Part shown: positions 1-64,000 of the stretch, one piece after another
Position numbering within the stretch: the first letter of the stretch is position 1
Layout of the letters: each line of letters opens with the position of its first letter
Virus record (IMG/VR): IMGVR_UViG_3300031772_000004
Coordinates: 42,710 to 106,709 of that record
Direction: 5' to 3' (one strand)
Source: a virus
Taxonomy: Duplodnaviria; Heunggongvirae; Uroviricota; Caudoviricetes
Length of the DNA stretch: 64,000 nucleotides
Program-made: the position numbers and the translations under genes
Notes under the pieces: generated by a model
Told to the model about the DNA's origin: nothing
The model's input: the letters and a program-made list of their open reading frames with translations, nothing else
The model's database searches: none

Positions 1-600
1 TGATTTCATAATTGGATCATGCATTCCGATAATTTCAAAATCTTCTTTATACATCATCCACGGAGCAAAACATCCATTAGTAGTCTTACCTTTAAAATCT
101 AATTTACATTGTTCAACAAATGCGTTGAATTCATTTTCTTTAAAGCCATCTTTTACATCAAGTTCCGGCCACATACCGAAATCTTTTACTATTTTCTCTA
201 ATCCCTCAGGGTGTAAAGGCGGCTCAATTCTCGTGGAGCAAACAACTTTTCTTCTTTCAAGATATTTGTAGGCCTCTAAGTCGGCACCTTTCGCTAGCAT
301 CATATCTGCGTGAAAAATCATAAAAATATCTGTGGCAGAATTTCTAATACAATAATCATAAGCTTTTCCAATTCCATATAAAGAATTATTTAAATCAGGA
401 TTGATATGGTAAGTTAAATTATACACATCTTTTACATTTTTTAACCAGTCAACTGTACCATCTGTATCTTTATCAACAAAAATTGAAATGTCATGGTCAT
501 TTCTGTAAGAATTTTTTCGTATGGATTTTACACACGATTCAAGATAACGCTTGTTATTTTTTGATGGTATACAAAATGTGATTTTTGGTATGTCTATCAT
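1..600 (-). CDS. glycosyltransferase family 2-like (partial; N-terminal 200 aa in window, C-terminus beyond window start)
   Basis: Minus-strand ORF starts at ATG 598-600 and overlaps the stop of the downstream gene (ATGA). N-terminus reads MIDIPKITFCIPSKNNKRYLESCVKSIRKNS...FVDKDTDGT, the GT2-like pattern (IPxxN...DxD). The ORF runs off the window edge. Confidence 0.45.
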   Translation of the reverse strand, partial: MIDIPKITFCIPSKNNKRYLESCVKSIRKNSYRNDHDISIFVDKDTDGTVDWLKNVKDVYNLTYHINPDLNNSLYGIGKAYDYCIRNSATDIFMIFHADMMLAKGADLEAYKYLERRKVVCSTRIEPPLHPEGLEKIVKDFGMWPELDVKDGFKENEFNAFVEQCKLDFKGKTTNGCFAPWMMYKEDFEIIGMHDPIMKS

Positions 601-1217
601 ATATACGCCTTTAATGTTTTAGGTCTATCTGCTAAGTATTGATTGGCTTTTCCAATTGTAGGAATGTGTATTTCCCAAACATTTAATTTTATATTATTAT
701 CATCTAAATACTTATAAATTTTTTTAGAAAGCTCTAGCGTGTGCGCATCAGATATTTTGTTGTCATGCCATTCACCATGTAATTCTTTGATTAATTTTAT
801 AGAGCCGTCATTTATCATTTTATTTAATACTTCATATTCTGCGCCTTCAATGTCTAATTTTAGAATAACATAATCTTGTTCAGTGAAAGTTTCTAATAAC
901 CATTTTGATAAATCTACACAAGGCACATTAATATATACAGATTCATCCAAGTTATTAATGGATTTTCCTAACAAAGAAGAGCCATCGGTTATATCGGTTG
1001 ATACATAAATTTTTTTGATATCATCGTTAATCCACACCGCGGCGTTTAGGATTTGTACAGTGTTATTGTTTTCATGAATTTCTTTTAATTGATTTGCTAA
1101 ATAAGGAATTGGTTCAAAAGAAATTACATGTGTATTAACACCAAACCTTTGTTTTGCGGTAAGAATTGATTCTCCACAATGCGCACCACAATCTATAAAA
1201 TATTTTTCATCGCTCAT
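597..1217 (-). CDS. FkbM-family SAM-dependent methyltransferase
   Basis: FIDCGAHCGES near the N-terminus (FkbM motif). 206 aa. Translationally coupled to neighbours. Confidence 0.55.
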   Translation of the reverse strand: MSDEKYFIDCGAHCGESILTAKQRFGVNTHVISFEPIPYLANQLKEIHENNNTVQILNAAVWINDDIKKIYVSTDITDGSSLLGKSINNLDESVYINVPCVDLSKWLLETFTEQDYVILKLDIEGAEYEVLNKMINDGSIKLIKELHGEWHDNKISDAHTLELSKKIYKYLDDNNIKLNVWEIHIPTIGKANQYLADRPKTLKAYI

Positions 1218-2043
1218 AATTATTTATTTCATTTTTTATCCAATTTTCTATAGAATAATTAGGATTCCAATTAAAATTTTGAATGCTATCGGTTATATAA
1301 AAATTAAATGATGGAGAATACATACCATCTTCGAAACAAAGTGTTGTGTCAGGCAAATACTTACAAATCATATTTGCCAATTCAATATTTGTAATTGATT
1401 TTCCTGATGCAGCTAAAACCATTGAATGATTATTGTTTTTAATAGAAATTTTATAACAAAGTTCGGTTAAATCATCAATATGAAGATAATCTTGGCATCT
1501 ATCTTTGTTTCCTATAATAGTAATTTTTTTATCAGTGATAGCAGCCTTTAATAAAATAGGCAGCAATGATTTTTTATCCATTCCTGTTCCGTAGATGTAT
1601 GTTGGTCGAATTATTGTGTAATTTTCTTTTAACATTATTAAAAATTCTTGAGCCAATTTTGCCATTCCATATTCTCTTGGATTATTATATGAACTATTAA
1701 CATGTATAGTATCTTTATGCTCACCATATACCGCAGTGCTAGATATGAAAATAAGTTTTTTGTATCTTAGTTTAATACCAAAGGTTTGTAATAACGAAAG
1801 TTGATTAAGAAAATCTCTGTGGGAAGAATAATAATTTCCCATTGAAACAAACAAACAATCTAAATCAGACATATGTGACCATTCCATAGAAGGAAATTTT
1901 TGTGTCGGACATAAAACACACTCTTTCGGTATGCTTTCATAATTAGTTTTATAAAATGCATATACTTTATGTCCTAATTGGATATATTTAAGGCATAGGT
2001 TTCTTCCTATGAAACCATTTGCGCCAATAACACCTATATTCAT
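1207..2043 (-). CDS. NAD-dependent epimerase/dehydratase (SDR family)
   Basis: N-terminal Rossmann GxxGxxG: MNIGVIGANGFIGRNL. 278 aa. Sugar-nucleotide context. Confidence 0.55.
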   Translation of the reverse strand: MNIGVIGANGFIGRNLCLKYIQLGHKVYAFYKTNYESIPKECVLCPTQKFPSMEWSHMSDLDCLFVSMGNYYSSHRDFLNQLSLLQTFGIKLRYKKLIFISSTAVYGEHKDTIHVNSSYNNPREYGMAKLAQEFLIMLKENYTIIRPTYIYGTGMDKKSLLPILLKAAITDKKITIIGNKDRCQDYLHIDDLTELCYKISIKNNNHSMVLAASGKSITNIELANMICKYLPDTTLCFEDGMYSPSFNFYITDSIQNFNWNPNYSIENWIKNEINNYER

Positions 2044-3041
2044 AATTGTATTGTGCTTCCTTTTAATTCTCCCTGCCGTTGTAGAGAACTAATAGCAGTA
2101 TTACTTACGACAAGCTCATTCCAATATCTTAAAATCGTGAGCGGTTTAATATCAAATTCTGGTTCTTTTCCTTTTAATATAAAATCCGCTATCATCTTTG
2201 GTTCATTAAATCCGCAAAGTGTTCGTGCCGCAGTTGTTCCGGAGCACCTTGCATTTATTTCTATGATGAATGGAACACCATTTCTTACTCTTAATTGTAT
2301 GTTACACGCACCAAATGGCTTAATTGTATCAGCTATATTTTTTACGCACTTTTCTATAACAATATTGTGTTCCGAAAAGCACTTGTATGTGTCGCCATCT
2401 CGAAGAATCCTACGCATAACAATAACACCTTTACATTCATTGTTTAAGTTTATTGTTCCACAAGTATATTCATCACCCTCAATGTATTCTTGAAGAATGA
2501 AATTGTCGATATTATCACCTATTTTAGCTAATATCAGTTTTAATTCGGTTTTATCCTTTACCAAAAATACATTTTGTGATCTAGCTCCACCAACCATTTG
2601 TTTAATGATAACAGGAAATTCTACATTTTTTGCCTGACTAAGAGGAAAGGTAAATGGAAATTTTCCCGCAACATTTCTATCTAAAGAATCATACATATAT
2701 TGTTTATCATTAGATAATTTAATTACATTTGGATTACTAACTATTACCGTTGTTCCTATTGCTTTAAATGCATCTACATTTAGGGATAATGTTTCTAATT
2801 CGGCGTCAAGACCAGGAAATAGTAAAGAAATACCTTCTTTCTTACAAATGCCTAATAAAACTGATATGTAATCAGGCTTATTAACAAATGGTATTAAATA
2901 AGAATTTGGTACTGCATATAATCCTGTTGCAAGAGTTTCACCATCTAATGCAATAATGTCATAGTCGGTATTATACAAAGACTTTATGATGCTTTGACCA
3001 ACACCGCCACCGGCACCAGTAATCGCAATTTTATGTGCCAT
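2040..3041 (-). CDS. ATP-grasp domain protein (carboxylate-amine ligase)
   Basis: IAITGAGGGVGQS pre-ATP-grasp N-terminus, EYIEGDEYTCG and IIEINARCSGTT (ATP-grasp 'EINAR' Mg/ATP motif). Confidence 0.6.
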   Translation of the reverse strand: MAHKIAITGAGGGVGQSIIKSLYNTDYDIIALDGETLATGLYAVPNSYLIPFVNKPDYISVLLGICKKEGISLLFPGLDAELETLSLNVDAFKAIGTTVIVSNPNVIKLSNDKQYMYDSLDRNVAGKFPFTFPLSQAKNVEFPVIIKQMVGGARSQNVFLVKDKTELKLILAKIGDNIDNFILQEYIEGDEYTCGTINLNNECKGVIVMRRILRDGDTYKCFSEHNIVIEKCVKNIADTIKPFGACNIQLRVRNGVPFIIEINARCSGTTAARTLCGFNEPKMIADFILKGKEPEFDIKPLTILRYWNELVVSNTAISSLQRQGELKGSTIQL

Positions 3042-3043
3042 AA

Positions 3044-3670
3044 TTATTTATAAACCTCAAATTTGCTTAAATCGGGGTATGGCAATTCTAAGTCATCATT
3101 ACATTTTTTACTTCCGTCAATATTGTAAAATTGCTTTATAAGAAGAAGGCCGCGCGCCGATAACTCAGGCATCATATAAAAATTCCAACCTAACATATCA
3201 AAATAATCTTCGTGGTAAGAACATTCTCTTCTTCCTGAAAATCTTGCTCGTTTAAACCAAAAGTATGCGGTTTGACTATCTGTTAAAATAGCACCACCTT
3301 TTGATAGTTTAAAATGTTTGTAGGGACCAGTAAAAGACAGGCACATGTAACTTTTTGGTATATACATATCTGCTGTAAATCTAAGTGCGGAATCCCATAC
3401 ATTTGTCGGCTCTAATTGATATGCTCCTTTTAATGTAGTTCCCACGACAGGTTTAAATTTGACCTTGGCACCAGCATGAATAATTTCACAGGGAACAGAA
3501 GGATAAGTTCGAGAGGGAATTGTAATTTCTTTACCTTTAACATTTTCATATGTTAGTGCTAAAAATAAAGCGTTGCTAGCATTATCTATAGTTATAACAT
3601 AAGGCGCGCCGGTATAATCTGCTAGTTCTTTCTCGAATTCTTCGGTTATTTTATGTACATTATTGGCCAT
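3044..3670 (-). CDS. DegT/DnrJ/EryC1-like PLP aminotransferase-related protein, unusually short
   Basis: EFEKELADYTGAPYVITIDNASNALFLAL...ITIPSRTYPSVPCEIIHAGAKVKF matches the DegT N-terminus. SFTGPYKHFKLSKGGAILTD resembles the PLP-lysine region. Only 208 aa against about 370 for the family. Confidence 0.4.
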   Translation of the reverse strand: MANNVHKITEEFEKELADYTGAPYVITIDNASNALFLALTYENVKGKEITIPSRTYPSVPCEIIHAGAKVKFKPVVGTTLKGAYQLEPTNVWDSALRFTADMYIPKSYMCLSFTGPYKHFKLSKGGAILTDSQTAYFWFKRARFSGRRECSYHEDYFDMLGWNFYMMPELSARGLLLIKQFYNIDGSKKCNDDLELPYPDLSKFEVYK

Positions 3671-3673
3671 AGT

Positions 3674-3895
3674 TTATTCTTCATTAAAAACTTCTATGCA
3701 TAAAACTTTATTGTCGTTTATCATAAGCATAGAGCCATCTTTTCGTTTCATTTTTGTAAATTGACCCTGTTTAATTCCTTCTGTACAGATTCCTGTATAT
3801 GTTCTTTTAATACCACCATCAAAATGTATTATTTGCGTAACATATTTTCCCTGTTCATAGACCGACGAATTTAAATTGACAATTTTTTTAAGCAT
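3674..3895 (-). CDS. hypothetical protein
   Basis: 73-aa ORF packed between neighbours on the same strand. Confidence 0.3.
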   Translation of the reverse strand: MLKKIVNLNSSVYEQGKYVTQIIHFDGGIKRTYTGICTEGIKQGQFTKMKRKDGSMLMINDNKVLCIEVFNEE

Positions 3896-3929
3896 ATATT
3901 TAATAATATAACATTTATTTGGTTGTTGG

Positions 3930-4823
3930 TCAAGACATTAAACTATTTTTAATATTATGTAATTCTTCGGAAACCTTTGCAAAAACATCATTTGTTTTTG
4001 ATTGTGCTTTGAATGTAATATATTTAGTCCAAAATTGATGTGCATGCCAATACTTTCTATCTTCTTGTATAATGCAGTTTTTAATTATATATTGTGGTAT
4101 ATTATACTTTCCAGAAGCATTCATCATTTTAAATTTTTCTTGTTGAAATAGGTCTATATGGCGAAAGTCTCCTATGCTTTCTGGCAATTTCATAAGTTTT
4201 GTTAGCTCCTTTGAATGAAAATTAAACCAACCTCCAGCGAATTTGGTGTCATAGTTTTTTAATAAAGAAATTTCCTGTAAATTTATTTTTGTTTCTAATT
4301 CAAATACATTAATATCATCGAAGCTAACTGGAGAATTTACATATTCTTCTGAACTTATGACATTCCAAGATGCGTCCCAAAATTTGGCGATTTGTGGGGT
4401 GATCATATATGTCAATGTTTCTTTTTCTATTGTTGGAATAATGTTTTCTAAAACATGCAAAATTTCTACAGGAAAATATATGTCTGGGTCTAACCAAATT
4501 AAATTATATTCTCCGTTGTTATTGTTTAAAATTCTTCGTTGATGTTCTCCAGAACCTTTTATATCATCATTGATTTCAAAATTTACTTCTTTACAAAAAT
4601 CACAATGTTTTTCAATGTATCTAAATTTATCAACAAAAAACTCCTTTGGTAATTTACAATTATCCCAATCAAGTTTATCATCGGCCATATTAAAAACTAT
4701 GTCCAGACTCAAATACTTTTTGGTGTCGGAATAATTAGCCGCTCTTTTTAATTGATAAATTGTTCTTTCCAATAAATCAATGTGAAATGGGAATATAAAA
4801 TATACTATTTTTGTTTTATCCAT
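3930..4823 (-). CDS. hypothetical protein (glycan island)
   Basis: 297-aa ORF. Compact same-strand arrangement. No motif recognised. Confidence 0.35.
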   Translation of the reverse strand: MDKTKIVYFIFPFHIDLLERTIYQLKRAANYSDTKKYLSLDIVFNMADDKLDWDNCKLPKEFFVDKFRYIEKHCDFCKEVNFEINDDIKGSGEHQRRILNNNNGEYNLIWLDPDIYFPVEILHVLENIIPTIEKETLTYMITPQIAKFWDASWNVISSEEYVNSPVSFDDINVFELETKINLQEISLLKNYDTKFAGGWFNFHSKELTKLMKLPESIGDFRHIDLFQQEKFKMMNASGKYNIPQYIIKNCIIQEDRKYWHAHQFWTKYITFKAQSKTNDVFAKVSEELHNIKNSLMS

Positions 4824-4824
4824 G

Positions 4825-5703
4825 TTAAACCTTTCCTATTTGTAACAATTTATTAATCAAGATGTTTTTCTTTTCTGGAGTACTTTCCAATTCAGTATAG
4901 GAAGCGTCTAAAAACGGAGCATAACTTTTACAAATTTCTCCACCATGCAACAATTTTAATTTGTCTTTCCACTTTAAATTATGTACAACGATTGCATGTA
5001 TTTCTTCATCACTCCATGTAAATGGGATGTCCAACCCGAAAGAGCCACCATCGTCGCCATAACCTACAACAATGACTTTTTCAAATCCCATATACCACAA
5101 TAATTGAAATATAATTCCTGATACGTTTCCTCCAGGATGAAATTTTAGTGGATTTGTTCCATATTCATCCACAGAGGATTGAATGTAAGTACTTAAAACA
5201 GGATAAGATTGCCCACTGTTTATATCTCTGTGCTCTATACAAAGATAAGTATTTGGAACTTGCCTGCAATATTCTTCACCGTGAAATTTATATAACTGTC
5301 CCGTTGTGAATATCCAATTATAGCAAGGAAGCTCATTGCATGCTATTATTTTTATTAGATTTGGATTTTGTAATATTATCTCCCGCTTTCCCTCTATCCA
5401 AATAGGAGCATCGTCAAATCTAAAACTAGCTTTGTCTCTTAACATAAAATCTCCACCAATGTATTTATGTAAAAAAAACGATTTATCTTCAAAATATTCC
5501 CGAGCAATACTATTATCAGCGGTAAGATATAAATCACAATTTGGATAGATTTTTATGTTACGATTTACGGTAACAGTAAAATTATTTTTGATAATTTCTT
5601 GAAGATTGTTTACATTTTTTGTGGATGGTCCACCTAAAATACAAAACGCAGTATTACTATTGGCAATATCTTTCCATTGTGAATTTATATAATAATTTTT
5701 CAT
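4825..5703 (-). CDS. hypothetical protein (glycan island)
   Basis: 292-aa ORF. Abuts neighbours. No motif recognised. Confidence 0.35.
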   Translation of the reverse strand: MKNYYINSQWKDIANSNTAFCILGGPSTKNVNNLQEIIKNNFTVTVNRNIKIYPNCDLYLTADNSIAREYFEDKSFFLHKYIGGDFMLRDKASFRFDDAPIWIEGKREIILQNPNLIKIIACNELPCYNWIFTTGQLYKFHGEEYCRQVPNTYLCIEHRDINSGQSYPVLSTYIQSSVDEYGTNPLKFHPGGNVSGIIFQLLWYMGFEKVIVVGYGDDGGSFGLDIPFTWSDEEIHAIVVHNLKWKDKLKLLHGGEICKSYAPFLDASYTELESTPEKKNILINKLLQIGKV

Positions 5704-6450
5704 TTAGTTTTTTGAAAGTTTGTCGAGCAAAGCAGATATGTTATTGTCTTGTTCGTTTATTTTGGTTATCAATTTTTTTGTTTCTGTTGGTGCGTGGGTG
5801 ACAGCTATGCGCAGAATATCCATCCAATTAACATTATTTTTCGTTCGAGCGGCTTCAATGTCATTTATAATTTCTAAATCTGTTTCATTATTTTTCATAT
5901 TATTTAAGTATTCTTTTATGTTTATATCCCAATTTTTTATGTTGGATGGTAAATCTACCAATTTGTGATATGTCCCAATACCCTCTTGTTTTTTTGGGAT
6001 GATATTACAATGTAATAACGCCTGATAATTTTCTTTGAATAAATTTTCAATTTCATTTCTTAATCTATTATATGTTTTACGGAAAGTGTTTTCGCTTTCT
6101 TCGAATATTATTTTCTTTTGAACTAATATGTCTCCTGTATCTATACCCCTGTCTAAAATATGTATAGTAACTCCCGCCGGAGTAGATTCGTAAAATGACC
6201 AAAAATTAGGATTCGTGCCTCTATTATATGGTAAATAACTTATATGTAAATTAATTATTTTATTTTTAAATTGTGAAATTACATCTTCTTTTATAATATG
6301 TTTATATCCATAACTTATAATAAAATCAAAGTTTTTAGATTCTTCTGGGGTTATTTTATCTTTTCGCTGAACTATATTGTAATCATGGTCTCGCAAAAAC
6401 TTTATAAGGCAAGTTTCGGATTCATTGTAACCTAAAAATAATATTTTCAC
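5704..6450 (-). CDS. formyltransferase (sugar N-formyltransferase / Fmt-PurN family)
   Basis: MKILFLGYNE... then IINLHISYLPYNRGTNPNFWS, the formyl_trans_N catalytic motif (N-H...SLLP-RG). Confidence 0.6.
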   Translation of the reverse strand: MKILFLGYNESETCLIKFLRDHDYNIVQRKDKITPEESKNFDFIISYGYKHIIKEDVISQFKNKIINLHISYLPYNRGTNPNFWSFYESTPAGVTIHILDRGIDTGDILVQKKIIFEESENTFRKTYNRLRNEIENLFKENYQALLHCNIIPKKQEGIGTYHKLVDLPSNIKNWDINIKEYLNNMKNNETDLEIINDIEAARTKNNVNWMDILRIAVTHAPTETKKLITKINEQDNNISALLDKLSKN

Positions 6451-7100
6451 AATATTTCTCTTAACAATTTAAATTTTTCACAATATTTAGCGCCGACCTC
6501 AGACCCCCACACTTTCATTAAATTTTTTACATTCGTATAACTTCTAGAATGGGGATATTTTCTCATTTCATCATCATATACTTTTAAAGCCTTCATTTTA
6601 ACCTTTACTTCATTTTCTGTAAGTTTAAAATATACTCCGCCATCAAATGTCATCGTTGGATTATAGTCTGTTGATGATGGAATAAAATATGAATAAATTT
6701 TGATATTATTTCCTGTTTGTGGTCTAAATGCTATTAATCCTGCTTTAGTCACAATTTGATGATCAACGTTTAAATCCGTCATAGAATGGGTAAAAATAAT
6801 ATCAGGAGAATAATCAACATTAGATTCTATAAATTTACAAACATCTAATAATGAAATTCTGTCCATAGCATTATCTGGAAAATTTCCAGAATTGACACTG
6901 TGAATCTTTAATATACTTGATATTTTTTCAAGTTTATAATTTCTATTTTTTTTGTTATCATTTCTACTTCCTACTCCATCTGTAAATGTTATAAGTTGTG
7001 TTTTATATCCAAGATTAGATAATTTATAAGCAGTCGCTCCACATCCAAGCGTTTCGTCGTCTGGATGGGCAGCTAATATAAGTAGTCTTTTGTCTTTCAA
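6447..7100 (-). CDS. LmbE/PIG-L family N-acetyl-sugar deacetylase
   Basis: LILAAHPDDETLGCGAT, the Zn-binding signature AHPDDE of the LmbE/PIG-L family. Confidence 0.65.
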   Translation of the reverse strand: MKDKRLLILAAHPDDETLGCGATAYKLSNLGYKTQLITFTDGVGSRNDNKKNRNYKLEKISSILKIHSVNSGNFPDNAMDRISLLDVCKFIESNVDYSPDIIFTHSMTDLNVDHQIVTKAGLIAFRPQTGNNIKIYSYFIPSSTDYNPTMTFDGGVYFKLTENEVKVKMKALKVYDDEMRKYPHSRSYTNVKNLMKVWGSEVGAKYCEKFKLLREIL

Positions 7101-7861
7101 CTTTTTATTCCTTGAAATAACATGATATTTTTATCTACATTAAAAGTATTATTGATTTCAAAATGCTTCTGTAAATTATATTCAACAATTATTTTTTTAG
7201 TTTCGTCAAAAAATGTAGAATTTTTCCAGTAAGAAATAACATCTTCTACAGAATTCCATCGTATTGTATTTATAATAGTATTAATTTGTATATCCTTAAA
7301 ATGTGTTATTCCCGGATAAACAACTTTATCATACATAAAATTTGTACATGAATATAAAACAAATTCGTTTATTTTTACACCTGACTCCTCAATTAAATTA
7401 AATAAAGTTTTGTTACTGTTTCCGTATGAACCCAAAACTATAAATTTTCCATTTGGATTTAAAGATTCTACAATCATAGTTATTAATTTGTCTATATTTG
7501 TCGAATAATATAAGCCATAAGAAATAAAAACCACATCATATTTTTTTAAATTTGTATCAAAAAATTCATCCATACTTATAACTTTTGTTGATATTTTAGA
7601 ACTGTCAAAAAATGAAGCCGCTTCTATAGAACAAATAGAATCAGATGATATATCAATTGCTGTTATATGTGAATTAGAAAAGTGCTTACACAAATATTCT
7701 GTTTGTTTTCCTGTTCCACAACACATTTCTAATATATTTATAGGTTCTATTGTAGTGAAAATTTTAGAAAATGCCCACGTATTCAAATTGAATGTTTGAT
7801 TATTTTCATTTTGCTTTATTCTTTCTTTTAAAGATGTTGTGTTTTTAGAGGCAGTATTCAT
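7097..7861 (-). CDS. class I SAM-dependent methyltransferase
   Basis: ILEMCCGTGKQTEYL (motif I) ... KYDVVFISYGLYY. Confidence 0.5.
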   Translation of the reverse strand: MNTASKNTTSLKERIKQNENNQTFNLNTWAFSKIFTTIEPINILEMCCGTGKQTEYLCKHFSNSHITAIDISSDSICSIEAASFFDSSKISTKVISMDEFFDTNLKKYDVVFISYGLYYSTNIDKLITMIVESLNPNGKFIVLGSYGNSNKTLFNLIEESGVKINEFVLYSCTNFMYDKVVYPGITHFKDIQINTIINTIRWNSVEDVISYWKNSTFFDETKKIIVEYNLQKHFEINNTFNVDKNIMLFQGIKS

Positions 7862-8829
7862 ATAAAAGAATCTTCATCGTAATCTTTTTCTGCTATTTCT
7901 CCTAAAATATTTTCAAATTTATAAGCAGGTATAGAATTTTCTAAAAATGGTCTTTTTGTGGTTATATTATTTACGGTGAATATTTCTCCTTTTTTAATAA
8001 TACACTTTGACACCACCGACCTCATAGCATTAGAAAAGGGCTTTTCTGATTCAGATAAATCGTTAGATTGGGGAATCATTGATAATTCAGTCTGCACAAT
8101 CAAATCCACCATCTCTTTTAATTCAGATGGTTCTAAAGCAAATGGGTGGTCGGGACCTGGCAAATGTTTGCTTAATGTAAAATGTTTCTCTATTGTTGTT
8201 GCTCCTAATGCAACAGCAAGAGATGGCGTCAATGTTGATGTTGTATGGTCAGAAAATCCTGTCTTATATCGAATATCCGCCGCTAAAGTTTTTATTGTAG
8301 TCAATCCAATATCTTTCATTGGTGTAGGATAAGCATTATTACAATGTAATAATGTTACATCATTCGTATATTTTGACACTAATTTTAATAATTTGTCTAA
8401 CCATTCATATTTAAATCCTATGCCAAGAGATATAATAAGAGGCAATTTTGCTGAAGCCACCATTTCTACAAATCTAAAGTCTGTGGATTCAAATCCTGCT
8501 ATTTTAAGTTTTTTAACACCCAAATTAACTAATTCTTCTACCGCTTTTTCATCAAACGGAGTGGACATAAATTCTATATCAAGAGAATCACAATAATTTT
8601 TTAAATCTTTTTGCCATTCTCTTGGCAATTCTATGTTTTTTATTAATTCATTGATGTTTATATATCCAGCAAAATTTGGTGTATTTTTAACATATAAAGT
8701 TTCTGATGAATATGTTTGAAATTTAACAGCAGTAGCACCAGAATTTTTAGCTACATTTATTAATTGTAATGCTTGATTATAATTTTTATTGTGATTAGCA
8801 CCCACTTCAGCTATGATAAATGTTTTCAT
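7858..8829 (-). CDS. NeuB-family nonulosonic acid synthase (N-acetylneuraminate/pseudaminate/legionaminate synthase-like)
   Basis: MKTFIIAEVGANHNKNYNQALQLINVAKNSGATAVKFQTY, the NeuB TIM-barrel N-terminus. Size 323 aa. Confidence 0.75.
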   Translation of the reverse strand: MKTFIIAEVGANHNKNYNQALQLINVAKNSGATAVKFQTYSSETLYVKNTPNFAGYININELIKNIELPREWQKDLKNYCDSLDIEFMSTPFDEKAVEELVNLGVKKLKIAGFESTDFRFVEMVASAKLPLIISLGIGFKYEWLDKLLKLVSKYTNDVTLLHCNNAYPTPMKDIGLTTIKTLAADIRYKTGFSDHTTSTLTPSLAVALGATTIEKHFTLSKHLPGPDHPFALEPSELKEMVDLIVQTELSMIPQSNDLSESEKPFSNAMRSVVSKCIIKKGEIFTVNNITTKRPFLENSIPAYKFENILGEIAEKDYDEDSFI

Positions 8830-9641
8830 AATATTTTTTCTAACAAGTAATATGCTTCACTAAAGCTATTCATACATTGTTTGTTAATTTTAATACAATT
8901 TACAAAATACTCAACTTCTTTTATATACATGTCATTGGTTATTATAAAGTCGGTTTTTATGAGTTTATCATCAATCAATTGTTCGTAATACCGCGTGTAT
9001 TTTTCACTTAAATAATTTAAATGTACATGGGCAAGTGTTCCGTTTTCAAATAATATTTCTGAGAGAGACACATCTTCTGTATCAACGGTTTTATCGGATA
9101 TTTTATAATTTCTAACGGATATGTCTTTGATTTTTCCAAATTTATAATAAAGATAATCAAGTTCATGTATGGCATCGAGTAATATTCCTCCACCAAGACT
9201 TTTATTTGCGCTATATGATGTCAAATAATTAGTATTAGGATGCCATTGGGCCAAGTCATAACCAAAATATACATTGATATATTTTGTAGATGGGTTTATG
9301 TTTTCTACTTCTGTTGTAAATCTCATATTACAACCAACCATATTGATTATAGAGTTTCGTTCCGCTGACCATATTAAGTGGTCTATATTAACTGATTTTT
9401 TATTGCAAAATGGTTTTTCACAAAATGTATGTAGACCATTAGAAATGGATAGTATTGTGTGTTCATAATGAAGACTCGTCGGACTACACACAAAGCAACC
9501 ATCAAATTTATTACTATCAATAATTGTTTGTATGTTATCAATTTGATCAATATCAACATTTATTGTTGCATGCCCAAGAGATAGCAGATTTTTTTCATGC
9601 CTTTTGCCTATTGAACCATAACCTATTATTAGAAACTTCAT
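8826..9641 (-). CDS. Gfo/Idh/MocA-family NAD(P) oxidoreductase
   Basis: MKFLIIGYGSIGKRH N-terminal Rossmann fold. 271 aa. Confidence 0.5.
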   Translation of the reverse strand: MKFLIIGYGSIGKRHEKNLLSLGHATINVDIDQIDNIQTIIDSNKFDGCFVCSPTSLHYEHTILSISNGLHTFCEKPFCNKKSVNIDHLIWSAERNSIINMVGCNMRFTTEVENINPSTKYINVYFGYDLAQWHPNTNYLTSYSANKSLGGGILLDAIHELDYLYYKFGKIKDISVRNYKISDKTVDTEDVSLSEILFENGTLAHVHLNYLSEKYTRYYEQLIDDKLIKTDFIITNDMYIKEVEYFVNCIKINKQCMNSFSEAYYLLEKIL

Positions 9642-10336
9642 GGTGTGTTAAAATGATTATATAAGTGTTCTGCGACTTCAAATTGCCATAACCAATCTAT
9701 ATCAAAGCATTCAATTTCATTCATAATAAAAAACTCTGGATCATTTTTTTCTTTAAATGAACCCATATGTATTCCACTATAAAGATCTTCCATTGTGCCA
9801 GCATATAAAGAATGCGCGGCTTCATAGCAGATTTCTGTGAATTTAGTTTCTAATGTTGCTAGATATTTATCTGCGCCAAAAAATTTATTTAGCATTCTTC
9901 CATCATTGCCAAACAAAAATGTTTTCTTTTCAAATACACCAAACATTCCACGAGAATCTGATGCACAAAATGTATTTGTAAAATTATTTATAGTATTTGG
10001 CTTCAACAAAGGATTACAAGCATTAATGATAACATAATATTTAAATGGAAGAGTCTTGTGCCATTCAAATACAGATTGTACTGTTACTGGCTCTTGTGTA
10101 GATTCTTCACTGCGTATATACCGATTTAATTTATATTTATTTGCTACATCTACTAATTCTTTGTCCATTATTGACAAATAGAAATTATCATGTGGTATTA
10201 TAGTTTTGTTTATTATTTTATTAATAGCAATTTCAAATAGATTTGAATCACAAAATGGACGCAGCATTTTATTTGGAACTCTTGTAGATTGAGTCCGTGC
10301 TTGAATAATAAATGCTATATCTTTTATATTTTTCAT
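9638..10336 (-). CDS. CMP-sugar (acylneuraminate-type) cytidylyltransferase
   Basis: AFIIQARTQSTRVPNKMLRPF matches the CMP-NeuAc synthetase / CTP_transf_3 N-terminal motif (ArxxSxRxxxK). Confidence 0.6.
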   Translation of the reverse strand: MKNIKDIAFIIQARTQSTRVPNKMLRPFCDSNLFEIAINKIINKTIIPHDNFYLSIMDKELVDVANKYKLNRYIRSEESTQEPVTVQSVFEWHKTLPFKYYVIINACNPLLKPNTINNFTNTFCASDSRGMFGVFEKKTFLFGNDGRMLNKFFGADKYLATLETKFTEICYEAAHSLYAGTMEDLYSGIHMGSFKEKNDPEFFIMNEIECFDIDWLWQFEVAEHLYNHFNTP

Positions 10337-10953
10337 TGTAGTGCAGTGTTATCACACTTAAAATTTAATATTTCTGTTTTTGTTTTTTCATTAACATCTA
10401 AATTTATATGTGCGATTAGTTGAGTTCCAGTTATTTGTCTATAATCCTTTATGATAAACTCATCTTTACATTTAACCAACCAAAAACATTCTCCACCATA
10501 GTCTCCAGTTAAATATTCATGAAATATAAAATTCTTACAACCAAGAGATTTGCAGTGGTCATAAAATAGTTCTTGATTTCTTTGGTTTTCATACATCATT
10601 GTTCCTTGAGTATAAATTAAAAATGAATGTAAATTTTTAAAGTTTTCGTTAGACTTTGAAAGTTCAATAAAATCTATAATGCTAGTTTCTGTATATTTTA
10701 GACGTTTAAATTGCCGACACCATTTGATAGTTTCATATGGTGTAATATCACACCCCCACAAATCAAACTTATCTTTTTCATCAAATGGTATAAAATCTCT
10801 GCCGTTAGCGCAACCAAATATCAAAATATTATTAATATAAGGTGGCAGATAATCTACAAGATGATTTACGCATTTTTCGCTTTTTTGCAACCAATCTTCT
10901 AAGTTACGGCCGGTATAATAACCAATCCATCGTGGACTTTGTGGGTATTTCAT
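10333..10953 (-). CDS. hypothetical protein (possible Rossmann-fold methyltransferase)
   Basis: ILIFGCANGRDFIPF weakly resembles a SAM-MTase motif I. Confidence 0.3.
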   Translation of the reverse strand: MKYPQSPRWIGYYTGRNLEDWLQKSEKCVNHLVDYLPPYINNILIFGCANGRDFIPFDEKDKFDLWGCDITPYETIKWCRQFKRLKYTETSIIDFIELSKSNENFKNLHSFLIYTQGTMMYENQRNQELFYDHCKSLGCKNFIFHEYLTGDYGGECFWLVKCKDEFIIKDYRQITGTQLIAHINLDVNEKTKTEILNFKCDNTALQ

Positions 10954-12230
10954 ATATTTTTCCTAAAAATTGCGATGCTTCTTTTTCCTTGTAATACTTT
11001 ATCAACATTGTTTTGGTTTTCTTCGACAATTTTAAATGCTTCATCCGCCGCATCAATGGTTTTTTGTATATCTTTTGTTGTGTGGGAAAATTGAATATAT
11101 ATCACATTTGGAAATAATATGTTTTTCTTAACCATTTCTTGATAGAACAAATCTTTCATCCCCGCCGCGTCGGAGTGCGTGGTTTCATCAAAGGTTAAAT
11201 TGTGGCGGGGAGCACTGCCAGCGAAATTAATGTTTAAATTGTGTTTTTTTGCCATTTCTTTAATGCCTACATCCAACATATTTCCAAGCTTCCATATTTT
11301 GCTATAATCTTTATCATTTTTTAATATTTTGATTGTTTCTATCGCTGCGGCTAGAGAAAGACATTCGCCACCAAATGTCATAGAATAAAATACGACATTT
11401 AATTCATTCATATATTCTTTTTTGCCGGCAATAGCACTAATTGGCATACCATTTGCCATTGCTTTACCTAAACACGCTAAGTCAGGAATAACATTGAAGT
11501 GCCCCTGTGCTCCACCCAATGCCCAACGAAATCCTGTTACAACTTCATCAAATATTAACAAAGCTTTATAATCAGTACACAATTTTCTTACACCTTCAAG
11601 AAATCCTGGGGTTGGTGCTGTTAAACATTGCGGTTCTAAAATAACTCCTGCTACATCACCTTTTTTAAGAATGATTTCTAAACTTTCTAGATTATTATAT
11701 TCAAATGTATCAATAATATCCTTGAGACAAGATGGGATTCCATATGGCCTAAGTGTTATGCCATGCCAATCGCCCCAACCATGATATCCACACTTTGCTA
11801 TTCTTTCTTTTTTTGTATAAGACCGAGCAATTCGAACTGCAGCAAGGGTAGAATCAGAACCATTTTTTGCAAATCTCACTTGTTCTGCACATGGAACTAC
11901 CTCAGTTATTAATTGTGCTAATTCTTGCTCTAATAGTGTTGGAAGAGAAAAAATTATACCACTTTTAATTTGTTTTTTTATTGCAGAATTTACTTTGGGG
12001 TTATTATAACCTAATATTATAGGCCCAAGTCCGCACATGTAATCTAAAAATTTATTTCCGTTTAAATCAAATAAATATGCTCCTTTCCCACGACTAACAA
12101 ATTTTGGATATACACCATCTACAAATTGGTCGGGACACTTACTCATGGTTTGAGTTCCCCGAGGCATAAGTCGAACGGCATTTTCCCACAATTGATTTTC
12201 GTCTATGGTTTTCATATTATTACTCCGCAT
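10950..12230 (-). CDS. class-III PLP aminotransferase (glutamate-1-semialdehyde aminomutase-like; PtmG-like)
   Basis: GSDSTLAAVRIARSYT, IFDEVVTGFRW, LGKAMANG (PLP-Lys region). 426 aa. Confidence 0.65.
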   Translation of the reverse strand: MRSNNMKTIDENQLWENAVRLMPRGTQTMSKCPDQFVDGVYPKFVSRGKGAYLFDLNGNKFLDYMCGLGPIILGYNNPKVNSAIKKQIKSGIIFSLPTLLEQELAQLITEVVPCAEQVRFAKNGSDSTLAAVRIARSYTKKERIAKCGYHGWGDWHGITLRPYGIPSCLKDIIDTFEYNNLESLEIILKKGDVAGVILEPQCLTAPTPGFLEGVRKLCTDYKALLIFDEVVTGFRWALGGAQGHFNVIPDLACLGKAMANGMPISAIAGKKEYMNELNVVFYSMTFGGECLSLAAAIETIKILKNDKDYSKIWKLGNMLDVGIKEMAKKHNLNINFAGSAPRHNLTFDETTHSDAAGMKDLFYQEMVKKNILFPNVIYIQFSHTTKDIQKTIDAADEAFKIVEENQNNVDKVLQGKRSIAIFRKNI

Positions 12231-13242
12231 CCTTCAATCCCCGAATTATGAGTTCATTCAAGAATTTTTGGTCGGTATTTAACAACAATTGAGAATTTAA
12301 TTCAATTCCTGTGTATTTTTTGAATGCATATGATTTTTGTGTATATTGTGGAAGAATGCACAACAATTCTTCACAATAAAACGATTTGGCTTCTTCATCA
12401 AAAGGAATTGTATATGTAAATGGTAATTCTGAATTTGCTAACATATCTTCGTGGAATTTTTCTCCTGGACGCATACCTATTTCTATATATTTCAATGGTT
12501 TCTTTGTAATAAATTCAATTGAATTCATCACATTTTGCATTGTAAATGAATTTAATTTTGGTACAAATACTTCACCGCCAACTCCCCACATTAAAGAATT
12601 TAAAACAGTATTAACAGAATCTTCTAATGTGAATAAGAATCTTGTGCAATCTAAAGATGTAACTTTTATTGGTTCATTGTTTTCTAAAGCATCTATCCAG
12701 ATTGGTATAAATGACCCCCGGCTGGCTATTACATTACCATATCGAACAGAAGTAAAAATTGTGGAATGACCTGCTTTGGAAGAATAATAATCTTGATTTA
12801 AAAACATTCTCTCGGCAATAAATTTTGTCGCCCCATATACATTTATTGGCTGACAAGCTTTATCAGTTGATATTAATATACATTTATCTATTTTGTTTAA
12901 TAAGCAGGCATTTGTAACATTTATGCTACCAAGAATGTTTGTTTTGACCGCTTCATCAGGATAATATTCCACATCATCAATTCTTTTTAAAGCGGCAGTG
13001 TGAATTACATAGTTTGGCTTATATATGGATAAAGCGTAATTTAGTTTTTCAAAATCTCTAATGTCGCCAATAATTCTGATTATATCTTTGTCTTTTCCAA
13101 AATAAAGAGATTGTTTGCCCTCATCTCGGCTGTATATTATAATTTCACATTGGAATTTTTTCAGCTTTTTTATTAAAGCTCTGCCCAATGAACCTGTTCC
13201 ACCTGTTATCAATACCTTTTTGTTTTTAAAGAAATTAATCAT
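12220..13242 (-). CDS. PseB/CapD/FlaA1-like UDP-sugar 4,6-dehydratase
   Basis: KKVLITGGTGSLGRALIKKL ... IIYSRDEGKQ, characteristic of the polysacc_synt_2 (PseB/CapD) family. Confidence 0.7.
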   Translation of the reverse strand: MINFFKNKKVLITGGTGSLGRALIKKLKKFQCEIIIYSRDEGKQSLYFGKDKDIIRIIGDIRDFEKLNYALSIYKPNYVIHTAALKRIDDVEYYPDEAVKTNILGSINVTNACLLNKIDKCILISTDKACQPINVYGATKFIAERMFLNQDYYSSKAGHSTIFTSVRYGNVIASRGSFIPIWIDALENNEPIKVTSLDCTRFLFTLEDSVNTVLNSLMWGVGGEVFVPKLNSFTMQNVMNSIEFITKKPLKYIEIGMRPGEKFHEDMLANSELPFTYTIPFDEEAKSFYCEELLCILPQYTQKSYAFKKYTGIELNSQLLLNTDQKFLNELIIRGLKDAE

Positions 13243-14374
13243 ATAAATTTTCTATTTCATCCACAATTCTATTTGATGCTTTGCCGTCATTAAATTCATC
13301 AAATAATGCCAAAACATTCTTTTGATTTTCATTAAATTTTGAATCTAACCAATATAGTGTATCATCGAAAGCAATCATATTCAACTTAATATAATCATAT
13401 AATTTATTTATATTATTATAAAATGCTTTAATTTTATTTGGATCTATTTTTTCACAAAATTCATCCCAAGTTTTTATCTTTAATATTTTTGACCAAAAAT
13501 CAAAACGGCCAGCCGTGTTCCACGACTCAAGTGCGAAGTCAGTCATTAATCCAGATTCTTTTGAATCTATAATAACTACATTTTTATTCATTATTAATGG
13601 GTAGTAAATGACAGAACTAAATATGGAGACATGGAAATCACATTCTTTTATCTTTTTTATCAAATCTTCTTCTAATAATATCAATTCAACATTTGGAAAA
13701 TCCTTAAATTTAGCAAACTCACTTGGATGCGGGCGGTAATATATTTTCACATCCGTTTTGCTGTTTACCAGATTTAATTTTTCTATTATTTTTGGACGCA
13801 TATTCGTTTCACATGACCCATAAAAAATTACACTTTTATTTCCCACTGCTGAAGTAATTGGAGAATTTATAATGTTGTCATATTTTGGATTTCCGGTGAT
13901 TTTAGTTTTGTGTTTTATAAACCCACCATCTACTTTTGTTTTAAATGTGTGTTGGCTATGGTCAAAATATGCATCTATTAAATTTTTAGGAAATTGAAAT
14001 CTACTTAAAATTTCAAGTCGAGTAGAAATGTTGTTGTAAAGCCAAGATGAGTTCTCCACACAGCATACAATACAATCCTTAATTTTTAATTCTTGGATAA
14101 TAGATGTTTCTGGTTCCCAGGCATCTCTAGTTGTCAAAAAAATGTCAGGTTTAAATGGTAAATTAAAATTGAATGTTTTTAGTAAAAATTCTTGTTTGTA
14201 TTCTACATTTGAATCAAAGTTATAGTTAGAAACATCAAAGCATGGCGAAACAGTATTACTATATAAATAAAAATAATTAAAAGTGTCTCTTTTTTTTATT
14301 TCGAAGACAACATTTACTATCTCTCTATGACTCCGCTCATCGGAGGCAAATATGAATATATTTTTTTTGCTCAT
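13235..14374 (-). CDS. hypothetical protein (glycan island)
   Basis: 379-aa ORF. No motif recognised. Confidence 0.35.
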   Translation of the reverse strand: MSKKNIFIFASDERSHREIVNVVFEIKKRDTFNYFYLYSNTVSPCFDVSNYNFDSNVEYKQEFLLKTFNFNLPFKPDIFLTTRDAWEPETSIIQELKIKDCIVCCVENSSWLYNNISTRLEILSRFQFPKNLIDAYFDHSQHTFKTKVDGGFIKHKTKITGNPKYDNIINSPITSAVGNKSVIFYGSCETNMRPKIIEKLNLVNSKTDVKIYYRPHPSEFAKFKDFPNVELILLEEDLIKKIKECDFHVSIFSSVIYYPLIMNKNVVIIDSKESGLMTDFALESWNTAGRFDFWSKILKIKTWDEFCEKIDPNKIKAFYNNINKLYDYIKLNMIAFDDTLYWLDSKFNENQKNVLALFDEFNDGKASNRIVDEIENLYD

Positions 14375-15252
14375 TTTAATTTATTTTGAAAATCTATTTG
14401 TAAATTTTTTCTGAATATATTATACCATATTTGGATATCATACATTAATTTGTTAAGTATATCAACATTATTACAAAGGTCCATCATAATTTTGGGACAT
14501 TCATTCCATTCGTTTACAACTATAAATGGAATATTATCTCCATAAACATGTTTATAATAGTTAATGCCATCAAAATTGGGGTATTTTTTTACTATAGGAA
14601 CACACCCCCATTCCAATGCTTCATTAATTCTAAAACTATCAGGATTAAGCCAACCCATTGGACATGGAACAAAAAATGTTTTTTTATAGATTTCAATACT
14701 TTTCTCTACTGATAATGATGTTGGGCAATCCCATTGTGATGTTGAATGTACAAAATGTGGGCCAATTGTTTTTAAATGGTCATACATAAATACTCTATCA
14801 CTTTTTCCAACTTGTCCTATAAATGCCCAAAGGTATTCTTTATTATTTGCATGAAACAATCCTTCTCTATCTTCATTTAAGAAACCTGTTTTATATCCCA
14901 ACGGAATTGTTGTGACATTATCAAATGCATCGGTTTTTGGATCATAATATTCTCTAAATACATGTTTTGCATTTTTATAATGAGTAAAATCATGCTCATT
15001 TCTAGCTTCATTTGAAGTGTGAATTATATAATACTTATACTTTAATTCATCATATTTTTTAAAGTATTCTTCTAATTTTTTAGGCAAATCATTACAACAT
15101 GAATATACTATAATAGAATCGTCTAAAAATACTTTACATTCTCCGCCGTCAAAAATTTCTTTGTAATCTATTCCTTTTAATAAAAAATCTTTGATATATT
15201 GTAATGAAAATTGTTCATCACCAATTTTAGTTTGCCAAATTAAATTTTTCAT
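14371..15252 (-). CDS. hypothetical protein (glycan island)
   Basis: 293-aa ORF. No motif recognised. Confidence 0.35.
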   Translation of the reverse strand: MKNLIWQTKIGDEQFSLQYIKDFLLKGIDYKEIFDGGECKVFLDDSIIVYSCCNDLPKKLEEYFKKYDELKYKYYIIHTSNEARNEHDFTHYKNAKHVFREYYDPKTDAFDNVTTIPLGYKTGFLNEDREGLFHANNKEYLWAFIGQVGKSDRVFMYDHLKTIGPHFVHSTSQWDCPTSLSVEKSIEIYKKTFFVPCPMGWLNPDSFRINEALEWGCVPIVKKYPNFDGINYYKHVYGDNIPFIVVNEWNECPKIMMDLCNNVDILNKLMYDIQIWYNIFRKNLQIDFQNKLK

Positions 15253-16121
15253 AAAATATTCCTTTTTGGGGGGATAACAAAGCCCACTTCATCTCGAATA
15301 TCTATCTGTCCCCATTTTTGTATAAATCTCTTTCGATTTCTTTGTTCATAGTACATTTGTTTTTTAGATTGTTCATTTACTGTTTCTTCTGGAAAATGTC
15401 CATTTGCAGAGCGACTTCCAAAATGATACACAATAGATTTGGTAGTTAATACAAATTTGTAATCTTTAAGTTGCATTCTTATGAATAAATCCAAATCGTC
15501 AAAGGATAATGGATTAAAAATTGGATCGTTTCCACCAATAAAATCCCAATCTTTTTTGCGTATTAAACCAGACACACCTTGTCCAATACGAATTTCTATA
15601 TCATTTAATTTTTTAAATTCATTAGCATATTCAATAAAATATGATTCATTAAAATTATGATAAAATTCTCCAAAGGTATCGTTTGGAACAATCAATGTGT
15701 CAGGCCTGCTATTTTCTTTAAATACATTTGGTTGTATTCTATAACTTGACACCCACATCGGTATATTTGGGTATTTTTTAAATATTTTCAGTGCTTCTAA
15801 ATCCCAATCCGTAGATACAAAAAAGTCTGCATGTAAAAACATAATGAATTCAGTAAGAACCTTTTCTGCGCAAAAATTCATCCCACCACCAATACCTTTT
15901 GTGGTATCTTCAGAATTATCTTCAGTAAATATAGTTAAATTGTACTTGTCTTTATTTTCCTGTAACCATTTGTAAGTTTCGTCTTTATTACAATTTTCAG
16001 CAAATACAATAAAAGGCGCATCCTTGAAATGAGAATAAGTTCGTACAGAGTGAACGGCTAACTTTAGATAGTTCAAATTATTACTACACCCAATACAAAA
16101 TGTTAATGGACTATTTTTCAT
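15249..16121 (-). CDS. glycosyltransferase family 2-like
   Basis: TFCIGCSNNLNYLKLAVHSV...FIVFAENCNKD resembles a GT-A N-terminus. Weak. Confidence 0.4.
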   Translation of the reverse strand: MKNSPLTFCIGCSNNLNYLKLAVHSVRTYSHFKDAPFIVFAENCNKDETYKWLQENKDKYNLTIFTEDNSEDTTKGIGGGMNFCAEKVLTEFIMFLHADFFVSTDWDLEALKIFKKYPNIPMWVSSYRIQPNVFKENSRPDTLIVPNDTFGEFYHNFNESYFIEYANEFKKLNDIEIRIGQGVSGLIRKKDWDFIGGNDPIFNPLSFDDLDLFIRMQLKDYKFVLTTKSIVYHFGSRSANGHFPEETVNEQSKKQMYYEQRNRKRFIQKWGQIDIRDEVGFVIPPKRNIL

Positions 16122-16825
16122 ATGTTACTTTTTATTGGCACTAAATCACAACCATAGTTCGGAGTCTGATAGCTAATCATATCATTTCTTATCCACAAAG
16201 AATCACACTGCCATCCCCAATCTACAAAATTTAATAAAGTAAATCCGTTTTGTGATAAAAATATACATGTATCTTGAAATACATCTTTTTGACCTTCAAA
16301 TGATAAGCCTCTTTCATTCTCTACTTGAACACTTTTTATTATAGATATTTTGTTACCAAACCCCTTTAATACTTCTAATGTAAATCCCTCTACATCAATT
16401 TTACACAAATCAATTGATTCAATTTGATAATGATTTATAAAACTATCCATTCTCATCGTATCTGCTTCAACTTCTATAAAATCGGTTGGTGATAAGTTAA
16501 CTTTCTTTTTGAAAGATGAAGAACCTGGCTCTGTTCGCGAACAATTAAATGTTTGTTTTCCTGTTTTATCAGATATAGCTATATTAAAATTATTAAATCC
16601 ACTGTGATTCTTTTCTAAAATAGGAAATATATATGGATTTGGTTCAAAACAGAATACATTTGCGGGATCTATATCAAAACATTCTCTTAAATATTCTGCA
16701 TCATTTCCATTGTTAGCACCAATTTCAAATACATTTTTGGGTTGTATTTTTGTTCTTTGTGTAATGAAATTTGGATATAAGTCTATTTCAAATCTCATAG
16801 GTCCCTTATATTTAAATTCTCCCAT
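16118..16825 (-). CDS. FkbM-family methyltransferase
   Basis: VFEIGANNGNDAEYL (FkbM motif). Confidence 0.5.
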   Translation of the reverse strand: MGEFKYKGPMRFEIDLYPNFITQRTKIQPKNVFEIGANNGNDAEYLRECFDIDPANVFCFEPNPYIFPILEKNHSGFNNFNIAISDKTGKQTFNCSRTEPGSSSFKKKVNLSPTDFIEVEADTMRMDSFINHYQIESIDLCKIDVEGFTLEVLKGFGNKISIIKSVQVENERGLSFEGQKDVFQDTCIFLSQNGFTLLNFVDWGWQCDSLWIRNDMISYQTPNYGCDLVPIKSNI

Positions 16826-16827
16826 GA

Positions 16828-17703
16828 TTATATCTCCTCCATTTTGTTTCTTACTATATCAGCCACATCTATTGCTCTTATAGATTCCGCTACGCTTTTG
16901 TTGTAACTGGTTTTATAATAGTGTTTATGTAGCAATGGTGATATAACTTTAGTTACGATGCCATAATCTTCTATTTCCCATGGAGATGTGCAAGTAAACA
17001 TTGTTATACATGGTATTTTATGTGCGATGCATACATGCATCGGTAAACTATCGCTGCATATTACAAGTTTGTGGCCTGTTAAATCCGCTATATATTGTTT
17101 AATGGTTTTTCTTCGTTTTAAATAGTTGATTTTATATCCATAAACTTCTAATATACTTTCCAATTCTTTCATATGTGCCCAATTTTTAGTTGGCCAAACA
17201 GAACTATCTGATATTACCATTCCTATATCTCCTGCAAATTTTCTATCAGATACATTATATGTTGGTTTATAATACTTTTCACCATTAAATTTCTTTCCAA
17301 CCATCGTTGCAACAATCTCTTGATAAGATCTTCTATTGGAAAATTTTATTGCATCCGATGTTTCTTTTCCTAACACGCTAATTCGGCTCATATTAAACCA
17401 TTCTGATGAATCTAAAGTATATGTCAAAACCTTTTGATTTAATAGATATGGACCTATATAAGAATCGGCTTTAATACCACTTGTTGCCGATACAAATATA
17501 TTTTTATCTTCTTCTAAATTAATAACCAAATCATAATGTTTGGAATCATATTGCTTAGGATTAGTATATACAATTCCATCAACCAAACAAGCATTTTCTT
17601 TAGTGGTAAACCAATGAATTTCATCCTTGCTAAGCAATTTTGATAAAAATGTGGTTCTTAGAACATCCCCTGATGCTCCCGTCTTTATTATCAATATTTT
17701 CAT
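16828..17703 (-). CDS. GT9-family glycosyltransferase (heptosyltransferase-like)
   Basis: MKILIIKTGASGDVLRTT N-terminus and C-terminal GHKLVICSDSLPMHVCIAHKIPCITMF, both typical of GT9. Confidence 0.55.
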   Translation of the reverse strand: MKILIIKTGASGDVLRTTFLSKLLSKDEIHWFTTKENACLVDGIVYTNPKQYDSKHYDLVINLEEDKNIFVSATSGIKADSYIGPYLLNQKVLTYTLDSSEWFNMSRISVLGKETSDAIKFSNRRSYQEIVATMVGKKFNGEKYYKPTYNVSDRKFAGDIGMVISDSSVWPTKNWAHMKELESILEVYGYKINYLKRRKTIKQYIADLTGHKLVICSDSLPMHVCIAHKIPCITMFTCTSPWEIEDYGIVTKVISPLLHKHYYKTSYNKSVAESIRAIDVADIVRNKMEEI

Positions 17704-18395
17704 TATCTTGTAACTTTATAACCCTTGTTCTCTTCAACTGTGAACAATTTATTATAACGCAAATTTGTTTCCATTTGCTTTTCCATCGTCTTTCGATGAT
17801 ACAACGCAAGTTCTTCTTCTTTCGGAAGATGTGCGAATGTTTTATGCCCAATGATTTTTTCATGTAAGCGCCCTTCCCATTTTATATTAGGCAAGTTTTT
17901 GAAAATTCGTGTTTGATAATCGCCTCCATTCCAATTTACCCATTTACCAGGATTATTTATATCCCACCCCCACATTTTTGCATGCTGTTCTGTAACGCCC
18001 TCATACATATTTATTCGTGGAATCCAAAACAATTCTGTTGCTGGATTTTCTTTTAATATATCCGGCAAGTCTTCTAAAAGCGATTCTGCTGGTAATTCAT
18101 CAGCATCAATTTGAAAGATATATTCTCCCTTACAAAGTGATTTGCCATAATTCTTGTGTTCTCCGTAATTATTGTTTAGAGCGTGTTGATGGACTGTAAA
18201 ATTTGGTTTTAATGTCATTGGATGTACAACAGAACATTTGCTTAATACTTCCTTCGTATTTATATCATCACTAAAGTCATCCAATACAATGATTTCACCA
18301 TCTGTATTATATTTGCATAACAAAGATAGTAAATCTTTTAATTGTTTACTTTCATTGTGACATGTGACCAAATAACTTATAAATGGATTATTCAT
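17703..18395 (-). CDS. glycosyltransferase family 2
   Basis: ISYLVTCHNESKQL...IIVLDDFSDD (GT2 DxD-type motifs). Confidence 0.5.
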   Translation of the reverse strand: MNNPFISYLVTCHNESKQLKDLLSLLCKYNTDGEIIVLDDFSDDINTKEVLSKCSVVHPMTLKPNFTVHQHALNNNYGEHKNYGKSLCKGEYIFQIDADELPAESLLEDLPDILKENPATELFWIPRINMYEGVTEQHAKMWGWDINNPGKWVNWNGGDYQTRIFKNLPNIKWEGRLHEKIIGHKTFAHLPKEEELALYHRKTMEKQMETNLRYNKLFTVEENKGYKVTR

Positions 18396-18397
18396 GA

Positions 18398-19003
18398 TTA
18401 TTTCTTAAATATAATAAATTTATACATTCCTTTTCCTGCTCCCCAATAAGATTCTAAATTTGTATTGTTGTTTATTTCAATATACTCTTTAGTTTTTGTG
18501 TTATAAACAAATGGTTTGAATTTTTTGTCTAATACATCTGATATCAATTTTTTCCAAAATAATTTTCCCATGGGTGTATGAGATTCGTCGGATGATATGA
18601 ATTCATAATTTTTTAATATATATTCTAATATCCAATATCTAGCCAATCCAAATGTATGTTTTTCTTGCCATATGTTTTTTGAAGATATACCAATTTTATT
18701 ATCTATTTTTATTTCTTCAAATTCATGAATTAAAGCAATGTGGGATTGTTTTTCAACTAATAAATTCATAAAAATCATACCATCTTCAATTGTTTTGTAT
18801 ATTCTAAAATTTTGCTCTCCGTTTTTAAATATCCCAATTAATTTATCTCGTTTTTCTATTTTTTCTGCTTCTCTTCTGTTTAAAACAGGATCTGAATCGA
18901 ATCGGTTTAAAAATTGTGGGACATCGCTTGGGGATTCTATCATAAGATTTGATATACCATATATTTCTTTTATGTATTTTTTATAATTTAATTTATTTTT
19001 CAT
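18398..19003 (-). CDS. hypothetical protein
   Basis: 201-aa ORF. Confidence 0.3.
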   Translation of the reverse strand: MKNKLNYKKYIKEIYGISNLMIESPSDVPQFLNRFDSDPVLNRREAEKIEKRDKLIGIFKNGEQNFRIYKTIEDGMIFMNLLVEKQSHIALIHEFEEIKIDNKIGISSKNIWQEKHTFGLARYWILEYILKNYEFISSDESHTPMGKLFWKKLISDVLDKKFKPFVYNTKTKEYIEINNNTNLESYWGAGKGMYKFIIFKK

Positions 19004-19059
19004 TTCTTTATTTTATATTTCCAGATATAACCAAATAACTTATAAATGGATTATTCATA

Positions 19060-19293
19060 TTACTCTTTAATCTTTACAAAATGATGCTCGACGGTTAATG
19101 GCGCAACACAACTAAACTTTTCTGTGTAGAGATATTCACCGTCGATGGTGACACCATCCCCATATAGACTACCCTCACCGGTATCAAGAGCATCTGCTAT
19201 ATGTTTTACAATTCTTTCTTGCTCTTGATTAGTTGGCTGTCTATCCAATTCTATTGTAACAATTATATCTAATTTCATGCTCATATTATACAC
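19060..19293 (-). CDS. hypothetical protein
   Basis: 77-aa ORF overlapping the next gene's start. Confidence 0.25.
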   Translation of the reverse strand: MYNMSMKLDIIVTIELDRQPTNQEQERIVKHIADALDTGEGSLYGDGVTIDGEYLYTEKFSCVAPLTVEHHFVKIKE

Positions 19294-20608
19294 TGCTACT
19301 TATTGGTAACACAATTTGTGGGTTAACTATTTTCTTTAGTTTTGGTAATATGATTTTTTGCTCCGTGGGAAATTCTGGTATATATTTGTCCAAGAGAGCA
19401 TGAAATGCTTTGTCCATTTGTAACAAACTAAACTTTTCCATGTTTTCTACACGAAGATTTTCAGCCTTTTCGAGCAATTTTTCATAATTATCAATCAAAC
19501 CCTTCATCTTTCTTCCGGCTTGTTCGTAATTTACATTAAACCATCCGGCTTCTCTTATAAGCCACTCATTTGCTGATTCTGGTGGAATCTGCTTTATTTC
19601 TCCAGTTAATAAATTTGTATATTGTGGATTTAAAAAGTCAAGGTGGCCACTCCAATTTGATGCTAAGATAGGCTTTCCACTTAATGATGCTAATAGTAAT
19701 GGATGACCATAACCTTCTCCGTGAGTAAAATTGACATGTGCTTTAATTTTTTTATGATTATACAGATAATTCATCTCAGCGTCGGTTAGATCGCCATGTA
19801 AAAGATATATTTGTGGTAAATTGTCTCCACCCACTTCTTTTTTGATTCTGTCAATCTTATCTAGTATTTCATATTTGTCTATTTTAGAAAATGATACACC
19901 GCTTGTCTTTAAGACTAGAGCGGGTTTCTTCTTTTCATCTCTAAATGTAGTTAGGAAAGTTTTTATCAGATTTCCTATGTCTTTTCTGTCGTTATAAAGA
20001 CCGGCGTTATGTGTCCATTGACCAACAAAAAGAAAACAAAAATCTTCTTTTATTGCATCTAACACGACATCAACACTATTAATTTTTTCGTCTACTTTTT
20101 TATAAACCTCTGTATTTGCTCCCCAAAATAAAACTTCCATTGGTTTTGTTGATTTTAAATCTTCTGATTGTCCTGTCTGATTAAATGTTTTCTTATATGA
20201 TGTCTTTAAAAAAACATCCTTGACAAAATTACTTAACACAAAATTGACATCCATTTTATTAAGTCCTTCAATCCATTCTGGCTTAGGAACAGTGGTTTCA
20301 ATACCTGCCGTCATTCCTATGTTTACTTTACCAACGCCATTAAATTCGTTTGGTATGCTTATTTGTATATAAACTTCTGGTTGCTTAGGTAATGGTCCCC
20401 TTAATATTTGATTAAATAAAAGTTTTTCTTGCTCATCTTCTAAATCATCAATAGAATGCTTTGTTGGACAGCCACCCCATCGTGTTGGCACTATTTTTAA
20501 ATCAAATTTATCATAACGCAATAAAGATTTAGCAATAGCCATACTCCAATCACCATAACCACTTCTTGTAAACAACGCGGATTGTAAAATGCAAACAGGT
20601 TTATTCAT
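19286..20608 (-). CDS. GT-B fold glycosyltransferase (GT1/GT4-like)
   Basis: C-terminal THGEGYGHPLLLASLSGKPILASNWSG resembles the GT4 EX7E region. Confidence 0.45.
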   Translation of the reverse strand: MNKPVCILQSALFTRSGYGDWSMAIAKSLLRYDKFDLKIVPTRWGGCPTKHSIDDLEDEQEKLLFNQILRGPLPKQPEVYIQISIPNEFNGVGKVNIGMTAGIETTVPKPEWIEGLNKMDVNFVLSNFVKDVFLKTSYKKTFNQTGQSEDLKSTKPMEVLFWGANTEVYKKVDEKINSVDVVLDAIKEDFCFLFVGQWTHNAGLYNDRKDIGNLIKTFLTTFRDEKKKPALVLKTSGVSFSKIDKYEILDKIDRIKKEVGGDNLPQIYLLHGDLTDAEMNYLYNHKKIKAHVNFTHGEGYGHPLLLASLSGKPILASNWSGHLDFLNPQYTNLLTGEIKQIPPESANEWLIREAGWFNVNYEQAGRKMKGLIDNYEKLLEKAENLRVENMEKFSLLQMDKAFHALLDKYIPEFPTEQKIILPKLKKIVNPQIVLPISSSV

Positions 20609-20610
20609 AT

Positions 20611-20904
20611 TTATTTTCCAATTTTTTCATCCATAACTCTAACATAAGAGGACTCGACTTTTAAATTTATATCTGCTTTATGCTCTGTTATAGGTTCTTT
20701 ATCAACCATCATATAGAATATCATTCCAATCTTGTGTGGAGATTTAAATTCGTCAAGTTGGTTACTAATTCCCGCTTTAGAAAAAAGAGAACCTGTAGAA
20801 TTTGTTGTATCATTTCGAATACTTTCCACTTCTTTTGTTATATTGTAAAAATATTCCACTAATTCTTCTTTTGTGCCTTCAATTATTTTTTTCTCATTAA
20901 TCAT
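20611..20904 (-). CDS. hypothetical protein
   Basis: 97-aa ORF. Confidence 0.3.
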   Translation of the reverse strand: MINEKKIIEGTKEELVEYFYNITKEVESIRNDTTNSTGSLFSKAGISNQLDEFKSPHKIGMIFYMMVDKEPITEHKADINLKVESSYVRVMDEKIGK

Positions 20905-21878
20905 ATCTTTATTTCCTTTATTTGTTTTTCTATTTCTTCTGTGTTAATTTTTGGTATATCAAATCCCATACTATCAAATGGCATTTTATGACCCACATGT
21001 TCAGCGTTAGTATGTAAACTAAAGCGTGTGGTTGGTTCAAAATTCTCAAGAGTATAATCCATGCCCTTTATAAATTCTTCACACATATGCGGTGCATTAA
21101 TATTGCCCTCATTCAATGCCCAGCGTCTGCCTTCTAAACCACATTTTTCTCTCTGTTCCTTAGGCATCAGATACCAATACATAATTGCTTCCGCGACATC
21201 TTCCCACTTACACACATCATCAAAAATATATGGTGTTGGCGGCGAACCTTGAATATAACGGGTTGAAGGCCACACCGGTTTTGCCCAAACTCCACATTTC
21301 TTATATTTTCCTACATTATTAGTTCCAAAATTATAATCAAATTCAACGGGCTTACCATCATCATCTATTTGACCAATTTGGTCTTGTAAACCGCCAGTAA
21401 CATTAACAATGACGGGAACGCCAGCCATTATAGATTCTCCGCAGGACAACCCAAATCCTTCATTGGAAGAAATATTTGCGGTAACATCGGCTAAATTATA
21501 CAAAAGATTCATTGCTTCTGGTAAAAACTTATCTTCAGTTACGACAATAGTATAATCGGGTGATAATGCTGAATGAACAACTGGCAAATCTGTGCCTGCA
21601 TCCAATATTTTTTCTGTGTGTAATACTAATGCACACTTAGACGCTTGCTCTTTTGTAAGATTATCACAGAATGCACGAAATGCTAACATTAATTGGGCCG
21701 TTCGTTTTCTGTTAATGTTTCGGCTGTTATAAAATACAACAAAATCATAACTTTTATTCCCAAACATTTTCTTTTTCATTTCAATAAGTTTTGGGTCGGT
21801 TTTATGTATTGGTTTAAAAACCTTCGGATTAATTCCGTGGGGCAAATATTGTAATAAGTGTTTTCCTTTTATTGGCAT
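20901..21878 (-). CDS. GT-B fold glycosyltransferase (GT1/GT4-like)
   Basis: SNEGFGLSCGESIMAGVPVIVNVTGG, the GT4 nucleotide-sugar-binding motif. Confidence 0.5.
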   Translation of the reverse strand: MPIKGKHLLQYLPHGINPKVFKPIHKTDPKLIEMKKKMFGNKSYDFVVFYNSRNINRKRTAQLMLAFRAFCDNLTKEQASKCALVLHTEKILDAGTDLPVVHSALSPDYTIVVTEDKFLPEAMNLLYNLADVTANISSNEGFGLSCGESIMAGVPVIVNVTGGLQDQIGQIDDDGKPVEFDYNFGTNNVGKYKKCGVWAKPVWPSTRYIQGSPPTPYIFDDVCKWEDVAEAIMYWYLMPKEQREKCGLEGRRWALNEGNINAPHMCEEFIKGMDYTLENFEPTTRFSLHTNAEHVGHKMPFDSMGFDIPKINTEEIEKQIKEIKI

Positions 21879-21889
21879 ATATAATTCCT

Positions 21890-22393
21890 TTAATCTAACG
21901 GCGCTTGTTCATTTTCAAGCTCTTCTACAAAAAACTCATTGATTGAACTTCTTTCTTCTTTTGTCAATGGAGTTTGTTTTGGAAATTTATCCAAGACATC
22001 TTTGAAATCCTTAGAAATTTCAATAAATGTGGTCTTATCTGTCTCACAAAACATTTTTTCAATTTTTATGTATAATTTATCTGGAAACTCCTTCAAATAA
22101 TAATCGAATGCTGGACAAAACCAAGCAACTAAATTTGTTTTTTCACATACATAATATGCACCAATCTTTAATCCTTCAGGATTAACCTTTGTAAAGATAG
22201 TATCATAAGCAGGAATTTCTTCGGCTGAAAATAGAAAATTTACAATTGTTATTTTTTGGTCATTAATCATTTTATCAATTATGACAGGAAATCCAAAAGG
22301 CAATGCTTCTTCTTTGACACCCATGTACATGTCATCAAAAGACCAACCTTTATTGTGTCGGTATAACTGAATTTTATGTGTGTTGTTATTCAT
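21890..22393 (-). CDS. hypothetical protein
   Basis: 167-aa ORF. Confidence 0.3.
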   Translation of the reverse strand: MNNNTHKIQLYRHNKGWSFDDMYMGVKEEALPFGFPVIIDKMINDQKITIVNFLFSAEEIPAYDTIFTKVNPEGLKIGAYYVCEKTNLVAWFCPAFDYYLKEFPDKLYIKIEKMFCETDKTTFIEISKDFKDVLDKFPKQTPLTKEERSSINEFFVEELENEQAPLD

Positions 22394-22628
22394 GAATTTT
22401 TTTAGGATAAACTTCCCATGTTTTTAGTGTTTTATCTCCTAAAATTATACTTGCTTGTATTTTATTATTGATGTCGTCTGTCTCCATAACAAGTTTTAAA
22501 TCAGGAAGCAGTCGTTCATATTTTTCTTCTTCATATACAATATTAATATCCTTTATATCTACAACTGTATTTCCACACCGTACAAACGAACCTGCTGCTG
22601 GTCCCCATTTATCTATTTTCTTTTTCAT
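22386..22628 (-). CDS. hypothetical protein
   Basis: 80-aa ORF. Confidence 0.25.
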   Translation of the reverse strand: MKKKIDKWGPAAGSFVRCGNTVVDIKDINIVYEEEKYERLLPDLKLVMETDDINNKIQASIILGDKTLKTWEVYPKKIHE

Positions 22629-23164
22629 TTTATAATCTTTCCATGCTCATCGTATTCGCCTTCAATAGTCCGACAATTTTCAGGTCGCAGAACCCATTTA
22701 TTAATATTATAAGTTTGCTTACTAATACTAAACAATGTGTCACAGCTCTCATAAAATGGCCGATTCCACATCGGATAGGGAATGTCATCCCAAATATTTA
22801 AATAAGTAATCGGTATTTTCGTTCTGATTTTTCTCTCTAAAATATATAACCAATGCCAATAACGCGGGTCGGTAAAATGTAACAAAGCATTCGGCTTTTC
22901 AATATTCATTACTGCCATCAATATATCTTCATTGCCATAACCATCCGTAGGATATAGTTTCAAATATGCATCACTTACACCGGTTTCCGCTTCAACTGCT
23001 TTTGACATATCTATAACTTTGCCTGTTTCTGGATGCTTAACACTTCCGGCAATTTGTACCCAATCATAATGATGGATTGTTCCAAATACAAGTTCCTTGC
23101 TTTGTGCTGCTATTCCAGAAAAAAAGCGTATGTCATCTGCTAGTAATAGTATTTTCTTTTTCAT
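22625..23164 (-). CDS. hypothetical protein
   Basis: 179-aa ORF. First gene after the divergent region together with 23171..23365. Confidence 0.3.
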   Translation of the reverse strand: MKKKILLLADDIRFFSGIAAQSKELVFGTIHHYDWVQIAGSVKHPETGKVIDMSKAVEAETGVSDAYLKLYPTDGYGNEDILMAVMNIEKPNALLHFTDPRYWHWLYILERKIRTKIPITYLNIWDDIPYPMWNRPFYESCDTLFSISKQTYNINKWVLRPENCRTIEGEYDEHGKIIK

Positions 23165-23170
23165 AATTTA

Positions 23171-23365
23171 TCAGTCCAATAAAAGTTTTTTTGTTTCTTG
23201 TTTTTCTTCGACTTTCTTGCTGCCAGAAATGAATTCATTAATACTTTTTTCAACAACCCAAGTCAGTTTTTGCCCAGATTGCCCACAAAAAGCTTTTAAT
23301 ATTTCATGTAAATCCAATGATATTTGAACGGATGTTTTTGGTGTTTCTTTTTTGTTATTATTCAT
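23171..23365 (-). CDS. hypothetical protein
   Basis: 64-aa ORF. First gene of the minus-strand operon. Confidence 0.25.
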   Translation of the reverse strand: MNNNKKETPKTSVQISLDLHEILKAFCGQSGQKLTWVVEKSINEFISGSKKVEEKQETKKLLLD

Positions 23366-23444
23366 TTCCTAACATATATATTAGAAAAAATTAGAAAAGA
23401 TTAGAAAAATAATATTTATAAAATTTGATTTTGTATATATTATT

Positions 23445-23747
23445 GTGAAATCTGGGTATCTGTATATAATAACCAACGAATCGTGGCCTAATTGGGTTAA
23501 AATTGGAACGACATTGGACCTAAAGAAGCGTTTACATACTTATCAAACGGGCTCTCCATTCCGAGATTACAAGATTATTTATTCAATCCATCATCCTGAT
23601 TATTTGGAAGCGGAAAAAAAGATTAAAGCTATTATGAAGCCATTTGCTTCTAAAATAAAGAACGAATGGTATTGTGTAGATTTAAATATGGCAAAGTCTA
23701 AATTAGATGAAATTCTTGAGCATTACGGAGAATATAAAGATAAATAA
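23445..23747 (+). CDS. T5orf172 (GIY-YIG-related) domain protein
   Basis: GYLYIITNESWPNWVKIGTT...EWYCV matches the T5orf172/MUG113 pattern. GTG start. Confidence 0.55.
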   Translation: MKSGYLYIITNESWPNWVKIGTTLDLKKRLHTYQTGSPFRDYKIIYSIHHPDYLEAEKKIKAIMKPFASKIKNEWYCVDLNMAKSKLDEILEHYGEYKDK

Positions 23748-23764
23748 TACTATTTATATTCAAT

Positions 23765-23965
23765 ATGAATAAAATACAATTGGCACAGCTAATTAATGAG
23801 CAAAATATAAATCCCCTTGTGACAATAGACCAAATAGTAAGCGCAATAGTAAAATATGCCGGTCAAGTCAGAGACAGGGAAAACATATCATATAAAAAAG
23901 CCCGTAGTATGGTCATTAAATGGATTGTAGAAGATTTAAAGATTGCTTCTGAGCCAACCGAGTAA
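23765..23965 (+). CDS. hypothetical protein
   Basis: 66-aa ORF. Confidence 0.3.
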   Translation: MNKIQLAQLINEQNINPLVTIDQIVSAIVKYAGQVRDRENISYKKARSMVIKWIVEDLKIASEPTE

Positions 23966-24874
23966 TTAATCTTCTTTTCCGTCGCAACGCACTTTATAGT
24001 GTGAGCAATATTTGCAATTCTTTCGATTCTTGCCAGGATTCTTATGATAAGTTTCATCAAGTTTATATGTCCCATCAAGATTAAAGCACTTATCTAAGAA
24101 ACCAACAAAATTATTTATAGTCTTACTTATAAATTTTTTGTTTTGAATAGGTATAATTCTTTGAATTCTACTTTGTGGGAATGCTACATTCTCATACAAC
24201 TTGCGTTTTAGAATGAAAAACTCAACATCTATTTTTTCAAGAGGCACATTAAATGCTTTGGAGTAAAAGGCTTTATATAGCAATAATTGTGAAAGTTTGG
24301 TTTCATCTTCACGCTCGTATTTATTCCAGCCCATCGTTGAAGTTTTAAAATCAAAAATTTTGTATATGCCTGTGGTTTTTTCTCTTAAAATCAAATCAAT
24401 ATATGCTATAAATGAAACATTATTTTTGATATCCATTTCCACGGGTATTTCAATTCCAACCAATTCATACTTTTGGCGTGGGAAGTGTTTCAATCGGTTT
24501 GTGGAATTTAAAAATGCTTTGAGAATGTCATCGCCATCATACGAAAATTCTTTGTAGTCATCCTCGGTGTAAGTTGGTTTACCATCCTGTGTCATCTTTT
24601 GAAGCTCAACATCAAACGCTTTTTTGAATATGGCATTTACATCAATGCTATCAGATACTTCAAGACCATCAGTATATAAACTTTTAAGATATGTTTGTAT
24701 TGCTTTATGTATTGCTGTTCCAAAGCAAGTATTAAGGCTGTCTTCAAATTGTCGCAGGCCTTTCGCATAATCCAAAAACCATTTGTATTCACATTTGTCC
24801 CAATTAGAATATTGAGAAAAGCTTACTCTATTTTTTCGTTTTATATCATTCATTCCAATACTTTTACCACACAA
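23966..24874 (-). CDS. Cas4/RecB-family PD-(D/E)xK nuclease with C-terminal Cys cluster
   Basis: N-terminal Cys (CEYKWF). Core IAYIDLIL...IFDFKTS (D...D/ExK). QLLLYKAFY (QxxxY). C-terminal CKYCSHYKVRC. Confidence 0.55.
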   Translation of the reverse strand: MCGKSIGMNDIKRKNRVSFSQYSNWDKCEYKWFLDYAKGLRQFEDSLNTCFGTAIHKAIQTYLKSLYTDGLEVSDSIDVNAIFKKAFDVELQKMTQDGKPTYTEDDYKEFSYDGDDILKAFLNSTNRLKHFPRQKYELVGIEIPVEMDIKNNVSFIAYIDLILREKTTGIYKIFDFKTSTMGWNKYEREDETKLSQLLLYKAFYSKAFNVPLEKIDVEFFILKRKLYENVAFPQSRIQRIIPIQNKKFISKTINNFVGFLDKCFNLDGTYKLDETYHKNPGKNRKNCKYCSHYKVRCDGKED

Positions 24875-24923
24875 CTAAGAATATATCAATTTTTTTCAAT
24901 ACAAATTTTCTATTTATATTCAT

Positions 24924-25679
24924 ATGAAAATTCCCATGAAAATTATTGCTATTATTATACTATTTTTGTTGGCATCATGCATGTTATTTGGAGCTGAACG
25001 GCTAACAAGTTTTTATATCCAAGATTACACGAATGTATTAAAAACGATTGCGGTGCAAAGTTTAGTTGCAGGAAAAACTTACAAGTTAGCTCCAGAGCAA
25101 GTAAATTTTTGGACAGAAACAAATTCAACAGGAATTATTGCTTATCCAAATAAAGCATTGGTGAAGCTGTATGAAAATACTAAATTTTCAATGCATAATT
25201 GCCTTATTGAATTTGTACCGGTTAAAACACCATCGCTATTAAAATTAACAAAGAGTAATTATACATTTTCATTAATGGATGGTATTATAGATATTCTTAA
25301 TGATAACACAGAGTCTTTAAATAGTGTGTTGGCAATTCACACCCCGCGTGTAAATTTGTTATTAAAACCGGGAATGTTTAGAATAATTGTACAGGATAAA
25401 ACGACTGTGGTTATAGTTAATAAAGGTTCGCTTTATGCATTAAATTTATACGATGATAGGAGACATGAAGTAAAGCAAAATACCATTGGTATAATAACAA
25501 CATACATACCGATAGACGGAAATGCATATTATATTAACAAAGCAGCTATAACAGAAAATATTATGCCTGAAACAGATATTGCAAAAATGGACTTAGTTTA
25601 TCAGAGCTTGACAAATGCCAATAATGGTGTATCATTTGCAGTGGTAGATGATGAAATTATTGGTATCAAGACAAAATGA
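24924..25679 (+). CDS. putative secreted lipoprotein
   Basis: Signal peptide with lipobox-like LLASC (MKIPMKIIAIIILFLLASCMLFG). Confidence 0.4.
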   Translation: MKIPMKIIAIIILFLLASCMLFGAERLTSFYIQDYTNVLKTIAVQSLVAGKTYKLAPEQVNFWTETNSTGIIAYPNKALVKLYENTKFSMHNCLIEFVPVKTPSLLKLTKSNYTFSLMDGIIDILNDNTESLNSVLAIHTPRVNLLLKPGMFRIIVQDKTTVVIVNKGSLYALNLYDDRRHEVKQNTIGIITTYIPIDGNAYYINKAAITENIMPETDIAKMDLVYQSLTNANNGVSFAVVDDEIIGIKTK

Positions 25680-25903
25680 AAAAAATAGATTTTTCAGAAT
25701 TAAAAGATGATGAAATAGAGTTGTTGCTTGGAATTGTAAATGTACTATATCCGACTCCAGAAATAGAATACACCTCTGACAACTTGCATTGGTTAAAAGA
25801 AGAAGCCTTTGTTAAAAAAATTGTGACTGCACAGGAAAGCGTTATTGAAGAGCACAAACCCATTTATATTTCGCTCAAAGAAAAACTTCAAATAAAATCT
25901 TGA
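25676..25903 (+). CDS. hypothetical protein
   Basis: 75-aa ORF, ATGA-coupled to the upstream gene. Confidence 0.3.
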   Translation: MKKIDFSELKDDEIELLLGIVNVLYPTPEIEYTSDNLHWLKEEAFVKKIVTAQESVIEEHKPIYISLKEKLQIKS

Positions 25904-25937
25904 TGTTAACTTTATTTTCGGTATAATAGGTTATACA

Positions 25938-28460
25938 ATGTATCAAAATGTATTTCATGACAAAAGAAATGAAGTTGTCCATATCTTTGATGATGTAGCT
26001 GGCCATGTTAAAATACCAACATCACAATTAAACTTTGCTTATAAAAGAAAAAGCGGTGGTAAGTATCGTTCAATCTATGGTGACGAACTTGAAAGAGTTA
26101 CCAATTTTAATCCCAGTGACCAAAGCTTATTTGAAGCAGATGTACCTATAACAACCCGAGCGTTAATTGAGGGTTATTATGATTGTGATGAAATTTCTAT
26201 TGGCCATACCGTTCTTATATTAGACATTGAAACAAATAGTGAAGGTGGTTTTCCTGATTTAGAAACCGCTGACCAAGCCATTACCGCCATTTCATTCTAT
26301 GATAAAACTACACAAAAATATTCTTGCTTTGTCATAGATGCAGAAAACAAAGTCAAAGATAGAACCGATATTGAATTGCGAACATTTTCCGACGAAGAAT
26401 CTCTATTAGAAGCATTTTTGAATGCATGGGAAAGCATAAGACCTTCAATAGTAACAGGTTGGAACTCTTCTGGCTTTGATATGGTTTATCTTTATACAAG
26501 AATTAAAAGAGTATTAGGTAATCAATGTGCAAGATTGTCACCAATAGGAATTGCGTATGTTAATCCCCATTATAAAGAATTGACTTGTGCTGGAGTTTGT
26601 ATAGCGTTAGATTATATTGATTTATACAAAAGATATAGTGGTGTTAGAAAAGCATCATATACACTTGGAAATGTTGGAAAAGAAGAAGTAAAGATAAACA
26701 AAGTCCAATATGAAGGAAATTTGAGTACTCTGTATAAACTAGACATTAATAAATTTATTGAATACAACTTAACCGATGTTGAAATTGTTGTTGAGTTAGA
26801 CAAGAAATTCAATTACATTGACCAAGCCCGTGAAATTTGTCATTTCTGTCATGTCCCTTATGAATACTATGCGGTCCCATCGCGATTCTTAGAAGGTGCG
26901 GTATTAACCTATCTCAAGAGGAATAAATTGGTTGCTTCAAATAAGCCAATTAACGGCAGAGAAGAATATGAGACTAGAATAAAAGAAAACGAAGAGGGTT
27001 TTACGGGTGCTTATGTAAAAGACCCTATTCCGGGAAAATACAATTGGGTTTATGATTTAGATATGCAATCTCTATATCCAAGTATTATTCAAAGCTTGAA
27101 TATTTCGCCGGAAACGCTTGTTGGTACAATTGAAAATTGGGATGGCAATGCGTATGTTAAAAATGAAATCAGAACGATAAAGTTAAACAAAGTAGAATTT
27201 TCCGTTGATGAATTTAAAAAGATGTTAGAAGAAAAAAATTGTTCGGTTGGTTCTAACGGGTCGGTTTATACGCTTAGTAAGCGGGGGATAATGCCTATTA
27301 TCATTGAAAAGTGGATTAAAGAACGAATTGAGACAAGAAAAGAAGCAAAGCGTGAATCAGATAGTGGTAATAAAGACAGATATGAAGTATTAAATCGAAA
27401 GCAAGTTACTCTTAAAATTTTAGCTAATTCAATATACGGCTGTTTGGGTTTGCCTATCTGGCGATGGTATAATAAGGATAATGCGGAAGCGACAACGATT
27501 ACTGGTCAAGTATTGATTCAATCCGCTGGTAAAATTGTCAATCAATATTATAGAAATATAACAAAAGATGATAAAGATTATGTCATCTATTGTGATACCG
27601 ACTCATTATTTGCTTCAGTATTACCCATTATAGATTTATTAAGACCCCATATTAATAAAGCTGACACAACGGAAATGATAAAAGCTACATCAGAAATTGC
27701 GGGGGATGTCCAAAATTATATTAATGGGATATTAAATGTACTCTCAAAGAAAATGTTTAATGTAACCGAGCATACATTCTTCATAAAGAAAGAAATGATT
27801 GCGGAGACGGCAATATGGCTTGCTAAAAAACGATATGTCCAATGGATTGTTAATAGGGGTGGAATTACCTGTGATGAAATGGCAGTCACGGGAATTGATA
27901 CAGTCCGGACAAGCTTTCCACCGAAATTTAGTTCATTTATGATTGGTGTTATGGAACAAATATTGAAAAATAAAACAGAACATGATATCAATGAAATGAT
28001 TTTGAATTTTGAAGAGAATTTGAATTCGCTTTCGATTTTCGATGGTGCAAAATCAACTTCGGTAAAATTTACATCCATGGACCAATTAAAAGAATATACA
28101 TCGAAAAATAGAAAACCATTTGAAATTATAAAAGGCTCTCCCGCTCAAGTTAAAGCTGCTCTATATTATAACGATTTGCTTAAACATTGGAAATTAGATA
28201 AGATGGTTGAACCGATTTATAATGGACAGAAAATAAGATACATTTATTTGAAAGACAATGAATTTGGAGTGGATAATATTGCACTTAAAGCGGATGGAAC
28301 AGACCCAAAGCAAATGTTGGATTTCTGTAACAAATATATTGACCGCCGCAAAATGTATGAAGCAGAATTAAAAAGTAAATTAAAGGATTTTTATAGTGTT
28401 CTTTCTTGGAGTTATCCAAGTTTAGAAACAAGAAAAGCAGAGGAGTTTTTTGAACTCTAA
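25938..28460 (+). CDS. 43: family B DNA polymerase, T4 gp43-like
   Basis: Exo I region LILDIETNSEGGFPD. DLDMQSLYPSIIQSLNISPETLVGT (T4: [25 protein letters not shown]). ILANSIYGCLG (motif B KxxxNSxYG). YCDTDS (motif C). 840 aa. Confidence 0.92.
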   Translation: MYQNVFHDKRNEVVHIFDDVAGHVKIPTSQLNFAYKRKSGGKYRSIYGDELERVTNFNPSDQSLFEADVPITTRALIEGYYDCDEISIGHTVLILDIETNSEGGFPDLETADQAITAISFYDKTTQKYSCFVIDAENKVKDRTDIELRTFSDEESLLEAFLNAWESIRPSIVTGWNSSGFDMVYLYTRIKRVLGNQCARLSPIGIAYVNPHYKELTCAGVCIALDYIDLYKRYSGVRKASYTLGNVGKEEVKINKVQYEGNLSTLYKLDINKFIEYNLTDVEIVVELDKKFNYIDQAREICHFCHVPYEYYAVPSRFLEGAVLTYLKRNKLVASNKPINGREEYETRIKENEEGFTGAYVKDPIPGKYNWVYDLDMQSLYPSIIQSLNISPETLVGTIENWDGNAYVKNEIRTIKLNKVEFSVDEFKKMLEEKNCSVGSNGSVYTLSKRGIMPIIIEKWIKERIETRKEAKRESDSGNKDRYEVLNRKQVTLKILANSIYGCLGLPIWRWYNKDNAEATTITGQVLIQSAGKIVNQYYRNITKDDKDYVIYCDTDSLFASVLPIIDLLRPHINKADTTEMIKATSEIAGDVQNYINGILNVLSKKMFNVTEHTFFIKKEMIAETAIWLAKKRYVQWIVNRGGITCDEMAVTGIDTVRTSFPPKFSSFMIGVMEQILKNKTEHDINEMILNFEENLNSLSIFDGAKSTSVKFTSMDQLKEYTSKNRKPFEIIKGSPAQVKAALYYNDLLKHWKLDKMVEPIYNGQKIRYIYLKDNEFGVDNIALKADGTDPKQMLDFCNKYIDRRKMYEAELKSKLKDFYSVLSWSYPSLETRKAEEFFEL

Positions 28461-28467
28461 AAAAGAC

Positions 28468-28495
28468 TTGACAAATATAAAAAAGTAAGTATAAT
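28468..28495 (+). promoter_or_regulatory. sigma70-like promoter TTGACA-16-TATAAT
   Basis: CTTGACAaatataaaaaagtaagTATAAT upstream of 28514. An SD, GGAAAAAT, precedes the ATG. Confidence 0.5.
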
Positions 28496-28513
28496 AATAA
28501 AAAGGAAAAATAT

Positions 28514-28708
28514 ATGTCAAACGAAAATAGAAAATTGGGAAATTCCAGTGCAATTAAGAAGATGGCGTTAGGTTTAAGTGAAGCAACAAGAAACGGAAAG
28601 TTTACTAGAGTTGGTAATAGCTTCTTGGATAGAATTGCAGATAGACTAGCAGCAGTTATTCGAGAGGAAGTTGCAGCGCACCCATCAGTGGGAAAGACAT
28701 TGAAATAA
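28514..28708 (+). CDS. hypothetical protein
   Basis: 64-aa ORF downstream of a TTGACA/TATAAT promoter with an SD. Confidence 0.35.
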   Translation: MSNENRKLGNSSAIKKMALGLSEATRNGKFTRVGNSFLDRIADRLAAVIREEVAAHPSVGKTLK

Positions 28709-28709
28709 T

Positions 28710-29102
28710 ATGCCTATAATAGATTCAGTTGCAGTGATGATTACACGAGATGATGATGTATCTTTATCATGCAGATTAGATACAAAGACATTTCCTTATG
28801 TGTGGGCTTTCGCTGGTGGTTCTATTGAAGCAAACGAAACTCATAGAGATGCAGCTAAACGAGAAGTTTTAGAAGAAACTGGATTAAATATTGCCATTGA
28901 GCGTTTTAATTTTATTTCTTATGCTTTTGAAGGCGGTCAACATTGTGCAGTATATAATGTCCAATTGTATAATAGAGAAGAGCCGCAACATATAGAAACA
29001 GAGAAACACACACAATGGGTGTGGGTAAACAAGAATAATGTCCACTCTTTGATTATGATGCCTGGCGTTGAAAGAATAATCAATGGTATTTACATCGAAT
29101 AA
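28710..29102 (+). CDS. Nudix hydrolase
   Basis: Nudix box GGSIEANETHRDAAKREVLEETGL (GX5EX7REUXEEXGU). Confidence 0.7.
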   Translation: MPIIDSVAVMITRDDDVSLSCRLDTKTFPYVWAFAGGSIEANETHRDAAKREVLEETGLNIAIERFNFISYAFEGGQHCAVYNVQLYNREEPQHIETEKHTQWVWVNKNNVHSLIMMPGVERIINGIYIE

Positions 29103-29104
29103 AT

Positions 29105-29908
29105 ATGATTGTCAAATCCACCGACAATTTATTGGGACTTGAGTTAATCTTTAATACTCATTATAGCAAAATAATGCCAAGATTGACTAAGTATTATCTT
29201 GGTGCTTATGAAAACAATAAATTAGTGGGGGTTTTAACTTTGGGGTGGGGTACTCGACCAATTCATACGATTAAAAAGCTATTTCCATCACTGCGGACAA
29301 AAGATTATCTGGAAATTGGCAAGATGTGTATGTTAGAGGAAATGCCTAAAAATTCTGAATCCCAATTTCTTTCTTCTGCGATAGAATGGCTAAAGAAAAA
29401 TGACCCCGCCCCAAAAATACTTTTCACTTGGGCCGATGGAATATTAGGAAAGCCTGGTTATGTATATCAAGCAGCAAATTTTCTATATGGCGGATTTATA
29501 TGGACAGACCTGTATATTACTGACAAGGGCGAAAAAGTACACCCTCGAACAAGTCAAGGTTTAACGGATAAGGGCGATAAAATTTGTGGCCACAGACCTA
29601 CAAAGTCCTATTTAATTAAAAACGGATGGAGTCATTACAAAGGAAAGCAATTTCGGTATATTTATTTTTTGTGCAATAAGATAGAAAAGAAAAAATTATT
29701 AAAAGAATCAGTAGAAATATGGGGCAATAATTATCCAAAAAATAAAGATATAGAGTGGCAAAAGCAAGATTTGACAACGGGCGACTGGGTATCAGTGCCG
29801 AAGATGTTTTATGACCCAGCAATAACTACAATGGCTAATAAGAAAGCAATGTCTAATAAAAATAAAATGGTAGGATTGAAAACCTCCAGACAATTCTTCG
29901 ACATATGA
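29105..29908 (+). CDS. hypothetical protein
   Basis: 267-aa ORF. No confident motif. Confidence 0.35.
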   Translation: MIVKSTDNLLGLELIFNTHYSKIMPRLTKYYLGAYENNKLVGVLTLGWGTRPIHTIKKLFPSLRTKDYLEIGKMCMLEEMPKNSESQFLSSAIEWLKKNDPAPKILFTWADGILGKPGYVYQAANFLYGGFIWTDLYITDKGEKVHPRTSQGLTDKGDKICGHRPTKSYLIKNGWSHYKGKQFRYIYFLCNKIEKKKLLKESVEIWGNNYPKNKDIEWQKQDLTTGDWVSVPKMFYDPAITTMANKKAMSNKNKMVGLKTSRQFFDI

Positions 29909-29910
29909 CC

Positions 29911-29939
29911 TTGACAAAGTTTTATTGATTGTGTATAAT
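29911..29939 (+). promoter_or_regulatory. sigma70-like promoter TTGACA-17-TATAAT (extended -10 TGTG), leaderless onto the ATG at 29946
   Basis: CTTGACAaagttttattgattgtgTATAATcattatATG. Confidence 0.5.
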
Positions 29940-29945
29940 CATTAT

Positions 29946-30356
29946 ATGAAGAGAGATATTAAATTTAGAGTGTGGGATAAGGTAACTGAAAAATTTGTAA
30001 AAAGTGCCGTAGGCGGTTTTGGTTGGCCGGATTACTGCGAAATCCGATTAACTCTTGAAGGTAACTTGAAAATTGAAGCGGAATATGGTGAAGCGACATT
30101 AGACCCAGACCGATATATCATTCAACAATACATAGGCATCGAAGATGATACCGGCAAAGAAATTTATGAAGGCGATATTGTTGAATTGGAAACGGGTAAT
30201 TCTGCCCAAAGTTGGATAGAAAAAATATTACCTTCTTATAATGATTTAATGACAATTTTTAAAATATATTCACAGCGTAATCCTCATCAACATCAAATGA
30301 TTCAAAGTATTAAAGTCGTCGGTAATATATTTGAAAAGAGGGGGACATTGAAATGA
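29946..30356 (+). CDS. YopX-family phage protein (paralog 1)
   Basis: MKRDIKFRVWDK...IQQYIGIEDDTGKEIYEGDIV...VVGNIFEKRGTL matches the YopX pattern. The track ORF begins at TTG 29925, but the ATG at 29946 aligns with the paralog at 30645. Confidence 0.55.
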   Translation: MKRDIKFRVWDKVTEKFVKSAVGGFGWPDYCEIRLTLEGNLKIEAEYGEATLDPDRYIIQQYIGIEDDTGKEIYEGDIVELETGNSAQSWIEKILPSYNDLMTIFKIYSQRNPHQHQMIQSIKVVGNIFEKRGTLK

Positions 30357-30643
30357 AAAAACTTTCAAAAAATCAAGAGCAATTAGGAATTTTATTGGGA
30401 TGGCTAGATGGTGCTCCAAAATTTGTCCGATTAGTACACGCATCTTATTGTCGAGAATTTTGTTTGGAGAATGACGAAACAAATTTCTGTTATAATTTTG
30501 ATATAACCGACACTAAAAGAATTAAAGGATTAAATAAGTTACTTTGTTTATGGGCAAATAAAGGTTGGAAAAGCAAGACGGATTATAACGATAAAGATAT
30601 TCTGGATTTTGATGATTATTTTACGGGATTAGCAGAAGCTTAA
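30353..30643 (+). CDS. hypothetical protein
   Basis: 96-aa ORF between the two YopX paralogs. Confidence 0.3.
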   Translation: MKKLSKNQEQLGILLGWLDGAPKFVRLVHASYCREFCLENDETNFCYNFDITDTKRIKGLNKLLCLWANKGWKSKTDYNDKDILDFDDYFTGLAEA

Positions 30644-30644
30644 T

Positions 30645-31151
30645 ATGAATAGAGAATTTAAATTTAGAGTGTGGTATCCAAAAGAGAAAAAATTTTATTA
30701 TACATCTTTTGAGCAAGCATACGGAATATTAGGGAAAGATGCCTGGAAAGAAGAATATATCATTCAACAATATACAGGTCTTATAGATAAAAATGCTAAA
30801 GATATATATGAAGGTGACCTTATAACAATTACAGGTGATGTTGAAGGTCGTGAGCCATGTTCACCGACACACAAAGAAACAAGCTGTCCTCTAGAAGTAT
30901 TTTGGGATGAAAATTGGAATGGCTGGCGTGCTCGCTTCATTCCTAGTTATAACACAGACATTTATGAAAGGCATGATTTACCACGAAGTTATGAATCACA
31001 TCATTTAGAAGTGGTTGGTAATATGTTTGAAAATTTGGAGACACTAAAATGGGCAAAATATATAAAGACAAAAGAGGCTCTTCCTGCAAAATGTGCAAAC
31101 CGCATAAAAACAAGTGGGCAGACAAGAAAAAAGTCAAAGAAAGAGATTTAA
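30645..31151 (+). CDS. YopX-family phage protein (paralog 2)
   Basis: MNREFKFRVWYPKEKKFYY...IIQQYTGLIDKNAKDIYEGDLI...VVGNMFENLETL. Confidence 0.55.
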   Translation: MNREFKFRVWYPKEKKFYYTSFEQAYGILGKDAWKEEYIIQQYTGLIDKNAKDIYEGDLITITGDVEGREPCSPTHKETSCPLEVFWDENWNGWRARFIPSYNTDIYERHDLPRSYESHHLEVVGNMFENLETLKWAKYIKTKEALPAKCANRIKTSGQTRKKSKKEI

Positions 31152-31197
31152 TCACAAGAACCGACAAAGAAATGAAGGAATATAAGAAGAATTGCTC

Positions 31198-31225
31198 TTG
31201 ACTTTATTCTTATAAAAGATATAAT
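31198..31225 (+). promoter_or_regulatory. sigma70-like promoter TTGACT-16-TATAAT
   Basis: cTTGACTttattcttataaaagaTATAAT upstream of 31235. Confidence 0.5.
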
Positions 31226-31234
31226 AGATAAAGT

Positions 31235-31498
31235 ATGAAAACTAAAACAAGAGTAGTATCGTCTGTGGTGATAGCCTTTTTATATGTTGCTTTAAATCAA
31301 CTATATAAGTTTGTCTATTCACCAATAACAGCAAAAGCAACGGCTAATTCTCTAAGTGATAATCCGCCAGATTATTTTTTGGCAAAATTCATTCGAGATG
31401 GTGGCGTTGAACATGCATTATCCTATGTTGCCCTATTTTTATTGATTGTAATATGGACGGGATATTTCTGTAAGTGTGACAGCCAAACAAAGAAGTAA
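31235..31498 (+). CDS. small membrane protein
   Basis: Two hydrophobic helices (VVSSVVIAFLYVAL, ALFLLIVIWTGYF). Downstream of a sigma70-like promoter. Confidence 0.35.
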   Translation: MKTKTRVVSSVVIAFLYVALNQLYKFVYSPITAKATANSLSDNPPDYFLAKFIRDGGVEHALSYVALFLLIVIWTGYFCKCDSQTKK

Positions 31499-31519
31499 AA
31501 CAACCAAAAGAAAGAAAAT

Positions 31520-32506
31520 ATGAAAACAAAACAAGTTATACTTAGTATGTTAGTATTAGCCGCAGTCGGCTGTGGACCTGTAAAGGTTCTAGACCCAAAA
31601 GAAATCAAGCCAAATGAAACCGCGTGGGTAATTCCGCTTGATACATCGTCACAATCCGGACAAGCGAAGTTTAATAGCGTTGATTTTCTTAATCAAAGAA
31701 AGGTAGCTGCAAAGCGAATCATGATTGATAAGGTGGTTCGTAAAACAGGTCGTTATTGGTGTGATTATGAATGGATTAATGCTGTGCGCGTTGTTACCGT
31801 TGACCGCTCTCTAGTAACACGAGAGTGGACAGACACAGAGAATAAAGGTACATCAATGAAGGATGAAGGCATTCAAGTTAATACAAAGGATAATATTGGA
31901 CTTACGGTTGGCCTGACCATTACCGTTAATATTGATGAAGAAGATGCCTCAACATATCTTTATTATCATGGTGAGAAAAGTTTAGCCGCTGTTACCGACG
32001 AAAATATTCGTAGTTATGCCGTCGCAGAGCTTAATAGAAAAATCAGTTCGTTGACTCTAATTGAATTCCAACAACAACAAGCTCAAATCTATGTCGATTT
32101 GTTTAAGGATGCTGCGGAATACTATAAAACGAAGGGTGTAACAATTCAATACTTGGGTAATGCAGAAGGTTGGAAGTTTACTAACGCAAGTATTCAAGAT
32201 AGTATCAATAAGAGTTTTATTGCTCAACAAGATAATAAAACAGCGAAGATGGAGCAAGATGCACAAAGAACGCGTAATGCAACATTGATTTTGAACGCGG
32301 AAACACAAAAGGAAGCCGCTCAAACTCTATTTGCTGCTAAGGAAGCATCGGAGTTTCAAAATGAATTGGCCATTAACAAAATGAAGGCTCAAGCCTCTCT
32401 GGAAATGGCACAGAAATGGAATGGTGCGTTGCCTGCCAATATTTTGCCAAGCAATTCTCCATTGTTATTGAATCTTGGTCAGCAAGAAGCAGCCAAAACT
32501 AAGTAA
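31520..32506 (+). CDS. lipoprotein with possible SPFH/band-7-like domain and C-terminal coiled coil
   Basis: Lipobox LAAVGCGP. Central beta-rich region. Long Ala/Gln/Lys coiled-coil tail typical of SPFH (HflK/C-like) proteins. Weak. Confidence 0.35.
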   Translation: MKTKQVILSMLVLAAVGCGPVKVLDPKEIKPNETAWVIPLDTSSQSGQAKFNSVDFLNQRKVAAKRIMIDKVVRKTGRYWCDYEWINAVRVVTVDRSLVTREWTDTENKGTSMKDEGIQVNTKDNIGLTVGLTITVNIDEEDASTYLYYHGEKSLAAVTDENIRSYAVAELNRKISSLTLIEFQQQQAQIYVDLFKDAAEYYKTKGVTIQYLGNAEGWKFTNASIQDSINKSFIAQQDNKTAKMEQDAQRTRNATLILNAETQKEAAQTLFAAKEASEFQNELAINKMKAQASLEMAQKWNGALPANILPSNSPLLLNLGQQEAAKTK

Positions 32507-32520
32507 GAATTAATACTAAG

Positions 32521-32556
32521 GATGGCCGCTTCACCAAAATGGAGCGGCCATTTTTT
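32521..32556 (+). terminator. rho-independent terminator
   Basis: The 9-bp stem ATGGCCGCT pairs with AGCGGCCAT and is followed by TTTTTT. It lies directly after the stop of 31520..32506. Confidence 0.7.
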
Positions 32557-32682
32557 ATGAATAAAAATATGAAATTGTCAAAAGAAAAAGAAAAGATACT
32601 CCACAAACAATTCTCTGCTCTTAAAGAGAGAGTAAAAAAACAAGACCGCTTGATTTATGATGTTAGACAAGGATATATGTAA
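32557..32682 (+). CDS. hypothetical small protein (41 aa)
   Basis: ATG immediately after the terminator hairpin. Lys-rich MNKNMKLSKEKEKILHKQF.... Below the ORF-track cutoff. Read by eye. Confidence 0.2.
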   Translation: MNKNMKLSKEKEKILHKQFSALKERVKKQDRLIYDVRQGYM

Positions 32683-32685
32683 CAA

Positions 32686-32922
32686 ATGATATTTCATCCA
32701 ACATTTCCTGTAGAAGAAAGATTTGCAAAACAACTTGAAAATGGAGAAAATTTTTCATGGATGTTTGAGGATTTGAGAATAAACGAACACTGCTCTGTGT
32801 GTAAAGAATATTGTTTTGTTTCCAATTCACTTACATTTGATAACGCAATAAAATGTAAAAATGGACATATATGTTTCCACTCTGTTCCTTATGCTTACAA
32901 ATATAGAAGGTTAAAAGAATGA
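32686..32922 (+). CDS. hypothetical Cys-rich protein
   Basis: 78-aa ORF with CxxC/CxxxH spacing (HCSVCKEY...CKNGHICFH). Confidence 0.3.
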   Translation: MIFHPTFPVEERFAKQLENGENFSWMFEDLRINEHCSVCKEYCFVSNSLTFDNAIKCKNGHICFHSVPYAYKYRRLKE

Positions 32923-32938
32923 AAACAATTACATTAGA

Positions 32939-33256
32939 ATGAATATAAAATATAAAAGTCTTTTTTTAGGCGGCCCACTCCACAGAAAAAAGAGAGTAGC
33001 TAATGGAGCTATTCATGTTGAATATTCTAGAAAAAAGTGTTTTGAATTTCCACCGAATGAAAACTTCTATATTCCAGATAAATATGAGTATAGATTGATG
33101 AATATTTGTGATGCATGTACTGGCAAATCCGAAAGTGTTTATGTATATACGAATTCCAGATTAAAACCGGAAGTGTTGTGGTATAATTATAATCGAAGGC
33201 GTATGAGATTTAAAATGTCATATAAATTGCCAGAGTGGGAGCTGGGGGCTATATAA
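32939..33256 (+). CDS. hypothetical protein
   Basis: 105-aa ORF. Confidence 0.3.
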   Translation: MNIKYKSLFLGGPLHRKKRVANGAIHVEYSRKKCFEFPPNENFYIPDKYEYRLMNICDACTGKSESVYVYTNSRLKPEVLWYNYNRRRMRFKMSYKLPEWELGAI

Positions 33257-33522
33257 TGGATACGGAAGAAACAACAGATAAAAAAATTATAAACTGTGAT
33301 CATCAAAAGGTAATGTTTATTGGTGAGAATAGTTTGATTGGATATTATCGTTGTCAGGCTTGTGGGGAAAAAATAGATCCCGTCGAGCAAGCAAAAAATG
33401 AAGGTCATTTGAATGTTAAATTAATAGATTACTATACACAATATCCCAACAGATTAAATATGATGTGGAGAGCACACGCTTTTGTAAGACATTTGTATAA
33501 TGAAAATTTAGAGCCTATATGA
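33235..33522 (+). CDS. hypothetical Zn-ribbon protein
   Basis: CDHQ...CQACGEKID, a two CxxC-like arrangement. Confidence 0.3.
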   Translation: MGAGGYIMDTEETTDKKIINCDHQKVMFIGENSLIGYYRCQACGEKIDPVEQAKNEGHLNVKLIDYYTQYPNRLNMMWRAHAFVRHLYNENLEPI

Positions 33523-33800
33523 ATTGCGTATTTTGTAAAATAGACCCAAATACACGGGAACATCATATTGTTCCGAAAGCAAAGGGCGGTAAAGAAACTG
33601 TATCGGCCTGTGCAACATGTGAAAATTTCTTACATAAGTCTTGGAGTCACAATGAGTTACGGGATATCTATAATAATGTCGATACGATTTTAAATGACGA
33701 AAAATTCCAAAAGTTTTTGAAGTGGAGATTAAAACAACCGATTGGTGTTGTTTTTAAAAGTAAAAGTGGTAGATTTAGAGACAAGAGGAAGTATAGTTAA
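33519..33800 (+). CDS. small HNH endonuclease
   Basis: CVFCK...EHHIVPKAKGG...CATCENFLHK (HNH beta-beta-alpha-Me motif). Confidence 0.5.
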   Translation: MNCVFCKIDPNTREHHIVPKAKGGKETVSACATCENFLHKSWSHNELRDIYNNVDTILNDEKFQKFLKWRLKQPIGVVFKSKSGRFRDKRKYS

Positions 33801-33801
33801 A

Positions 33802-33924
33802 ATGAAATCACCGATTAGAATTTGTTTAGCAGGATTTATATTTGCTGTTATTCTTTCTTTTTTTATTGGAAACGCAGTAGGATTTGCCTGTGGTTATCAT
33901 ATTTGTAAACAGGAGCAACACTAA
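33802..33924 (+). CDS. small membrane peptide (40 aa)
   Basis: MKSPIRICLAGFIFAVILSFFIGNAVGFACGYHIC: one TM helix. The ATG at 33802 is preceded by AAAATG and coupled to the HNH ORF's stop. The track ORF 33742..33924 overlaps the upstream gene. Confidence 0.25.
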   Translation: MKSPIRICLAGFIFAVILSFFIGNAVGFACGYHICKQEQH

Positions 33925-33935
33925 ATAAAGGAATT

Positions 33936-34130
33936 ATGAATTTAACTTTTAAAAATATAAAGCATGAGTTTAACCTGAAAGGCTTTAAGGTTGGAGACAC
34001 TTTTGTTGGGTGTACTAAATGCTGGTATCAATTTGCTCCAGAGCCGCAGTCTTTATATTGTAATCAATGTAATTGTGGCGAAACATTTAAAATACTGACG
34101 GTAACAATAGATGATATAAAGGATTTATGA
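33936..34130 (+). CDS. hypothetical Zn-ribbon protein
   Basis: CTKCW...CNQCNCG. Confidence 0.3.
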   Translation: MNLTFKNIKHEFNLKGFKVGDTFVGCTKCWYQFAPEPQSLYCNQCNCGETFKILTVTIDDIKDL

Positions 34131-34501
34131 AAAATGTATTTAAACCAGATAAACCATTAAGGCGTATTAAGGATGTTGCGTGGCGTGTATGTAGATGGCA
34201 TTTTACAGAAGAAAGATTCAATGAAAAATTTGATTTACAAAAATCATTTCCGTGTTATAAGTGCGCAGGAAAAGGACATTTGAGGGATTATTCAGGCGTC
34301 GGAAATGACTATTCTGAAGAAACATGTACATTTTGTTTAGATGGAAGAATTTCAAAAGAAGAATTTCAAAAATATCATAATGAATTGATAAAATCCTATG
34401 AATCTAGTCTTAAAGAATATAACGATGTAAAGGATAGATTGAGTGCTATCTTAAAAAAGATTACAAAAAAAGAAGCAGAGTTTATTAGTAGGTATTATTA
34501 A
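34127..34501 (+). CDS. hypothetical Zn-finger protein
   Basis: CYKCAGKGH ... CTFCLDG. Confidence 0.3.
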   Translation: MKNVFKPDKPLRRIKDVAWRVCRWHFTEERFNEKFDLQKSFPCYKCAGKGHLRDYSGVGNDYSEETCTFCLDGRISKEEFQKYHNELIKSYESSLKEYNDVKDRLSAILKKITKKEAEFISRYY

Positions 34502-34513
34502 TGGAGAAATGAT

Positions 34514-34801
34514 ATGAAAATAGAAGTCACAGCAAACCTAGATTTGGATGAAATTGGTTATCAATTGGTAGAACAACTATCAGAAAAACAATTTGTCGAT
34601 TGGATATTTGAAACCATTGATAGAATGACAGAGCAAGAAGAAGTAATTGCTAGAATGAGAAAAACTTTAAAGCAATATGATGAACCAGAATCAAGCAAAC
34701 AAGAATATAGCAAACCAGAGACAAAAAAGGAAAGAATGAAAAAGTGTCCGGGCAAAAGTGAATCATTTTGTGATGAAATGTTGAGGATAAGTGGACGCTA
34801 A
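34514..34801 (+). CDS. hypothetical protein
   Basis: 95-aa ORF with a Glu/Lys-rich C-terminus. Confidence 0.3.
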   Translation: MKIEVTANLDLDEIGYQLVEQLSEKQFVDWIFETIDRMTEQEEVIARMRKTLKQYDEPESSKQEYSKPETKKERMKKCPGKSESFCDEMLRISGR

Positions 34802-34997
34802 ATTCTATAAAATACTTGTAAATTTTTTAACTAATGACTTACAAGGATTGTGTAAAAAGCATAAAATTAAAATGGAAGATTGTTTTACACCCGAAGAATT
34901 TGGTTCATTAATTTGGTTATTTCATAAAGAGTGGTATAACCGAAATGAAGTAAGAGACATAATAAAGAAAAGAGTTGAGGAAAGAGCAAAAATATGA
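34791..34997 (+). CDS. hypothetical protein
   Basis: 68-aa ORF. Confidence 0.25.
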   Translation: MDAKFYKILVNFLTNDLQGLCKKHKIKMEDCFTPEEFGSLIWLFHKEWYNRNEVRDIIKKRVEERAKI

Positions 34998-35350
34998 ATT
35001 TTAATAATTTAGCAGGTTTAATTATTCAAGGAGAATTGGCCAACAGTTCGTTAGACTACGAATTAACAAAATATTTTTGGGGGGAAGAATATGAATTTAT
35101 AAAGATTGGCGACCCGCTTATTCTGAGAATTTTTTGTGATAGTTATGATAATTCCATTGAAATAGATGTTTCTAACATATTGGACATAGAAGAATTTGTA
35201 GAAGATAAAATTACAAAAGAATTCATTGATAGTATACTTCAAAGCGGTTGTAGTCGTTTTTGGGTTAACTTCTATGACTCATACCGCGAAGAAAAAATAG
35301 CAGAAGTTTATTGTAATGCAGATGGGAAATCGTTTAAATACAAAGATTAA
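34994..35350 (+). CDS. hypothetical protein
   Basis: 118-aa ORF. Confidence 0.3.
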   Translation: MNFNNLAGLIIQGELANSSLDYELTKYFWGEEYEFIKIGDPLILRIFCDSYDNSIEIDVSNILDIEEFVEDKITKEFIDSILQSGCSRFWVNFYDSYREEKIAEVYCNADGKSFKYKD

Positions 35351-35425
35351 ATAGAGTTGAAGCAAATATCGCTTACTATATAAAAAGTAGACAATCACAA
35401 TAAAAGAGGTATACTATAAGAATAT

Positions 35426-36166
35426 ATGAAAAAAGAAATCCTAGAAAAATTCATCCGAAAATACTCAATGAACGGCTTGATAGATTCCGTTAAATTTGTA
35501 ATCAAAGCGGCCGATAAGAAATTATCCACCAATACGATTACAGGAGAAAAGAATGTATTGGTTAATGTAGCATTAGCAGAATTTGACGCAATAACAGAAG
35601 ATTGTGAATTTGGTGTTTATGAAACAGCAAAGTTAAATAAAATGTTAAGCGTTCTTGGTGAGGAAGTGTCACTTTCTTTAAATAAAGTTGACGATAGAAT
35701 TACTTCATTAAGCGTTGAAGATGGAAAGACTGAAATACAATTTATAACTGCAGATTTAAGTGTTATTCCAACCGCTCCAAATCTAAAGAAAATGCCGGAG
35801 TTTAATGTAGAAATTGAATTGGATGATGATTTTATTACACGCTTCATCAAAGCAAAAAATGCCCTTCCTGATGTAGATATATTCACACTATTAATGAATA
35901 AAAAGAAGAAACTAGATATGGTTATCGGTTATTCTATGTTAAATAGCAATCGAATTACTCTTGGGGTAACGGCAAAGGCTGGTAAAGACGCGGTTACTAA
36001 GAATATTAACTTTAGCGCTAAGTATTTGAAAGAAATATTAACGGCTAATGGTGAGTGTGATAGTGCTATCTTAAAGGTTAGTGATGCAGGATTGGCAACG
36101 ATAGCATTTAGTAAAGATAATTTTACTTCAAACTATTATATGGTTGAAGTTAAGACAGCAGAGTAA
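35426..36166 (+). CDS. candidate sliding clamp (T4 gp45-like)
   Basis: 246 aa. Precedes the clamp-loader gene as in T4 (45-44-62). Strong SD AAAAGAGGT upstream. Only loose compositional similarity to gp45. Confidence 0.45.
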   Translation: MKKEILEKFIRKYSMNGLIDSVKFVIKAADKKLSTNTITGEKNVLVNVALAEFDAITEDCEFGVYETAKLNKMLSVLGEEVSLSLNKVDDRITSLSVEDGKTEIQFITADLSVIPTAPNLKKMPEFNVEIELDDDFITRFIKAKNALPDVDIFTLLMNKKKKLDMVIGYSMLNSNRITLGVTAKAGKDAVTKNINFSAKYLKEILTANGECDSAILKVSDAGLATIAFSKDNFTSNYYMVEVKTAE

Positions 36167-36168
36167 AT

Positions 36169-36279
36169 ATGGATTATACACCTTGGAAATGGTATCAAAA
36201 ACCATTCAATAAATACTATTGGAAAATGTGGTGGTGGGATTTTAAAGTAAAAATCGGATTAGAATCTGATATGGACTAA
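36169..36279 (+). CDS. Trp-rich micro-ORF (36 aa)
   Basis: MDYTPWKWYQKPFNKYYWKMWWWDFKVKIGLESDMD, 8 Trp in 36 residues. ATG 3 nt after the upstream stop. Confidence 0.2.
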   Translation: MDYTPWKWYQKPFNKYYWKMWWWDFKVKIGLESDMD

Positions 36280-36281
36280 CT

Positions 36282-36701
36282 ATGATATACTATTCAAATG
36301 AAATGTTACCGAATAAATTAAGTAGCGATGGGAATATAATTCCTTATACAGGATTATATCAAATCTGTGGATTCATTGATAGTAAAATACTTATAACGAC
36401 AAGAGATAAACAAATGGCAGATAGAATAGTTTATCTTTTATCAGAGGATGATAGAGTTAAAGAGGAGAGTTGGAAAAAGGAACGAGAGCGTGAGGAAAAG
36501 AAAAAATACAATTTAATCATAGACCAACATTACGATGAATATGGCGTTGGCTGGCAAATATCAGATAAACTTAAACATTGGAAGAAATATTATACCGACA
36601 TGTTTTATTATACATTGCAATGTAAAACTGACGAAGACTTTGTAAAAGCATATGAATCTATTTGGTGGGATGAAAATAAAGACAAAAATGAAAGAGACTG
36701 A
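36282..36701 (+). CDS. hypothetical protein
   Basis: 139-aa ORF. Confidence 0.3.
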   Translation: MIYYSNEMLPNKLSSDGNIIPYTGLYQICGFIDSKILITTRDKQMADRIVYLLSEDDRVKEESWKKEREREEKKKYNLIIDQHYDEYGVGWQISDKLKHWKKYYTDMFYYTLQCKTDEDFVKAYESIWWDENKDKNERD

Positions 36702-36837
36702 TTATAAAGGGTTTTGTGAACATTACGATGCAATGGTTGAAGTGGGTTGTCCAATGGACAGAAAAGAATTAGTAAGACTTGCTAAAATATATAATACACC
36801 AATTCCCGAAGAATGGAATTATGTAGGGTATAGATAA
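36652..36837 (+). CDS. hypothetical protein
   Basis: 61-aa ORF. The true start is probably internal at about 36688. Confidence 0.25.
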   Translation: MNLFGGMKIKTKMKETDYKGFCEHYDAMVEVGCPMDRKELVRLAKIYNTPIPEEWNYVGYR

Positions 36838-36838
36838 T

Positions 36839-37135
36839 ATGGATACAAGAACAGGAGAAATTTATACGCCCGAACAGATGAAACTGATAGAAGAACTTGC
36901 TGAGAAAAAAGCTTTATATAAGACTCTCACGGAAAAGTTGGAAGCAATGGGCGCTAAAGACCTTCTTTCACATTTAAAACAAGTAAATATACCTCTTACA
37001 GAAACTCAAATAAAAAATATGAAGATTGAACCATATGATCCATGTCCGTGTGGAAGTGGAAATAAATTTAAATTTTGTTGTAATGGAAAAGAAAACGATT
37101 ATAATAAAGCTATGGCAAAGTTAATAAAAAATTAA
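36839..37135 (+). CDS. SEC-C motif-containing small protein
   Basis: C-terminal PCPCGSGNKFKFCC matches the SecA C-terminal (SEC-C) metal-binding motif. Confidence 0.45.
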   Translation: MDTRTGEIYTPEQMKLIEELAEKKALYKTLTEKLEAMGAKDLLSHLKQVNIPLTETQIKNMKIEPYDPCPCGSGNKFKFCCNGKENDYNKAMAKLIKN

Positions 37136-37137
37136 TT

Positions 37138-37383
37138 ATGTTATCAAAAAAATTAAACACAAACTATACTTTTTTCAACAAAAATGTGGATAATTCGTGG
37201 GATGGATATGTTTTGGTATTTGTTGGACAAGAAAAAATGGGGCCGATGATGTCAACTAACATTAAAAAGATGAGTGCAACATTAGTATTTTTAACACCCG
37301 CAGAAGCAGAATTATCCAAGAAAAATTATAGTAAAGTACTTCGAGAATTTTTAAAAGTAGTTAAATGTAAGGTAAGTATATAA
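37138..37383 (+). CDS. hypothetical protein
   Basis: 81-aa ORF. Confidence 0.3.
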   Translation: MLSKKLNTNYTFFNKNVDNSWDGYVLVFVGQEKMGPMMSTNIKKMSATLVFLTPAEAELSKKNYSKVLREFLKVVKCKVSI

Positions 37384-37384
37384 T

Positions 37385-37573
37385 ATGCCATATGGTCCAT
37401 GTATTCTGTGCGGAGCAACTAATTACCCATCCTCCTTTGGCGGCCCGCTGATTTGTCCTTCTTGTGATTGTGGAAATCCTCCACAGCAAAAACAAGAATA
37501 TTTTTCCTTGTTTCCTGAAGCGAAATCAGATAGAATAATAGAGTTATTAGAGCAAATTAAAGATAAACTATGA
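37385..37573 (+). CDS. hypothetical Zn-ribbon protein
   Basis: CILCG...CPSCDCG. Confidence 0.3.
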   Translation: MPYGPCILCGATNYPSSFGGPLICPSCDCGNPPQQKQEYFSLFPEAKSDRIIELLEQIKDKL

Positions 37574-38529
37574 ATCATTTTGAGATAGAAGAACATGCAG
37601 AGGCAGAAAGTCAACACACTATATTTGTAGAAAAATATCGTCCATCTAAATTGGAAGATTATGTTGGAGACAAGGTATTTAAAGCAACATTACAATCTTT
37701 TATTGATAAGAAAGACATACCACACTTATTGTTTTATAATTCAAGTCCGGGCACAGGTAAGACTGCTGCTGCAAAGATACTTGTAAAGAATATTCCTTGT
37801 GATTATTTGTATCTTAATGCATCCGATGAAAATGGAATTGAAACAGTACGAACAAAAATTAAAGGTTTTGCTTCATCTGCTGGTTTTTATCCTCTTAAAA
37901 TTGTTATATTAGACGAATGTGACCAGATTACGCCAGAAGGGCAGGGGGCACTTCGTAATTTGATTGAAACATTCTCTTTACATACAAGATTTATTTTAAC
38001 TTGTAATTATATGGAGAAAATGATACCGCCGATTGTTTCAAGGTGTCAGACGCATAAAGTTGAATCACCAACAAAGAAAGAAGTAGCATTATTAGTTAAA
38101 AGTATATTGGATAAGGAAAGTATTAAGTATACCGCAGAAGATTTAGCATACATTGTAAACACTTATTATCCTGATATGCGAAAGGTTATTAATTTTGCTC
38201 AACAAAGTGTTGTTGAAAGTCAATTGATTATTAATCGACATAATATTGTTGAAACCGACACCAAATTGAAAGTCTTGGAATTGTTAAAGACAGCAATTAG
38301 CAATCCAACAACATTTAATACAATTCGACAATTGATTGCTGATGCTGATATAAGGTTTTATGATGAATATTATAAATTCTTATACGATAAGGTTGGAGAA
38401 TTTGCGAAAGGTAAAGATGTCTTAGCAATTTTGACTATTGCTGAATATTTGTATCAATCATCGTTGGTAGTTGATAAAGAGATTACATTTATGGCTTGCA
38501 TAGCAAGACTTATTAAGGAATTAAAATGA
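37570..38529 (+). CDS. clamp loader ATPase subunit (RFC-like; T4 gp44-like)
   Basis: Walker A NSSPGTGKTAAAKIL. Walker B/DExD ILDECDQIT. SRC-like region LRNLIETFSLHTRFILTCN. AAA+ lid. Confidence 0.75.
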   Translation: MNHFEIEEHAEAESQHTIFVEKYRPSKLEDYVGDKVFKATLQSFIDKKDIPHLLFYNSSPGTGKTAAAKILVKNIPCDYLYLNASDENGIETVRTKIKGFASSAGFYPLKIVILDECDQITPEGQGALRNLIETFSLHTRFILTCNYMEKMIPPIVSRCQTHKVESPTKKEVALLVKSILDKESIKYTAEDLAYIVNTYYPDMRKVINFAQQSVVESQLIINRHNIVETDTKLKVLELLKTAISNPTTFNTIRQLIADADIRFYDEYYKFLYDKVGEFAKGKDVLAILTIAEYLYQSSLVVDKEITFMACIARLIKELK

Positions 38530-38675
38530 ATTGGAAAGAAATACAACGATTATTAGAAATTGACAACGACAAACAAACTCTATTAATAGAATTAATGACA
38601 TTTGTAAAAGCAAAAGGCCTTTGGGAAGAATTTGAAAAATGCTCGACCATTAAAATTGTGAAGGAATTAAAATGA
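38526..38675 (+). CDS. micro-ORF A (49 aa), ends KELK
   Basis: ATG overlaps the TGA of the clamp loader via the AAGGAATTAAAATGA junction. Read by eye. Below the track cutoff. Confidence 0.3.
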   Translation: MNWKEIQRLLEIDNDKQTLLIELMTFVKAKGLWEEFEKCSTIKIVKELK

Positions 38676-38809
38676 TAACCCGTGAAGAATTAAAAAATGT
38701 AATAGAAATTTTAACACGCCGATGCAATTTGATATGTACTGAAGACAATGCTACAGATATCATGACATATGATGAATGGATTGATAACATATTAGGGGAA
38801 TTAAAATGA
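38672..38809 (+). CDS. micro-ORF B (45 aa), ends GELK
   Basis: Same junction motif at both ends. Confidence 0.3.
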   Translation: MITREELKNVIEILTRRCNLICTEDNATDIMTYDEWIDNILGELK

Positions 38810-38979
38810 TTTTTTGTTTTCATAACTGGGATTATTTTCTATATGGAAATCGGAAATGTATTAAATGCAATAAAAACCAATATTGGAAAGCAACAGCAAA
38901 CCTGTCCGGCGGATTTGTTAATGGAAAGAGAAATCCCCGACCGGCCGTTCAGAAACTTATCATGAAGGAATTAAAATGA
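38806..38979 (+). CDS. micro-ORF C (57 aa), Cys-containing, ends KELK
   Basis: Same junction motif at both ends. CxxC (CIKC). Confidence 0.3.
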   Translation: MIFCFHNWDYFLYGNRKCIKCNKNQYWKATANLSGGFVNGKRNPRPAVQKLIMKELK

Positions 38980-39079
38980 TTAAAGGCATTGAAAAAATAA
39001 CAAAGAAAGATTTGTTCGATTTGACATTGCAATACAAGCAGTCGAAGATTATTTACGGCGGAAATAAATTATGGCATTA
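38976..39079 (+). CDS. micro-ORF D (34 aa)
   Basis: Starts in the fourth copy of the junction. Ends TAA 39077-39079, overlapping the start of 39071..39397. Confidence 0.25.
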
Positions 39080-39397
39080 AGCAATGTAGATCCAAATACT
39101 GGTATGGAATATGATTTCAGAGATTATTCTTCTATATCTAGTCCATATTCTTGTAATTCATGTTATTCTACACAATTTCATTGTGCAACGATGCCTGTAA
39201 ATTATACATGTTATCCGATACCACCGAAGAAAGAAGAATTAAGTAAATTTCTTGGTAGAATGGTAATGTATAAAAATAAGACTTGGAAATGTATTGCAAC
39301 AGCAAATGGTCGAATCTCTTTAGAAAGGAAAACTTTCTTTCTCCGACGAATGAAATATGATACTGCTTCGGTCTATGAATTGAGGATATTAATATGA
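39071..39397 (+). CDS. hypothetical Cys-rich protein
   Basis: 108-aa ORF (CNSCYST...C). Confidence 0.3.
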   Translation: MALSNVDPNTGMEYDFRDYSSISSPYSCNSCYSTQFHCATMPVNYTCYPIPPKKEELSKFLGRMVMYKNKTWKCIATANGRISLERKTFFLRRMKYDTASVYELRILI

Positions 39398-39936
39398 AAT
39401 TAAATCTTAAGCAATTAATAAATGAATTGAATATAGATCGGTCTATTGATCGAACGGCCAAATTTAAAAAAACCACACAAAAAGTTACAAAATATAATTT
39501 TGACATATCGGGAATAAACTATGTTATAGACTTTGTAGAGGCAGAAATGCCAAGTGGGCAATCCGTATTAGAGGTAAGTTTTAAAAATTTAACAGCCATA
39601 GAAAAATTAAAAAGTAAAAAACAACGAAACACAGAAAAGTTTTATCAAGACTTGGATAGGGCTAAATATGGACTGACGAATACAGGCAAATCAATGTTAA
39701 TATTCAATGAAATTTACAATGCCGTTATAAGTTATATCGAAAAATACAAACCAGCATATTTTAAATACGAAGCGATTGAAGACAACAGAAAAAAATTGTA
39801 TAATACTCTCTTGAAGCGTGCCGAAAAACAAACAGCATTGAAATTTAAAAGACTATATGTTGACCCCGAAACGGATTACAGACTTCCTTTTTCCCTGCTT
39901 GAAAGCCAACGATTTATCTATAAAATAGAATATTAA
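39394..39936 (+). CDS. hypothetical protein
   Basis: 180-aa ORF, ATGA-coupled. Confidence 0.35.
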   Translation: MKLNLKQLINELNIDRSIDRTAKFKKTTQKVTKYNFDISGINYVIDFVEAEMPSGQSVLEVSFKNLTAIEKLKSKKQRNTEKFYQDLDRAKYGLTNTGKSMLIFNEIYNAVISYIEKYKPAYFKYEAIEDNRKKLYNTLLKRAEKQTALKFKRLYVDPETDYRLPFSLLESQRFIYKIEY

Positions 39937-39937
39937 A

Positions 39938-40171
39938 ATGAAACCTATAGACTTTAAAGATAGCAATCATAAATTTGCAGAGAAGCAAAAGGAATATATA
40001 ACTTTACCCGGTTATATGGATGAAAATGGGATATTTATTTCTTGTTGGAAATTAACATTTTTTGAAAGAATAATAGTATTACTAAAAGGTAAAATATTTT
40101 TGTCCACGATGACATTTTTTAAACCACTACAACCACAAAGAATGTCTGTAAAATTTGAGGAGGAAATATGA
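39938..40171 (+). CDS. hypothetical protein
   Basis: 77-aa ORF. Confidence 0.3.
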   Translation: MKPIDFKDSNHKFAEKQKEYITLPGYMDENGIFISCWKLTFFERIIVLLKGKIFLSTMTFFKPLQPQRMSVKFEEEI

Positions 40172-41157
40172 ATTTTAACCAAGGATTAAATTATAATAAT
40201 ATTGTTTTGACGCCAAATTTTTCGACATTACCGAGCAGAAGTCTTGCGGGTACATCTTTAATTTTTGGTAATAAAGTATTTGAATTACCTATTTGTCCGG
40301 CCAATATGGTTTGTTGTATCAGCACAGAACTTGCCTATTGGTTGAGCGAGCATAATTATTTTTATGTAATGCACCGTTTTGATGGTGAAACTAATAAGAA
40401 AGATTTGCGTTGGTTCATTGAAAAGGCTAATACGGAAATGTGGCATTGTATTAGTATTAGTATTGGAGTTCAAGAAGAAGATTATGAATTATTGTGGTGG
40501 ATTAATGTACGAAACCTTCGAGTGGATTTTATTACGATAGATATTTCTCATGGCCACTGTTTAAAAATGAAGGAAATGTTAGAGTTTCTTAATAAAGAAA
40601 TTAAATTTAAAAATAAAACATTTGTTATAGCTGGCAATATTGGCACGCGAGAAGCGGTTAGTGATTTAGAAATTTGGGGCGCAGACGCAACTAAAGTAGG
40701 ATTAGCCTTTGGAAAAGCTTGTATAACTAAGAACAAAACGGGATTTGCTTCTCCAATGTTTTCTACTATTTTATTATGCTCTCAAAATTCTAAAAAACCC
40801 ATTATCGCTGATGGTTCAATTAGTGAAAATGGGGATATAACAAAGGCATTAGTGGCTGGGGCAACAATGGTTATGGCGGGGAATATATTTGCGGCTTGTG
40901 TTGATAGTCCCGCCGAAAGTATTTATTCTGAAAATGGCAAACACATTGTTTCTAAAAAATATTTTGGTTCGGCATCTAAACGCAGTGGAAAAACTAAAAA
41001 TATTGAAGGAACAGAAGTTATAATTGAATGTAATGATATGACTTACAATGAAAAATTAGAAGAAATTAAGCAAGATTTACAATCAAGCTTATCGTTTACT
41101 GGCCATAGTAATAAACTTGAAGACTTAAAAAGAGTGGAATGGAAAATTTTACAATGA
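40168..41157 (+). CDS. GMP reductase (GuaC)/IMPDH-family TIM-barrel enzyme
   Basis: VIAGNIGTREAVSDLEIWGADATKVGLAFGKACITKNKTGFA aligns with E. coli GuaC [42 protein letters not shown], and the catalytic Cys is retained. IIADGSISENGDITKALVAGATMVMAG aligns with [28 protein letters not shown]. Confidence 0.65.
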   Translation: MNFNQGLNYNNIVLTPNFSTLPSRSLAGTSLIFGNKVFELPICPANMVCCISTELAYWLSEHNYFYVMHRFDGETNKKDLRWFIEKANTEMWHCISISIGVQEEDYELLWWINVRNLRVDFITIDISHGHCLKMKEMLEFLNKEIKFKNKTFVIAGNIGTREAVSDLEIWGADATKVGLAFGKACITKNKTGFASPMFSTILLCSQNSKKPIIADGSISENGDITKALVAGATMVMAGNIFAACVDSPAESIYSENGKHIVSKKYFGSASKRSGKTKNIEGTEVIIECNDMTYNEKLEEIKQDLQSSLSFTGHSNKLEDLKRVEWKILQ

Positions 41158-41696
41158 AAAACATTTTAAACAGAAATAGAGTATACCTTGTCGGTCAAAT
41201 GCAATACATCAAAGATGGTTCTGTTTGGCGTGATTATGTCGAAGCAGAATTAAAAAAGATGGGTGTAATTGTATTTAATCCATATAATCATCCATTTATC
41301 AATTCCGTGACGGAGGATAACAATGCAACGGCAACATTAAAGAGTCTTATCGCTGAAGGGAAATATGATGAATGTGCTGAAATTATGCGAAAGATTCGTG
41401 GCGAAGATTTACGTGTCGTTGACATTGCTGATTTTATATTTTGCTATATAGACCCGCTTAAACCGACCTGTGGGGCGTGGGAAGAAGTTTTCACGGCGAA
41501 TCGCGCTAAAAAGCCTATATTTTTTGTAGCCGAAGGCGGAAAGGATGTTTGTCCTCTCTGGCTTTATGGTACAATTCCCCATAAATATATGTATAATTCC
41601 ATAGATGATGCTTTGCAAATGCTTTGGGATATTAACAGCGGTGCAAAGCCTATTGATTCTTCCCGTTGGCGCATTCTCCGACCAGAATTCCTATAA
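41154..41696 (+). CDS. nucleoside 2-deoxyribosyltransferase-like (Rossmann-like) protein
   Basis: MKNILNRNRVYLVGQMQ... resembles the NDT-like N-terminal (YLAGP-type) motif. The start is ATGA-coupled to guaC-like. The track ORF begins at 41139. Confidence 0.4.
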   Translation: MKNILNRNRVYLVGQMQYIKDGSVWRDYVEAELKKMGVIVFNPYNHPFINSVTEDNNATATLKSLIAEGKYDECAEIMRKIRGEDLRVVDIADFIFCYIDPLKPTCGAWEEVFTANRAKKPIFFVAEGGKDVCPLWLYGTIPHKYMYNSIDDALQMLWDINSGAKPIDSSRWRILRPEFL

Positions 41697-41931
41697 ATTA
41701 ACCTACATAATCAATTTATTTCTGATATATATAGCTATAAAATATTAGCTGAACAAATTATTAAAGAATATGAATCCATATTCTGATGACATCATGCTAT
41801 AGGCCTATTTGGCAGCAATTTTATATGTTATAATAATAATTTTCCAAATGATATACAAAGGCCTGTTGGAATAAAAGGAGAATTTTTAAAATAGTATCAT
41901 AGAAGAATGTAGAACAATTCCACACAAATAT

Positions 41932-42038
41932 ATGTATGATTCCATTGATGATGTTTTGAATGTGCTTTGTGATATTAATAACGGAACGCGTGAAATAGAT
42001 TCTTCTAGATGGCGCCTTCTCCGAGAAGAATTTAGATA
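41932..42038 (+). pseudogene. decayed duplicate of the 3' end of the upstream NDT-like gene
   Basis: 41914-42040 is about 80% identical to 41571-41696. It encodes MYDSIDDVLNVLCDINNGTREIDSSRWRLLREEFR, versus MYNSIDDALQMLWDINSGAKPIDSSRWRILRPEFL in the intact gene. An in-frame stop lies just upstream. Confidence 0.5.
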
Positions 42039-42082
42039 AAATAAGTCATTATAATCATAAAATTTGTGATATTTATGATTAT

Positions 42083-42721
42083 ATGGCAAAACATGACTAT
42101 AAAAAAATAGCTAAAAGACAATTTTTAAAAGAATATGGTGATATTGGTGGCGGAATGTATGGCGGTGGTGCTGCCGTTTCTGCTGGTTTTGTAAATCCTG
42201 GAATGGGTACTTTTAGCTCTCCTGATGCACGACAAAATCTGTCGGCTTTTGCAAATAACCATCCAACCATGCAATATCCTGTTGGACAACATAAAGTTGA
42301 TTGGTTTAATAGTGATAAAGCTACAGGTCCATCCGAAGAAGATGTCCAAGAATTAAAAAACAAAGTTACTCCCGATGAGATTCTTTTAGGGATAGAATAC
42401 GAACTTAAAAGACAATTTCATAAGAATAAAAGTAACGCAAAAGAAATCGTTGTACAGAATTTAAAAAAAGATCCGAAATATTATTCTAGTTTACATATGA
42501 TGCAGATGAGCGATGAAAGAGTTAATGAGGAGAAAAAAATTGAAGATATGAAAGATAAAGCAAATATTAACGATAAAGGTGTAAATGTTGATGAGGTTAA
42601 GAAAATTGTAGAAGAAATGCTTTCAAAAAGAAAGAAAACACAAGTACCAATTGATGTAAAAATCGTAACTGCTTATAATGATAGCATTGATAGAAAAACC
42701 AAAAAGCGTTGGACAGTTTAA
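42083..42721 (+). CDS. hypothetical protein (Gly-rich N-terminus)
   Basis: 212 aa. GDIGGGMYGGGAAVSAGFVNPGMG then a charged C-terminal half. Confidence 0.35.
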   Translation: MAKHDYKKIAKRQFLKEYGDIGGGMYGGGAAVSAGFVNPGMGTFSSPDARQNLSAFANNHPTMQYPVGQHKVDWFNSDKATGPSEEDVQELKNKVTPDEILLGIEYELKRQFHKNKSNAKEIVVQNLKKDPKYYSSLHMMQMSDERVNEEKKIEDMKDKANINDKGVNVDEVKKIVEEMLSKRKKTQVPIDVKIVTAYNDSIDRKTKKRWTV

Positions 42722-42734
42722 TAAACAGATTAAT

Positions 42735-44444
42735 ATGAATAAGTCGAAATATCATGTTGAGCTTTTACCAGCAGAAGAATATTATAAAAATAAAGAAAAG
42801 GTAGGTGCTCATGCTATTGGTTGGGTTGTTTTAGTCAATGGTCAACCTCATCATGAAACTACGGACGGATTAAGGGGGAAAAAATTAGCAATGGATTTTG
42901 CTGAACAATTCGGATGGTCGGAAAAATTAAATGAATCAGACTGGAAACAAGTTGGAATTGGTGAACCAAGTGATCCCATTATTGGTAATCCTGCTATGAA
43001 AGGCCGCCGTTGGCAAATAGACCCATACGGCAGTGGTAAATCTTTTCCAAAGATAAATAAATCCGCGAAAGCGTCCAAATCACTTACTTATGACAAATTT
43101 TATAGTAAACTTAAAGAAGTTATAGGGTCTGACACCGAAGATGTATTTTCTAGTCAAAGCAAAGCGGCAGGTATAGAAGAATTTACTACATTTTTTCAGG
43201 TTGCTAATAAAACTGACATCGAAAAATTTAATTTGTTGTGGGATAATGGTCACACAAGAAAAGCGTGGAGATTTATTTTATCTATTTTAAAAGCAGCTGG
43301 CAAATTAAACCTTCATGAAATTGTAGAGCCAGCAAAAGAAGAAGATGTGGATCCAAAAGAATTGAAAATGGGAATCGAATCGGAAATGGAGCATACTAAT
43401 AGTGAAGGAGAAGCTAAAAACATCGCATTAACACATTTGGCTGAGCATCCTGATTATTATTCTAGAATAAAATCCGTTGGAATTCTTGAACTTATAACAG
43501 AAGATGTAAAAAGTGAGGACAATATGAAATTTAAAGACTATTACAGAGAAGAACTCAAGGAAGCCATTGAAAATGATAAGATTAAAAATCAATGCCCCTG
43601 TGGTTGTACACCAGAAGACATGTGTGATAACGCAGATGAATGTTTGTGTGAATGCTCAACATGTGGTTGTGGAAAGCGCAATACCGAACATAGTCTTGAT
43701 GAAAAGAAGTGGATTCAAGCCGCTGTCCATCCTTCCCGAAAAGGTATGCTCTCGGGAAAATCAGTCGCTGACCTTGAAAAGATGAAAGGAAATTTAAAAA
43801 AGAGAAATACTCCGAAGAAAGAAAAGGGCGAAAAAGTTCCTCACAAGAATAAAGTAGCAATGTCGCAGATTAATTTTGCTTTGCGCGCTAAAAAGCACAA
43901 ACTAACTGAAGCGGATAATTCCAACCTCTTTATGAAAAAAGGTCAAAAACTTTTTGCTTACTTTACAAGAGTCAAGAAGTTTCTTGAAGTAACATTACTC
44001 AGGGACAGTGATAAAGAAGGTTGGGCATTAGCTGAATTTATAAATCATAGGTCTGTTGTGGTAAATGTTCGAACTAAAATAGGCTATGTAGAAGATCCAG
44101 GCCGTGATACATTGCCATATGGTGTCGCAGAAGCTCTTGCTGAAGCGAATCGTGATAGTAAATTTGGCGCACCAGCAAAAAAGGGTTCAACAATAAAGGG
44201 TAAATCGGGGCCTGGTCAAGTTGCTGAAGATAGACAAGAAACGCCTGATGAAAAGGAGATTTGTCCAGAATGTGGGAAAAAGGAAGTCACAGTGACCTTT
44301 GAACAGGGTTATCAGGAATATCCAGGCGCATCACCTCAGGCACCTACTACGTTCCGTGAATGTGGCGCGTGTGGTTGGGATGAACTCACTAAGGGAAAAT
44401 TCGATATGGACAACGCAATCGGCTTGGACGGTCAGCGGGCATAA
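42735..44444 (+). CDS. large hypothetical protein with Cys-rich metal-binding cluster
   Basis: 570 aa from the ATG at 42735 (the track ORF starts at 42678 inside the upstream gene). CPCGCTPEDMCDNADECLCECSTCGCG and a C-terminal Zn-ribbon CPECGKK...CGACGWDE. Confidence 0.4.
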   Translation: MNKSKYHVELLPAEEYYKNKEKVGAHAIGWVVLVNGQPHHETTDGLRGKKLAMDFAEQFGWSEKLNESDWKQVGIGEPSDPIIGNPAMKGRRWQIDPYGSGKSFPKINKSAKASKSLTYDKFYSKLKEVIGSDTEDVFSSQSKAAGIEEFTTFFQVANKTDIEKFNLLWDNGHTRKAWRFILSILKAAGKLNLHEIVEPAKEEDVDPKELKMGIESEMEHTNSEGEAKNIALTHLAEHPDYYSRIKSVGILELITEDVKSEDNMKFKDYYREELKEAIENDKIKNQCPCGCTPEDMCDNADECLCECSTCGCGKRNTEHSLDEKKWIQAAVHPSRKGMLSGKSVADLEKMKGNLKKRNTPKKEKGEKVPHKNKVAMSQINFALRAKKHKLTEADNSNLFMKKGQKLFAYFTRVKKFLEVTLLRDSDKEGWALAEFINHRSVVVNVRTKIGYVEDPGRDTLPYGVAEALAEANRDSKFGAPAKKGSTIKGKSGPGQVAEDRQETPDEKEICPECGKKEVTVTFEQGYQEYPGASPQAPTTFRECGACGWDELTKGKFDMDNAIGLDGQRA

Positions 44445-44447
44445 TAA

Positions 44448-46694
44448 ATGAAATATTCAGATTTTTACAATTTAAAAGAAGCGCCGATTGATGATAATTC
44501 CGATGACTTACGGAAGCCTACTGGTGCTCCTCTAGCCATTGGTGAGCATGAGTCTGGAGGTCCCATAAGTTTAGATGTAAACGATCCAATTCCATGTGAA
44601 TCTACCTATGATGAAAAAGTTCCTGGAAAAGTTCTTTGGCCTGACGATCCAACTCTTGATGAATCTGAATTTCCTGCTAGAAGTTTATATCCAAATGCTA
44701 AAGGCGACGAAAAAATTCGCGTTAATAATTTAAAACTAGCAAAAGAGTTAATTACTATTCTTGATCAATTTAAAGGTATTCGTGGCGCAAAGACAAAATT
44801 ATATCAGTTGAAATTAAATGGTATGCCAATAACATCCACTGTAATTAAATCTATATATTTTGGTCTTAGACAATTTTCCGATGCAGAAACCATTGCAGTA
44901 AAGAAACAACTATTATCTAATCTTAAAAAGATATATAATAAATCAATAAGTGATTGTTATTCTAAGGATGATCTTTTAGAAACTTTAACATTAAAGAAAT
45001 ATGAGAATGATTTGGTTGTAGTATCTGATTTAGAAGGCAGAAAAGAACAATCTGCAGAAACATTTAGACATAAGAATGAATTAAAGAAGGCGGGGTTTAG
45101 ATGGGATGGAAAACTAAATTCGTGGGTTGTATCGACAGAAAGATTTCAAGATGCACAAAAAACCATTGCCAAAATAAACAAAAAGCCTCTTGAAGTAATT
45201 ATAAGCACTCTTGATGATCTTCCAGAATTTGTATTAAATGCTGATAATATATCAAAAAAACAAGAATTGGCTGGACAAATTGAATCATTTGTGACCGATT
45301 TAAGTAATGAAGTAGATGAAGCTGCCGCCTCTGAGAAAGTTCGAGCATTTTTTGAGTTTAATCGAAGATTTAGAAATTATAGTATAGTTAATACCTTTTT
45401 AATTTATTTACAAAAGAATAATGCTACAAGAGTTGCTGGTTTTCATGCCTGGCGCGTAAAATTTCATAGAAATGTAAAGAAGGGTGCAAAAGCAATATCA
45501 ATTTTTGCTCCACAAACATATAAAGAGCGTGATGATAAAGTTGAAGATGGCGATCTTGACGCAGAAGTTAGACAACGCCGTGTCACGCGCTTTATAGCAG
45601 TAAATGTTTTTGATGTATCCGACACAGAACCGATTGATGCAAGCGGTGAGCTTCCCGTAGAACCACAATGGTATGGAGAAAACACTCCGAGTGACATTGC
45701 GGAAAAAATATACACTTATAGTGAAGAATTATCAAAGGTATTGGGTATTAATATAACAAGAGATGTATCGCATCGAGGAGAACGAGGATTTTCAGCTGGT
45801 GACCATATTAATATAACAAGTGGTGTTGAGGGGGTTGGTAAAGCTGCAACGATGGTTCATGAAATCGCACACGAATTGATGCATAAGAGTGAAACTTCAT
45901 TATTTTATGTGGGAACAGATACAACACGGGAACAAAAAGAATTACAAGCAGAATCTATATCTTATGTAGTATTAAGGCATTACAATTTACCTGTACAACA
46001 CCAATCTACTTATTTGGCATTATGGAAGGCTGATAAAAGTGCGGTGCAATCCAATCTCGAATTGATTAAAAAGGTATCCAATTTTATTATTGATGAAATT
46101 GACAAAATAGCTGAAAAGGATGAAAAGGCTGCTATTAATAAACCAATTGGCACTAAACCGATTGATGTTGATAAGCAGACTTTAACGGAAGGAGCAAGGG
46201 GAATGGCTCTTGCTGGATTAGTTGGTGCTAGTTCTATGATTTCTTATCCACAAACAATGTTTGCTAGTGGAAATGTTCCAACTTCCATGGCATCTAATGA
46301 AACGCGTGGTATACGAAATAACAATCCTGGAAATATAAAAACATCAAAAGATAAATGGCAAGGCCAGACTGGAAACGATGCGGTATTTGTTAAATTTGAT
46401 TCTCCTGAGAGTGGTATAAGAGCTATTGCAAAGATTTTAAAAACATATCAAGCAAAATATAATATTCATAGTATTGTTGATATAATTGCTCGATGGGCAC
46501 CACAAAAAGAAAATAGAACAGATAAATATACTAATTTTGTGGCTCATAAAGTAGGTTTAGATAAAAATGTAGGAATTGATATTCTTAAAGACAAAGATAT
46601 GCTAAAAAAGATTGTAAAAGCAATCATTGAATTTGAAAATGGTAAAAACCCTTATTCAGATTCTATTATTACCTCTGGAATCAATAAATCTTAA
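44448..46694 (+). CDS. ArdC-like antirestriction / polyvalent-type protein (ssDNA-binding ArdC-N plus zincin metallopeptidase plus C-terminal NNPGNI domain)
   Basis: AGFHAWRVKFHRNVKKGAKAISIFAP...RFIAVNVFDVSDTEPI resembles the ArdC N-terminal (DUF1738) domain. ATMVHEIAHELMH is HExxH zincin. The C-terminal region has RNNNPGNIK...WQG...WAP. Confidence 0.55.
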   Translation: MKYSDFYNLKEAPIDDNSDDLRKPTGAPLAIGEHESGGPISLDVNDPIPCESTYDEKVPGKVLWPDDPTLDESEFPARSLYPNAKGDEKIRVNNLKLAKELITILDQFKGIRGAKTKLYQLKLNGMPITSTVIKSIYFGLRQFSDAETIAVKKQLLSNLKKIYNKSISDCYSKDDLLETLTLKKYENDLVVVSDLEGRKEQSAETFRHKNELKKAGFRWDGKLNSWVVSTERFQDAQKTIAKINKKPLEVIISTLDDLPEFVLNADNISKKQELAGQIESFVTDLSNEVDEAAASEKVRAFFEFNRRFRNYSIVNTFLIYLQKNNATRVAGFHAWRVKFHRNVKKGAKAISIFAPQTYKERDDKVEDGDLDAEVRQRRVTRFIAVNVFDVSDTEPIDASGELPVEPQWYGENTPSDIAEKIYTYSEELSKVLGINITRDVSHRGERGFSAGDHINITSGVEGVGKAATMVHEIAHELMHKSETSLFYVGTDTTREQKELQAESISYVVLRHYNLPVQHQSTYLALWKADKSAVQSNLELIKKVSNFIIDEIDKIAEKDEKAAINKPIGTKPIDVDKQTLTEGARGMALAGLVGASSMISYPQTMFASGNVPTSMASNETRGIRNNNPGNIKTSKDKWQGQTGNDAVFVKFDSPESGIRAIAKILKTYQAKYNIHSIVDIIARWAPQKENRTDKYTNFVAHKVGLDKNVGIDILKDKDMLKKIVKAIIEFENGKNPYSDSIITSGINKS

Positions 46695-46733
46695 AAAAAT
46701 CCTTCTTAAAGGATAAATAATGATTATAATAAG

Positions 46734-47069
46734 TTGTTAATGTTGTGTAAGTGTTATATATTACTACATATGAAATATTATTTAGTAGATACAACACAAT
46801 CAACAGACCCACAGTTTTTTAATAATGTGGCAGACCTCGTTAAACATCTCGAAGGTACAGTTCAACGAAAGTTTAGACTAACACGAAAACAATACATGCA
46901 AAATCTAATTGATTTAGGTTATGGCTATGATGATCCCGAAGGCGCTACATTTGCTTCAAGCATGGGTGAAACTTTCTCTATGGGTTCTTATCAAGACGGA
47001 AGATTAATCCGTTCAAACATACATGAAACCAGTAGAAACACCAAGTATCAGAATGAATATGGAAATTAA
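46734..47069 (+). CDS. hypothetical protein
   Basis: ORF of up to 111 aa. The start may be internal (46770). Confidence 0.3.
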   Translation: MLMLCKCYILLHMKYYLVDTTQSTDPQFFNNVADLVKHLEGTVQRKFRLTRKQYMQNLIDLGYGYDDPEGATFASSMGETFSMGSYQDGRLIRSNIHETSRNTKYQNEYGN

Positions 47070-47085
47070 TTAATTAGTTGTTAAT

Positions 47086-48690
47086 ATGATTAATTTAAAT
47101 GTTAAATGGAGCGAGCCATGCAAAATAAAAACAAAGTATGGTGAGCAATATCGAAGAGAATGGTTAATACCTGCGGGGTATCGTTCTATTTTTTTTGATT
47201 ATTGGCGTTTCAATTCTTTTAAATTAAAAGATAAGGGTTATGGGGTTTATAAGAAAGATAAAGATTGGTTTTTGACAGAAAGCAAAGTTGCACTGCATCA
47301 TTTTGAAGAATATAAAGATACGGCACCATCCTTAGAAGAATCTGATTTTATCTTGTTACCAAAAGATGTTAAAGATGTAACGGGATTAAGACCTTGGCAA
47401 ATTAATTCAGTTGGTAAAATATGTGCTGCATTAGAAAAGTGGGATTGTGCTATAGATGGTTCTGATTTAGGAATTGGCAAGACATATATTGCTTGTGCAG
47501 TTGCGCGTGAGCTAAATATGGATATTCTTGTGGTTTGTCCCAAAGCGGTAATGGAAACATGGCGCAGAGTAGTTTGTAATCATTTTAAAATGAAGAGTAA
47601 GTTGAAAGGAATTATTAACTATGAAATGCTTCGAATAGGCAAAGCAGAATCGGATATTGCCTCTTACATTAAAAACAAAAAGACCCATAAAGAAGAATTT
47701 ATTTGGAAAATACCCAAAGAGACATTAATTATTTGGGATGAAAGCCAAAAATTAAAAGGTAGTAATACTCAGAATAGTAAAACTTGTTTGCATGCTTTAA
47801 AACAAGAATATAAAATGTTATTTTGTAGTGCAACTAATGCCACAAATCCTTTGGAACTAAGAACGGTGGGAATGTGTTTACAATTGTTTAAAAATGGAAA
47901 GCAATACTATCAATGGTTATATTCTCATGGAGTTGATCGGGGTAGATTTGGATTACAATTTAACAATAGCAAAGATGTATTGAAAAAATTACATAAAGAT
48001 ATATTTATTGATAGGGGTGTTCGACTTACAAGAGATACCATTCCTAATTTTCCCGAAAGTGAAATTATTGCCGAATGTTATAATATGGAAGAAGAATCCA
48101 CCAAACAAATTAATGCTCACTATGATGAAATGTATAAAGAGCTTGCGAAGCTTAAAAGAAAAGAAAAATCCGATAAGGCAAGTGAATTAACTGCAATTTT
48201 GCGGGCACGACAGAAGATAGAATTGGTTAAAGTACCATTATTTATAGATATGATAGAAGAAGGTTTAGAAAATGGTATGAGTGTAGTAGTATTTGTTAAT
48301 TTTACAGAAACCATCAATGCACTTGCAAAAAGATTGAATACAAATTGTATAGTTAATGGTTTAGTGTCAGATGTTAAACGCATACAAAATGTTGATAATT
48401 TTCAAGATGACAAAGAACGCGTTATTCTTGTAAATATACAGGCCGGCGGTTCTGGACTTAGTTTACATGATATTAATGGAAAATATCCACGCCTTAGTTT
48501 GTTATCACCCAGCTATAGTGCAATATGTATGCGGCAAGCAACAGGTAGAGTTTGGCGTGACAGTGCAAAAAGTAAAAGTGTTCAAAAAATTGTATTTGTT
48601 GCTGATACTGTTGAGGAAAAAGTTTGTGAATCTGTAAATGCTAAATTAAAAAATTTAGATTTGTTAAATGACGGAGATTTATCTTTATGA
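47086..48690 (+). CDS. SNF2-like superfamily 2 helicase
   Basis: LRPWQ (Q-motif). DGSDLGIGKTYIA (motif I). IIWDESQKLKG (motif II). CSATNATN (motif III). GGSGLSLHD and RQATGRVWR (motifs V/VI). Confidence 0.65.
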   Translation: MINLNVKWSEPCKIKTKYGEQYRREWLIPAGYRSIFFDYWRFNSFKLKDKGYGVYKKDKDWFLTESKVALHHFEEYKDTAPSLEESDFILLPKDVKDVTGLRPWQINSVGKICAALEKWDCAIDGSDLGIGKTYIACAVARELNMDILVVCPKAVMETWRRVVCNHFKMKSKLKGIINYEMLRIGKAESDIASYIKNKKTHKEEFIWKIPKETLIIWDESQKLKGSNTQNSKTCLHALKQEYKMLFCSATNATNPLELRTVGMCLQLFKNGKQYYQWLYSHGVDRGRFGLQFNNSKDVLKKLHKDIFIDRGVRLTRDTIPNFPESEIIAECYNMEEESTKQINAHYDEMYKELAKLKRKEKSDKASELTAILRARQKIELVKVPLFIDMIEEGLENGMSVVVFVNFTETINALAKRLNTNCIVNGLVSDVKRIQNVDNFQDDKERVILVNIQAGGSGLSLHDINGKYPRLSLLSPSYSAICMRQATGRVWRDSAKSKSVQKIVFVADTVEEKVCESVNAKLKNLDLLNDGDLSL

Positions 48691-49064
48691 AGAAAAACCC
48701 AATAAAAAAGATTGATAAAGTAGCCACTAACATAGCGGTTATTAAATTAATGAATGATACATATGAAGTAGAATTGAATGTATTGCAGCCAGATGATGAT
48801 ATTCTATTAGAAGCGTGTACTAGACTATTAGAAAACCATATAAAAAATAATAATTTAAATGTATCTCCGTTTATGGAAGCTAAATTAAAAAACGAAGAAG
48901 AAACGCATTTATACAATACATATAAAGTATTAATAAATGGCGCATTCCACAAATATGCTGAAAATTTGCGTACGTCATTTTTGCATGTATGGAATGTTGA
49001 TTTAAGTCAAGAACCAATTAGATCAAAAGAAATATGGAAAACGAAAACCAAGACGCTTTATTAA
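48687..49064 (+). CDS. hypothetical protein
   Basis: 125-aa ORF, ATGA-coupled to the helicase. Confidence 0.3.
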   Translation: MKKNPIKKIDKVATNIAVIKLMNDTYEVELNVLQPDDDILLEACTRLLENHIKNNNLNVSPFMEAKLKNEEETHLYNTYKVLINGAFHKYAENLRTSFLHVWNVDLSQEPIRSKEIWKTKTKTLY

Positions 49065-49753
49065 AACAATTATTAAAGCAGGTATCAGAATTATCAGGAA
49101 AAGTGCAAGAATTGGAAACTCTGAAAAGAGATTTACCAACATCTGCCCAACTGTACCAACAACTTAATCCTCAATCTGGTTCTTTATTTAACATTTCACC
49201 ATTTCCAGAAAAGCTAAAACGGGGAAGAGGTTCAAGGCCGCCATTAGAATCGGATATTTTAGCTGCTCAAGATAAATCCCGAAGTGCTTCGGAAACTGCT
49301 AGAACTTTAAATATTTGTTATACAACATATAAAAAGTATGCGAAACTATATGGGGTCTTTGAGAAGAAAATCAACAAAACAGCTAAAGGAATACCAAAGA
49401 CACCAAATCCAAATAAAGGAAAATATCCTTTAAATGACATACTTGCTGGAAAATACCCAGATTATCCCATTTTTCGTCTAAAAGATAAATTAATAAGAGC
49501 AAAAACAAAACCAATGGCTTGTGAGCAATGTGGATTCTGTGAACGAAGAATAACCGATGGGAAAATACCATTATTATTAGTATTTGAGGATGGAAACAGC
49601 AAAAACCACAAATTAGAGAATATGAAATTGTTTTGTTATAATTGTTCATTTACTTCGGGTAAAATTTGGTCTAGATTTACTGATAGAAGCAAATGGTTGA
49701 ACAATCCTGATAGAATTTTAGGAGCATCAAGAGACACGAAACAGATTTGTTAA
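49034..49753 (+). CDS. putative DNA-binding protein with HTH and HNH-like Zn finger
   Basis: HTH-like ILAAQDKSRSASETARTLNICYTTYKKYAK. C-terminal CEQCGFC...DGNSKNHKLENMKLFCYNC (CxxC...NH...N...CxxC). Confidence 0.35.
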   Translation: MENENQDALLKQLLKQVSELSGKVQELETLKRDLPTSAQLYQQLNPQSGSLFNISPFPEKLKRGRGSRPPLESDILAAQDKSRSASETARTLNICYTTYKKYAKLYGVFEKKINKTAKGIPKTPNPNKGKYPLNDILAGKYPDYPIFRLKDKLIRAKTKPMACEQCGFCERRITDGKIPLLLVFEDGNSKNHKLENMKLFCYNCSFTSGKIWSRFTDRSKWLNNPDRILGASRDTKQIC

Positions 49754-49769
49754 TGATATTTATTGCATC

Positions 49770-50279
49770 ATGAATAACAAAATAACACATTTATTAAATT
49801 CAATGGAAATCTTGGATACATTCAATATTTCAAAAAAGGTTTCCAATACGGACATAACCAAATTGAAAAATAAAATGATTGGTGATTGTTCTACACGATT
49901 TGAGTTGCAAGAATTATTAAAAGAAGAATTGATTAATGAAACAGATAAATATCTGCAAACGCATTACATTCCTGGTTTATTAACACCTAATAAAGGTCCA
50001 AATCGACCAAATAATCAGCCATCAAGGCCTACACAAAAGCCAAAGAAGCGGATTAATGTAAAAAGTGAAAAATTTGTAAGAGTTAAATTCAATGCTGAAA
50101 ACTTAGCAAAAACATTAAATGAAAATAAATTAGATAAAGAAGAAATGTTGTTTTTTGTTATATCTTTGGTGAATATGTTAGAATTAAGTGAGGATGATTT
50201 TGATGCGTTTCATAAAAAAATGGAGAGCGACGACGACTTTGAAGAAATGGACGACGACGACTCTCAACAAATTAAATAA
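49770..50279 (+). CDS. hypothetical protein with Pro-rich linker and acidic C-terminal tail
   Basis: PNKGPNRPNNQPSRPTQKPKKR then ESDDDFEEMDDDDSQQIK. Confidence 0.3.
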   Translation: MNNKITHLLNSMEILDTFNISKKVSNTDITKLKNKMIGDCSTRFELQELLKEELINETDKYLQTHYIPGLLTPNKGPNRPNNQPSRPTQKPKKRINVKSEKFVRVKFNAENLAKTLNENKLDKEEMLFFVISLVNMLELSEDDFDAFHKKMESDDDFEEMDDDDSQQIK

Positions 50280-50295
50280 AAACAAAAGAGGTTAT

Positions 50296-51459
50296 ATGAA
50301 AAATGTGTTACTTACACAGCAAATTATTTCTGTGTGCAAAAAACAAAATAAACCTGTTGTATTCATAACAGGCGTAACAGGTCAGGATGGTAGTTATATG
50401 GTAGATTACTTATTAAAGAATTATCCAGACAGATTCTTAATAGTTTGTGGAGTAAGGCGTAATAGTTCTTTAAATGATATAAACATAAAGCATGTTTCTG
50501 ATAAAGATTATTTTTTGACATATTTTGACCTAACTGATTCTGGTAATATAAATTCGCTAATAGAAAATATTAAACCTGCTTATTTTATAAATTTTGGCGG
50601 CCAAAGTTTTGTCGGAACCAGTTGGGATTTAGCAAAGCAAACATTTGAAACAAACGCAATTTCAATGATTTCCATATTGGATGCAATAAGAAAATATTCA
50701 CCGACTACAAAATTTTATCAGGCGGGAAGTTCAGAAGAATTTGGAAATGTAGAATATAGTCCACAAGATGAAAAACACCCATTAAAACCACGCAGTCCTT
50801 ATGGAGCAAGTAAAGCCGCAGCACGATTATTGCTAAAAACTTACAGAGAAAGTTACAATTTATATGCGGTTGCTGGTTGGTTGTTTAATCACGAATCGGA
50901 ACGGCGTGGACCTGAATTTGTTACTAGAAAAATAACAATAGGTGTAGCAAAAATTGATAAAGATATAAAAGCGGGCAATACCATCACCACCATTAAACTT
51001 GGAAATATAAACACCCAAAGAGACTGGTCACACGCTGAAGATATGGTAGATGGTGTCTGGAGAATGTTAAATCAAGAAGTATATAATAAAGAACTGGGTT
51101 GGATTGGAGAATTTGATGGAATTGAAACTTTAATTTATGATGCATCTAAACACATCAAAGATTATGTTCTTGGTAGTGGTGAAACACATACAATTAAAGA
51201 ATTTGTAAAATTAGCATTTCAAGCAGCAGGTTATCTTGGAAATTGGCATGAATTTACAGAGGGAGAAGAAGTATTTGTGTTAGCAAGTAATGATATGATT
51301 GTAGTGGAAGTTGATAAAAAATTATATCGTCCTGCCGAAGTAAATCATCTAATTGCTGATAACACTTTAGCAAAAGAAGAATTGAGATGGAAGCCACAAG
51401 TTTCATTTAAAGAATTAGTAAGTAGAATGGTTATTAACGATATAAACCTTATAAAATAA
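50296..51459 (+). CDS. gmd: GDP-mannose 4,6-dehydratase
   Basis: VVFITGVTGQDGSYMVDYLL (GMD signature GxTGQDGSYL). SDR catalytic YGASKAA. The start moved to ATG 50296, behind SD AAAAGAGG. Confidence 0.8.
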   Translation: MKNVLLTQQIISVCKKQNKPVVFITGVTGQDGSYMVDYLLKNYPDRFLIVCGVRRNSSLNDINIKHVSDKDYFLTYFDLTDSGNINSLIENIKPAYFINFGGQSFVGTSWDLAKQTFETNAISMISILDAIRKYSPTTKFYQAGSSEEFGNVEYSPQDEKHPLKPRSPYGASKAAARLLLKTYRESYNLYAVAGWLFNHESERRGPEFVTRKITIGVAKIDKDIKAGNTITTIKLGNINTQRDWSHAEDMVDGVWRMLNQEVYNKELGWIGEFDGIETLIYDASKHIKDYVLGSGETHTIKEFVKLAFQAAGYLGNWHEFTEGEEVFVLASNDMIVVEVDKKLYRPAEVNHLIADNTLAKEELRWKPQVSFKELVSRMVINDINLIK

Positions 51460-51512
51460 GGAAAATTTACCACAACCATAATATATATTTGTAGAAAGAT
51501 AAGGAAAAAATT

Positions 51513-52091
51513 ATGAAAAAAATGATGTTACTAGTTGCAATTTGTATAATAATGTTTTCAAGTGTTATTATGGCCGATACAAATTCTCCAGAAGTTGTTG
51601 CAAGTACCAATACCACCGATACTGCCAAAATAGCTGTGCCAGGCCTTGGTGATTTATTTAAGATATATTTTGATTTGGCTTTAGACTACATCGCAACAAA
51701 TGGAGTTATGAGCGTTGGTTATGGTATAAGTGCGGATTCACACATACACGGTACATTAGTATCTACATCTTTAAAGCTTGATCAACTATCATTTAATATA
51801 CATAAAACATTAGTAACGCCTGGAATAGAAAACGGTGTATTATTTAATAGTAAGCCGGGTGGAGTTGATTATCATTTAGTGGGTGTTAATGTGTTAATAC
51901 ATTGGTTTCGAGCACCACCATGGGTTGAAACTCTTCAAAGTAAACCGGTTCTTAAATCTGTAATATTTCCTAAATTTAGTGAATGGTATTTTCAACCAAG
52001 TGCTGACTATCCTTCCGATAAATTTGTAAATGGACAATTTTATTCTAAATATATTATTATTGGTATAAAAGGCGGGTGGAAATTTAACTAA
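51513..52091 (+). CDS. secreted hypothetical protein
   Basis: Signal peptide MKKMMLLVAICIIMFSSVIMADT. Confidence 0.4.
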   Translation: MKKMMLLVAICIIMFSSVIMADTNSPEVVASTNTTDTAKIAVPGLGDLFKIYFDLALDYIATNGVMSVGYGISADSHIHGTLVSTSLKLDQLSFNIHKTLVTPGIENGVLFNSKPGGVDYHLVGVNVLIHWFRAPPWVETLQSKPVLKSVIFPKFSEWYFQPSADYPSDKFVNGQFYSKYIIIGIKGGWKFN

Positions 52092-52092
52092 A

Positions 52093-52587
52093 ATGTTATT
52101 ATCTGAAATACATCCGAGACAATGCGATATAGTGTTTGTGCATTCTTACCACATACCAAGCGCGACAGTTCGGTGGTGGACAAATAGTTTATTTGACCAT
52201 GTTGAGATTGTCGTGGATGATGCTACATCAATTGGTTCAAGGCCAAGGGGAGGCGTACAAATACATCCTTTTTCTGTTTTTGATAATAGAAAAATATGCG
52301 ATTGGACTTTAATGCGTTATAGTGGAAATTTGAGTAAAAATACAAAGAATGGTATTATTAATTTTGCAAAATCTCAGATTGGTAAACCCTATGATTGGTA
52401 TGGAATTTTAGGCATTGCTATTAAGAAAAACATAGAAAAAGAAAGCGAATGGTTTTGTAGTGAATTTGTAAATACTGCATTTTTCAAGAATAATGTAACT
52501 CTAATACCAAGAAAATCATCAGGCTTTGTTGTACCAGAATTATTATATCAATCCCTTGCTTTAGACCTAATATACACTACATTTTAA
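52093..52587 (+). CDS. possible permuted papain-like (NlpC/P60-YiiX/C92-type) amidase
   Basis: N-terminal CDIVFVHSYH...HVEIVVDD (His region) precedes the C-terminal WFCSEFV (Cys), a permuted order as in the YaeF/YiiX family. Weak. Confidence 0.3.
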   Translation: MLLSEIHPRQCDIVFVHSYHIPSATVRWWTNSLFDHVEIVVDDATSIGSRPRGGVQIHPFSVFDNRKICDWTLMRYSGNLSKNTKNGIINFAKSQIGKPYDWYGILGIAIKKNIEKESEWFCSEFVNTAFFKNNVTLIPRKSSGFVVPELLYQSLALDLIYTTF

Positions 52588-52647
52588 TAGGCATCTTACA
52601 AATAAAATGTTATATTCAAAAATATTAACTATTTATATGTATAACAT

Positions 52648-54597
52648 ATGTCATTAAAAATAAGCGAGTTTACCGACCAAGATATTTCAGGAAGTTCCGA
52701 CTATATTCCATTTGTGCGTTACGATAGTGGTTCTTCTTGCTTTCAAAGTTCAAACTACAGAACATTAGTATCAAAAATTACTGCTTCTTATGCTTTAACT
52801 AGTTCGTTTTCGATAAGCGGAGGCGATATAGATGTAATAATAGATGGACAAGGCATCTGCTCAACTCTGCGTACTGGTAGCGGAAATTCTTCTATAGGCG
52901 ATTATTCAGCAGTACTCGCCGGACAAGGAAATACCAGTGATGGAATGAATTCATCAGTATTAGGCGGCCGAGACAATCATGCTGATGGTTGTTATTCTAC
53001 ATTAGGTGGTGGATGGAATAATAGTGTTGTTGGTTGTTTTTCAACAGTAAGCGGTGGTTATCAAAACACAGGTAGTTCCGATTTTTCAACAATAAGTGGT
53101 GGTTATTGTAATCGCATTTGTGCTGGTGCAAATCTATCAACATTGGGCGGCGGCTATAATAATGTTATTAATGGTCAATATTCAACGATAGCTGGTGGGC
53201 GCCAAAATGTTATTTCAAATCAGGATGGAACAATTGGCGGCGGTAAAAGTAATACTGTCAGCAATTTTTATGGAACGATAGGTGGTGGAACGGGTAATAC
53301 AGTTTCCAATCGTTATTCTGTAATTGCTGGAGGTTGTAATAATAATACCGATGGGCAATTAAACTTTATTGGTGGAGGATTTAATAATCTCATACTAACT
53401 TCTAGTCTTTCCGTTATCGGCACAGGATGTAATAATGTTATAGATGCGGATACTGGTTGTTATAATGGAATTTTGGGTGGTTTTAATAATTGTATTCTTA
53501 ATAGTTGCAATACATTCATTATTGGAAGTGGTATAACCGCAAATGCTATCAGTGATTTTACTCTCTTCAATAATATATGTGTTTGTGGTATAGCATGTGG
53601 CTCAGGTTTTAATGCGGTAACTGTAAATTGTGGTAGTAACAGTATTATGATGCCCGGTTCAGGCACCAATTCTACTTTAAGAGATTGTAGTGGTAATGAA
53701 GTTACAGGCGATTATAGTTCAACTTTAAGTGGTCGGTATAATAAAGCATGTTCTAATTGTGCTACGATTGCCGGCGGCCAATATAATTGCACATGTGGTA
53801 CAAGTCTTGACGCAGTAATTGGTGGTGGTTGGAACAATGTTATATCTAATGGTTCGGGAAGTGGAATATTTGGTGGTAATAACAATTTAATATCAGGAAA
53901 TACTGACACATTCATTATTGGTAGTAATTTAACTTCTAATGCTAATTGCACTACTTATATGAATAATTTAGTTGTTGCCGGTAATATAAGTGCATCAGGA
54001 GCATTCACAGCATCAGGTGTATTCGGAACGGCATCTTATGCATCCAACGCAATAACCGCATCATATGCAACAACCTCATCATATTCAGTACATTCAGCAA
54101 CCGCAAGCTATTTTGATATATCAACATATAATACTCTTTATACAAAAGTATTAAATTCAACACAAGATAGTCCTTCTGGGGTATTTTGTTATCCAACAGA
54201 TTTAAGACACACTTTGCCTTCTGCAGGAACATATATTATAGATGGTATAATTTATTATTATCAATATACTGCTGGAGGAGATGGTACATTTACATTTTAT
54301 CCTAGCGCAAATATTACAAGTGGTAATTTTTATCTTGGCGGTTATAAAACCGACGATGGAAATTCTGCTTACCATGCAGGAGCCGGTGTCACTACACAAG
54401 TAAAAGATTCATTGTTTTTTGATACTGCAGGTGTTCAAATAAAATTTGCAGTAAATACCACCGATGTAAGTTCTGTATTACGTGCAACAGTAAGAGTATC
54501 TGCACCGACAACGATGTGCTTTGGCTTTAGAGGCGATGCATCTAATTGTTTAACTTTGTGCTGTAATAGTTATATAGGATTCCAAAAAATCGCTTAA
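52648..54597 (+). CDS. tail fibre / fibre-like protein with beta-helical 15-residue repeats
   Basis: At least 12 tandem repeats of about 15 aa, pattern S-T-[IL]-x-G-G-x-x-N-x-[VI] (for example STLGGGYNNVINGQY, STIAGGRQNVISNQDG, TIGGGKSNTVSNFYG). Ser/Thr/Ala/Tyr-rich C-terminus. Confidence 0.5.
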   Translation: MSLKISEFTDQDISGSSDYIPFVRYDSGSSCFQSSNYRTLVSKITASYALTSSFSISGGDIDVIIDGQGICSTLRTGSGNSSIGDYSAVLAGQGNTSDGMNSSVLGGRDNHADGCYSTLGGGWNNSVVGCFSTVSGGYQNTGSSDFSTISGGYCNRICAGANLSTLGGGYNNVINGQYSTIAGGRQNVISNQDGTIGGGKSNTVSNFYGTIGGGTGNTVSNRYSVIAGGCNNNTDGQLNFIGGGFNNLILTSSLSVIGTGCNNVIDADTGCYNGILGGFNNCILNSCNTFIIGSGITANAISDFTLFNNICVCGIACGSGFNAVTVNCGSNSIMMPGSGTNSTLRDCSGNEVTGDYSSTLSGRYNKACSNCATIAGGQYNCTCGTSLDAVIGGGWNNVISNGSGSGIFGGNNNLISGNTDTFIIGSNLTSNANCTTYMNNLVVAGNISASGAFTASGVFGTASYASNAITASYATTSSYSVHSATASYFDISTYNTLYTKVLNSTQDSPSGVFCYPTDLRHTLPSAGTYIIDGIIYYYQYTAGGDGTFTFYPSANITSGNFYLGGYKTDDGNSAYHAGAGVTTQVKDSLFFDTAGVQIKFAVNTTDVSSVLRATVRVSAPTTMCFGFRGDASNCLTLCCNSYIGFQKIA

Positions 54598-54612
54598 TAT
54601 ATAAGGAAAAAT

Positions 54613-54984
54613 ATGCCAATAATTTCAACAAATCCAGTAACAGTAGCGGCCACTGTCGAAAAAACATATAATATTATATGGTATGATAATATTAACATTC
54701 AAGCATTCGATAAGGGCGTTGGAGGTAAGACGCGAGCAAGTATTACTCTAAGTAAAGTGATGCAAAATCCAGATGGCAGCTATGAAACTGCTCCACGACA
54801 TCCACCTAAATCAGGCGGAACTATGATTATAGATGATGTAGATACATTAGTGAAAGAATTTGAAGCACTCCCTATAACTTTTATAATTGACGAGAAAGGT
54901 AATAAATTAACAGGATTTCAAGCGGTTGTAGCTGCACTTTTAGCAGTCATTAAAATAAAAGCAGAAAAAGAAGGTATTATTTAA
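54613..54984 (+). CDS. hypothetical protein (paralog pair member 1)
   Basis: Shares an FDNI-x-QxF N-terminal motif, a KSGGT core and an amphipathic C-terminus (AEKEGII) with 55010..55396. Confidence 0.4.
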   Translation: MPIISTNPVTVAATVEKTYNIIWYDNINIQAFDKGVGGKTRASITLSKVMQNPDGSYETAPRHPPKSGGTMIIDDVDTLVKEFEALPITFIIDEKGNKLTGFQAVVAALLAVIKIKAEKEGII

Positions 54985-55009
54985 ACAAAAACAAAGGAAT
55001 TAAAAATAT

Positions 55010-55396
55010 ATGCATATTACATCTTCAACTGAAACAATCGTCGAAGCAATGTCTGAGATGTGTTACTCTGATATTTGGTTTGATAATATAAGTTTTCAAG
55101 GATTCAATCCAGTGTCGGCTGATACGACTAGAATTGTCGCAACTGTATCTAAAATCTGTTGCTGCGATGACTTGGGTGGTTCTATAACAGGTAGTTATCC
55201 TGTTTGCCCACACAATATGGCAAAATCGGGGGGAACAATTGTTATTCCAAATGTAACTGACCTGATTAACAAATACACTGCTTTGTCTGCATCATTTTAT
55301 GTTAATGAGAATACAACTCTAATGGGATTTGAAGCAGTTATAGAAGCACTATTAACAGTACTTAAAACTGAAGCGGAAGCGGAAAATATTATTTAA
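55010..55396 (+). CDS. hypothetical protein (paralog pair member 2)
   Basis: Paralog of 54613..54984 (WFDNISFQGF, KSGGTIVIP, ...EAEAENII). Followed by a terminator. Confidence 0.4.
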   Translation: MHITSSTETIVEAMSEMCYSDIWFDNISFQGFNPVSADTTRIVATVSKICCCDDLGGSITGSYPVCPHNMAKSGGTIVIPNVTDLINKYTALSASFYVNENTTLMGFEAVIEALLTVLKTEAEAENII

Positions 55397-55417
55397 GCAA
55401 AGTGGGCCGATGCACAA

Positions 55418-55454
55418 AAAGCCGCTTTAAGAAATTAAAGCGGCTTTTCTTTTT
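55418..55454. terminator. bidirectional rho-independent terminator
   Basis: Perfect 11-bp stem AAAGCCGCTTT (55418-28) pairing with AAAGCGGCTTT (55437-47). 8-nt loop. T-run downstream and A-run upstream. Sits between convergent gene blocks. Confidence 0.8.
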
Positions 55455-55462
55455 ATCACTAA

Positions 55463-56122
55463 TTATTTATCTTTCATAAACAATTCCCAATCGCGGTGCT
55501 TTGCGTCAACAATTAATTTATACATCGGCATCGGTGATGGTGCAATAGGCTCACGAATCAACTTATAGCCGATTTCATTGTTTAGTTTATTGCCCTTTTT
55601 GGTATTCAATGTTTTATCACACAATACAATATTTCTCCAATCATCCGTTGAACCACCTCGTGAGACTGGTATAACGTGGTCAAGACTTGCATTGTCTTTG
55701 TGCAACTTTTTACCAGTATATTGGTCAATGCCTTGGTCACGATGCCAAACAGTCGATTTGGTTGGCTTCTTATTAAACTTCTTAATAGGCATTTTTGCAT
55801 AGTTTACCGAAACGATTACTGTTGGTACACGAATTTTGCTGTTGGGTGTACTAATAAATAAATCCCATGAACGCACAGGCAATTTAATCCATTCTGTCCA
55901 TGTGACAGGATTTACAAGTAATGGTTGTTTCTTTAAATCAGGATTTCCAGCTGCGTCCAATTCGTATTCAATATCCAAAGCCAAATCAGTTGGTTTACCA
56001 TCACCATTAAACGCACCTGACCCGCAGAGTGCAATAACCGCATCTTTAACGGTCTTTTTGCCAACTCTCTTCCATTGGTTGTTTAGACACAAACACAATT
56101 CTTTATTTGCAATATTACTCAT
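55463..56122 (-). CDS. HNH endonuclease (free-standing homing-endonuclease-like)
   Basis: C-terminal DHVIPVSRGGSTDDWRNIVLCDKTLNTKKGN (HNH motif). Confidence 0.6.
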   Translation of the reverse strand: MSNIANKELCLCLNNQWKRVGKKTVKDAVIALCGSGAFNGDGKPTDLALDIEYELDAAGNPDLKKQPLLVNPVTWTEWIKLPVRSWDLFISTPNSKIRVPTVIVSVNYAKMPIKKFNKKPTKSTVWHRDQGIDQYTGKKLHKDNASLDHVIPVSRGGSTDDWRNIVLCDKTLNTKKGNKLNNEIGYKLIREPIAPSPMPMYKLIVDAKHRDWELFMKDK

Positions 56123-56168
56123 AACTTTATAATAATACCGACTTTTATAAAAAAGTCAAGAGGTATTT

Positions 56169-56396
56169 TTAACGATAGACATAAGTAGTTTTTATACTAC
56201 CTTTTATGGCTTTTGGGGGTTTTTCGGATGGGATAGACCAATTAATAGCCTCCCAGTTATCTTTAAAATTGTCACTCCAGATGTTTCTAGGGCTGTCACC
56301 CTTCCCAGCCGTACTTTTGGGTGTACCAGCCTTATTTTGGGTTATAGGCGGCTCTGGGGTTGTCGATTTTATTGGTGGTGGTATAAATTCTTTCAT
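56169..56396 (-). CDS. hypothetical protein
   Basis: 75-aa Pro-rich ORF. Confidence 0.25.
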   Translation of the reverse strand: MKEFIPPPIKSTTPEPPITQNKAGTPKSTAGKGDSPRNIWSDNFKDNWEAINWSIPSEKPPKAIKGSIKTTYVYR

Positions 56397-56399
56397 ATG

Positions 56400-56726
56400 T
56401 TAATAAATACCACCATGCTTTTTAACATCCCATGTTCTAAGATTTAAAGAATCAACCATAAATTCTAAAAATTCTCGTGAATTCATATCTATAGCATTTT
56501 TGTATTCGTTCATGTCACCACCGCCCATATTATACGGATGGCCGCAACGTGATGGAAACAAATGATCTTTAGCTATTTTTCGCCATTCATCTTCGCTATA
56601 TATTGGATTTCTCCTAAATAAAGTCCAATGCTCTTTATCTTCACCACTATGTTGCGTAAATTCTACAAAGTAATATGGGAAATCATAATTGTCATTAATG
56701 TAAGGCGGATAAGATTCTATTTTCAT
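56400..56726 (-). CDS. hypothetical protein
   Basis: 108-aa ORF. Confidence 0.3.
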   Translation of the reverse strand: MKIESYPPYINDNYDFPYYFVEFTQHSGEDKEHWTLFRRNPIYSEDEWRKIAKDHLFPSRCGHPYNMGGGDMNEYKNAIDMNSREFLEFMVDSLNLRTWDVKKHGGIY

Positions 56727-56989
56727 TTTTGTTCTCCGAAAATTTTGTCCAAAAGTTTAGTTTCTTTGCTAGTTATTTTACCAAATTCTTCTATTAATTT
56801 TTTCTTTAAAAATTCCTCAGATGGCGCCGTGCCATTTTTTTCTGCTTCTTTAGCCAATTCATATAAACCATCACATTTTTCACAACCACCGGCATTACAA
56901 GTTGTGCCATGGCATTCACAATCATAATGATATGAACGGCACTCACACAAGTCACACCAAAACCAATTTTCTTCTTTTAACTCTTTCAT
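56723..56989 (-). CDS. hypothetical Cys-rich protein
   Basis: CDLCECRSYHYDCECHGTTCNAGGCEKCDG. Confidence 0.3.
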   Translation of the reverse strand: MKELKEENWFWCDLCECRSYHYDCECHGTTCNAGGCEKCDGLYELAKEAEKNGTAPSEEFLKKKLIEEFGKITSKETKLLDKIFGEQK

Positions 56990-57519
56990 ATTAATATTAT
57001 CTGGTCAAAACCTTCTTGCTGACTTGGTCGAACATACTTTTGTAACATTCTATCTATAACATCCTCGGGGACTACCCTACCACCCGCAGCCCCGCGAATC
57101 TTTTGACGGCTCATCAATAAATCTTTACTGCGTTCCATAACATATGCAATTAATGTAGCATTATGTTTCTTTGCAATCTCCACCCAGCTTTTTCTGTCTT
57201 TTGCATTTAAATTGGTAGCATCAATAATTACATTTTTACCCTTAGCCATTTCTGTGTCGGAATTACGCTTCATTATGGAAAACACTTGCGGTGTTACGCT
57301 TTGGTCATCTTCATTTCTTCCAATAATACCACGAAGCTTATCACTACTAAATAATACCGCATCAGGATGAGTAGATTTAAATTGTTCGATGTAGGTGCTT
57401 TTACCCGCTCCTGATATTCCTACGAATACATACATTATTGGTTTATTATTCATATTACATTTTTGGTCCACTTGGAAATATAATGGAAATTCCATCATCT
57501 TCATTATCTTCCCAATCAC
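56986..57519 (-). CDS. P-loop kinase resembling the T4 polynucleotide kinase (Pnk) kinase domain / AAA_33 family
   Basis: MYVFVGISGAGKSTY (Walker A, T4 Pnk GCPGSGKST). VIIDATNLNAKDRKSW (T4 Pnk VIISDTNLNPERR). 177 aa with no phosphatase domain. GTG start with GGAG SD, or an internal ATG at 57453. Confidence 0.55.
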   Translation of the reverse strand: MIGKIMKMMEFPLYFQVDQKCNMNNKPIMYVFVGISGAGKSTYIEQFKSTHPDAVLFSSDKLRGIIGRNEDDQSVTPQVFSIMKRNSDTEMAKGKNVIIDATNLNAKDRKSWVEIAKKHNATLIAYVMERSKDLLMSRQKIRGAAGGRVVPEDVIDRMLQKYVRPSQQEGFDQIILI

Positions 57520-57612
57520 TTACATCTCCATCCATAAATAATCGGATATTATTAGTTTTAACATCACTTTCTTCAATATCATTTTCTTCGATTGGTTTTG
57601 TATTATTCATAA

Positions 57613-58527
57613 TTACCTCATTATTATCTTTGCATCTGTCAATACACCATCTTTAATGTTAATTAGATATTGGCCACTCCAATCCGCTGTCAATTTTTCA
57701 TTGGAGTGGTAGATTAATTCATATATTTTATCCCATTTTCGACTGGGTTCAATAAATGAGGCTTTCCAATTAATATACATTCCTTCAATGATTTGGTATC
57801 GTGATACACAAACAGGACAGCGTGATTCTCCTGTTACCTTGTAATCATTTTGCATTGCTTTTTCTAAAGCGGATGGGTTTAAATTAGATTTTGTTGTTTG
57901 CACCTTGCGGAAACAGACACCACTAGCATTAACATTTTTTGCATATTCCAAGAAAGTAAAAATGTCATCTTTATTTTTTAGTAAATTGTCTGTAAGAACG
58001 CAATTAAGCATTACTGGTTTGCCTCTCTTATTGCATTCTACAATTATTTCTTGAAGAGCGAAGGTATTTGGAATATCTTTATTTTTAAATACACCTTGAT
58101 TGATTTCATCGTCATAGTGATGTCGGCTGATATTGACGGCTGTAACAACATTAAAATTCTTTAAATTGAAAAAGTTATTGGATAGGCCATTTGTGGTTAA
58201 TATTACTTTTTTTATCTTCGGGGCATCTTTTAGTATCCCAAGAATTTTATTAAGGTGAGGCGATAGTGTTGGCTCACCACCCGTAATACTTACTTGATTG
58301 AAATTGTCTGGTAAATTATAAAGAATATCTTTGAGGCCTTTAAAATATGTCTTTTCATTAATTTTGGTTAATTTGTTTTTGAAACAAAATGAACATGCAC
58401 ACAAGCAAGGTTGTGGAAGAATTATTGAAAAATTAGGATTCTCAATTGTCTCCAATCCTTGTTTTGGAAATTCTTCATCAAGAACGGATTCAACAATCTG
58501 TTGAACTTCTCTGCGTGTAACATTCAT
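57613..58527 (-). CDS. radical SAM enzyme (MoaA/viperin-like core; function unresolved)
   Basis: CLCACSFCF, that is CxxxCxxC followed by FCF. VSITGGEPTL (SAM-binding GGE). LTTNGLSN. 304 aa. Confidence 0.6.
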   Translation of the reverse strand: MNVTRREVQQIVESVLDEEFPKQGLETIENPNFSIILPQPCLCACSFCFKNKLTKINEKTYFKGLKDILYNLPDNFNQVSITGGEPTLSPHLNKILGILKDAPKIKKVILTTNGLSNNFFNLKNFNVVTAVNISRHHYDDEINQGVFKNKDIPNTFALQEIIVECNKRGKPVMLNCVLTDNLLKNKDDIFTFLEYAKNVNASGVCFRKVQTTKSNLNPSALEKAMQNDYKVTGESRCPVCVSRYQIIEGMYINWKASFIEPSRKWDKIYELIYHSNEKLTADWSGQYLINIKDGVLTDAKIIMR

Positions 58528-58539
58528 TTTAATGATAAT

Positions 58540-58821
58540 TTAGCAACCCCAGCCAAAATAATAACAGCTATTTGATGGTTCTGTGCTGCCAAGACGCTTT
58601 CCGGTAACTACGCTGTAATATCCGCCCCGCTTATCCTTTTTGACTTTCGCTTTTTTACTTTTTACTGCTTTAACAACATCCTTGGCGGTTGTTTTATCTA
58701 CTTTCTTACCCTTGTTATAAACATTGAAAGTATAAGATTTAGCGCCGGACTTCGTTGATGTTTCCGACATAACTTCCTTGACAACGCCTTTAATAAATTT
58801 TCTTAATTCTTTATCATCCAT
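58540..58821 (-). CDS. Lys-rich small basic protein
   Basis: KSKKAKVKKDKRGG, DNA-binding-like. Confidence 0.3.
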   Translation of the reverse strand: MDDKELRKFIKGVVKEVMSETSTKSGAKSYTFNVYNKGKKVDKTTAKDVVKAVKSKKAKVKKDKRGGYYSVVTGKRLGSTEPSNSCYYFGWGC

Positions 58822-58838
58822 ATAATATTCCTTGTTAA

Positions 58839-59255
58839 TTAATAAATATCTGTCTTTTCACCAAATGTTATGTAGTTTTCAATATATTTTGTGATATTCT
58901 CAGATCCAATTGGATTCATTGTATGCACATAATATACTGGAAAAGGTAGATTTTTATCCATACAATATTTGACTAACCATTTTGCGCATTCATAGCCGGT
59001 CTTTTCTTTGAAAGTGCCGTCGGTGTAGTATTTGTTGTAATGTCTATCACGATTATACATTGACGGTCGATAATGTTCTTGAGCCAAGTCATGATCAAAT
59101 GATATAATTTCTGGTATACCATTTTTCATAATGGTATCCACAAATTCTATGTAATTTTTTACAATTGTCCAATTGACATCAGGCAATTTTATCCATGTCA
59201 CATCTTTTGGTTCACGCACGTCATCAAGAAATAAGTTATATTTCATTCTGCCCAC
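58839..59255 (-). CDS. hypothetical protein
   Basis: 138-aa ORF. Confidence 0.3.
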   Translation of the reverse strand: MGRMKYNLFLDDVREPKDVTWIKLPDVNWTIVKNYIEFVDTIMKNGIPEIISFDHDLAQEHYRPSMYNRDRHYNKYYTDGTFKEKTGYECAKWLVKYCMDKNLPFPVYYVHTMNPIGSENITKYIENYITFGEKTDIY

Positions 59256-59635
59256 ATTATTTGTGATACTCCAACTTGCATACCATAACTATTATATTGA
59301 TTCTTTATGACGATGTTTTCTTTTGTACCGCGATTAAAAAGGGCTATATCAGTGCTCATAAAATTACCAAATTCAGTAGATATTACGACACATCTTGATG
59401 TTTTAGAAATTTCTACAGTTTTTGGAGTTACAAATTCTGTTCGTTGTGGCACTACACAAGATAACATTCCAAATCCTAAAATTGTAGAAACAACTATAAG
59501 CACAATGCCAAATATAAATGTATTACTATCCACCAAATCTTTTTTGTCACCTTGCCATCTTCGATAAATTGCTGGCAATAGGAACAAAAATCCAAATGAC
59601 ACTGCAATTGTACTTCCAATTAGTATTCCACTCAT
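59243..59635 (-). CDS. membrane protein (3 TM helices)
   Basis: ILIGSTIAVSFGFLFLLPAIY, FIFGIVLIVVSTILGFGMLSCVV. Confidence 0.35.
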   Translation of the reverse strand: MSGILIGSTIAVSFGFLFLLPAIYRRWQGDKKDLVDSNTFIFGIVLIVVSTILGFGMLSCVVPQRTEFVTPKTVEISKTSRCVVISTEFGNFMSTDIALFNRGTKENIVIKNQYNSYGMQVGVSQIMWAE

Positions 59636-59654
59636 AATTTTATTCCTTTTTTGT

Positions 59655-59682
59655 AGTATTGATAATTATATCAATTTTTTGC
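59655..59682 (-). promoter_or_regulatory. sigma70-like promoter TTGACA-16-TATAAT (minus strand)
   Basis: The reverse complement reads TTGACAttctgcaaaaaattgaTATAAT, with SD AAAGGAAT before the ATG at 59635. Confidence 0.45.
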
Positions 59683-59688
59683 AGAATG

Positions 59689-59931
59689 TCAATCTTCATA
59701 TTTCACCCAGCAGTTATTATAATTGTGCCAATGACGAAAATCGTATATACTGAAAGTAAACCATATTCCTATTAATTCAAAGGTAAAGTGAAAGCCGGCG
59801 TGGTCAACATGTTTATCCCAACGAATTGAAAATTCAAACCAACACCAAAATTTTTTATTAAAACCACACTCCGTTTCAAGACCTTTGTGCTTGCTCAGTT
59901 TTATAAAAACCCCGTGTTTCCAAAATTTCAT
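59689..59931 (-). CDS. hypothetical Trp/His/Phe-rich protein
   Basis: 80-aa ORF. Confidence 0.25.
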   Translation of the reverse strand: MKFWKHGVFIKLSKHKGLETECGFNKKFWCWFEFSIRWDKHVDHAGFHFTFELIGIWFTFSIYDFRHWHNYNNCWVKYED

Positions 59932-59938
59932 ATTAATA

Positions 59939-60238
59939 TTAGCTAGTAGAAACAGTCGTTGTTATTTTACCATAATCAGAAAGTTTTTTCTGCGACAATC
60001 CAATCGAAGAGATTTGTTTTTGGTTGATAAGAATGTTTATTTTTTTATCGCGGAGATAAGGAATTTTACTCCACCATGGTGTACCATCAGACATAGCACA
60101 TTCACCATCTATATCATCTACTTTAACATTAAGGCCAAACTTCGTAAGATAATCAGCAATAGCTAAACTTATCAATGTTTTCCCACTGCCCACTCGACCA
60201 GCAACAGTAATTATTAATTCTGGTTCTTTGTTTTTCAT
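59939..60238 (-). CDS. small P-loop NTPase
   Basis: Walker A AGRVGSGKT. The start moved to ATG 60236-38, preceded by SD AAGGGAG and abutting the ligase stop. The track ORF extends to 60313 inside the ligase. Confidence 0.4.
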   Translation of the reverse strand: MKNKEPELIITVAGRVGSGKTLISLAIADYLTKFGLNVKVDDIDGECAMSDGTPWWSKIPYLRDKKINILINQKQISSIGLSQKKLSDYGKITTTVSTS

Positions 60239-60239
60239 A

Positions 60240-61373
60240 TTATCTATCTCCCTTAAAGCAATTGTCAGGGTTAACTCGACAAGATTGTGGTGTATCTTTT
60301 CCCGTAAATCCAAGATATGTTGCTGTTACTTCCTTGCCAATCCAATCCTTTTTATTCTTTAATATTTCTGCTCGCTGTTCGTAATTGCCCGTAAATACGC
60401 CGTCGAATATCTTGCCATTTTTCATTTTCAAGGTGACGGCATATGCTGCTCCCGCCCAATTTCCGGTGCCATCGGTAATGTCAAGGATTTCAAACTCGTC
60501 ATCATCTTCGGGCTTTACCTTCAACAGATTTGCACTGCGCTTGTGTTCGTATTCGCCGTCAATTTCACGATACATCGCACCTTCATAGCCATCGTCAACA
60601 AATTCTTGATACTTTTTGTATAGCTCATCAAGACTCTTAACGATTACATAATCAACAACTACGATATACTTATAATCTTTCAAAAGTTTCTTCAAGGCTT
60701 CACGGCGCTCTTTACAGCCTGTTTCTTTTGTAATGTCATCGAAACCATAACCATCATAAACATACAGCCGAATAATCTTTTCACTCTCTGCAAGCAATTC
60801 CGGTGTAATTTCCTTATCCTTCTGCTTACGCATAATACTCATTAACTGATTGAGCTTGTAGCGCCATTCGTGATTATAACCTTCACCATCAATAAAGAGT
60901 TTTGGATATTTTTTGAAAAGTGGTTCAAGAGACTTTGCAATGTGTGGAATGGTTCTCCACAATTCACCCTGGCGGGTGTAAGTTATTGCTTTCTTGACAT
61001 TTACGCGGCCACCATTATACTTGCGGTCAAGCATTGCTGGAAAATGTAATTTCTTTAGTCTTTCCTTTAGCTTTTTAGCAAGCATCGGCTCGAGAAAGCC
61101 CGTATCATCAACGCCACCAAGAGTTTCTGAATATCCCGTTTTAAGCTGCTTTTCATACTTACTTTCGATTTCGGATGTTGCTTGCTCCGTTGGTGTCGTT
61201 TCATTTGCACGACCAACATTCTTGCCTTCAGCAATTGTCCAGTCGCTCGTAACAATCTTACCATCTTGAACACCAGCATTTGTTCGATATTTACCATCAG
61301 ATTGTTCAAGCCACCAGATGCGAATTTTGTTTTTAGAATCACGACTATATAACTTTTTATATGCTTTATTCAT
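60240..61373 (-). CDS. ATP-dependent DNA ligase (T7-like, compact)
   Basis: Motif I DRKYNGGRV (K-x-[DN]-G-x-R). III LFIDGEGY. IV DGYEGAMYRE. V LLKVKP. 377 aa. Confidence 0.75.
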   Translation of the reverse strand: MNKAYKKLYSRDSKNKIRIWWLEQSDGKYRTNAGVQDGKIVTSDWTIAEGKNVGRANETTPTEQATSEIESKYEKQLKTGYSETLGGVDDTGFLEPMLAKKLKERLKKLHFPAMLDRKYNGGRVNVKKAITYTRQGELWRTIPHIAKSLEPLFKKYPKLFIDGEGYNHEWRYKLNQLMSIMRKQKDKEITPELLAESEKIIRLYVYDGYGFDDITKETGCKERREALKKLLKDYKYIVVVDYVIVKSLDELYKKYQEFVDDGYEGAMYREIDGEYEHKRSANLLKVKPEDDDEFEILDITDGTGNWAGAAYAVTLKMKNGKIFDGVFTGNYEQRAEILKNKKDWIGKEVTATYLGFTGKDTPQSCRVNPDNCFKGDR

Positions 61374-61379
61374 ACTACA

Positions 61380-61407
61380 AGTATACCACTTTTATAATAA
61401 ATGTCAA
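61380..61407 (-). promoter_or_regulatory. sigma70-like promoter (TTGACA-16-TATACT) abutting the ligase ATG
   Basis: The reverse complement reads GCTTGACATTTATTATAAAAGTGGTATACTTGTAGTATG. The -10 ends 6 nt before the ATG, with no SD. Confidence 0.5.
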
Positions 61408-61416
61408 GCCCTTATT

Positions 61417-61719
61417 TTAACTTACCAATAATGATGTTGGTATCATAAGACTTTTCATAGTTTGCACTTGAATGTAATTCATATAGTCAAAATAATTAAT
61501 AGGCGTATCTATGTTAGGAATATAAAAAATTGGTGATGGTACAAATGCGTTACAACGTGGACAAAAATCATTATCAGATTTTAAATGACCTTCATTCTTA
61601 CATTCTGTTTTATTTAACCAATTAATAAAATAAAATGTATATTTCAACAATTTAAGTTGCCACTTTGAATTTACATTGGTTTTAGTAGCAAGCCAAGTTA
61701 AAAAGCGCAATCTATTCAT
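61417..61719 (-). CDS. hypothetical Zn-finger protein
   Basis: CKNEGH...CPRC. Confidence 0.3.
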   Translation of the reverse strand: MNRLRFLTWLATKTNVNSKWQLKLLKYTFYFINWLNKTECKNEGHLKSDNDFCPRCNAFVPSPIFYIPNIDTPINYFDYMNYIQVQTMKSLMIPTSLLVS

Positions 61720-61886
61720 AGTTATTCTTCATAAGTCAATGTCATCTTAAATATACCTTTTGCAAAGCCATGTTCATTCTTGGTAAGTTTCTTTTCAAAC
61801 TCTTCAATTGCCCAATTTATATCCGTTTCTAAGTCATATAGACTTTCATCACTATATTCTCTTTCAATAATTACTTGTTTCATATT

Positions 61887-62105
61887 TTATCCTCTCTGTA
61901 TCTCCGCTGATGATGGATACATTGTCATACCCATTACATCCAAATCGACATATTCTCTAAATTTTTTATAAGGCATTTGTTGTAATTTTTTAAATGCTAA
62001 AATTTTAGCTATTTCCATGTCTTCCGCTTTTATCTTTAATTGTTTATGCCAAATTCCTGTATTAACATACCATGTATATTTCTTTGTAGATTTTTTCTTA
62101 ATCAT
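61887..62105 (-). CDS. hypothetical protein
   Basis: 72-aa basic ORF immediately downstream of the duplicated promoter. Confidence 0.3.
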   Translation of the reverse strand: MIKKKSTKKYTWYVNTGIWHKQLKIKAEDMEIAKILAFKKLQQMPYKKFREYVDLDVMGMTMYPSSAEIQRG

Positions 62106-62112
62106 AAGCGCA

Positions 62113-62140
62113 AGTATACCACTTTTATAATAATTGTCAA
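62113..62140 (-). promoter_or_regulatory. sigma70-like promoter, near-identical copy of 61380..61407
   Basis: The reverse complement reads GCTTGACAATTATTATAAAAGTGGTATACTTGCGCTTATG. One mismatch relative to the ligase promoter. Confidence 0.5.
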
Positions 62141-62143
62141 GCT

Positions 62144-63307
62144 TTAACTTTGAAAAGGAAATATGGACAATTGAATAGCAGTGGATACATTAGAAATATA
62201 ATCTGCTATTGTAAACATTATAACATTTGTGGGGGAATTATTTATATTTTTTATATTTTGACACATATTATCAGAAATATTATACCATGACGAACCGCTC
62301 CAATATTGAAATGCCCAACATATATTAGATTGTATTAAAGATGCATTAACTTGCCCATAAAAATTAGTACCGTTTGAATAAGTGCATATTATCGGCAAAT
62401 TTGTTGGTAAGTTAGGAATAAAATTATTAACAATACATGGAATCAAATTGGTCTGTGATAAAACATAATAATTTGTATTAGTAAGTGGTGATAAAACGAC
62501 GATGTTAAATATACAACTATTAATATTACCCAAATCATCACTAACAACAAAGGTTACTTTATTAGTACCTACTAAAAAACTAGTACCTGATGGTGGCGTG
62601 AAAATATTTGTGGTTTCATTTTCAGAGGGAAATCCGGCTAAATATCCTATTGTACCAGGAGGAGCAATTTTTATGATAGTGCCCGGACAACTGACCGATA
62701 ATGTATTTGTAGAAGTATTTAGAAAAGCAATATTAGAATATTCAGAAAATTCATGAGAACGGACTTTATAGTAGTATCTTGTTCCATTAACAATATTAGT
62801 ATCCTTATACCACCCCATTGTAGGCAAAACTGCCACTTGTGCCCATGCAGTAGAATCTGTTTTTCTACTAATACAAATTTCACGACTATTAGCAGCATTG
62901 TTTAACCAAGAAATAGCAATAAATCCTGTTTGAGATATATTACTTACCACAGAAGAAAAGGTGGAATAAGTATGCCCACGAACTCTATAAAAATAATTGG
63001 GAGCTAAAGAAAAAGTATAAGTATAATTTGTGACATTAATTCCTGGAGACGCTATTTCTTTCCAATTACTATTCGTATTGAGTGTTGATTCAATACGAAA
63101 TCCAATTTCTTGTTTGTTGGAATTACTTTTCCACTTTAATAATACTGCGTTTGGATTAACATAAGAAATGGTTAAATCAGAAGGAGCAGGCAATAAAGAT
63201 GGAGAATCGTTTAAAATTTGTAAATTAGAAGGAGGAAGAACAGCAGAGAATGCAGAAAATGTTATAATAAATATAACAAAAATGATTGATTTTAAGCTGA
63301 TTTTCAT
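62144..63307 (-). CDS. secreted protein with fibronectin type III-like (Ig-like) domains
   Basis: Signal peptide MKISLKSIIFVIFIITFSAFSA. PSDLTISYVNPNAVLLKWKS...GFRIES resembles an FN3 strand pattern. Confidence 0.45.
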   Translation of the reverse strand: MKISLKSIIFVIFIITFSAFSAVLPPSNLQILNDSPSLLPAPSDLTISYVNPNAVLLKWKSNSNKQEIGFRIESTLNTNSNWKEIASPGINVTNYTYTFSLAPNYFYRVRGHTYSTFSSVVSNISQTGFIAISWLNNAANSREICISRKTDSTAWAQVAVLPTMGWYKDTNIVNGTRYYYKVRSHEFSEYSNIAFLNTSTNTLSVSCPGTIIKIAPPGTIGYLAGFPSENETTNIFTPPSGTSFLVGTNKVTFVVSDDLGNINSCIFNIVVLSPLTNTNYYVLSQTNLIPCIVNNFIPNLPTNLPIICTYSNGTNFYGQVNASLIQSNICWAFQYWSGSSWYNISDNMCQNIKNINNSPTNVIMFTIADYISNVSTAIQLSIFPFQS

Positions 63308-63354
63308 AAATTGAATCCTTATATAAATAGAAACAATTTATTTTTTAATAGAAA

Positions 63355-63930
63355 CTATTCGATTTCCGCTTCGTCAACTTCTTCTATTTCGATATTTGCC
63401 CACTTAAGCATTTGTCGAGAGGTTTTTGAATAATCTTCTTTTTGTTTAAGACAGATAATTTTCTTAATTCCTGATTGAATAATGGCGATTGCACAATCAT
63501 GACAAGGTAAACCACAATACAGATACATCATTGCTTTATCGGTAGAATGACCCGTTCTTGCTGCGTGGTATATCAAATTTCTTTCCATGTGGCTACAAGG
63601 ACATAGCTCCAATCTATCCCCCGATTTGCAGTTAAATAGTTTTCGTGGACATTTGCCTTGACAAGCCTCTGTAAACTGCCAACTATTTTCAACTTTCAGC
63701 GACTTTAAATATTCTAAGTCTATTTGTGTAAAAACATTATCATATATAAACTTTTGCCATCCCCGGGTGTTAGCATGAGGCACGCCTCGAGCCGCTCCAT
63801 TATAAGCAAAATTAATTGGTATGTTATCAGCTGTCACTAAAACTCCACCTAATTTACGACTTAAACAAGCATCGTTGTCATCCGCCAAAGCTTTAGCAAC
63901 AAGAAGATATTTTTTTGTCCATTTATCCAT
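63355..63930 (-). CDS. cd: dCMP deaminase
   Basis: CSHMERNLI (H-x-E zinc/catalytic motif) and LPCHDCAIAIIQSGIKKII (PCxxC), as in T4 Cd (HAEQNAL...PCDDCAKAIAQSGIKKLV). Confidence 0.7.
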   Translation of the reverse strand: MDKWTKKYLLVAKALADDNDACLSRKLGGVLVTADNIPINFAYNGAARGVPHANTRGWQKFIYDNVFTQIDLEYLKSLKVENSWQFTEACQGKCPRKLFNCKSGDRLELCPCSHMERNLIYHAARTGHSTDKAMMYLYCGLPCHDCAIAIIQSGIKKIICLKQKEDYSKTSRQMLKWANIEIEEVDEAEIE

Positions 63931-64000
63931 TATTCAATCTCTTTTCTTTCTTTTAGTAACAAATACCACGCTCTAATATAATCCGGCATTGTCTTTGTTT

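What the first reader, a model, noticed from the sequence alone, without database searches (positions are those of the whole stretch)
1..23365. 23-kb phage-borne nonulosonic-acid (sialic-acid-like) biosynthesis and glycosyltransferase island made only of soluble enzymes
A single minus-strand operon-like block encodes a NeuB-family synthase, a CMP-sugar cytidylyltransferase, a PseB/CapD 4,6-dehydratase, PLP aminotransferases, a Gfo/Idh/MocA oxidoreductase, an SDR epimerase, a formyltransferase, an LmbE deacetylase, an ATP-grasp ligase, three SAM methyltransferases and at least seven glycosyltransferases (GT2 x3-4, GT9, GT-B x2). That set is a complete toolkit for making a CMP-activated pseudaminic/legionaminic-type nonulosonic acid and attaching it together with other sugars. 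No polytopic membrane proteins (Wzx flippase, Wzy polymerase, WbaP/WecA-type initiating transferase, ABC exporter) are visible among the island ORFs. That argues for cytoplasmic glycosylation of a protein or other intracellular target (virion proteins, as in flagellin-type O-glycosylation, or another phage or host macromolecule) rather than synthesis of an exported capsule or O-antigen. A viral genome devoting more than a third of this window to a decorated nonulosonic acid pathway is unusual.
Basis: partly seen in the sequence, partly recalled or inferred. Interest (0 to 1): 0.8.

Follow-up and report, generated by a model that had tools for sequence, protein, structure and literature searches.

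The report
Phage sialic-acid-like sugar and glycosyltransferase island
A large uncultured bacteriophage carries a roughly 25-kb block of soluble enzymes that should make an activated, decorated sialic-acid-like sugar and attach it with other sugars to an unknown target, and the core of this block, including a flagellin-type sugar transferase fold not found in GenBank phage records, is shared by a lineage of related aquatic phages.

Summary
Thirty-one minus-strand ORFs from 1 to 23365 encode NeuB, a CMP-sugar cytidylyltransferase, a PseB-like dehydratase, aminotransferases, Gfo/Idh/MocA, SDR, formyltransferase, LmbE, ATP-grasp, three methyltransferases and at least nine glycosyltransferase-like proteins. 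None has a predicted membrane helix. The rest of the window is phage: a T4-type PolB, clamp loader and ligase, on a contig of at least 204.8 kb.

New results:
- The island runs about 1.9 kb past the left edge.
- A syntenic core cassette recurs in at least ten uncultured phage contigs.
- The cultured Microcystis phage Mel-JY01 shares only the four-glycosyltransferase block.
- The N-acyl slot is swapped: a GNAT in relatives, methyltransferase/LmbE/formyltransferase here.

The sugar's stereochemistry is unresolved, and two pathway steps are only inferred. The acceptor is not determined. Virion or other protein glycosylation is my leading reading (about 0.45). Remodelling of the host surface through host export machinery remains a serious rival (about 0.35). 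Sugar and glycosyltransferase islands in large aquatic phages are already described; the nonulosonic-acid pathway with a Maf-type transferase is a new variant. Interest 0.65.

The parts
1..600 (-). N-terminal 200 aa of a 411-aa GT2 glycosyltransferase. The gene continues beyond the left end of the window. It is the last large gene of the block.
   Evidence: Frame translation. The full gene is on L001 8158-9393; Pfam Glycos_transf_2 1.3e-11. It is 47-55% identical in 9 related phage loci.
597..1217 (-). FkbM-type SAM methyltransferase
   Evidence: Pfam Methyltransf_21 5.3e-15
1207..2043 (-). SDR NAD-dependent sugar epimerase/reductase. It is a possible partner of the GDP-mannose dehydratase at 50188.
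   Evidence: Pfam Epimerase 3e-19, GDP_Man_Dehyd 9.6e-11, RmlD_sub_bind 9e-8. The partnership with the dehydratase is inference.
2040..3041 (-). ATP-grasp ligase (PylC-like). Candidate for attaching an amino or carboxylic acid to a sugar amine.
   Evidence: Pfam PylC-like_N 9.3e-15, ATPgrasp_Ter 4.1e-13, ATP-grasp_3 4.5e-10. The substrate is inferred.
3044..3670 (-). Shortened DegT-like PLP protein (208 aa). It keeps the N-terminal segment and the 'PYK' lysine region, and lacks about 60 central and about 70 C-terminal residues.
   Evidence: Pfam DegT 3.7e-15, covering only profile positions 26-91. Residues 116-191 align to 179-253 of a full-length phage DegT. It is 78-79% identical in L011 and L012.
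3674..3895 (-). Conserved 73-aa ORF of unknown function
   Evidence: Called on L001 4863-5084. It is 68-71% identical in L011 and L012. No Pfam match.
3930..4823 (-). Conserved 297-aa protein, suspected to be a GT-A-type glycosyltransferase (motif LDPDIYFP). Unproven.
   Evidence: 48 homologue clusters at 53-73% identity. No hit to a PDB profile. Only faint GT49/GT2 hits in single family members. hhalign against GT2 is inconclusive.
4825..5703 (-). Maf / sialyltransferase-fold protein (DUF115/PF01973 superfamily). Candidate CMP-nonulosonic acid transferase.
5704..6450 (-). Formyltransferase. Candidate N-formylation of the sugar amine.
   Evidence: Pfam Formyl_trans_N 3.4e-18. 53% identical in phage contig L008.
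6447..7100 (-). LmbE/PIG-L N-deacetylase
   Evidence: Pfam PIG-L 5.7e-18. 53% identical in L008.
7097..7861 (-). Class I SAM methyltransferase
   Evidence: Pfam Methyltransf_25/12/23/11 down to 8.3e-11
7858..8829 (-). NeuB-family nonulosonic acid synthase
   Evidence: Pfam NeuB 9.5e-69. NCBIfam NeuB_NnaB 293 bits and PseI 254 bits, both below their cut-offs. Best PDB match is PseI 8h2c at 1.7e-47. 61-73% identical in 11 phage loci and 32% in L011.
8826..9641 (-). Gfo/Idh/MocA oxidoreductase
   Evidence: Pfam GFO_IDH_MocA 7.3e-12 plus the C3 domain. 52-57% identical in relatives.
9638..10336 (-). CMP-sugar cytidylyltransferase (CTP_transf_3)
   Evidence: Pfam 3.4e-11. NCBIfam PseF 1.5e-9 over the full length, but 37.8 bits against a cut-off of 205.7. 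65-73% identical in L011-L020.
10333..10953 (-). Conserved 206-aa protein. It carries a SAM-methyltransferase-like motif (ILIFGCANGRD) by eye only.
   Evidence: No Pfam, NCBIfam or PDB hit. 37-44% identical in relatives.
10950..12230 (-). Class III (HemL-like) PLP aminotransferase
   Evidence: Pfam Aminotran_3 6.1e-53. NCBIfam PRK06209 2e-105, below its cut-off. 70-75% identical in relatives.
12220..13242 (-). PseB-like UDP-GlcNAc 4,6-dehydratase
   Evidence: Pfam Polysacc_synt_2 6.4e-75. Best PDB match is H. pylori FlaA1/PseB 2gn4 at 4.9e-62, with the motif STDKA...YGATK conserved. NCBIfam PseB 255 bits, below the cut-off of 407.75.
13235..14374 (-). GT-B-fold protein. It is either a NeuC/LegG-like hydrolysing 2-epimerase (the missing pathway step) or a TagF-like transferase.
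14371..15252 (-). RXYLT1_C-like glycosyltransferase
   Evidence: Pfam RXYLT1_C 9.4e-11
15249..16121 (-). GT2 glycosyltransferase
   Evidence: Pfam Glycos_transf_2 7.2e-9. 49-52% identical in L013-L015, L017 and L019.
16118..16825 (-). FkbM-type methyltransferase
   Evidence: Pfam Methyltransf_21 5.5e-17
16828..17703 (-). GT9-like (heptosyltransferase family) glycosyltransferase
   Evidence: Pfam Glyco_transf_9 3.3e-7, 30.3 bits against a cut-off of 22, C-terminal part only
17703..18395 (-). GT2 glycosyltransferase
   Evidence: Pfam Glycos_transf_2 6e-14. 35% identical to the syntenic Mel-JY01 gene.
18398..19003 (-). 201-aa protein of unknown function
   Evidence: No Pfam hit. Weak match to phrog_1349.
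19286..20608 (-). GT-B (GT1/GT4-like) glycosyltransferase, 440 aa
   Evidence: Pfam Glycos_transf_1 at 23 bits, below its cut-off. PHROG 2170 glycosyltransferase 6.5e-10. 39% identical to the syntenic Mel-JY01 gene.
20611..20904 (-). 97-aa ORF of unknown function
   Evidence: No family match
20901..21878 (-). GT4 glycosyltransferase (C-terminal Rossmann half recognised)
   Evidence: Pfam Glycos_transf_1 2.3e-9; GT4-conflict 27.7 bits against a cut-off of 26. 43% identical to the Mel-JY01 gene.
21890..22628 (-). Two small ORFs (167 aa, weak DUF6717; 80 aa). They are inserted between the two GT4-related genes.
   Evidence: Both are absent from the equivalent position in Mel-JY01.
22625..23164 (-). 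179-aa protein. Its homologue in Mel-JY01 is annotated as a putative glycosyltransferase.
   Evidence: 59% identical to Mel-JY01 WWT39373. No Pfam hit.
23171..23365 (-). 64-aa first ORF of the block. A TATAAATA motif lies 48 nt upstream at 23413-23420 (-).
   Evidence: Gene call on L009. Motif found; the motif count over the whole window equals chance, so this is only a lead.
50188..51459 (+). GDP-mannose 4,6-dehydratase. It lies outside the island and probably feeds a 6-deoxyhexose branch.
   Evidence: Pfam GDP_Man_Dehyd 8e-98. A homologue at 49-50% identity lies next to the NeuB cluster in phage contigs L007 and L008.

Best explanation
The island is a phage-resident, lineage-conserved cytoplasmic glycosylation module.

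Step 1 (shown at family level): a PseB-like 4,6-dehydratase, a PLP aminotransferase, a NeuB-family synthase and a CTP_transf_3 cytidylyltransferase convert UDP-GlcNAc into a CMP-activated 5,7-diamino-3,5,7,9-tetradeoxy-nonulosonic acid of the Pse/Leg family. The stereochemistry is unresolved.

Step 2 (inferred): the GT-B protein at 13235-14374 supplies the nucleotide-release or 2-epimerase step. The formyltransferase N-acylates the new amine in place of the GNAT used by relatives. LmbE, the ATP-grasp ligase and the methyltransferases re-decorate the second amine or the hydroxyls.

Step 3 (fold shown, activity inferred): the Maf-fold protein at 4825-5703 transfers the nonulosonic acid. The other eight or more soluble glycosyltransferases, together with a GDP-6-deoxyhexose branch (Gmd at 50188 plus the SDR at 1207), build the rest of the glycan.

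Step 4 (inferred, least certain): the acceptor is a protein glycosylated in the cytoplasm, most probably a virion structural protein. Progeny particles would then carry a phage-specified, sialic-acid-like glycan coat.
For: - Enzyme families.
- No membrane helices in any island ORF. No flippase, polymerase or initiating transferase in the flanks of this phage or of the annotated relatives.
- Synteny: the core cassette is syntenic in at least 10 uncultured phage contigs, at 61-75% identity for the NeuB, aminotransferase, dehydratase and Maf-like genes in 9 of them (NeuB is 32% in L011). Shared non-island genes (DNA ligase, w49034 homologue) are only about 34-40% identical. This fits a function under strong selection in the lineage.
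- The four-glycosyltransferase block next to the PD-(D/E)XK nuclease is retained in the cultured phage Mel-JY01, whose PolB is 40% identical.
- Codon usage matches the rest of the genome.
- The N-acyl slot is swapped, GNAT in relatives versus MT/LmbE/Fmt here. This is the kind of variation expected for an exposed antigen.
Against: - No acceptor has been identified, and nothing links the island physically to structural genes in the window.
- The Maf-like protein is only the catalytic core (292 aa against 632 aa for Maf). It lacks the N- and C-terminal domains of Maf that are thought to bind flagellin (my recollection of Sulzenbacher et al.). Its size is that of the LOS sialyltransferase Cst-II (recollection).
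- Soluble glycosyltransferases are also the rule in O-antigen and capsule loci.
- Published analyses of similar islands favour modification of the host surface.
- The pathway enzymes score below every NCBIfam equivalog cut-off.
- No acetyltransferase or PseG was recognised, so the product itself is not certain.
Confidence: 0.45

Rival explanations
1. Remodelling of the host cell surface. The phage makes the CMP-nonulosonic acid and other nucleotide sugars, and its soluble glycosyltransferases act at the inner face of the membrane. The acceptors would be host undecaprenyl-linked O-antigen, capsule or LOS intermediates, or host pilin, flagellin or S-layer protein. Host flippase, polymerase and ligase finish the export. 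The altered surface would block superinfection or stop progeny from adsorbing to infected cells and debris.
For: - This is the published reading of glycosyltransferase-rich hypervariable regions in T4-like marine phages and jumbo cyanophages (PMC7029224; PMC7824862).
- The GT9 family is typically LPS-core.
- There is a weak GtrB-like PHROG hit for 17703-18395.
- The 379-aa protein resembles the TagF/TarL polymerases as closely as it resembles epimerases.
- The Maf-like protein lacks Maf's extra N- and C-terminal domains and shares its fold with LOS sialyltransferases.
- Accessory genes vary between relatives.
Against: - There is no initiating phosphoglycosyltransferase, GtrA/Wzx-type flippase, Wzy, ligase or ABC exporter in the island or its flanks, here or in the annotated relatives.
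- The core is conserved and syntenic rather than sporadic.
- The best structural neighbour of the transferase is a protein glycosyltransferase.
- The phage has a T4-like replication module, and no integrase was seen in the window.
Confidence: 0.35
2. DNA hypermodification. Some or all of the glycosyltransferases glycosylate modified bases in the phage genome, as T4 glucosylates hydroxymethylcytosine, and the island supplies unusual sugar donors.
For: - The island is flanked by DNA-modification genes: Mom family at 29105-29908; a second Mom, two DruA and QueC to the left; radical SAM, dCMP deaminase and a nucleoside deoxyribosyltransferase-like gene.
- The GT4 at 20901-21878 passes the Pfam 'GT4-conflict' cut-off.
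- Phage glycosyltransferases that build DNA glycans are known (10.1101/2023.12.21.572611).
Against: - In the relatives the cassette is not next to these genes.
- No hydroxymethylase or TET-type enzyme appeared among the window genes annotated.
- The DNA-glycan paper does not mention nonulosonic or sialic acids.
- A CMP-nonulosonic acid pathway with a Maf-fold transferase has no precedent on DNA.
Confidence: 0.07
3. The block is not really phage DNA: it is a bacterial surface-polysaccharide locus joined to phage sequence by misassembly, or a very recent capture without function in the phage.
For: - Its genes are of bacterial type.
- Island GC is slightly lower than the rest of the window (0.302 against 0.343).
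- Some related short contigs are binned in Flavobacteriaceae or Pelagibacter MAGs.
Against: - Identical island proteins occur on 16 independently assembled contigs, joined on both sides to phage genes.
- The RSCU correlation with the rest of the window is 0.935.
- The same cassette sits in at least 10 other viral contigs of up to 176 kb.
- The Maf-like family was not found in 185,579 species genomes; the search was pattern-limited.
Confidence: 0.03

Closest known systems
Maf-dependent flagellin glycosylation islands of Campylobacter, Helicobacter, Aeromonas, Clostridium botulinum, Geobacillus and Magnetospirillum
   Same: - Both couple a cytoplasmic CMP-Pse/Leg pathway (PseB-type dehydratase, aminotransferase, NeuB-family synthase, cytidylyltransferase) to a PF01973/DUF115-fold transferase, with no flippase or polymerase.
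- Both carry accessory N-acyl and methyl tailoring enzymes. The C. botulinum sugar carries an N-methyl-glutamyl group. By my inference, that chemistry would need a deacetylase, ligase and methyltransferase like those found here.
   Different: - There is no flagellin gene.
- The transferase is 292 aa, the catalytic core only, against about 630 aa for Maf.
- It fails the Pfam cut-off (16.9 against 34.6 bits).
- It forms a small phage-restricted family of 34 clusters among 1.84 billion proteins.
- It sits alongside eight or more further glycosyltransferases, inside a virus.
LPS/sugar and glycosyltransferase islands of T4-like marine myophages and jumbo cyanophages (PMC7029224; PMC7824862)
   Same: These are also large blocks of nucleotide-sugar enzymes with several glycosyltransferase families in large aquatic phages. 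Accessory content varies between relatives, and no export genes are described.
   Different: - Those papers mention no nonulosonic or sialic acid or NeuB (text searches).
- NeuB occurs in only 3 of 50,697 GenBank phage records, and the Maf-like protein in none.
- Here the core is syntenic and well conserved rather than sporadic.
Microcystis phage Mel-JY01 (PP395634), the closest cultured phage
   Same: - PolB is 40% identical, the clamp loader 41% and the PD-(D/E)XK nuclease 39%.
- The same four-gene glycosyltransferase block sits next to the nuclease, at 59, 43, 39 and 35% identity.
   Different: It has no NeuB, dehydratase, cytidylyltransferase or Maf-like gene. Its block continues with a methyltransferase and another GT2 only.
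Virus-encoded virion glycosylation: mycobacteriophage capsid and tail-tube O-glycans (Freeman et al. 2023, cited in PMC12619734); chlorovirus PBCV-1 and mimivirus glycan machinery (from memory)
   Same: The virus carries its own soluble glycosyltransferases, methyltransferases and, in giant viruses, nucleotide-sugar pathways including GDP-mannose dehydratase. These decorate structural proteins in the cytoplasm.
   Different: To my knowledge none of these uses a nonulosonic acid made by the virus. The acceptor here is unproven.
Haloarchaeal virus HRPV-1 spike glycan with 5-N-formyl-legionaminic acid (from memory, not checked here)
   Same: It is a virion protein carrying an N-formylated nonulosonic acid.
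   Different: In HRPV-1 the sugar and the glycosylation are supplied by the host. Here the pathway is encoded by the virus.

Membership tests
NeuB family (nonulosonic acid synthase) | Pfam PF03102 above its gathering score over the full domain | tested here: met
   231.9 bits against a cut-off of 22.1; profile positions 1-236 of 241
NeuB/LegI or PseI equivalog (which sugar is made) | NCBIfam TIGR03569 or TIGR03586 above its trusted cut-off | tested here: not met
   293.3 against 399.65 and 254.5 against 340.25. The best PDB relative is PseI 8h2c, so the two tests disagree.
PseB (inverting UDP-GlcNAc 4,6-dehydratase) | Polysacc_synt_2 domain, a soluble protein of about 330 aa, TDK plus the Tyr of YxxxK, and the equivalog score | tested here: inconclusive
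   The domain scores 6.4e-75. The best PDB match is FlaA1/PseB, with STDKA...YGATK conserved. TIGR03589 scores 255 against a cut-off of 407.75.
CMP-nonulosonic acid synthetase (PseF/LegF/NeuA) | CTP_transf_3 domain and the equivalog score | tested here: inconclusive
   PF02348 scores 43.8 against 22.6, which is met. PseF aligns over the full length but scores 37.8 against 205.7.
Canonical pseudaminic acid pathway (PseB, C, H, G, I, F) | A GNAT N-acetyltransferase (PseH) and a MurG-like UDP-sugar hydrolase (PseG) are present | tested here: not met
Canonical legionaminic acid pathway (LegB, C, H, G, I, F) | LegB-type dehydratase, LegC, a hexapeptide acetyltransferase and a NeuC-like hydrolysing 2-epimerase | tested here: inconclusive
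Maf (motility-associated factor) flagellin nonulosonic acid transferases, PF01973 | PF01973 domain above its gathering score | tested here: not met
   16.9 bits against 34.6. Divergent family members reach 15-26 bits.
Maf, PF01973 | Modified GT-A fold of the central domain, related to the GT42 sialyltransferases | tested here: met
Maf, PF01973 | N- and C-terminal domains flanking the catalytic domain, and a flagellin partner | tested here: not met
   The protein is 292 aa against 632 aa for Maf. No flagellin gene appears in the window or in the related loci annotated.
Maf, PF01973 | Catalytic acidic residues equivalent to E324/D415 of M. magneticum Maf, and transferase activity | not tested
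   No residue-level structural alignment was available. Activity needs experiment.
Wzx/Wzy- or ABC-dependent surface polysaccharide locus | A polytopic flippase, polymerase, initiating phosphoglycosyltransferase or exporter in the locus | tested here: not met
   The maximum 19-residue hydropathy is below 1.6 in all 28 ORFs of at least 80 aa, and no in-frame small ORF reaches the threshold. No such Pfam family occurs in or beside the island. The only membrane ORF is a 113-aa protein with a weak DUF1360 match.
Phage GtrABC O-antigen conversion | A GtrA small flippase, a membrane-anchored GtrB and a GtrC | tested here: not met
   There is only a weak GtrB-like PHROG hit (5e-6) to a soluble 230-aa GT2. 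No GtrA or GtrC is present.
Virion glycosylation systems (mycobacteriophage type) | Glycans demonstrated on capsid or tail proteins | not testable with these tools
   This needs virions and mass spectrometry.

The most novel reading that the evidence does not exclude
A lineage of large uncultured aquatic phages synthesises its own tailored nonulosonic acid; in this phage it is probably N-formylated and further acylated or methylated. A minimal, phage-specific Maf-type enzyme then O-glycosylates the phage's own virion proteins. This would be the first virus-encoded sialic-acid-like protein glycosylation system in a bacteriophage. Swapping of the N-acyl module between relatives would act as antigenic variation of the particle surface.
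Probability: 0.35. Interest if true: 0.85.

Novelty: new variant of a known kind. Interest (0 to 1): 0.65.

Why it matters
Nonulosonic acids are surface signatures that bacteria use on flagella, capsules and LPS. Phages are known to recognise or degrade them, but not to make them. A conserved phage-encoded pathway with its own Maf-fold transferase would mean several things:
- Some abundant aquatic phages coat a target with a sialic-acid-like glycan of their own design. The target could be their particles or their host.
- This would bear on adsorption, superinfection exclusion, grazing or immune recognition, and particle stability.
- The 292-aa protein would be the smallest known Maf-type enzyme. 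It would be a compact tool for glyco-engineering and a handle on how Maf enzymes choose acceptors.
- The shared glycosyltransferase block in the cultured phage Mel-JY01 makes part of the question testable at the bench.

Tried and rejected
- Megablast of both halves of the window against 50,697 GenBank phage records gave no match.
- Single-sequence PDB searches for the four unannotated ORFs gave nothing useful.
- A PDB profile search found nothing for the 297-aa family. The search for the Maf-like family gave only chance-level hits.
- hhalign of the 297-aa family against the island's GT2 proteins was inconclusive.
- The AlphaFold-database fold library was unavailable. The viral fold library gave only weak matches (TM 0.4-0.5) to DUF115/MptE-like proteins of uncultured phages and ChoanoV1.
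- I considered that the short DegT was a pseudogene or split gene. I rejected this because the 208-aa form and the upstream 73-aa ORF are conserved at 68-79% identity in relatives.
- I considered that the 113-aa membrane ORF just outside the window was a GtrA-type flippase. I rejected this because it has no GtrA match and is not conserved in relatives.
- I looked for T4-type late promoters (TATAAATA). The total count equals chance at 16 against 16.1. The copy upstream of the block is therefore only a lead.
- There are no tRNAs in the window.
- Sample accessions and 'Mel-JY01' were not found in the paper library. Habitat and host remain unknown.
- A search of 185,579 species genomes for the Maf-like family found nothing. 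For NeuB it found only lone homologues at up to 57% identity in Parachlamydiales and Alphaproteobacteria, plus short phage-like contigs in Flavobacteriaceae and Pelagibacter MAGs. No donor lineage or host could be named.

Full report
**1. What is in the sequence**

The window has about 30% GC. From 597 to 23164, 28 ORFs of at least 80 aa lie head to tail on the minus strand, most overlapping by 4 bp. Only two gaps exceed 20 bp. With the small conserved ORFs at 3674-3895 and 23171-23365 and the truncated gene at 1-600, the block holds 31 genes.

- NeuB (9.5e-69) and a PseB/CapD-type dehydratase (6.4e-75)
- a class III aminotransferase (6e-53) and a CTP_transf_3 cytidylyltransferase
- Gfo/Idh/MocA, an SDR epimerase, a formyltransferase, LmbE and a PylC-like ATP-grasp ligase
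- two FkbM methyltransferases and one class I SAM methyltransferase
- three GT2, one GT9-like, one RXYLT1-like and two GT1/GT4-type glycosyltransferases

No island ORF has a hydrophobic 19-residue window reaching the classical 1.6 threshold.

**2. It is phage DNA and the island is resident**

The rest of the window encodes a T4-type family B polymerase (phrog_262, 2.3e-162), clamp loader, helicase, ATP-dependent ligase, a PD-(D/E)XK nuclease and Mom-family proteins. Identical island proteins occur on 16 independently assembled contigs, the longest 204,840 bp. The island is therefore about 12% of a genome of at least 205 kb.

Relative synonymous codon usage of island genes correlates with that of the other genes at r = 0.935. 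No GenBank phage is close at the DNA level. The nearest polymerase is that of Microcystis phage Mel-JY01, at 40% identity.

**3. True limits of the island**

Contig L001 shows that the gene cut at the left edge is a 411-aa GT2. It is followed by a 113-aa ORF and a 93-aa ORF, and then by an opposite-strand block of DruA, Mom and QueC genes.

The 113-aa ORF has about three hydrophobic segments. It matches only DUF1360, weakly, and is not conserved in relatives. It is not a recognisable flippase.

**4. The unannotated ORFs**

*ORF 4825-5703.* It has a single sub-threshold Pfam hit, to MptE-like/DUF115 (E = 0.0058).
- It has 84 homologue clusters at 50-88% identity, all unnamed, on contigs of up to 178 kb, including Tara samples.
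- An AlphaFold model built on 47 of them is confident (pLDDT 91.8).
- A profile of the family searched against 1.84 billion proteins finds only 34 clusters. Its three most distant hits are genuine PF01973 proteins (45-64 bits against a cut-off of 34.6), and every divergent member gives a sub-threshold PF01973 hit at the same place.
- The family is therefore a small, divergent, apparently phage-restricted branch of the Maf/DUF115 superfamily. It is absent from all 50,697 GenBank phage records. The pattern search of 185,579 species genomes did not find it.

*ORF 3930-4823.* It is conserved in the lineage. It could not be assigned.

*The 208-aa DegT-like protein.* It keeps the N-terminal segment and the lysine region but lacks much of a normal DegT. 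Its conservation argues that it is functional, but its role is unknown.

**5. Which sugar**

The dehydratase is closest to H. pylori PseB and keeps the motif STDKA...YGATK. From memory, that tyrosine distinguishes PseB from CapE and PglF.

The synthase scores higher on the NeuB/LegI model than on PseI in NCBIfam, but is closest to PseI among solved structures.

Relatives carry a GNAT next to NeuB; from memory, PseH is a GNAT. The Gfo/Idh/MocA gene and the 2-epimerase-like GT-B protein recall Leg loci, again from memory.

All equivalog cut-offs are missed. I therefore call the product a 5,7-diamino-tetradeoxy-nonulosonic acid of unresolved configuration.

**6. Comparative genomics**

Two look-ups of long contigs and a scan of IMG/VR show the same ordered cassette in at least ten further uncultured phage contigs with 28-32% GC. 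The order is: GT4-related pair, 440-aa GT-B, two GT2, the 379-aa GT-B, dehydratase, class III aminotransferase, the 206-aa protein, cytidylyltransferase, Gfo/Idh/MocA, NeuB, GNAT, Maf-like, the 297-aa protein and the 411-aa GT2.

Identities are 61-75% for the NeuB, aminotransferase, dehydratase and Maf-like genes in nine of these contigs (NeuB is 32% in L011). Shared non-island genes are only about 34-40% identical.

Two other IMG/VR contigs, L007 and L008, carry a smaller NeuB cluster. They are T4-like, with RNR, a UvsX-like RecA, DnaB and primase. Their cluster has the same formyltransferase and LmbE at 53% identity and a GDP-mannose dehydratase next to it.

Specific to this window are the RXYLT1-like and GT9-like transferases, all three methyltransferases, the SDR and its PylC-like ATP-grasp ligase (L012 carries a different ATP-grasp type). 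Also specific is the replacement of the GNAT by methyltransferase, LmbE and formyltransferase in the slot between NeuB and the Maf-like gene.

The cultured phage Mel-JY01 keeps the nuclease and the four-glycosyltransferase block in the same order, at 59, 43, 39 and 35% identity. It has no nonulosonic-acid genes.

The picture is an old glycosyltransferase block, a nonulosonic-acid cassette added in an aquatic sub-lineage, and rapidly exchanged tailoring genes.

**7. Mechanism**

The biosynthetic half is well supported at family level, and I give it about 0.85. It comprises a CMP-activated, tailored nonulosonic acid and a GDP-6-deoxyhexose branch from the dehydratase at 50188-51459 with the SDR at 1207-2043.

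The transfer half rests on fold and context.

The target is the open question.

For a protein, probably virion, acceptor:
- the nearest structural relative of the transferase is a cytoplasmic protein O-glycosyltransferase
- there are no lipid-carrier or export genes anywhere near the island
- the core is conserved
- the tailoring module is swapped between relatives
- viruses that glycosylate their own particles are a known precedent

For a host-envelope acceptor:
- this is the published default for such islands
- envelope glycosyltransferases are soluble too
- GT9-like and TagF-like features are present
- the Maf-like protein lacks Maf's N- and C-terminal domains, which I recall are thought to bind flagellin

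DNA glycosylation is suggested only by the neighbouring DNA-modification genes. In relatives the cassette is not next to such genes.

My estimates are protein/virion 0.45, host surface 0.35, DNA 0.07 and artefact 0.03.

**8. Novelty**

Large sugar and glycosyltransferase islands in T4-like marine phages and jumbo cyanophages are described (PMC7029224, PMC7824862). Text searches of those two papers for sialic and nonulosonic acid terms found nothing. My library searches found no paper describing a phage-encoded nonulosonic-acid pathway.

NeuB is present in 3 of 50,697 GenBank phage records, one of which is really a Moritella contig.

I therefore rate this a new variant of a known kind. It is not categorically new, and its most interesting reading is untested.

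Noticed in passing
window 29105-29908 (+), 28710-29102 (+), 57613-58527 (-), 63355-63930 (-), 41139-41696 (+), 40168-41157 (+); L001 9999-16827: The phage carries a dense set of DNA or nucleotide modification genes. They include two Mom-family proteins (one in the window at 3.9e-48), two DruA-like proteins, QueC, a radical SAM enzyme, NUDIX, dCMP deaminase, a nucleoside 2-deoxyribosyltransferase-like protein and an IMPDH/GMP-reductase-like protein. Together they suggest a hypermodified genome, possibly deazaguanine or Mom-type.
   Followed up: partly
window 50188-51459 (+) and 52648-54597 (+): A GDP-mannose 4,6-dehydratase (8e-98) sits 27 kb from the island. It lies 1.2 kb upstream of a 649-aa Gly/Ser/Asn-rich repeat protein with a weak beta-roll hit and a (T/S)ASY-repeat tail. 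That protein looks like a tail fibre and could be a glycosylation target.
   Followed up: partly
window 4825-7861 versus L012-L019 (about 9390-10000): The slot between NeuB and the Maf-like gene holds a 139-aa GNAT in eight relatives. In this phage it holds SAM-methyltransferase, LmbE and formyltransferase instead. This is a clean swap of the N-acyl tailoring module.
   Followed up: yes
L035/L036 (Mel-JY01, PP395634, 83.4-89.7 kb): The closest cultured phage has a syntenic PD-(D/E)XK nuclease and a four-glycosyltransferase block at 35-59% identity, but no nonulosonic-acid genes. It offers an experimental handle.
   Followed up: yes
window 20901-23164 (-): The two GT4-related genes (179 aa and 325 aa) are adjacent in Mel-JY01. 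Here they are separated by two small inserted ORFs (167 aa, weak DUF6717; 80 aa).
   Followed up: partly
window 44448-46694 (+): A 748-aa protein combines an ArdC-N anti-restriction domain with a C-terminal glucosaminidase/transglycosylase-like region (PHROG endolysin / tail-injection hits). It may be an ejected virion protein.
   Followed up: no
window 23413-23420 (-), 24911-24918 (-) and elsewhere: TATAAATA, the T4 late-promoter consensus, lies 48 nt upstream of the first ORF of the island and 37 nt upstream of the nuclease gene. The total count equals chance. However, 13 sense-strand copies fall in minus-coded blocks and none falls in sense orientation in the plus-coded replication block.
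   Followed up: partly
L001 9390-9731 (about 0.6-1.0 kb left of the window start): A 113-aa ORF with about three hydrophobic segments ends the operon. It has a weak DUF1360 match and is not conserved in relatives.
   Followed up: yes
window 24924-25679 (+), 31520-32506 (+), 62144-63307 (-): These are exported or lipoprotein-like phage proteins. One is a 251-aa protein with a lipobox-like N-terminus. One is a Band_7/SPFH protein with a lipobox. One is a 387-aa protein with a signal peptide and FN3/HYR-like domains.
   Followed up: no
window 23445-23747 (+), 55463-56122 (-), 56986-57519 (-): A T5orf172 domain protein and an HNH endonuclease are probable homing endonucleases. A zeta-toxin/AAA_33 kinase-like protein lies near them.
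   Followed up: no
L032 (contig NZIO01000013, binned as a Pelagibacter MAG): An 11.9-kb contig of 28.8% GC, assigned to a Candidatus Pelagibacter MAG, carries a NeuB homologue, Gmd and a homologue of phage gene 49034-49753. It is probably a mis-binned phage fragment and a faint hint at a SAR11-type host for the wider lineage.
   Followed up: partly

Follow-up and report, generated by a model that had tools for sequence, protein, structure and literature searches.

A motif of 15–18 nt that links the clamp-loader gene of this phage to a run of tiny ORFs appears to be a portable stop/start junction, and small ORFs were probably exchanged at it by short-homology recombination in a hyperplastic region. 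On the sequence evidence, we assigned this reading a probability of about 0.6. The motif, AAGGAATTAAAATGA, occurred in three exact copies (38515–38529, 38661–38675, and 38965–38979) in the window, i.e., the whole stretch of 64,000 nucleotides analyzed, and the ORF list agreed with the sequence. These copies had been listed in the original prediction and were confirmed. The coordinates and translations of the clamp loader and the 49-, 45-, and 57-aa ORFs, joined by ATGA, also agreed (Table 1). In dinucleotide-preserving shuffles, the mean number of exact copies expected by chance was 0.01, and at least three copies were seen in 0 of 100.

Table 1. Features of the clamp-loader and micro-ORF region, with positions in the window
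Feature	Position	Strand	Basis
Clamp-loader large subunit gene, gp44/RFC-like AAA+ ATPase, 319 aa	37570–38529	+	phrog_168, Pfam
Junction 1, AAGGAATTAAAATGA	38515–38529	+	Same or near-same clamp-loader 3' ends in relatives
Micro-ORF m49, 49 aa, ends IVKELK	38526–38675	+	Gene call in public assemblies
Junction-like repeat GAAGAATTTGAAAAATG	38625–38641	+	Left end of the 58-nt deletion in L069
Junction 2, 18-nt exact repeat TGAAGGAATTAAAATGAT	38659–38676	+	Sequence
Micro-ORF m45, 45 aa, ends ILGELK	38672–38809	+	Small-protein family, AF2 model, L058
Junction-like repeat GAAGAATTAAAAAATG, inside m45	38684–38699	+	Right end of the 58-nt deletion in L069
Junction 3, GGGGAATTAAAATGA, apparent hybrid	38795–38809	+	L058 alignment break; native L079 sequence TTAGAAGAATTAAATGAT
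Micro-ORF m57, 57 aa, ends IMKELK, C-x-H ... C-x2-C	38806–38979	+	ORF list
Junction 4, 18-nt exact repeat of junction 2	38963–38980	+	Sequence
Micro-ORF m34, 34 aa, starts at junction 4	38976–39080	+	ORF list
ORF o108	39071–39397	+	Homologues in L058 and L059
Junction-like stop/start GAGGATATTAATATGA, o108 to o180	39382–39397	+	Sequence
ORF o180	39394–39936	+	Homologue position in L011 and L036
Junction-like GAATATTAAAATGA, o180 to o77	39928–39941	+	Sequence

Junctions 2 and 4 were identical across 18 nt, and the likeness among the junctions ended about 15–20 nt upstream of the stop codon. Junction 4 is separated by 304 nt from the upstream junction 2, and the block of m45 and m57 lies between these direct repeats. 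The remaining copy, junction 3, carried two mismatches to AAGGAATTAAAATGA (GG for AA) and not the single one first reported. The last four codons of the upstream ORF, AAG GAA TTA AAA, contain the Shine-Dalgarno (SD) sequence AAGGA, which is followed by a 6-nt spacer (ATTAAA) and an ATG overlapping TGA (ATGA). The predicted anatomy of SD and overlapping start was thus borne out, and the 6-nt spacer fits the range of other genes in the window (mostly 5–9 nt, mode 7). Junction 3 has GGGGA in place of AAGGA, also 6 nt before the ATG, which could still pair via G-U wobble.

The 11 nt located 5' of the start codon were compared among all other start regions of the window. A complete 11/11 match was found in 1 of 4753 pairs, and at least nine positions matched in 33 pairs (0.7%); in the same comparison, the junctions scored 11, 9, and 9. 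With too many copies of AAGGAATTAAAATGA for the shuffles and such a rare upstream match elsewhere in the window, the repetition is not due to chance. Junction-like motifs were concentrated here, with 7 of the window's total of 34 inside a 1.4-kb span, and about 25 other ATGA junctions in the window were all of differing sequence. A variant originally proposed as related, AAGGAATTAAAAATATATG before 55010, was present but was no closer to the junction than ordinary start regions with an SD and AT-rich sequence.

The junctions combine the two marks of translational coupling, a stop/start overlap and an SD inside the upstream gene, in four consecutive ATGA overlaps. These overlaps place every ORF in frame -1 relative to its predecessor. 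With the SD in the last codons and the ATG overlapping the stop, a ribosome finishing one ORF could restart on the next by termination-reinitiation at the ATGA, and coupled translation of the chain is predicted. No RNA structure was found around the junctions (91-nt folds, z 0.0 to +1.8); since the site is unstructured, free 30S subunits could bind too, and without a structure masking the SD, independent initiation at the junctions would also be possible. A consensus scan of 36000–41500 gave 34 promoter-like sites against 29.2 ± 4.9 in shuffles, with no site common to all four junctions, and at 15–18 nt the junction is too short to hold a promoter. Neither terminator-like sites in 38400–39100 nor an inverted repeat associated with the junctions was found. 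The promoter-less micro-ORFs would ride on the clamp-loader transcript.

A role of the motif at the RNA level was weighed against this reading. It could direct -1 slippage of tRNA-Lys at A_AAA_UGA, giving KELK-M fusions, or serve as an operator for a RegA-type translational repressor. The sequence would allow perfect re-pairing at AAA after a shift of one base back, with AUG as the following codon in the -1 frame, and the spacer is conserved beyond the needs of SD and start, even where it is non-coding. However, no stimulatory structure lies downstream, and the SD is only 4 nt from the slip codon, whereas the dnaX literature describes -1 shifts stimulated by an SD 10–14 nt from the slip codon. 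A RegA homologue was found neither in the 64-kb window nor in close relatives, although the same query found one in the distant relative L051. Both forms of RNA-level control were therefore regarded as very improbable.

The portable-junction reading draws on comparison with relatives. The micro-ORFs lie in a hypervariable interval bounded by the clamp loader on one side and a conserved deoxyribosyltransferase-like gene on the other; this interval measures 0 kb in L001, 0.4 kb in L002, 0.9 kb in L059, and 2.6 kb in the window, and the ORFs differ. In L058, the m45 body showed 93% nucleotide identity from the 3' part of junction 2 to GAAT in junction 3 (38801), after which the sequences were unrelated. 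The o108 copy of L058 was only 73% identical, though it adjoins the 93% m45 stretch. L069 carried m49 with 4 substitutions and a different tail, and its clamp loader contained a mosaic breakpoint. Between two junction-like imperfect direct repeats of 16–17 nt, 58 nt were deleted in L069, and junction 2 was lost with them; the endpoints of this deletion flank junction 2 and are not inside it. In L076 and L078, whose clamp loader has 73% amino-acid identity, the exact 15-mer is a non-coding start site about 60 nt past the clamp loader's stop. L074 carried AAGAAATTAAAATGA between two other micro-ORFs of the corresponding region.

The ORFs that follow the chain also varied. m34 shares its last 10 nt with the start of o108. 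The o108 homologues of L058 and L059 each have a different downstream neighbour, and a word-indexed protein search with o108 returned only o108 itself and the L058 copy. The two junction-like sequences at the ends of o180 form an imperfect direct repeat pair around it. o180 was missing at the corresponding place in L058, and its homologue lies directly 3' of the clamp loader in L011 and L036. As a candidate gp62-like small clamp-loader subunit, o180 had no sequence support in Pfam, PHROGs, or PDB, and since its position varies between relatives, this identity is not claimed.

These relatives suggest recombination at or near the junction motif. The comparison of related genomes, proposed together with the original prediction, placed breakpoints at or beside the junction. 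Cassette shuffling at the junctions was supported as far as the presence, absence, and truncation of ORFs are concerned, but the L069 deletion used look-alike repeats beside junction 2. Three close relatives were informative, and two of them are short contigs of 965 and 1331 nt. Among the relatives, no "empty site" genome without the m45 and m57 block was found, and all 15 contigs of the same genotype were identical across the region, without population-level variation. A DNA search with 37000–41000 gave no match among 50,697 phage records, which indicates no cultured relative. An exact-pattern scan of IMG/VR for two junctions 115–145 nt apart also gave no match. When the four micro-ORFs were used as one concatenated query in a word-indexed protein search, only P0001, a 114-aa ORF of L058, was returned, and no homologues of m49, m57, or m34 were found; the base composition of the region showed no foreign-looking segment.

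The clamp-loader protein matched phrog_168 ("clamp loader of DNA polymerase") at 2.3e-72 over residues 14–317 of 319, and Pfam matches were AAA and DNA_pol3_delta2. Its tblastn matches were phage sliding-clamp loaders with 35–45% identity. Contigs with an identical clamp loader reached 205 kb, and the phage is large and T4-related. The protein ends in LIKELK, and its final four codons plus stop are junction 1. A K[DE]L[KR](K) C-terminus, often with ATGA, was kept across the clamp-loader loci of relatives, and the 3' end of the gene was exactly AAGGAATTAAAATGA in L069, AAGGAATTGAAATGA in L059, and AAGGAATTAGAATGA in L047. K[DE]L[KR] is the apparent ancestral C-terminus of the clamp-loader lineage. 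The junction matches the KELK-encoding 3' end of this gene and may have originated there.

The micro-ORF m45 represents the full core of a conserved family of small helical proteins, which comprised seven cluster representatives of 45–64 aa and P0001. With P0001 as query, phmmer against 1.84 billion representatives gave 7 matches at E ≤ 3e-4, all on query residues 1–51. The core of about 45 residues (M..EL..LI.IL.RRCNL.CT.D.ATNVMTYD.W.D.IL.E[LF]) has 7 invariant alignment columns and natively ends in x-E-[LFIM]-x. The six other members have 52–64 aa, and the m45 of the window holds the entire conserved core. The AF2 model of m45 has three helices (mean pLDDT 82.6) with the ELK tail as the last helix turn, and a fold search with this model gave no meaningful match. 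A 32-mer from m45 had no match in an exact-pattern scan of IMG/VR. The family member of L079 sits between NAD-salvage genes, and its native DNA, TTAGAAGAATTAAATGAT, differs from junction 3 by one A insertion and two A>G changes.

All four proteins end in KELK or GELK, as predicted, but these endings are not all forced by the junction: the KELK/ELK tail is apparently native in the clamp loader and m45, and the KELK tails of m49 and m57 are most simply by-products of it. The left half of junction 3 corresponds to the native m45-family tail and its right half to the junction; junction 3 is thus an apparent hybrid and not a mutated copy. It could also derive from the native m45 tail without recombination, by one A insertion and two substitutions.

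Convergence would explain the repeats differently. Each junction would have evolved separately into an optimal coupling site or a favoured helix-ending peptide (hydrophobic-hydrophobic-K-E-L-K), and the identity of the junctions would reflect selection and not copying. The protein-level conservation of the K[DE]L[KR] tail in clamp loaders with differing DNA fits this explanation, as do the native ending of the m45 core, the L079 sequence only three changes from junction 3, and the modeled position of the tail as a last helix turn. Aliphatic residues also occupy positions -6 and -5 in all four KELK/GELK proteins, with different codons. However, the identity spans 15 nt in three copies and 18 nt in two, synonymous and spacer positions included, a degree of matching that was nearly absent among the other start regions. 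The exact 15-mer of L076 encodes no peptide that could be under constraint, and the abrupt drop from 93% to no identity at junction 3 requires a replacement event. Convergence was judged unlikely, although less so than the other alternatives.

A tandem duplication of the clamp-loader 3' end is a further possible source. A duplicated segment of 3n+2 nt that includes the junction automatically creates a new ORF, and the micro-ORFs would be decayed copies of the tail. The copies are spaced 146, 134, and 170 nt apart, each distance being 2 mod 3, as the ATGA overlaps force them to be. m45 could be aligned without gaps to the last 40 clamp-loader residues, tail excluded (p = 0.006 by shuffling), and had a weak Pfam match to DNA_pol3_gamma_R_C (E = 0.016). 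In contrast, a profile of clamp-loader tails from 20-odd relatives scored m45 at 0.4, a value beaten by 526 of 2000 shuffles, and decayed tail duplicates were rejected on this test. m45 also belongs to an independent family present in other genomic contexts, as in L079, and neither m49 nor m57 resembles the clamp loader, nor do the two resemble one another. Duplication is largely refuted for m45 and has only a slim chance of being correct overall.

The least probable alternative is a single larger gene that was split by frameshifts, by sequencing errors, or by faulty assembly. It derives some plausibility from L058, in which the m45 homologue forms the N-terminal 43 residues of P0001. However, the other 70 residues of P0001 match no frame of 38500–39450, and neither m57 nor m34 could be recognized as its frameshifted remainder in any frame. 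The short lengths of the other m45-family members and the whole core of the window m45 are also against a broken gene. Finally, 37570–41700 (4131 nt) was 100% identical in four independent assemblies from different samples. The locus is therefore not an assembly artefact, and the broken-gene alternative, named in the original prediction, is highly improbable.

In the portable-junction reading, small ORFs would be gained, replaced, truncated, and deleted via short-homology recombination, with crossovers in the junction or in AT-rich look-alikes of the type GAAG(G)AATTAAAA(A)TG. A crossover within the junction would leave the upstream ORF whole, with its ...ELK ending, and the downstream start codon undamaged. 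Recombinants of this kind would be viable, and the junction would be copied along with each cassette. Efficient T4-type recombination uses homology patches of <50 bp (Singer 1982, as cited in PMC2839356). The 15–18 nt of the junction are far below the homology used efficiently, so the events would be rare, microhomology-mediated, and filtered by selection, and not the work of a targeted system.

Phage genomes contain many tiny genes with fast turnover, and how these are gained without damage to neighbouring essential genes is only partly explained. The PeSL (promoter-early stem-loop), a cassette with promoter and terminator, is the known answer in T4-type phages, and this locus suggests a leaner route, in which the ribosome restart signal at the 3' end of a coding sequence doubles as a seam for small-ORF exchange and the recombinants are automatically in frame and expressed. 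If general, this route would explain runs of overlapping micro-ORFs beside core genes and would offer an easy way to spot newly gained accessory genes by sequence in metagenomic phage genomes, anti-defence candidates among them. A bolder proposal, which we hold only tentatively, is that the junction marks a separate kind of mobile element, "translational cassettes". Each would be a promoter-less micro-ORF with its own 15–18-nt junction, uniting expression signal and crossover site without a dedicated recombinase, as a counterpart at the translational level of PeSLs and integron cassettes. If true, new small genes could be slotted into an essential, highly expressed replication operon with frames and downstream expression intact, and such cassettes might be widespread in AT-rich large phages. 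With one lineage and a few short contigs, the locus is for now an instructive example and not a new principle.

Among known systems, PeSLs of T4-type phages are likewise short regulatory repeats on either side of small ORFan genes in hyperplastic parts of the genome, with an SD and start codon at the motif's 3' end. For PeSLs, indels and replacements between relatives end in the motifs. PeSLs lie between genes and combine a G/C-rich stem-loop with a sigma-70 promoter, so that each cassette is transcribed on its own (Arbiol et al. 2010, PMC2839356; Comeau et al. 2014, PMC4122927). Some mapped PeSL crossovers fall between the SD/ATG and the -10 box, and excised mini-circles have been demonstrated (PMC2839356, PMC4122927). 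In contrast, the junction of the window is 15–18 nt long, lies mostly inside coding sequence, and can do no more than restart translation on a transcript that is already there. The repeat itself closes the upstream ORF, which leaves no intergenic space in the chain, and the motif is intergenic only in L076. The originally proposed PeSL-like role therefore holds as an analogy of role but not as membership, since promoter and stem-loop are lacking, and the junction is best seen as a translational counterpart of the PeSL.

Termination-reinitiation pairs share the four-base stop/start overlap, the SD inside the upstream gene, and the normal spacing, and the T4 gene 44-62 pair is a classic phage example of translational coupling. 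Huber et al. (2019, PMC6728339) found termination-reinitiation in E. coli at ATGA overlaps whose SD lies in the upstream gene, with 4 of the 5 pairs tested depending on that SD. In ordinary coupled genes the junction sequence differs from pair to pair, whereas here one sequence was reused four times in a row and recurs in relatives.

Integron cassette arrays are also rows of promoter-less small ORFs with a repeated site after each and upstream expression signals. Their attC sites are longer (roughly 57–141 bp), form imperfect inverted repeats, and are cut by an integrase; no inverted repeat is associated with the junction, and no integrase was found among the selected window ORFs scanned. Arbiol et al. 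draw the integron analogy for PeSLs (PMC2839356).

Illegitimate recombination between short direct repeats, by microhomology or slipped mispairing, resembles the L069 deletion between its 16–17-nt repeats, and direct repeats also flank the m45 and m57 block and o180. That process is generic and untargeted, whereas the junction repeats are predicted functional start sites, so the products of recombination between them would stay expressible.

Direct reading of 38515-39079 in the window established the anatomy of the junction. The 15-nt sequence AAGGAATTAAAATGA occurs exactly at junctions 1, 2 and 4, as first noticed; the copy at junction 3 had been given as one mismatch off, but it reads GGGGAATTAAAATGA and differs by two. 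The copies form the last four codons and the stop of the 319-aa gene and of the ORFs of 49, 45 and 57 aa (m49, m45 and m57), and the ORF list confirmed both this shared ending and the overlap of every ATG in the chain with the preceding TGA. The last copy is the start site of the 34-aa ORF (m34), whose 3' end overlaps the beginning of the 108-aa ORF (o108). At junctions 2 and 4, which are spaced by 304 nt, the identity extends to 18 nt (TGAAGGAATTAAAATGAT). The likeness between junction contexts stops some 15-20 nt before the stop codon.

Features of the window (window positions)
Feature	Position	Strand
Sugar-biosynthesis cluster	597-23164	minus
ATP-grasp enzyme	2043-3041	minus
NeuB	7861-8829	minus
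Class-III aminotransferase	10953-12230	minus
PseB-like Polysacc_synt_2 dehydratase	12223-13242	minus
Epimerases, GT2/GT4 glycosyltransferases	within 597-23164	minus
Clamp-like gene	35426-36166	
Second variable small-ORF stretch	36166-37570	
ORF with zinc motif	36839-37135	
Clamp loader (319 aa)	37570-38529	
Junction 1	38515	
Variable interval	38529-41154	
Junction 2	38661	
m45	38672-38809	
Junction 3	38795	
Junction 4	38965	
o108	39071-39397	
o180	39394-39936	
IMPDH/GMP-reductase-family gene	40168-41157	
Deoxyribosyltransferase-like gene	41154-41696	
Relic 3' end	41914-42039	

The repeat is not random, as a mean of only 0.01 exact copies was expected by chance in the shuffled window. In this 32%-GC genome many genes meet in ATGA overlaps, but the other ~25 each have a different upstream sequence; 1 of 4753 pairs of other start regions was identical at 11/11 upstream bases. 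An assembly artefact was also considered. The micro-ORF chain is real, because 37570-41700 was 100% identical across four independent assemblies from different samples and the identical clamp-loader protein was found on 15 contigs, the longest of 205 kb.

Elsewhere in the window, ~25 back-to-back ORFs with many ATGA overlaps form a large phage sugar-biosynthesis cluster. This looks like a nonulosonic-acid pathway of the pseudaminic/legionaminic type.

The gene upstream of the chain encodes a gp44/RFC-type clamp loader (phrog_168, 2.3e-72; Pfam AAA and DNA_pol3_delta2), and the window also encodes a T4-type DNA polymerase, a helicase and a clamp-like gene. The clamp loader is only 35-45% identical to those of the nearest cultured phages, and a DNA-level search for cultured relatives gave no match. 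Relatives were collected from IMG/VR (55 loci), a JGI metagenome scan (4) and a large protein collection (further contigs). Since their clamp loaders share the tail K[DE]L[KR](K), encoded by varying DNA and in many cases ending in an ATGA or TAATG overlap, junction 1 is, on sequence comparison, the native 3' end of this gene. In one relative (L002/L044/L062) an intein-like insertion (~2857-3968) splits the clamp loader, and the ORF ends ...HNFFVGKTQILTSN ahead of the extein Cys.

The 3' neighbours of the clamp loader differ in almost every relative. The conserved deoxyribosyltransferase-like gene follows directly in L001; one or two small ORFs come next in L002, L059 and L060/L071, and a gene of polymerase size in L003 and L040. 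Homing-endonuclease-like genes (NUMOD3, DUF723, GIY-YIG) adjoin the clamp loader in L070 (1553-2143), L074 (2584-3714) and L077 (2370-2555). In the window the interval measures 2.6 kb and comprises nine junctions in a row, of which seven are ATGA overlaps; it is a hyperplastic region, as the term is used for T4-type phages.

The IMPDH/GMP-reductase-family gene (phrog_9582, 1.1e-67; PF00478 in public calls) lies within this hypervariable region and is not present at this position in L058 or L059. About 220 nt downstream of the deoxyribosyltransferase-like gene lies a relic of a second 3' end, ~80% identical to 41575-41696 and encoding ...SSRWRLLREEFR like relatives, which suggests an old gene end left by partial allele replacement. 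The second variable stretch, between the clamp-like gene and the clamp loader, contains ORFs unlike those of L059, one with a SEC-C-type zinc motif (PF02810); no repeated junction was seen there.

Rearrangement breakpoints observed in relatives, together with features of the window, point to the junction as a seam of exchange. The 965-nt JGI contig L058 begins with TTAAAATGAT and matches the m45 ORF at 93% up to ...GAAT (38801), inside junction 3, beyond which the rest of the L058 ORF matches no frame of 38500-39450. This m45-like ORF runs on to 114 aa; directly after it come homologues of o108, at a nucleotide identity of only 73%, and of o77, so L058 is without m57, m34 and o180. The m45+m57 block is bounded by the 18-nt perfect repeat of junctions 2 and 4. 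The flanks of o180 are GAGGATATTAATATGA and GAATATTAAAATGA, and L058 has just a single such junction at that place; an o180 homologue lies directly 3' of the clamp loader in L011 and L036. Of the 34 junction-like motifs (up to 3 edits) in the 64-kb window, seven fall within 1.4 kb here. The 1331-nt contig L069 carries junction 1 and m49, and a 58-nt deletion (38635-38692) between the junction look-alikes GAAGAATTTGAAAAATG and GAAGAATTAAAAAATG takes out the m49 tail, junction 2 and the first m45 codons. In the 5' part of its clamp loader the identity to the window is 65-77%, and from 38078 on it is at least 93% (93-100%). This sharp mosaic breakpoint therefore marks a recent exchange of the clamp-loader 3' half, m49 and m45 between diverged phages.

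m45 encodes a real protein. When the 114-aa L058 protein (P0001) was used as query in a full phmmer search, seven cluster representatives (45-64 aa) with a common 45-residue core were recovered. AF2 models m45 with confidence (pLDDT 82.6) as a bundle of three helices, and a fold search with this model gave no informative match. This small, helical, unannotated family has two conserved Cys and the motif RRCNL.CT.D.ATNVMTYD.W and spans different phage contexts; the L079 member (2501-2668) lies between QRPTase-like and isochorismatase-like (NAD-salvage) genes. No relatives of m49, m57 or m34 were detected except the m49 copy in L069.

Because the m45 family core natively ends ...IL-x-E-[LF]-x and L079 carries TTAGAAGAATTAAATGAT there, compared with TTAGGGGAATTAAAATGAT at junction 3, the latter is a hybrid of m45's own tail on the left and the junction on the right, which explains its two mismatches. 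It could have been made at the microhomology GAATTAAA by crossing over or by the insertion of one A.

The junction also recurs in relatives, with evidence that the constraint acts on nucleotides and not on the peptide alone. In L076 and L078 the clamp loader (73% aa identity) ends MKELK (AAAGAGTTAAAATAA), and the exact 15-mer occurs ~60 nt past it, outside ORFs, as the start region for a gene of 54 aa. In L074, AAGAAATTAAAATGA links a different pair of micro-ORFs from this region.

In a proposed mechanism, AAGGA would pair with the 16S 3' end, and the 6-nt spacer is probably functional (mode 7 nt in the window's other genes). A ribosome ending at UGA would reinitiate on the AUG that overlaps it, a behaviour demonstrated in E. 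coli for gene pairs of this kind (PMC6728339). The micro-ORFs would be co-transcribed with the clamp loader, since a scan found no promoter or terminator excess between genes. RNA folding predicted unstructured junction sites, and therefore coupling need not be obligatory. Recombination most likely took the form of infrequent exchanges over short homology or microhomology that selection filtered, and crossovers within a junction would be those leaving both ORFs intact and expressed. Double-strand breaks from the relatives' homing-endonuclease genes and the L002 clamp-loader intein could raise its frequency.

The observation was confirmed with a small correction and its interpretation partly supported; the example comes from a single lineage and a handful of short contigs. 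Among known systems it most resembles the PeSL of T4-type phages, but two features that define PeSL, the promoter and the stem-loop, were both sought at the junctions and neither was found. The junction also differs from integron attC, having no attC-like structure. As an ATGA coupling junction the locus is ordinary in form; its unusual feature is the reuse of the junction as a repeated seam. It can be classed with modular shuffling at junctions in the hyperplastic regions of phages.

Follow-up and report, generated by a model that had tools for sequence, protein, structure and literature searches.

Phage radical SAM (rSAM) genes are usually labelled by reflex as MoaA, QueE, NrdG or viperin-like. 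The question raised by the locus considered here is whether its rSAM protein deserves any of these names and, if not, with what partner it works. The locus lies in a window, the whole 64-kb stretch of viral DNA analysed, taken from a contig of at least 205 kb. A preliminary description had reported a 304-aa rSAM protein with the CLCACSFCF and GGEP motifs, and this is borne out by the features collected in Table 1: the protein reads 'PCLCACSFCF' (C41-x3-C45-x2-C48) and 'ITGGEPT', scores 35.5 bits with Pfam Radical_SAM against a cut-off of 29.5, and ends in ...DAKIIMR. Alignment A1 is invariant at the three cluster cysteines C41, C45 and C48, as well as at T82, G83, G84, E85 and P86.

Table 1. 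Features of the rSAM locus and its surroundings (window coordinates).
Feature	Position	Strand	Basis
304-aa rSAM enzyme, a member of the phage family without a tail	57613..58527	-	sequence, Pfam
C41-L-C-A-C45-S-F-C48 codons, CxxxCxxC motif for the SAM-cleaving [4Fe-4S] cluster	58384..58407	-	sequence, alignment A1
G83-G-E-P86 codons, GGEP SAM-binding motif	58270..58281	-	alignment A1
C237-P-V-C240 codons, cysteine knuckle in the turn of a beta-hairpin; probably what is left of a MoaA-type auxiliary-cluster site	57808..57819	-	alignment A1, model, hand alignment
Gene for the 93-aa partner peptide: helical N-terminus, central part rich in Lys, Cys pair at the C-terminus (...SNSC86YYFGWGC93-stop)	58540..58821	-	ORF, AAGGA ribosome-binding site
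C86-x6-C93 codons, terminal cysteine pair of the partner peptide	58543..58566	-	sequence
Polynucleotide-kinase-type P-loop kinase, 155 aa from M23, no phosphatase domain; outside the module	56986..57453	-	AAA_33, Pnkp, tblastn
Acidic 51-aa ORF between the rSAM and kinase genes	57455..57610	-	GAGGT ribosome-binding site, gene callers
cRec (cyclic-phosphate-processing receiver) domain protein; outside the module	58839..59255	-	PF20274, 78 bits
Consensus sigma-70-type promoter TTGACA-16-TATAAT with TG	59665..59692	-	12/12 match

The customary names do not fit. MoaA identity was rejected (TIGR02666, 49.3 bits against a cut-off of 284, residues 41-200), as was that of viperin/pVip (NF038283, 29.1 bits against 180, residues 39-177 only); residues 37-198 give 36.7 and 32.2 bits with the PADLOC pVip models, and the viperin models together span only the generic rSAM core, residues 38-198. 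The family shows no similarity to viperin in the C-terminal nucleotide-binding part, and viperin itself, unlike the family, has neither auxiliary cysteines nor a peptide tail. The preliminary description had set aside an NrdG- or QueE-type activase, with good reason: both are ruled out by their scores (NrdG2 27.5 bits against 131, NrdG 20.8 against 126, QueE 20.6 against 260, the QueE models having cut-offs of 206-260 bits). Its statement that no nrdD is nearby also holds, neither NrdD nor a glycyl-radical enzyme being present among the ten ORFs of the window that were scanned, which include every ORF of at least 423 aa except a 649-aa repeat protein. The overall fold, a partial TIM barrel followed by a C-terminal sheet, is MoaA-like; in the structure comparison MoaA is the nearest fold, and the neighbours include the twitch/SPASM peptide maturases SuiB, SkfB, ChlB and EpeE. 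Compared with MoaA, however, the family lacks the terminal Gly-Gly and has 'Q-V-S-I-TGGEP' where MoaA has 'KIRITGGEP', the K and R, which in MoaA contact the triphosphate of GTP, not being conserved. In further contrast to MoaA, the family is almost confined to phages and has a cysteine-pair peptide as partner, and Moco genes were not noticed nearby.

The claim that the enzyme lacks a SPASM domain or second Fe-S cluster stands for SPASM, since there is no PF13186 match and N_Twi_rSAM scores 20.9 bits against 170, but it overlooked a second near-invariant cysteine pair, C237-P-V-C240. In alignment A1, C237 is invariant and C240 is kept in at least 90%; the core CxxC is found in 208 of 211 family members, and the three members without it are devoid of tail cysteines as well. 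Distant cellular relatives have neither the core CxxC nor the tail cysteines. In the model the pair sits in a hairpin (E231-237/E240-247). Because the hhalign profile alignment to E. coli MoaA ends at residue 197, this C-terminal hairpin was aligned by hand. In the hand alignment to E. coli MoaA (FCATCNRLRVSSIGKLHLC) CPVC falls on two of MoaA's three auxiliary-cluster cysteines; the CxxC and a Gly at +9 match the MoaA auxiliary motif, and W254 stands at the position of the third cysteine, that is, the Cx2Cx13C three-cysteine motif of MoaA is reduced to C237 and C240. Judging from these alignments, the CPVC hairpin is probably the leftover of a MoaA-type auxiliary-cluster site.

The rSAM gene belongs to a large, hitherto undescribed phage family of radical-SAM enzymes. 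A word-index search gave 148 matches, and an exhaustive search gave 200 family clusters (50% identity) at E<1e-30, nearly all of them from viral contigs and none bearing a specific functional name, only generic JGI superfamily labels. IMG/VR holds 49 relatives, and jumbo phages of Erwinia, Dickeya and Yersinia provide cultured members, among them the naturally fused QYW04950.1 of Erwinia phage pEa_SNUABM_7. A full-text literature search found no described phage rSAM family with Cys/Gly tails.

The sole constant partner of the family enzymes is a floppy Gly/Ser-rich peptide with a cysteine pair, either fused to the enzyme or encoded next door. A C-terminal disordered extension with Gly/Ser-rich Cys pairs is present in 168 of 241 members (~70%): 139 proteins end in a Cys pair and 29 have internal pairs followed by other modules, the remainder being 44 tail-less members and 29 others or fragments. 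Most tails have an even number of cysteines (2 in 67, 4 in 35 and 6 in 8), odd counts totalling 48; in many tails, P0152 and P0166 among them, repeated units bring the number to 4-10. Consecutive cysteines are 4-8 residues apart, the preceding residue is G or S in 72% and the following residue G in 60%, and the last cysteine is the terminal residue of 79 tails. Linkers can be as short as about 20 residues or exceed 300. Alignment A2 is invariant at both the tail Cys pair and CPVC. The tail is predicted to be disordered: in the AF2 model of a fused member pLDDT falls through 73, 61, 55 and 44 across the last blocks. No docking of the tail onto the core is seen in that model, which is weak evidence either way because AF2 does not model metals. 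The linkers show no charge bias, and a conserved 'leader' helix motif was dropped because it was found in only 6 of 138 tails.

Tail-less members carry the cysteine pair in a small adjoining ORF, apart from the three loci where no pair was found (L003, L008 and L016), which count against reading enzyme and peptide as one module. Such split ORFs start within 25 nt of the rSAM gene, downstream of it at L001, L004, L027, L056 and L092 and upstream at L089, L090 and in the window; a sister group also has split cysteine-pair ORFs (L038, L040/41). By chance only about 40 ORF ends with such a Cys pair would be expected in 917 kb.

Upstream of the enzyme in the window lies the 93-aa gene, an informative neighbour passed over in the preliminary description. 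It ends 12 nt before the rSAM start, is predicted by independent gene callers too, and is identical in DNA sequence in other samples; C86 and C93 are the only cysteines of its product. At L089 and L090, which encode the closest homologues of the rSAM protein, 77-aa ORFs with Cys-pair ends occupy the same upstream position. We regard the 93-aa gene as encoding the partner peptide because the family-wide fused/split pattern supports it. At the same time, phmmer detects no homology between this peptide and those of L089 and L090, an NCBIfam scan of the partner peptides gave no matches, and the C-YYFGWG-C end is aromatic, not Gly/Ser-rich, which again counts against the module.

On the other side of the enzyme, the preliminary description had named the next gene as a Pnk/AAA_33-type P-loop kinase and taken the pair as the arrangement of prokaryotic viperins. 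The kinase type is correct (AAA_33, 80.3 bits against a cut-off of 27; bacterial Pnkp kinase domain, 86 bits over model positions 10-152 of 851), but direct adjacency is not, as the 51-aa ORF intervenes. The kinase ORF as listed spans 56986..57519(-); the start is probably M23 (ATG at 57453), the choice of one independent gene caller. A tblastn search with the kinase found 274 phage records, PseT-like at 26-34% identity, the listed examples being mostly annotated as polynucleotide kinase. The protein thus resembles T4 PseT and the kinase domain of bacterial Pnkp, although it differs from both in being a kinase domain alone. Within 5 kb of the rSAM gene, 34 related loci contain nothing homologous to the kinase or to the other neighbours in the window. 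The PADLOC pVip-kinase models do not match the kinase, which is also unlike the nucleotide kinases that go with pVips; relatives of this locus show no recurrent kinase association of the sort that marks the kinase-linked pVip subgroup. The kinase and the rSAM enzyme are not linked, and since a functional pairing of the two is not supported, neither is the prokaryotic-viperin arrangement.

The inference from gene neighbourhood needs correction accordingly: the Pnk-type kinase goes with the cRec protein and a ligase, a set of its own for the healing and sealing of ends. The cRec domain has been described, and a phosphoesterase step predicted for it, in PMC7824862. The nearby cRec protein, whose gene does not occur close to the rSAM gene in related loci, is likely the partner of the kinase and ligase, and may supply the phosphoesterase step missing from the kinase. 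The 51-aa ORF, also called by independent gene callers in L095-L097, has no homologue in the 34 related loci. From its sequence, the promoter is the probable start of a co-directional array covering the rSAM, peptide, 51-aa, kinase and cRec genes; no terminator-like site occurs on the minus strand before 55879. All-against-all ORF clustering of the 34 loci gave no other conserved rSAM neighbour: four lineages have DnaB downstream, and the remaining neighbour clusters are antisense shadows. The genes adjoining family members are often nucleotide, NAD-salvage or RNA-repair genes.

What, then, might enzyme and peptide do together? We propose, at what we consider about an even chance of being right, that they form a self-contained two-part phage module in which radical chemistry takes place on or through the peptide. 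The catalytic half would be the rSAM enzyme, and the other half a flexible Gly/Ser-rich peptide with one or more Cys pairs, usually at its C-terminal tip, which would be supplied in the window by the 93-aa gene and in most members by the enzyme's own tail. Let us assume that the CxxxCxxC cluster splits SAM to generate the 5'-deoxyadenosyl radical and that the CPVC hairpin is a MoaA-type auxiliary Fe-S site with two cysteine ligands retained. Then two peptide thiolates might bind at this auxiliary site, which would bring the Cys, or the Gly next after it in each case, to the radical, much like the substrate cysteines in sactipeptide/ranthipeptide synthases. The peptide would perhaps end up with a thioether-type cross-link or with some other modification centred on Cys/Gly. 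The idea of a counter-defence role comes solely from the frequent placement of the genes among those for NAD salvage and RNA repair. A more specific version, possible although we doubt it, would have a MoaA-derived enzyme that has partly lost its auxiliary ligation, with the Cys pair of the tail or partner completing the cluster and the peptide then being radical-modified into a cross-linked or cofactor-like appendage for counter-defence or redox/NAD-linked metabolism.

The small peptide gene beside the enzyme, seen in the window and at L089 and L090, and in fused form in most members, is what one finds for RiPP maturases. Compared with the twitch/SPASM maturases SkfB, SuiB, CteB/PapB and EpeE, however, the family has just two auxiliary cysteines and no SPASM/twitch HMM match, and its peptide is usually enzyme-fused, of low-complexity Gly/Ser/Cys composition and in a phage setting. 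No RiPP recognition element was matched by HMM in the rSAM protein, and there is no protease or exporter near the rSAM gene; like the missing SPASM/twitch match, both points count against the module. A fused 'substrate' kept on its enzyme would also be unusual among rSAM maturases, which argues against the peptide as substrate. In borosin N-methyltransferases such as OphMA the peptide to be modified extends the enzyme at its C-terminus, and there are also split variants. The present family resembles them in its C-terminal extension and split variants, and perhaps in modification of the tail, while enzyme class and chemistry are wholly different.

The features that suggest a peptide substrate can also be read as belonging to the enzyme itself. 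The tail might serve as a movable arm, either filling out the auxiliary cluster or gating the start of the radical reaction, while the true substrate would be a nucleic acid or some small molecule, perhaps a nucleotide; we consider this unlikely, though deserving of attention. MoaA is the nearest structure, and its flexible C-terminal Gly-Gly tail reportedly can act in trans (Hover et al. 2015). Because CPVC corresponds to two of the three MoaA auxiliary cysteines, two ligands are 'missing' under such a reading, and the tail offers exactly a pair, as invariant in A2 as CPVC. The disorder of the tail, the mostly extreme C-terminal position of its cysteines, the retention of the fusion in ~70% of members and the frequent nucleotide, NAD or RNA-repair neighbours would all suit such an arm. 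It is harder to reconcile with the wide range of linker lengths, with the repeated-unit cysteines of many tails, which a ligand would not need, and with the 29 members whose pairs are internal and followed by other modules. A triphosphate substrate in particular fits poorly with the missing K and R before GGEP, R135 and R207 being the only (nearly) invariant basic residues in A1. The same flexible tail with a Cys pair at its extreme C-terminus, coupled in occurrence to the core CxxC, would also suit a redox shuttle that re-reduces a CPVC disulfide, as in the CX4C tail of class Ia ribonucleotide reductase or the large thioredoxin reductases. This we hold to be very unlikely, for a hairpin turn bearing CPxC is the classic form of a metal knuckle, and the motif aligns here with the MoaA cluster ligands, repeated and internal pairs would be unexpected, and split peptides with helical domains of their own would be odd.

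Two further readings assign the enzyme to known chemistry. That the enzyme is an activase, leaving a stable glycyl (or thiyl) radical at the peptide 'C-G' in the manner of PFL-AE/NrdG and the RVCGY site of NrdD, seems to us highly improbable: the scores are far under the family cut-offs, the peptides are disordered and lack both the RVxG[FYW] context and a folded glycyl-radical domain, the window peptide ends in G-W-G-C instead of C-G, and the ten scanned ORFs contain no glycyl-radical enzyme for it to activate. Hardly credible at all is a viperin-like enzyme that forms ddh-nucleotides, or otherwise modifies nucleotides or nucleic acid, together with the kinase. The viperin score of 29 bits against 180 reflects the generic core only, the PseT/Pnk-like kinase is missing from the 34 related loci, and the association with the cysteine-pair peptide would be left unexplained; lack of conservation largely refutes this view. 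Its variant modelled on thymidine hypermodification, the M6 pair of gp53 (rSAM) and gp54 (5-hmdU DNA kinase), was rejected as well, neither the rSAM enzyme nor the kinase being similar to M6 or ViI genes in tblastn.

The family occurs on hundreds of viral contigs, the cultured jumbo phages included, and its combination of a Cys-pair peptide with a half-kept MoaA-type cluster site poses a testable question about the part of a tethered Gly/Cys tail in rSAM chemistry. Should the peptide prove to be a mobile ligand, rSAM chemistry would be gated here in a new way. Should it instead be the substrate, the module would stand for a new architecture, RiPP-like or of the protein-derived-cofactor kind, and for an accessory function of a new class in phages. 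If cluster completion and peptide modification both take place, the family would be the first rSAM peptide system of the fused-substrate ('autocatalytic') type, and a virus-specific one.

The 304-aa window enzyme had been called a radical SAM (rSAM) protein in the preliminary description, and this call holds, as both expected motifs are present and the Pfam Radical_SAM model matches at 35.5 bits (gathering score 29.5). The further proposal of a viperin/MoaA-like core is sound as a structural class, but membership of either family fails: MoaA TIGR02666 reaches 49 bits (cut-off 284) and viperin NF038283 29 bits (cut-off 180). NrdG2 (27.5 bits, cut-off 131), NrdG (20.8, cut-off 126) and QueE (20.6, cut-off 260) also stay far below their cut-offs, and every one of these matches is confined to the generic N-terminal core. 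The exclusion of NrdG and QueE in the preliminary description stands. The PADLOC pVip models match weakly (36.7 bits, about residues 38–198) and PHROGs offers only the label 'radical SAM domain-containing protein'. Judged by these profile comparisons, the enzyme belongs to no curated family. The Pfam scan gave no SPASM match, in agreement with the earlier reading; the accompanying statement that a second cluster is lacking is correct as to SPASM but passed over a conserved pair, C237-P-V-C240.

Coordinates of features in the window and of cysteine-pair partner ORFs at related rSAM loci
Locus	Feature	Position	Strand or placement	Remarks
Window	rSAM gene, 304 aa	57613..58527	-	'PCLCACSFCF' (C41-x3-C45-x2-C48), 'ITGGEPT'
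Window	Partner peptide, 93 aa	58540..58821	-	AAGGA ribosome-binding site; stops 12 nt before rSAM start
Window	Very acidic 51-aa ORF (…GDVSDWEDNEDDG…)	57455..57610	-	Strong GAGGT ribosome-binding site; exact fit from rSAM stop to kinase start
Window	P-loop kinase ORF, Pnk/AAA_33 type	56986..57519	-	AAA_33, 80 bits
Window	cRec domain protein	58839..59255	-	PF20274, 78 bits; two genes upstream
Window	Sigma-70-type consensus promoter	59665..59692	-	TTGACA-16-TATAAT, extended -10 TG; perfect match; upstream of array
Window	ATP-dependent DNA-ligase-family protein	60240..61373	-	Family scan
Window	ATP-grasp protein	2040..3041	-	Glycan cluster
Window	Class-III aminotransferase	10950..12230	-	Glycan cluster
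Window	Polysacc_synt_2 dehydratase	12220..13242	-	Glycan cluster
Window	Glycosyltransferase-like protein	19286..20608	-	Glycan cluster
Window	GDP-mannose 4,6-dehydratase	50188..51459	+	Glycan cluster
L001	Partner ORF, 48 aa	6835..6981	Downstream	Ends ...GRCGGSGCYRGGGRCGM
L004	Partner ORF, 65 aa	5819..6016	Downstream	Ends ...GCGSGGCGHGSPARSCGSGGC
L027	Partner ORF, 29 aa	5744..5833	Downstream	Cys pair at C-terminus
L056	Partner ORF, 26 aa	5741..5821	Downstream	Cys pair at C-terminus
L092	Partner ORF, 71 aa	2629..2844	Downstream	Cys pair at C-terminus
L089 (P0002)	Partner ORF, 77 aa	2063..2296	22 nt upstream	Ends ...GCGYRASGCGSGGC
L090 (P0003)	Partner ORF, 77 aa	1898..2131	About 22 nt upstream	Ends ...ACGSSENGCGYSGCR

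In the family alignment C237 is invariant and C240 is kept in at least 90% of members; the core CxxC is present in 208 of 211, and the remaining three are also without tail cysteines. The structure model places CPVC at a beta-hairpin turn between strands 231–237 and 240–247. When E. coli MoaA (F-C-A-T-C-NRLRVSSI-G-KLHL-C) is aligned by hand with the family pattern (C-P-V-C-x8-G-x4-W), the CxxC and a Gly at +9 are common to both, whereas the third cluster Cys of MoaA is replaced by Trp (W254); because the profile alignment stopped short of this region and the placement was made by hand, the correspondence is suggested rather than established. The basic residues of MoaA 'K-I-R-I-TGGEP' contact the GTP triphosphate, and in the same alignments the family has 'Q-V-S-I-TGGEP' instead. 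Their absence, together with a set of (nearly) invariant residues of which only two are basic (R135, R207) and several acidic (E222, E260, E270, D282), speaks against a nucleoside-triphosphate substrate.

The conserved core ends '...YELI.H.DG.LT.DW.G', and many members extend further into variable, low-complexity tails ending in, for example, GCGRSGGC, NCGVGGSC or HGCGGGGHC. Among 241 family proteins, 139 carry a terminal Cys pair, 29 have their pairs internally with other modules C-terminal to them, 44, including the window enzyme, are tail-less, and 29 are fragments or otherwise different. The number of Cys per tail is mostly even (2 in 67, 4 in 35, 6 in 8, 8 in 3 and 10 in 2; odd in 48), with spacing between consecutive Cys peaking at 4–8 residues, Gly or Ser preceding the Cys in 72% and Gly following in 60%; the last Cys is C-terminal in 79 tails and penultimate in 34. 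When 41 tailed members are aligned, neither the tail pair nor the core CPVC shows any variation, and an AF2 model shows the tail disordered (pLDDT 73, 61, 55 and 44 over the last blocks).

Tail-less members have the Cys pair in a separate small ORF whose start is no more than about 25 nt from the enzyme gene (Table). P0002 (52% identical) and P0003 (48%), which are closer to the window enzyme than any other homologue, have it upstream, and the 93-aa window ORF occupies the same position. That ORF contains just two Cys, C86 and C93, the latter at the C-terminus (...SNSCYYFGWGC), and its N-terminal stretch, DDKELRKFIKGVV, is similar to the helices with which the L089 (DPALKRKIVQELL) and L090 (DPQIKRQIVKELL) peptides begin. 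Such ORF ends are rare, about 40 in 917 kb on both strands when rSAM tails and partner ORFs are excluded. In a sister group (27–30% identity) 'CKC' replaces CPVC, and here too, at L038 and L040/41, a 103-aa ORF with a Cys pair at its end lies upstream. Exceptions among the loci whose surroundings are available are L003 and L016, where the pair is missing, L008, where one terminal Cys stands alone, and L032, which is disrupted. The contigs L091 and L092 encode an identical enzyme, P0065, and differ by a frameshift in the downstream peptide ORF (L091 3973..4194, L092 2629..2844), with the terminal pair only in the L092 version; either the assembly is at fault or the ORF is naturally disrupted.

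These observations establish an rSAM core, a conserved CxxC knuckle and a conserved Cys pair whose disordered arm is supplied either in cis or in trans. We prefer the interpretation, by analogy, that the peptide is a substrate: the two core Cys would ligate an auxiliary Fe-S cluster that leaves iron sites open, at which two peptide thiolates would bind, bringing the peptide to the 5'-deoxyadenosyl radical, and the peptide would then be modified, perhaps through formation of a thioether with the Cα of an adjacent Gly. Sactipeptide and ranthipeptide synthases follow the same logic of a substrate Cys ligating the auxiliary cluster, as in CteB. The main rival, also drawn by analogy, is that the arm might be part of the enzyme, a mobile ligand or gate like the Gly-Gly tail of MoaA, the substrate being something else. 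The substrate role is favoured because of the even Cys numbers, the repeated units in some proteins (P0152, P0166, P0177) and the internal pairs, and because the independent peptides have helices of their own. A redox shuttle, as in the ribonucleotide reductase tail, and a glycyl-radical role are both considered less likely.

The suggested viperin-like pairing with a kinase was not borne out. The kinase type stands, but direct adjacency does not, since the 51-aa ORF lies between; the most likely kinase start is M23 (ATG at 57453, 155 aa; gene 56986..57453), and this start and the 51-aa ORF were both also called, independently, on further contigs from this phage. No homologue of the 51-aa ORF was found at related loci; a similar acidic-Trp ending (…DPYEEENWD) occurs in some of the fused proteins of the family. 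When the kinase, cRec, ligase, HNH and other window neighbours were compared by phmmer with the ORFs of 34 related loci, each taken with 5 kb of sequence to either side, nothing but the rSAM gene was recovered, and clustering all ORFs from these loci gave no other recurrent neighbour; DnaB lies downstream in four lineages. The kinase resembles the bacterial Pnkp kinase domain (86 bits, model positions 10–152 of 851), and tblastn against phages returned 274 records, the listed examples being mostly polynucleotide kinase or PseT at 26–34% identity. The phages M6 and ViI, which have the 5-hmdU DNA kinases of thymidine hypermodification, were absent among these matches. As the rSAM, peptide, kinase, 51-aa and cRec genes are packed in one tight co-directional array, little functional weight can be given to adjacency alone. 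In the simplest reading the cRec protein, the kinase-only polynucleotide kinase and the ligase, all within 4.4 kb on the same strand, form an end-healing and sealing set for RNA or DNA repair, with the rSAM module merely among them. The cRec domain is predicted to process cyclic phosphates and, in jumbo phages, has been connected with polynucleotide kinases and RNA ligases (Iyer et al. 2021, PMC7824862), and it may substitute for the phosphatase domain missing from the kinase.

Several other features of the window were observed. An 88-aa ORF (56723..56989, minus strand) with a dense Cys cluster (CDLCECRSYHYDCECHGTTCNAGGCEKCDG) and no family match shares 4 nt with the end of the kinase gene. 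Genes for sugar-nucleotide and glycan biosynthesis form a large cluster in 1..22000 (minus strand) and 50188..51459 (plus strand), and a family B DNA polymerase lies at 25938..28460. A 748-aa protein with an ArdC N-terminal domain (anti-restriction, ssDNA-binding; 44448..46694, plus strand) adjoins an SNF2-like helicase (47086..48690, plus strand). A 649-aa protein (52648..54597, plus strand) with short Gly/Ser/Asn/Cys-rich repeats (…GG.NN…) is probably a fibre or surface protein.

In phages, family members lie within arrays of early or accessory genes. NAD-salvage genes occur within a few kb at three unrelated loci, namely PnuC and a NadR-like kinase (AAA_28) in L001 (2004..4215), NadM-Nudix and NadV in L089 (3266..5552), and NadK and NadD in L053 (2287..3809), and RNA-repair neighbours are RtcB in L091, L092 and L008 and cRec, Pnk and ligase in the window. 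Such surroundings are typical of counter-defence genes; the association is a loose one, and clustering of accessory genes may be its sole cause. A distant cellular group (22–27% identity) from gut Bacilli and Clostridia MAGs has neither core CxxC nor tail. In its Bacilli examples (8 of 19 loci) the operon has NadD first, then three paralogous rSAM genes, genes for a P-loop protein and a MiaB-like rSAM protein, PncC and, last, NadK. At L061 (2753..8887, a 638-kb gut Bacilli MAG contig) NadD is followed by rSAM proteins of 239, 322 and 347 aa, the last being the distant relative of the window enzyme, then a 188-aa P-loop protein, the MiaB-like rSAM protein, PncC and NadK, with similar arrangements in L058, L060, L064, L067 and L069; this is an uncharacterised multi-rSAM cluster within NAD metabolism genes.

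A word-index search gave 148 relatives; the window enzyme itself was found on a contig of 204,840 bp, and identity fell to only 52% for the relative that came next. An exhaustive search gave 200 clusters (50% identity) at E<1e-30. IMG/VR holds 49 relatives, and 43 GenBank phage records, mostly Erwinia, Dickeya and Yersinia jumbo phages, contain others, with more distant matches in uncultured metagenomic phages of 635–735 kb; deposited phages include no close DNA relative of the window. The one-genome-per-species search found close relatives on only five MAG contigs, where the tail is fused in the typical way except in L056, which has a Cys-pair ORF next to the enzyme gene. GenBank relatives are labelled 'hypothetical protein' or, by reflex, 'GTP 3',8-cyclase', a label that is probably wrong for the Erwinia phage Y3 copy. 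A cultured jumbo phage related to Y3, Erwinia phage pEa_SNUABM_7, encodes a fused member, QYW04950.1 (L093 2992..4131), which is annotated 'hypothetical protein'; its core pair reads CPSC and its tail (…GCQYRTVGCSYGESESAGGCSFRTTGSCSF) contains four Cys.

Pfam, NCBIfam, PHROGs and PADLOC give superfamily-level matches only and do not describe the family; a full-text literature search of incomplete coverage found no account of it, so an earlier description is possible. The family is an rSAM enzyme with a cognate peptide, unusual in that the peptide is usually fused to the enzyme, and also in its near-exclusive viral distribution and its lack of a SPASM domain and of a RiPP recognition element. 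A half-retained MoaA-type site, as the sequence comparison suggests, would be a further unusual feature.
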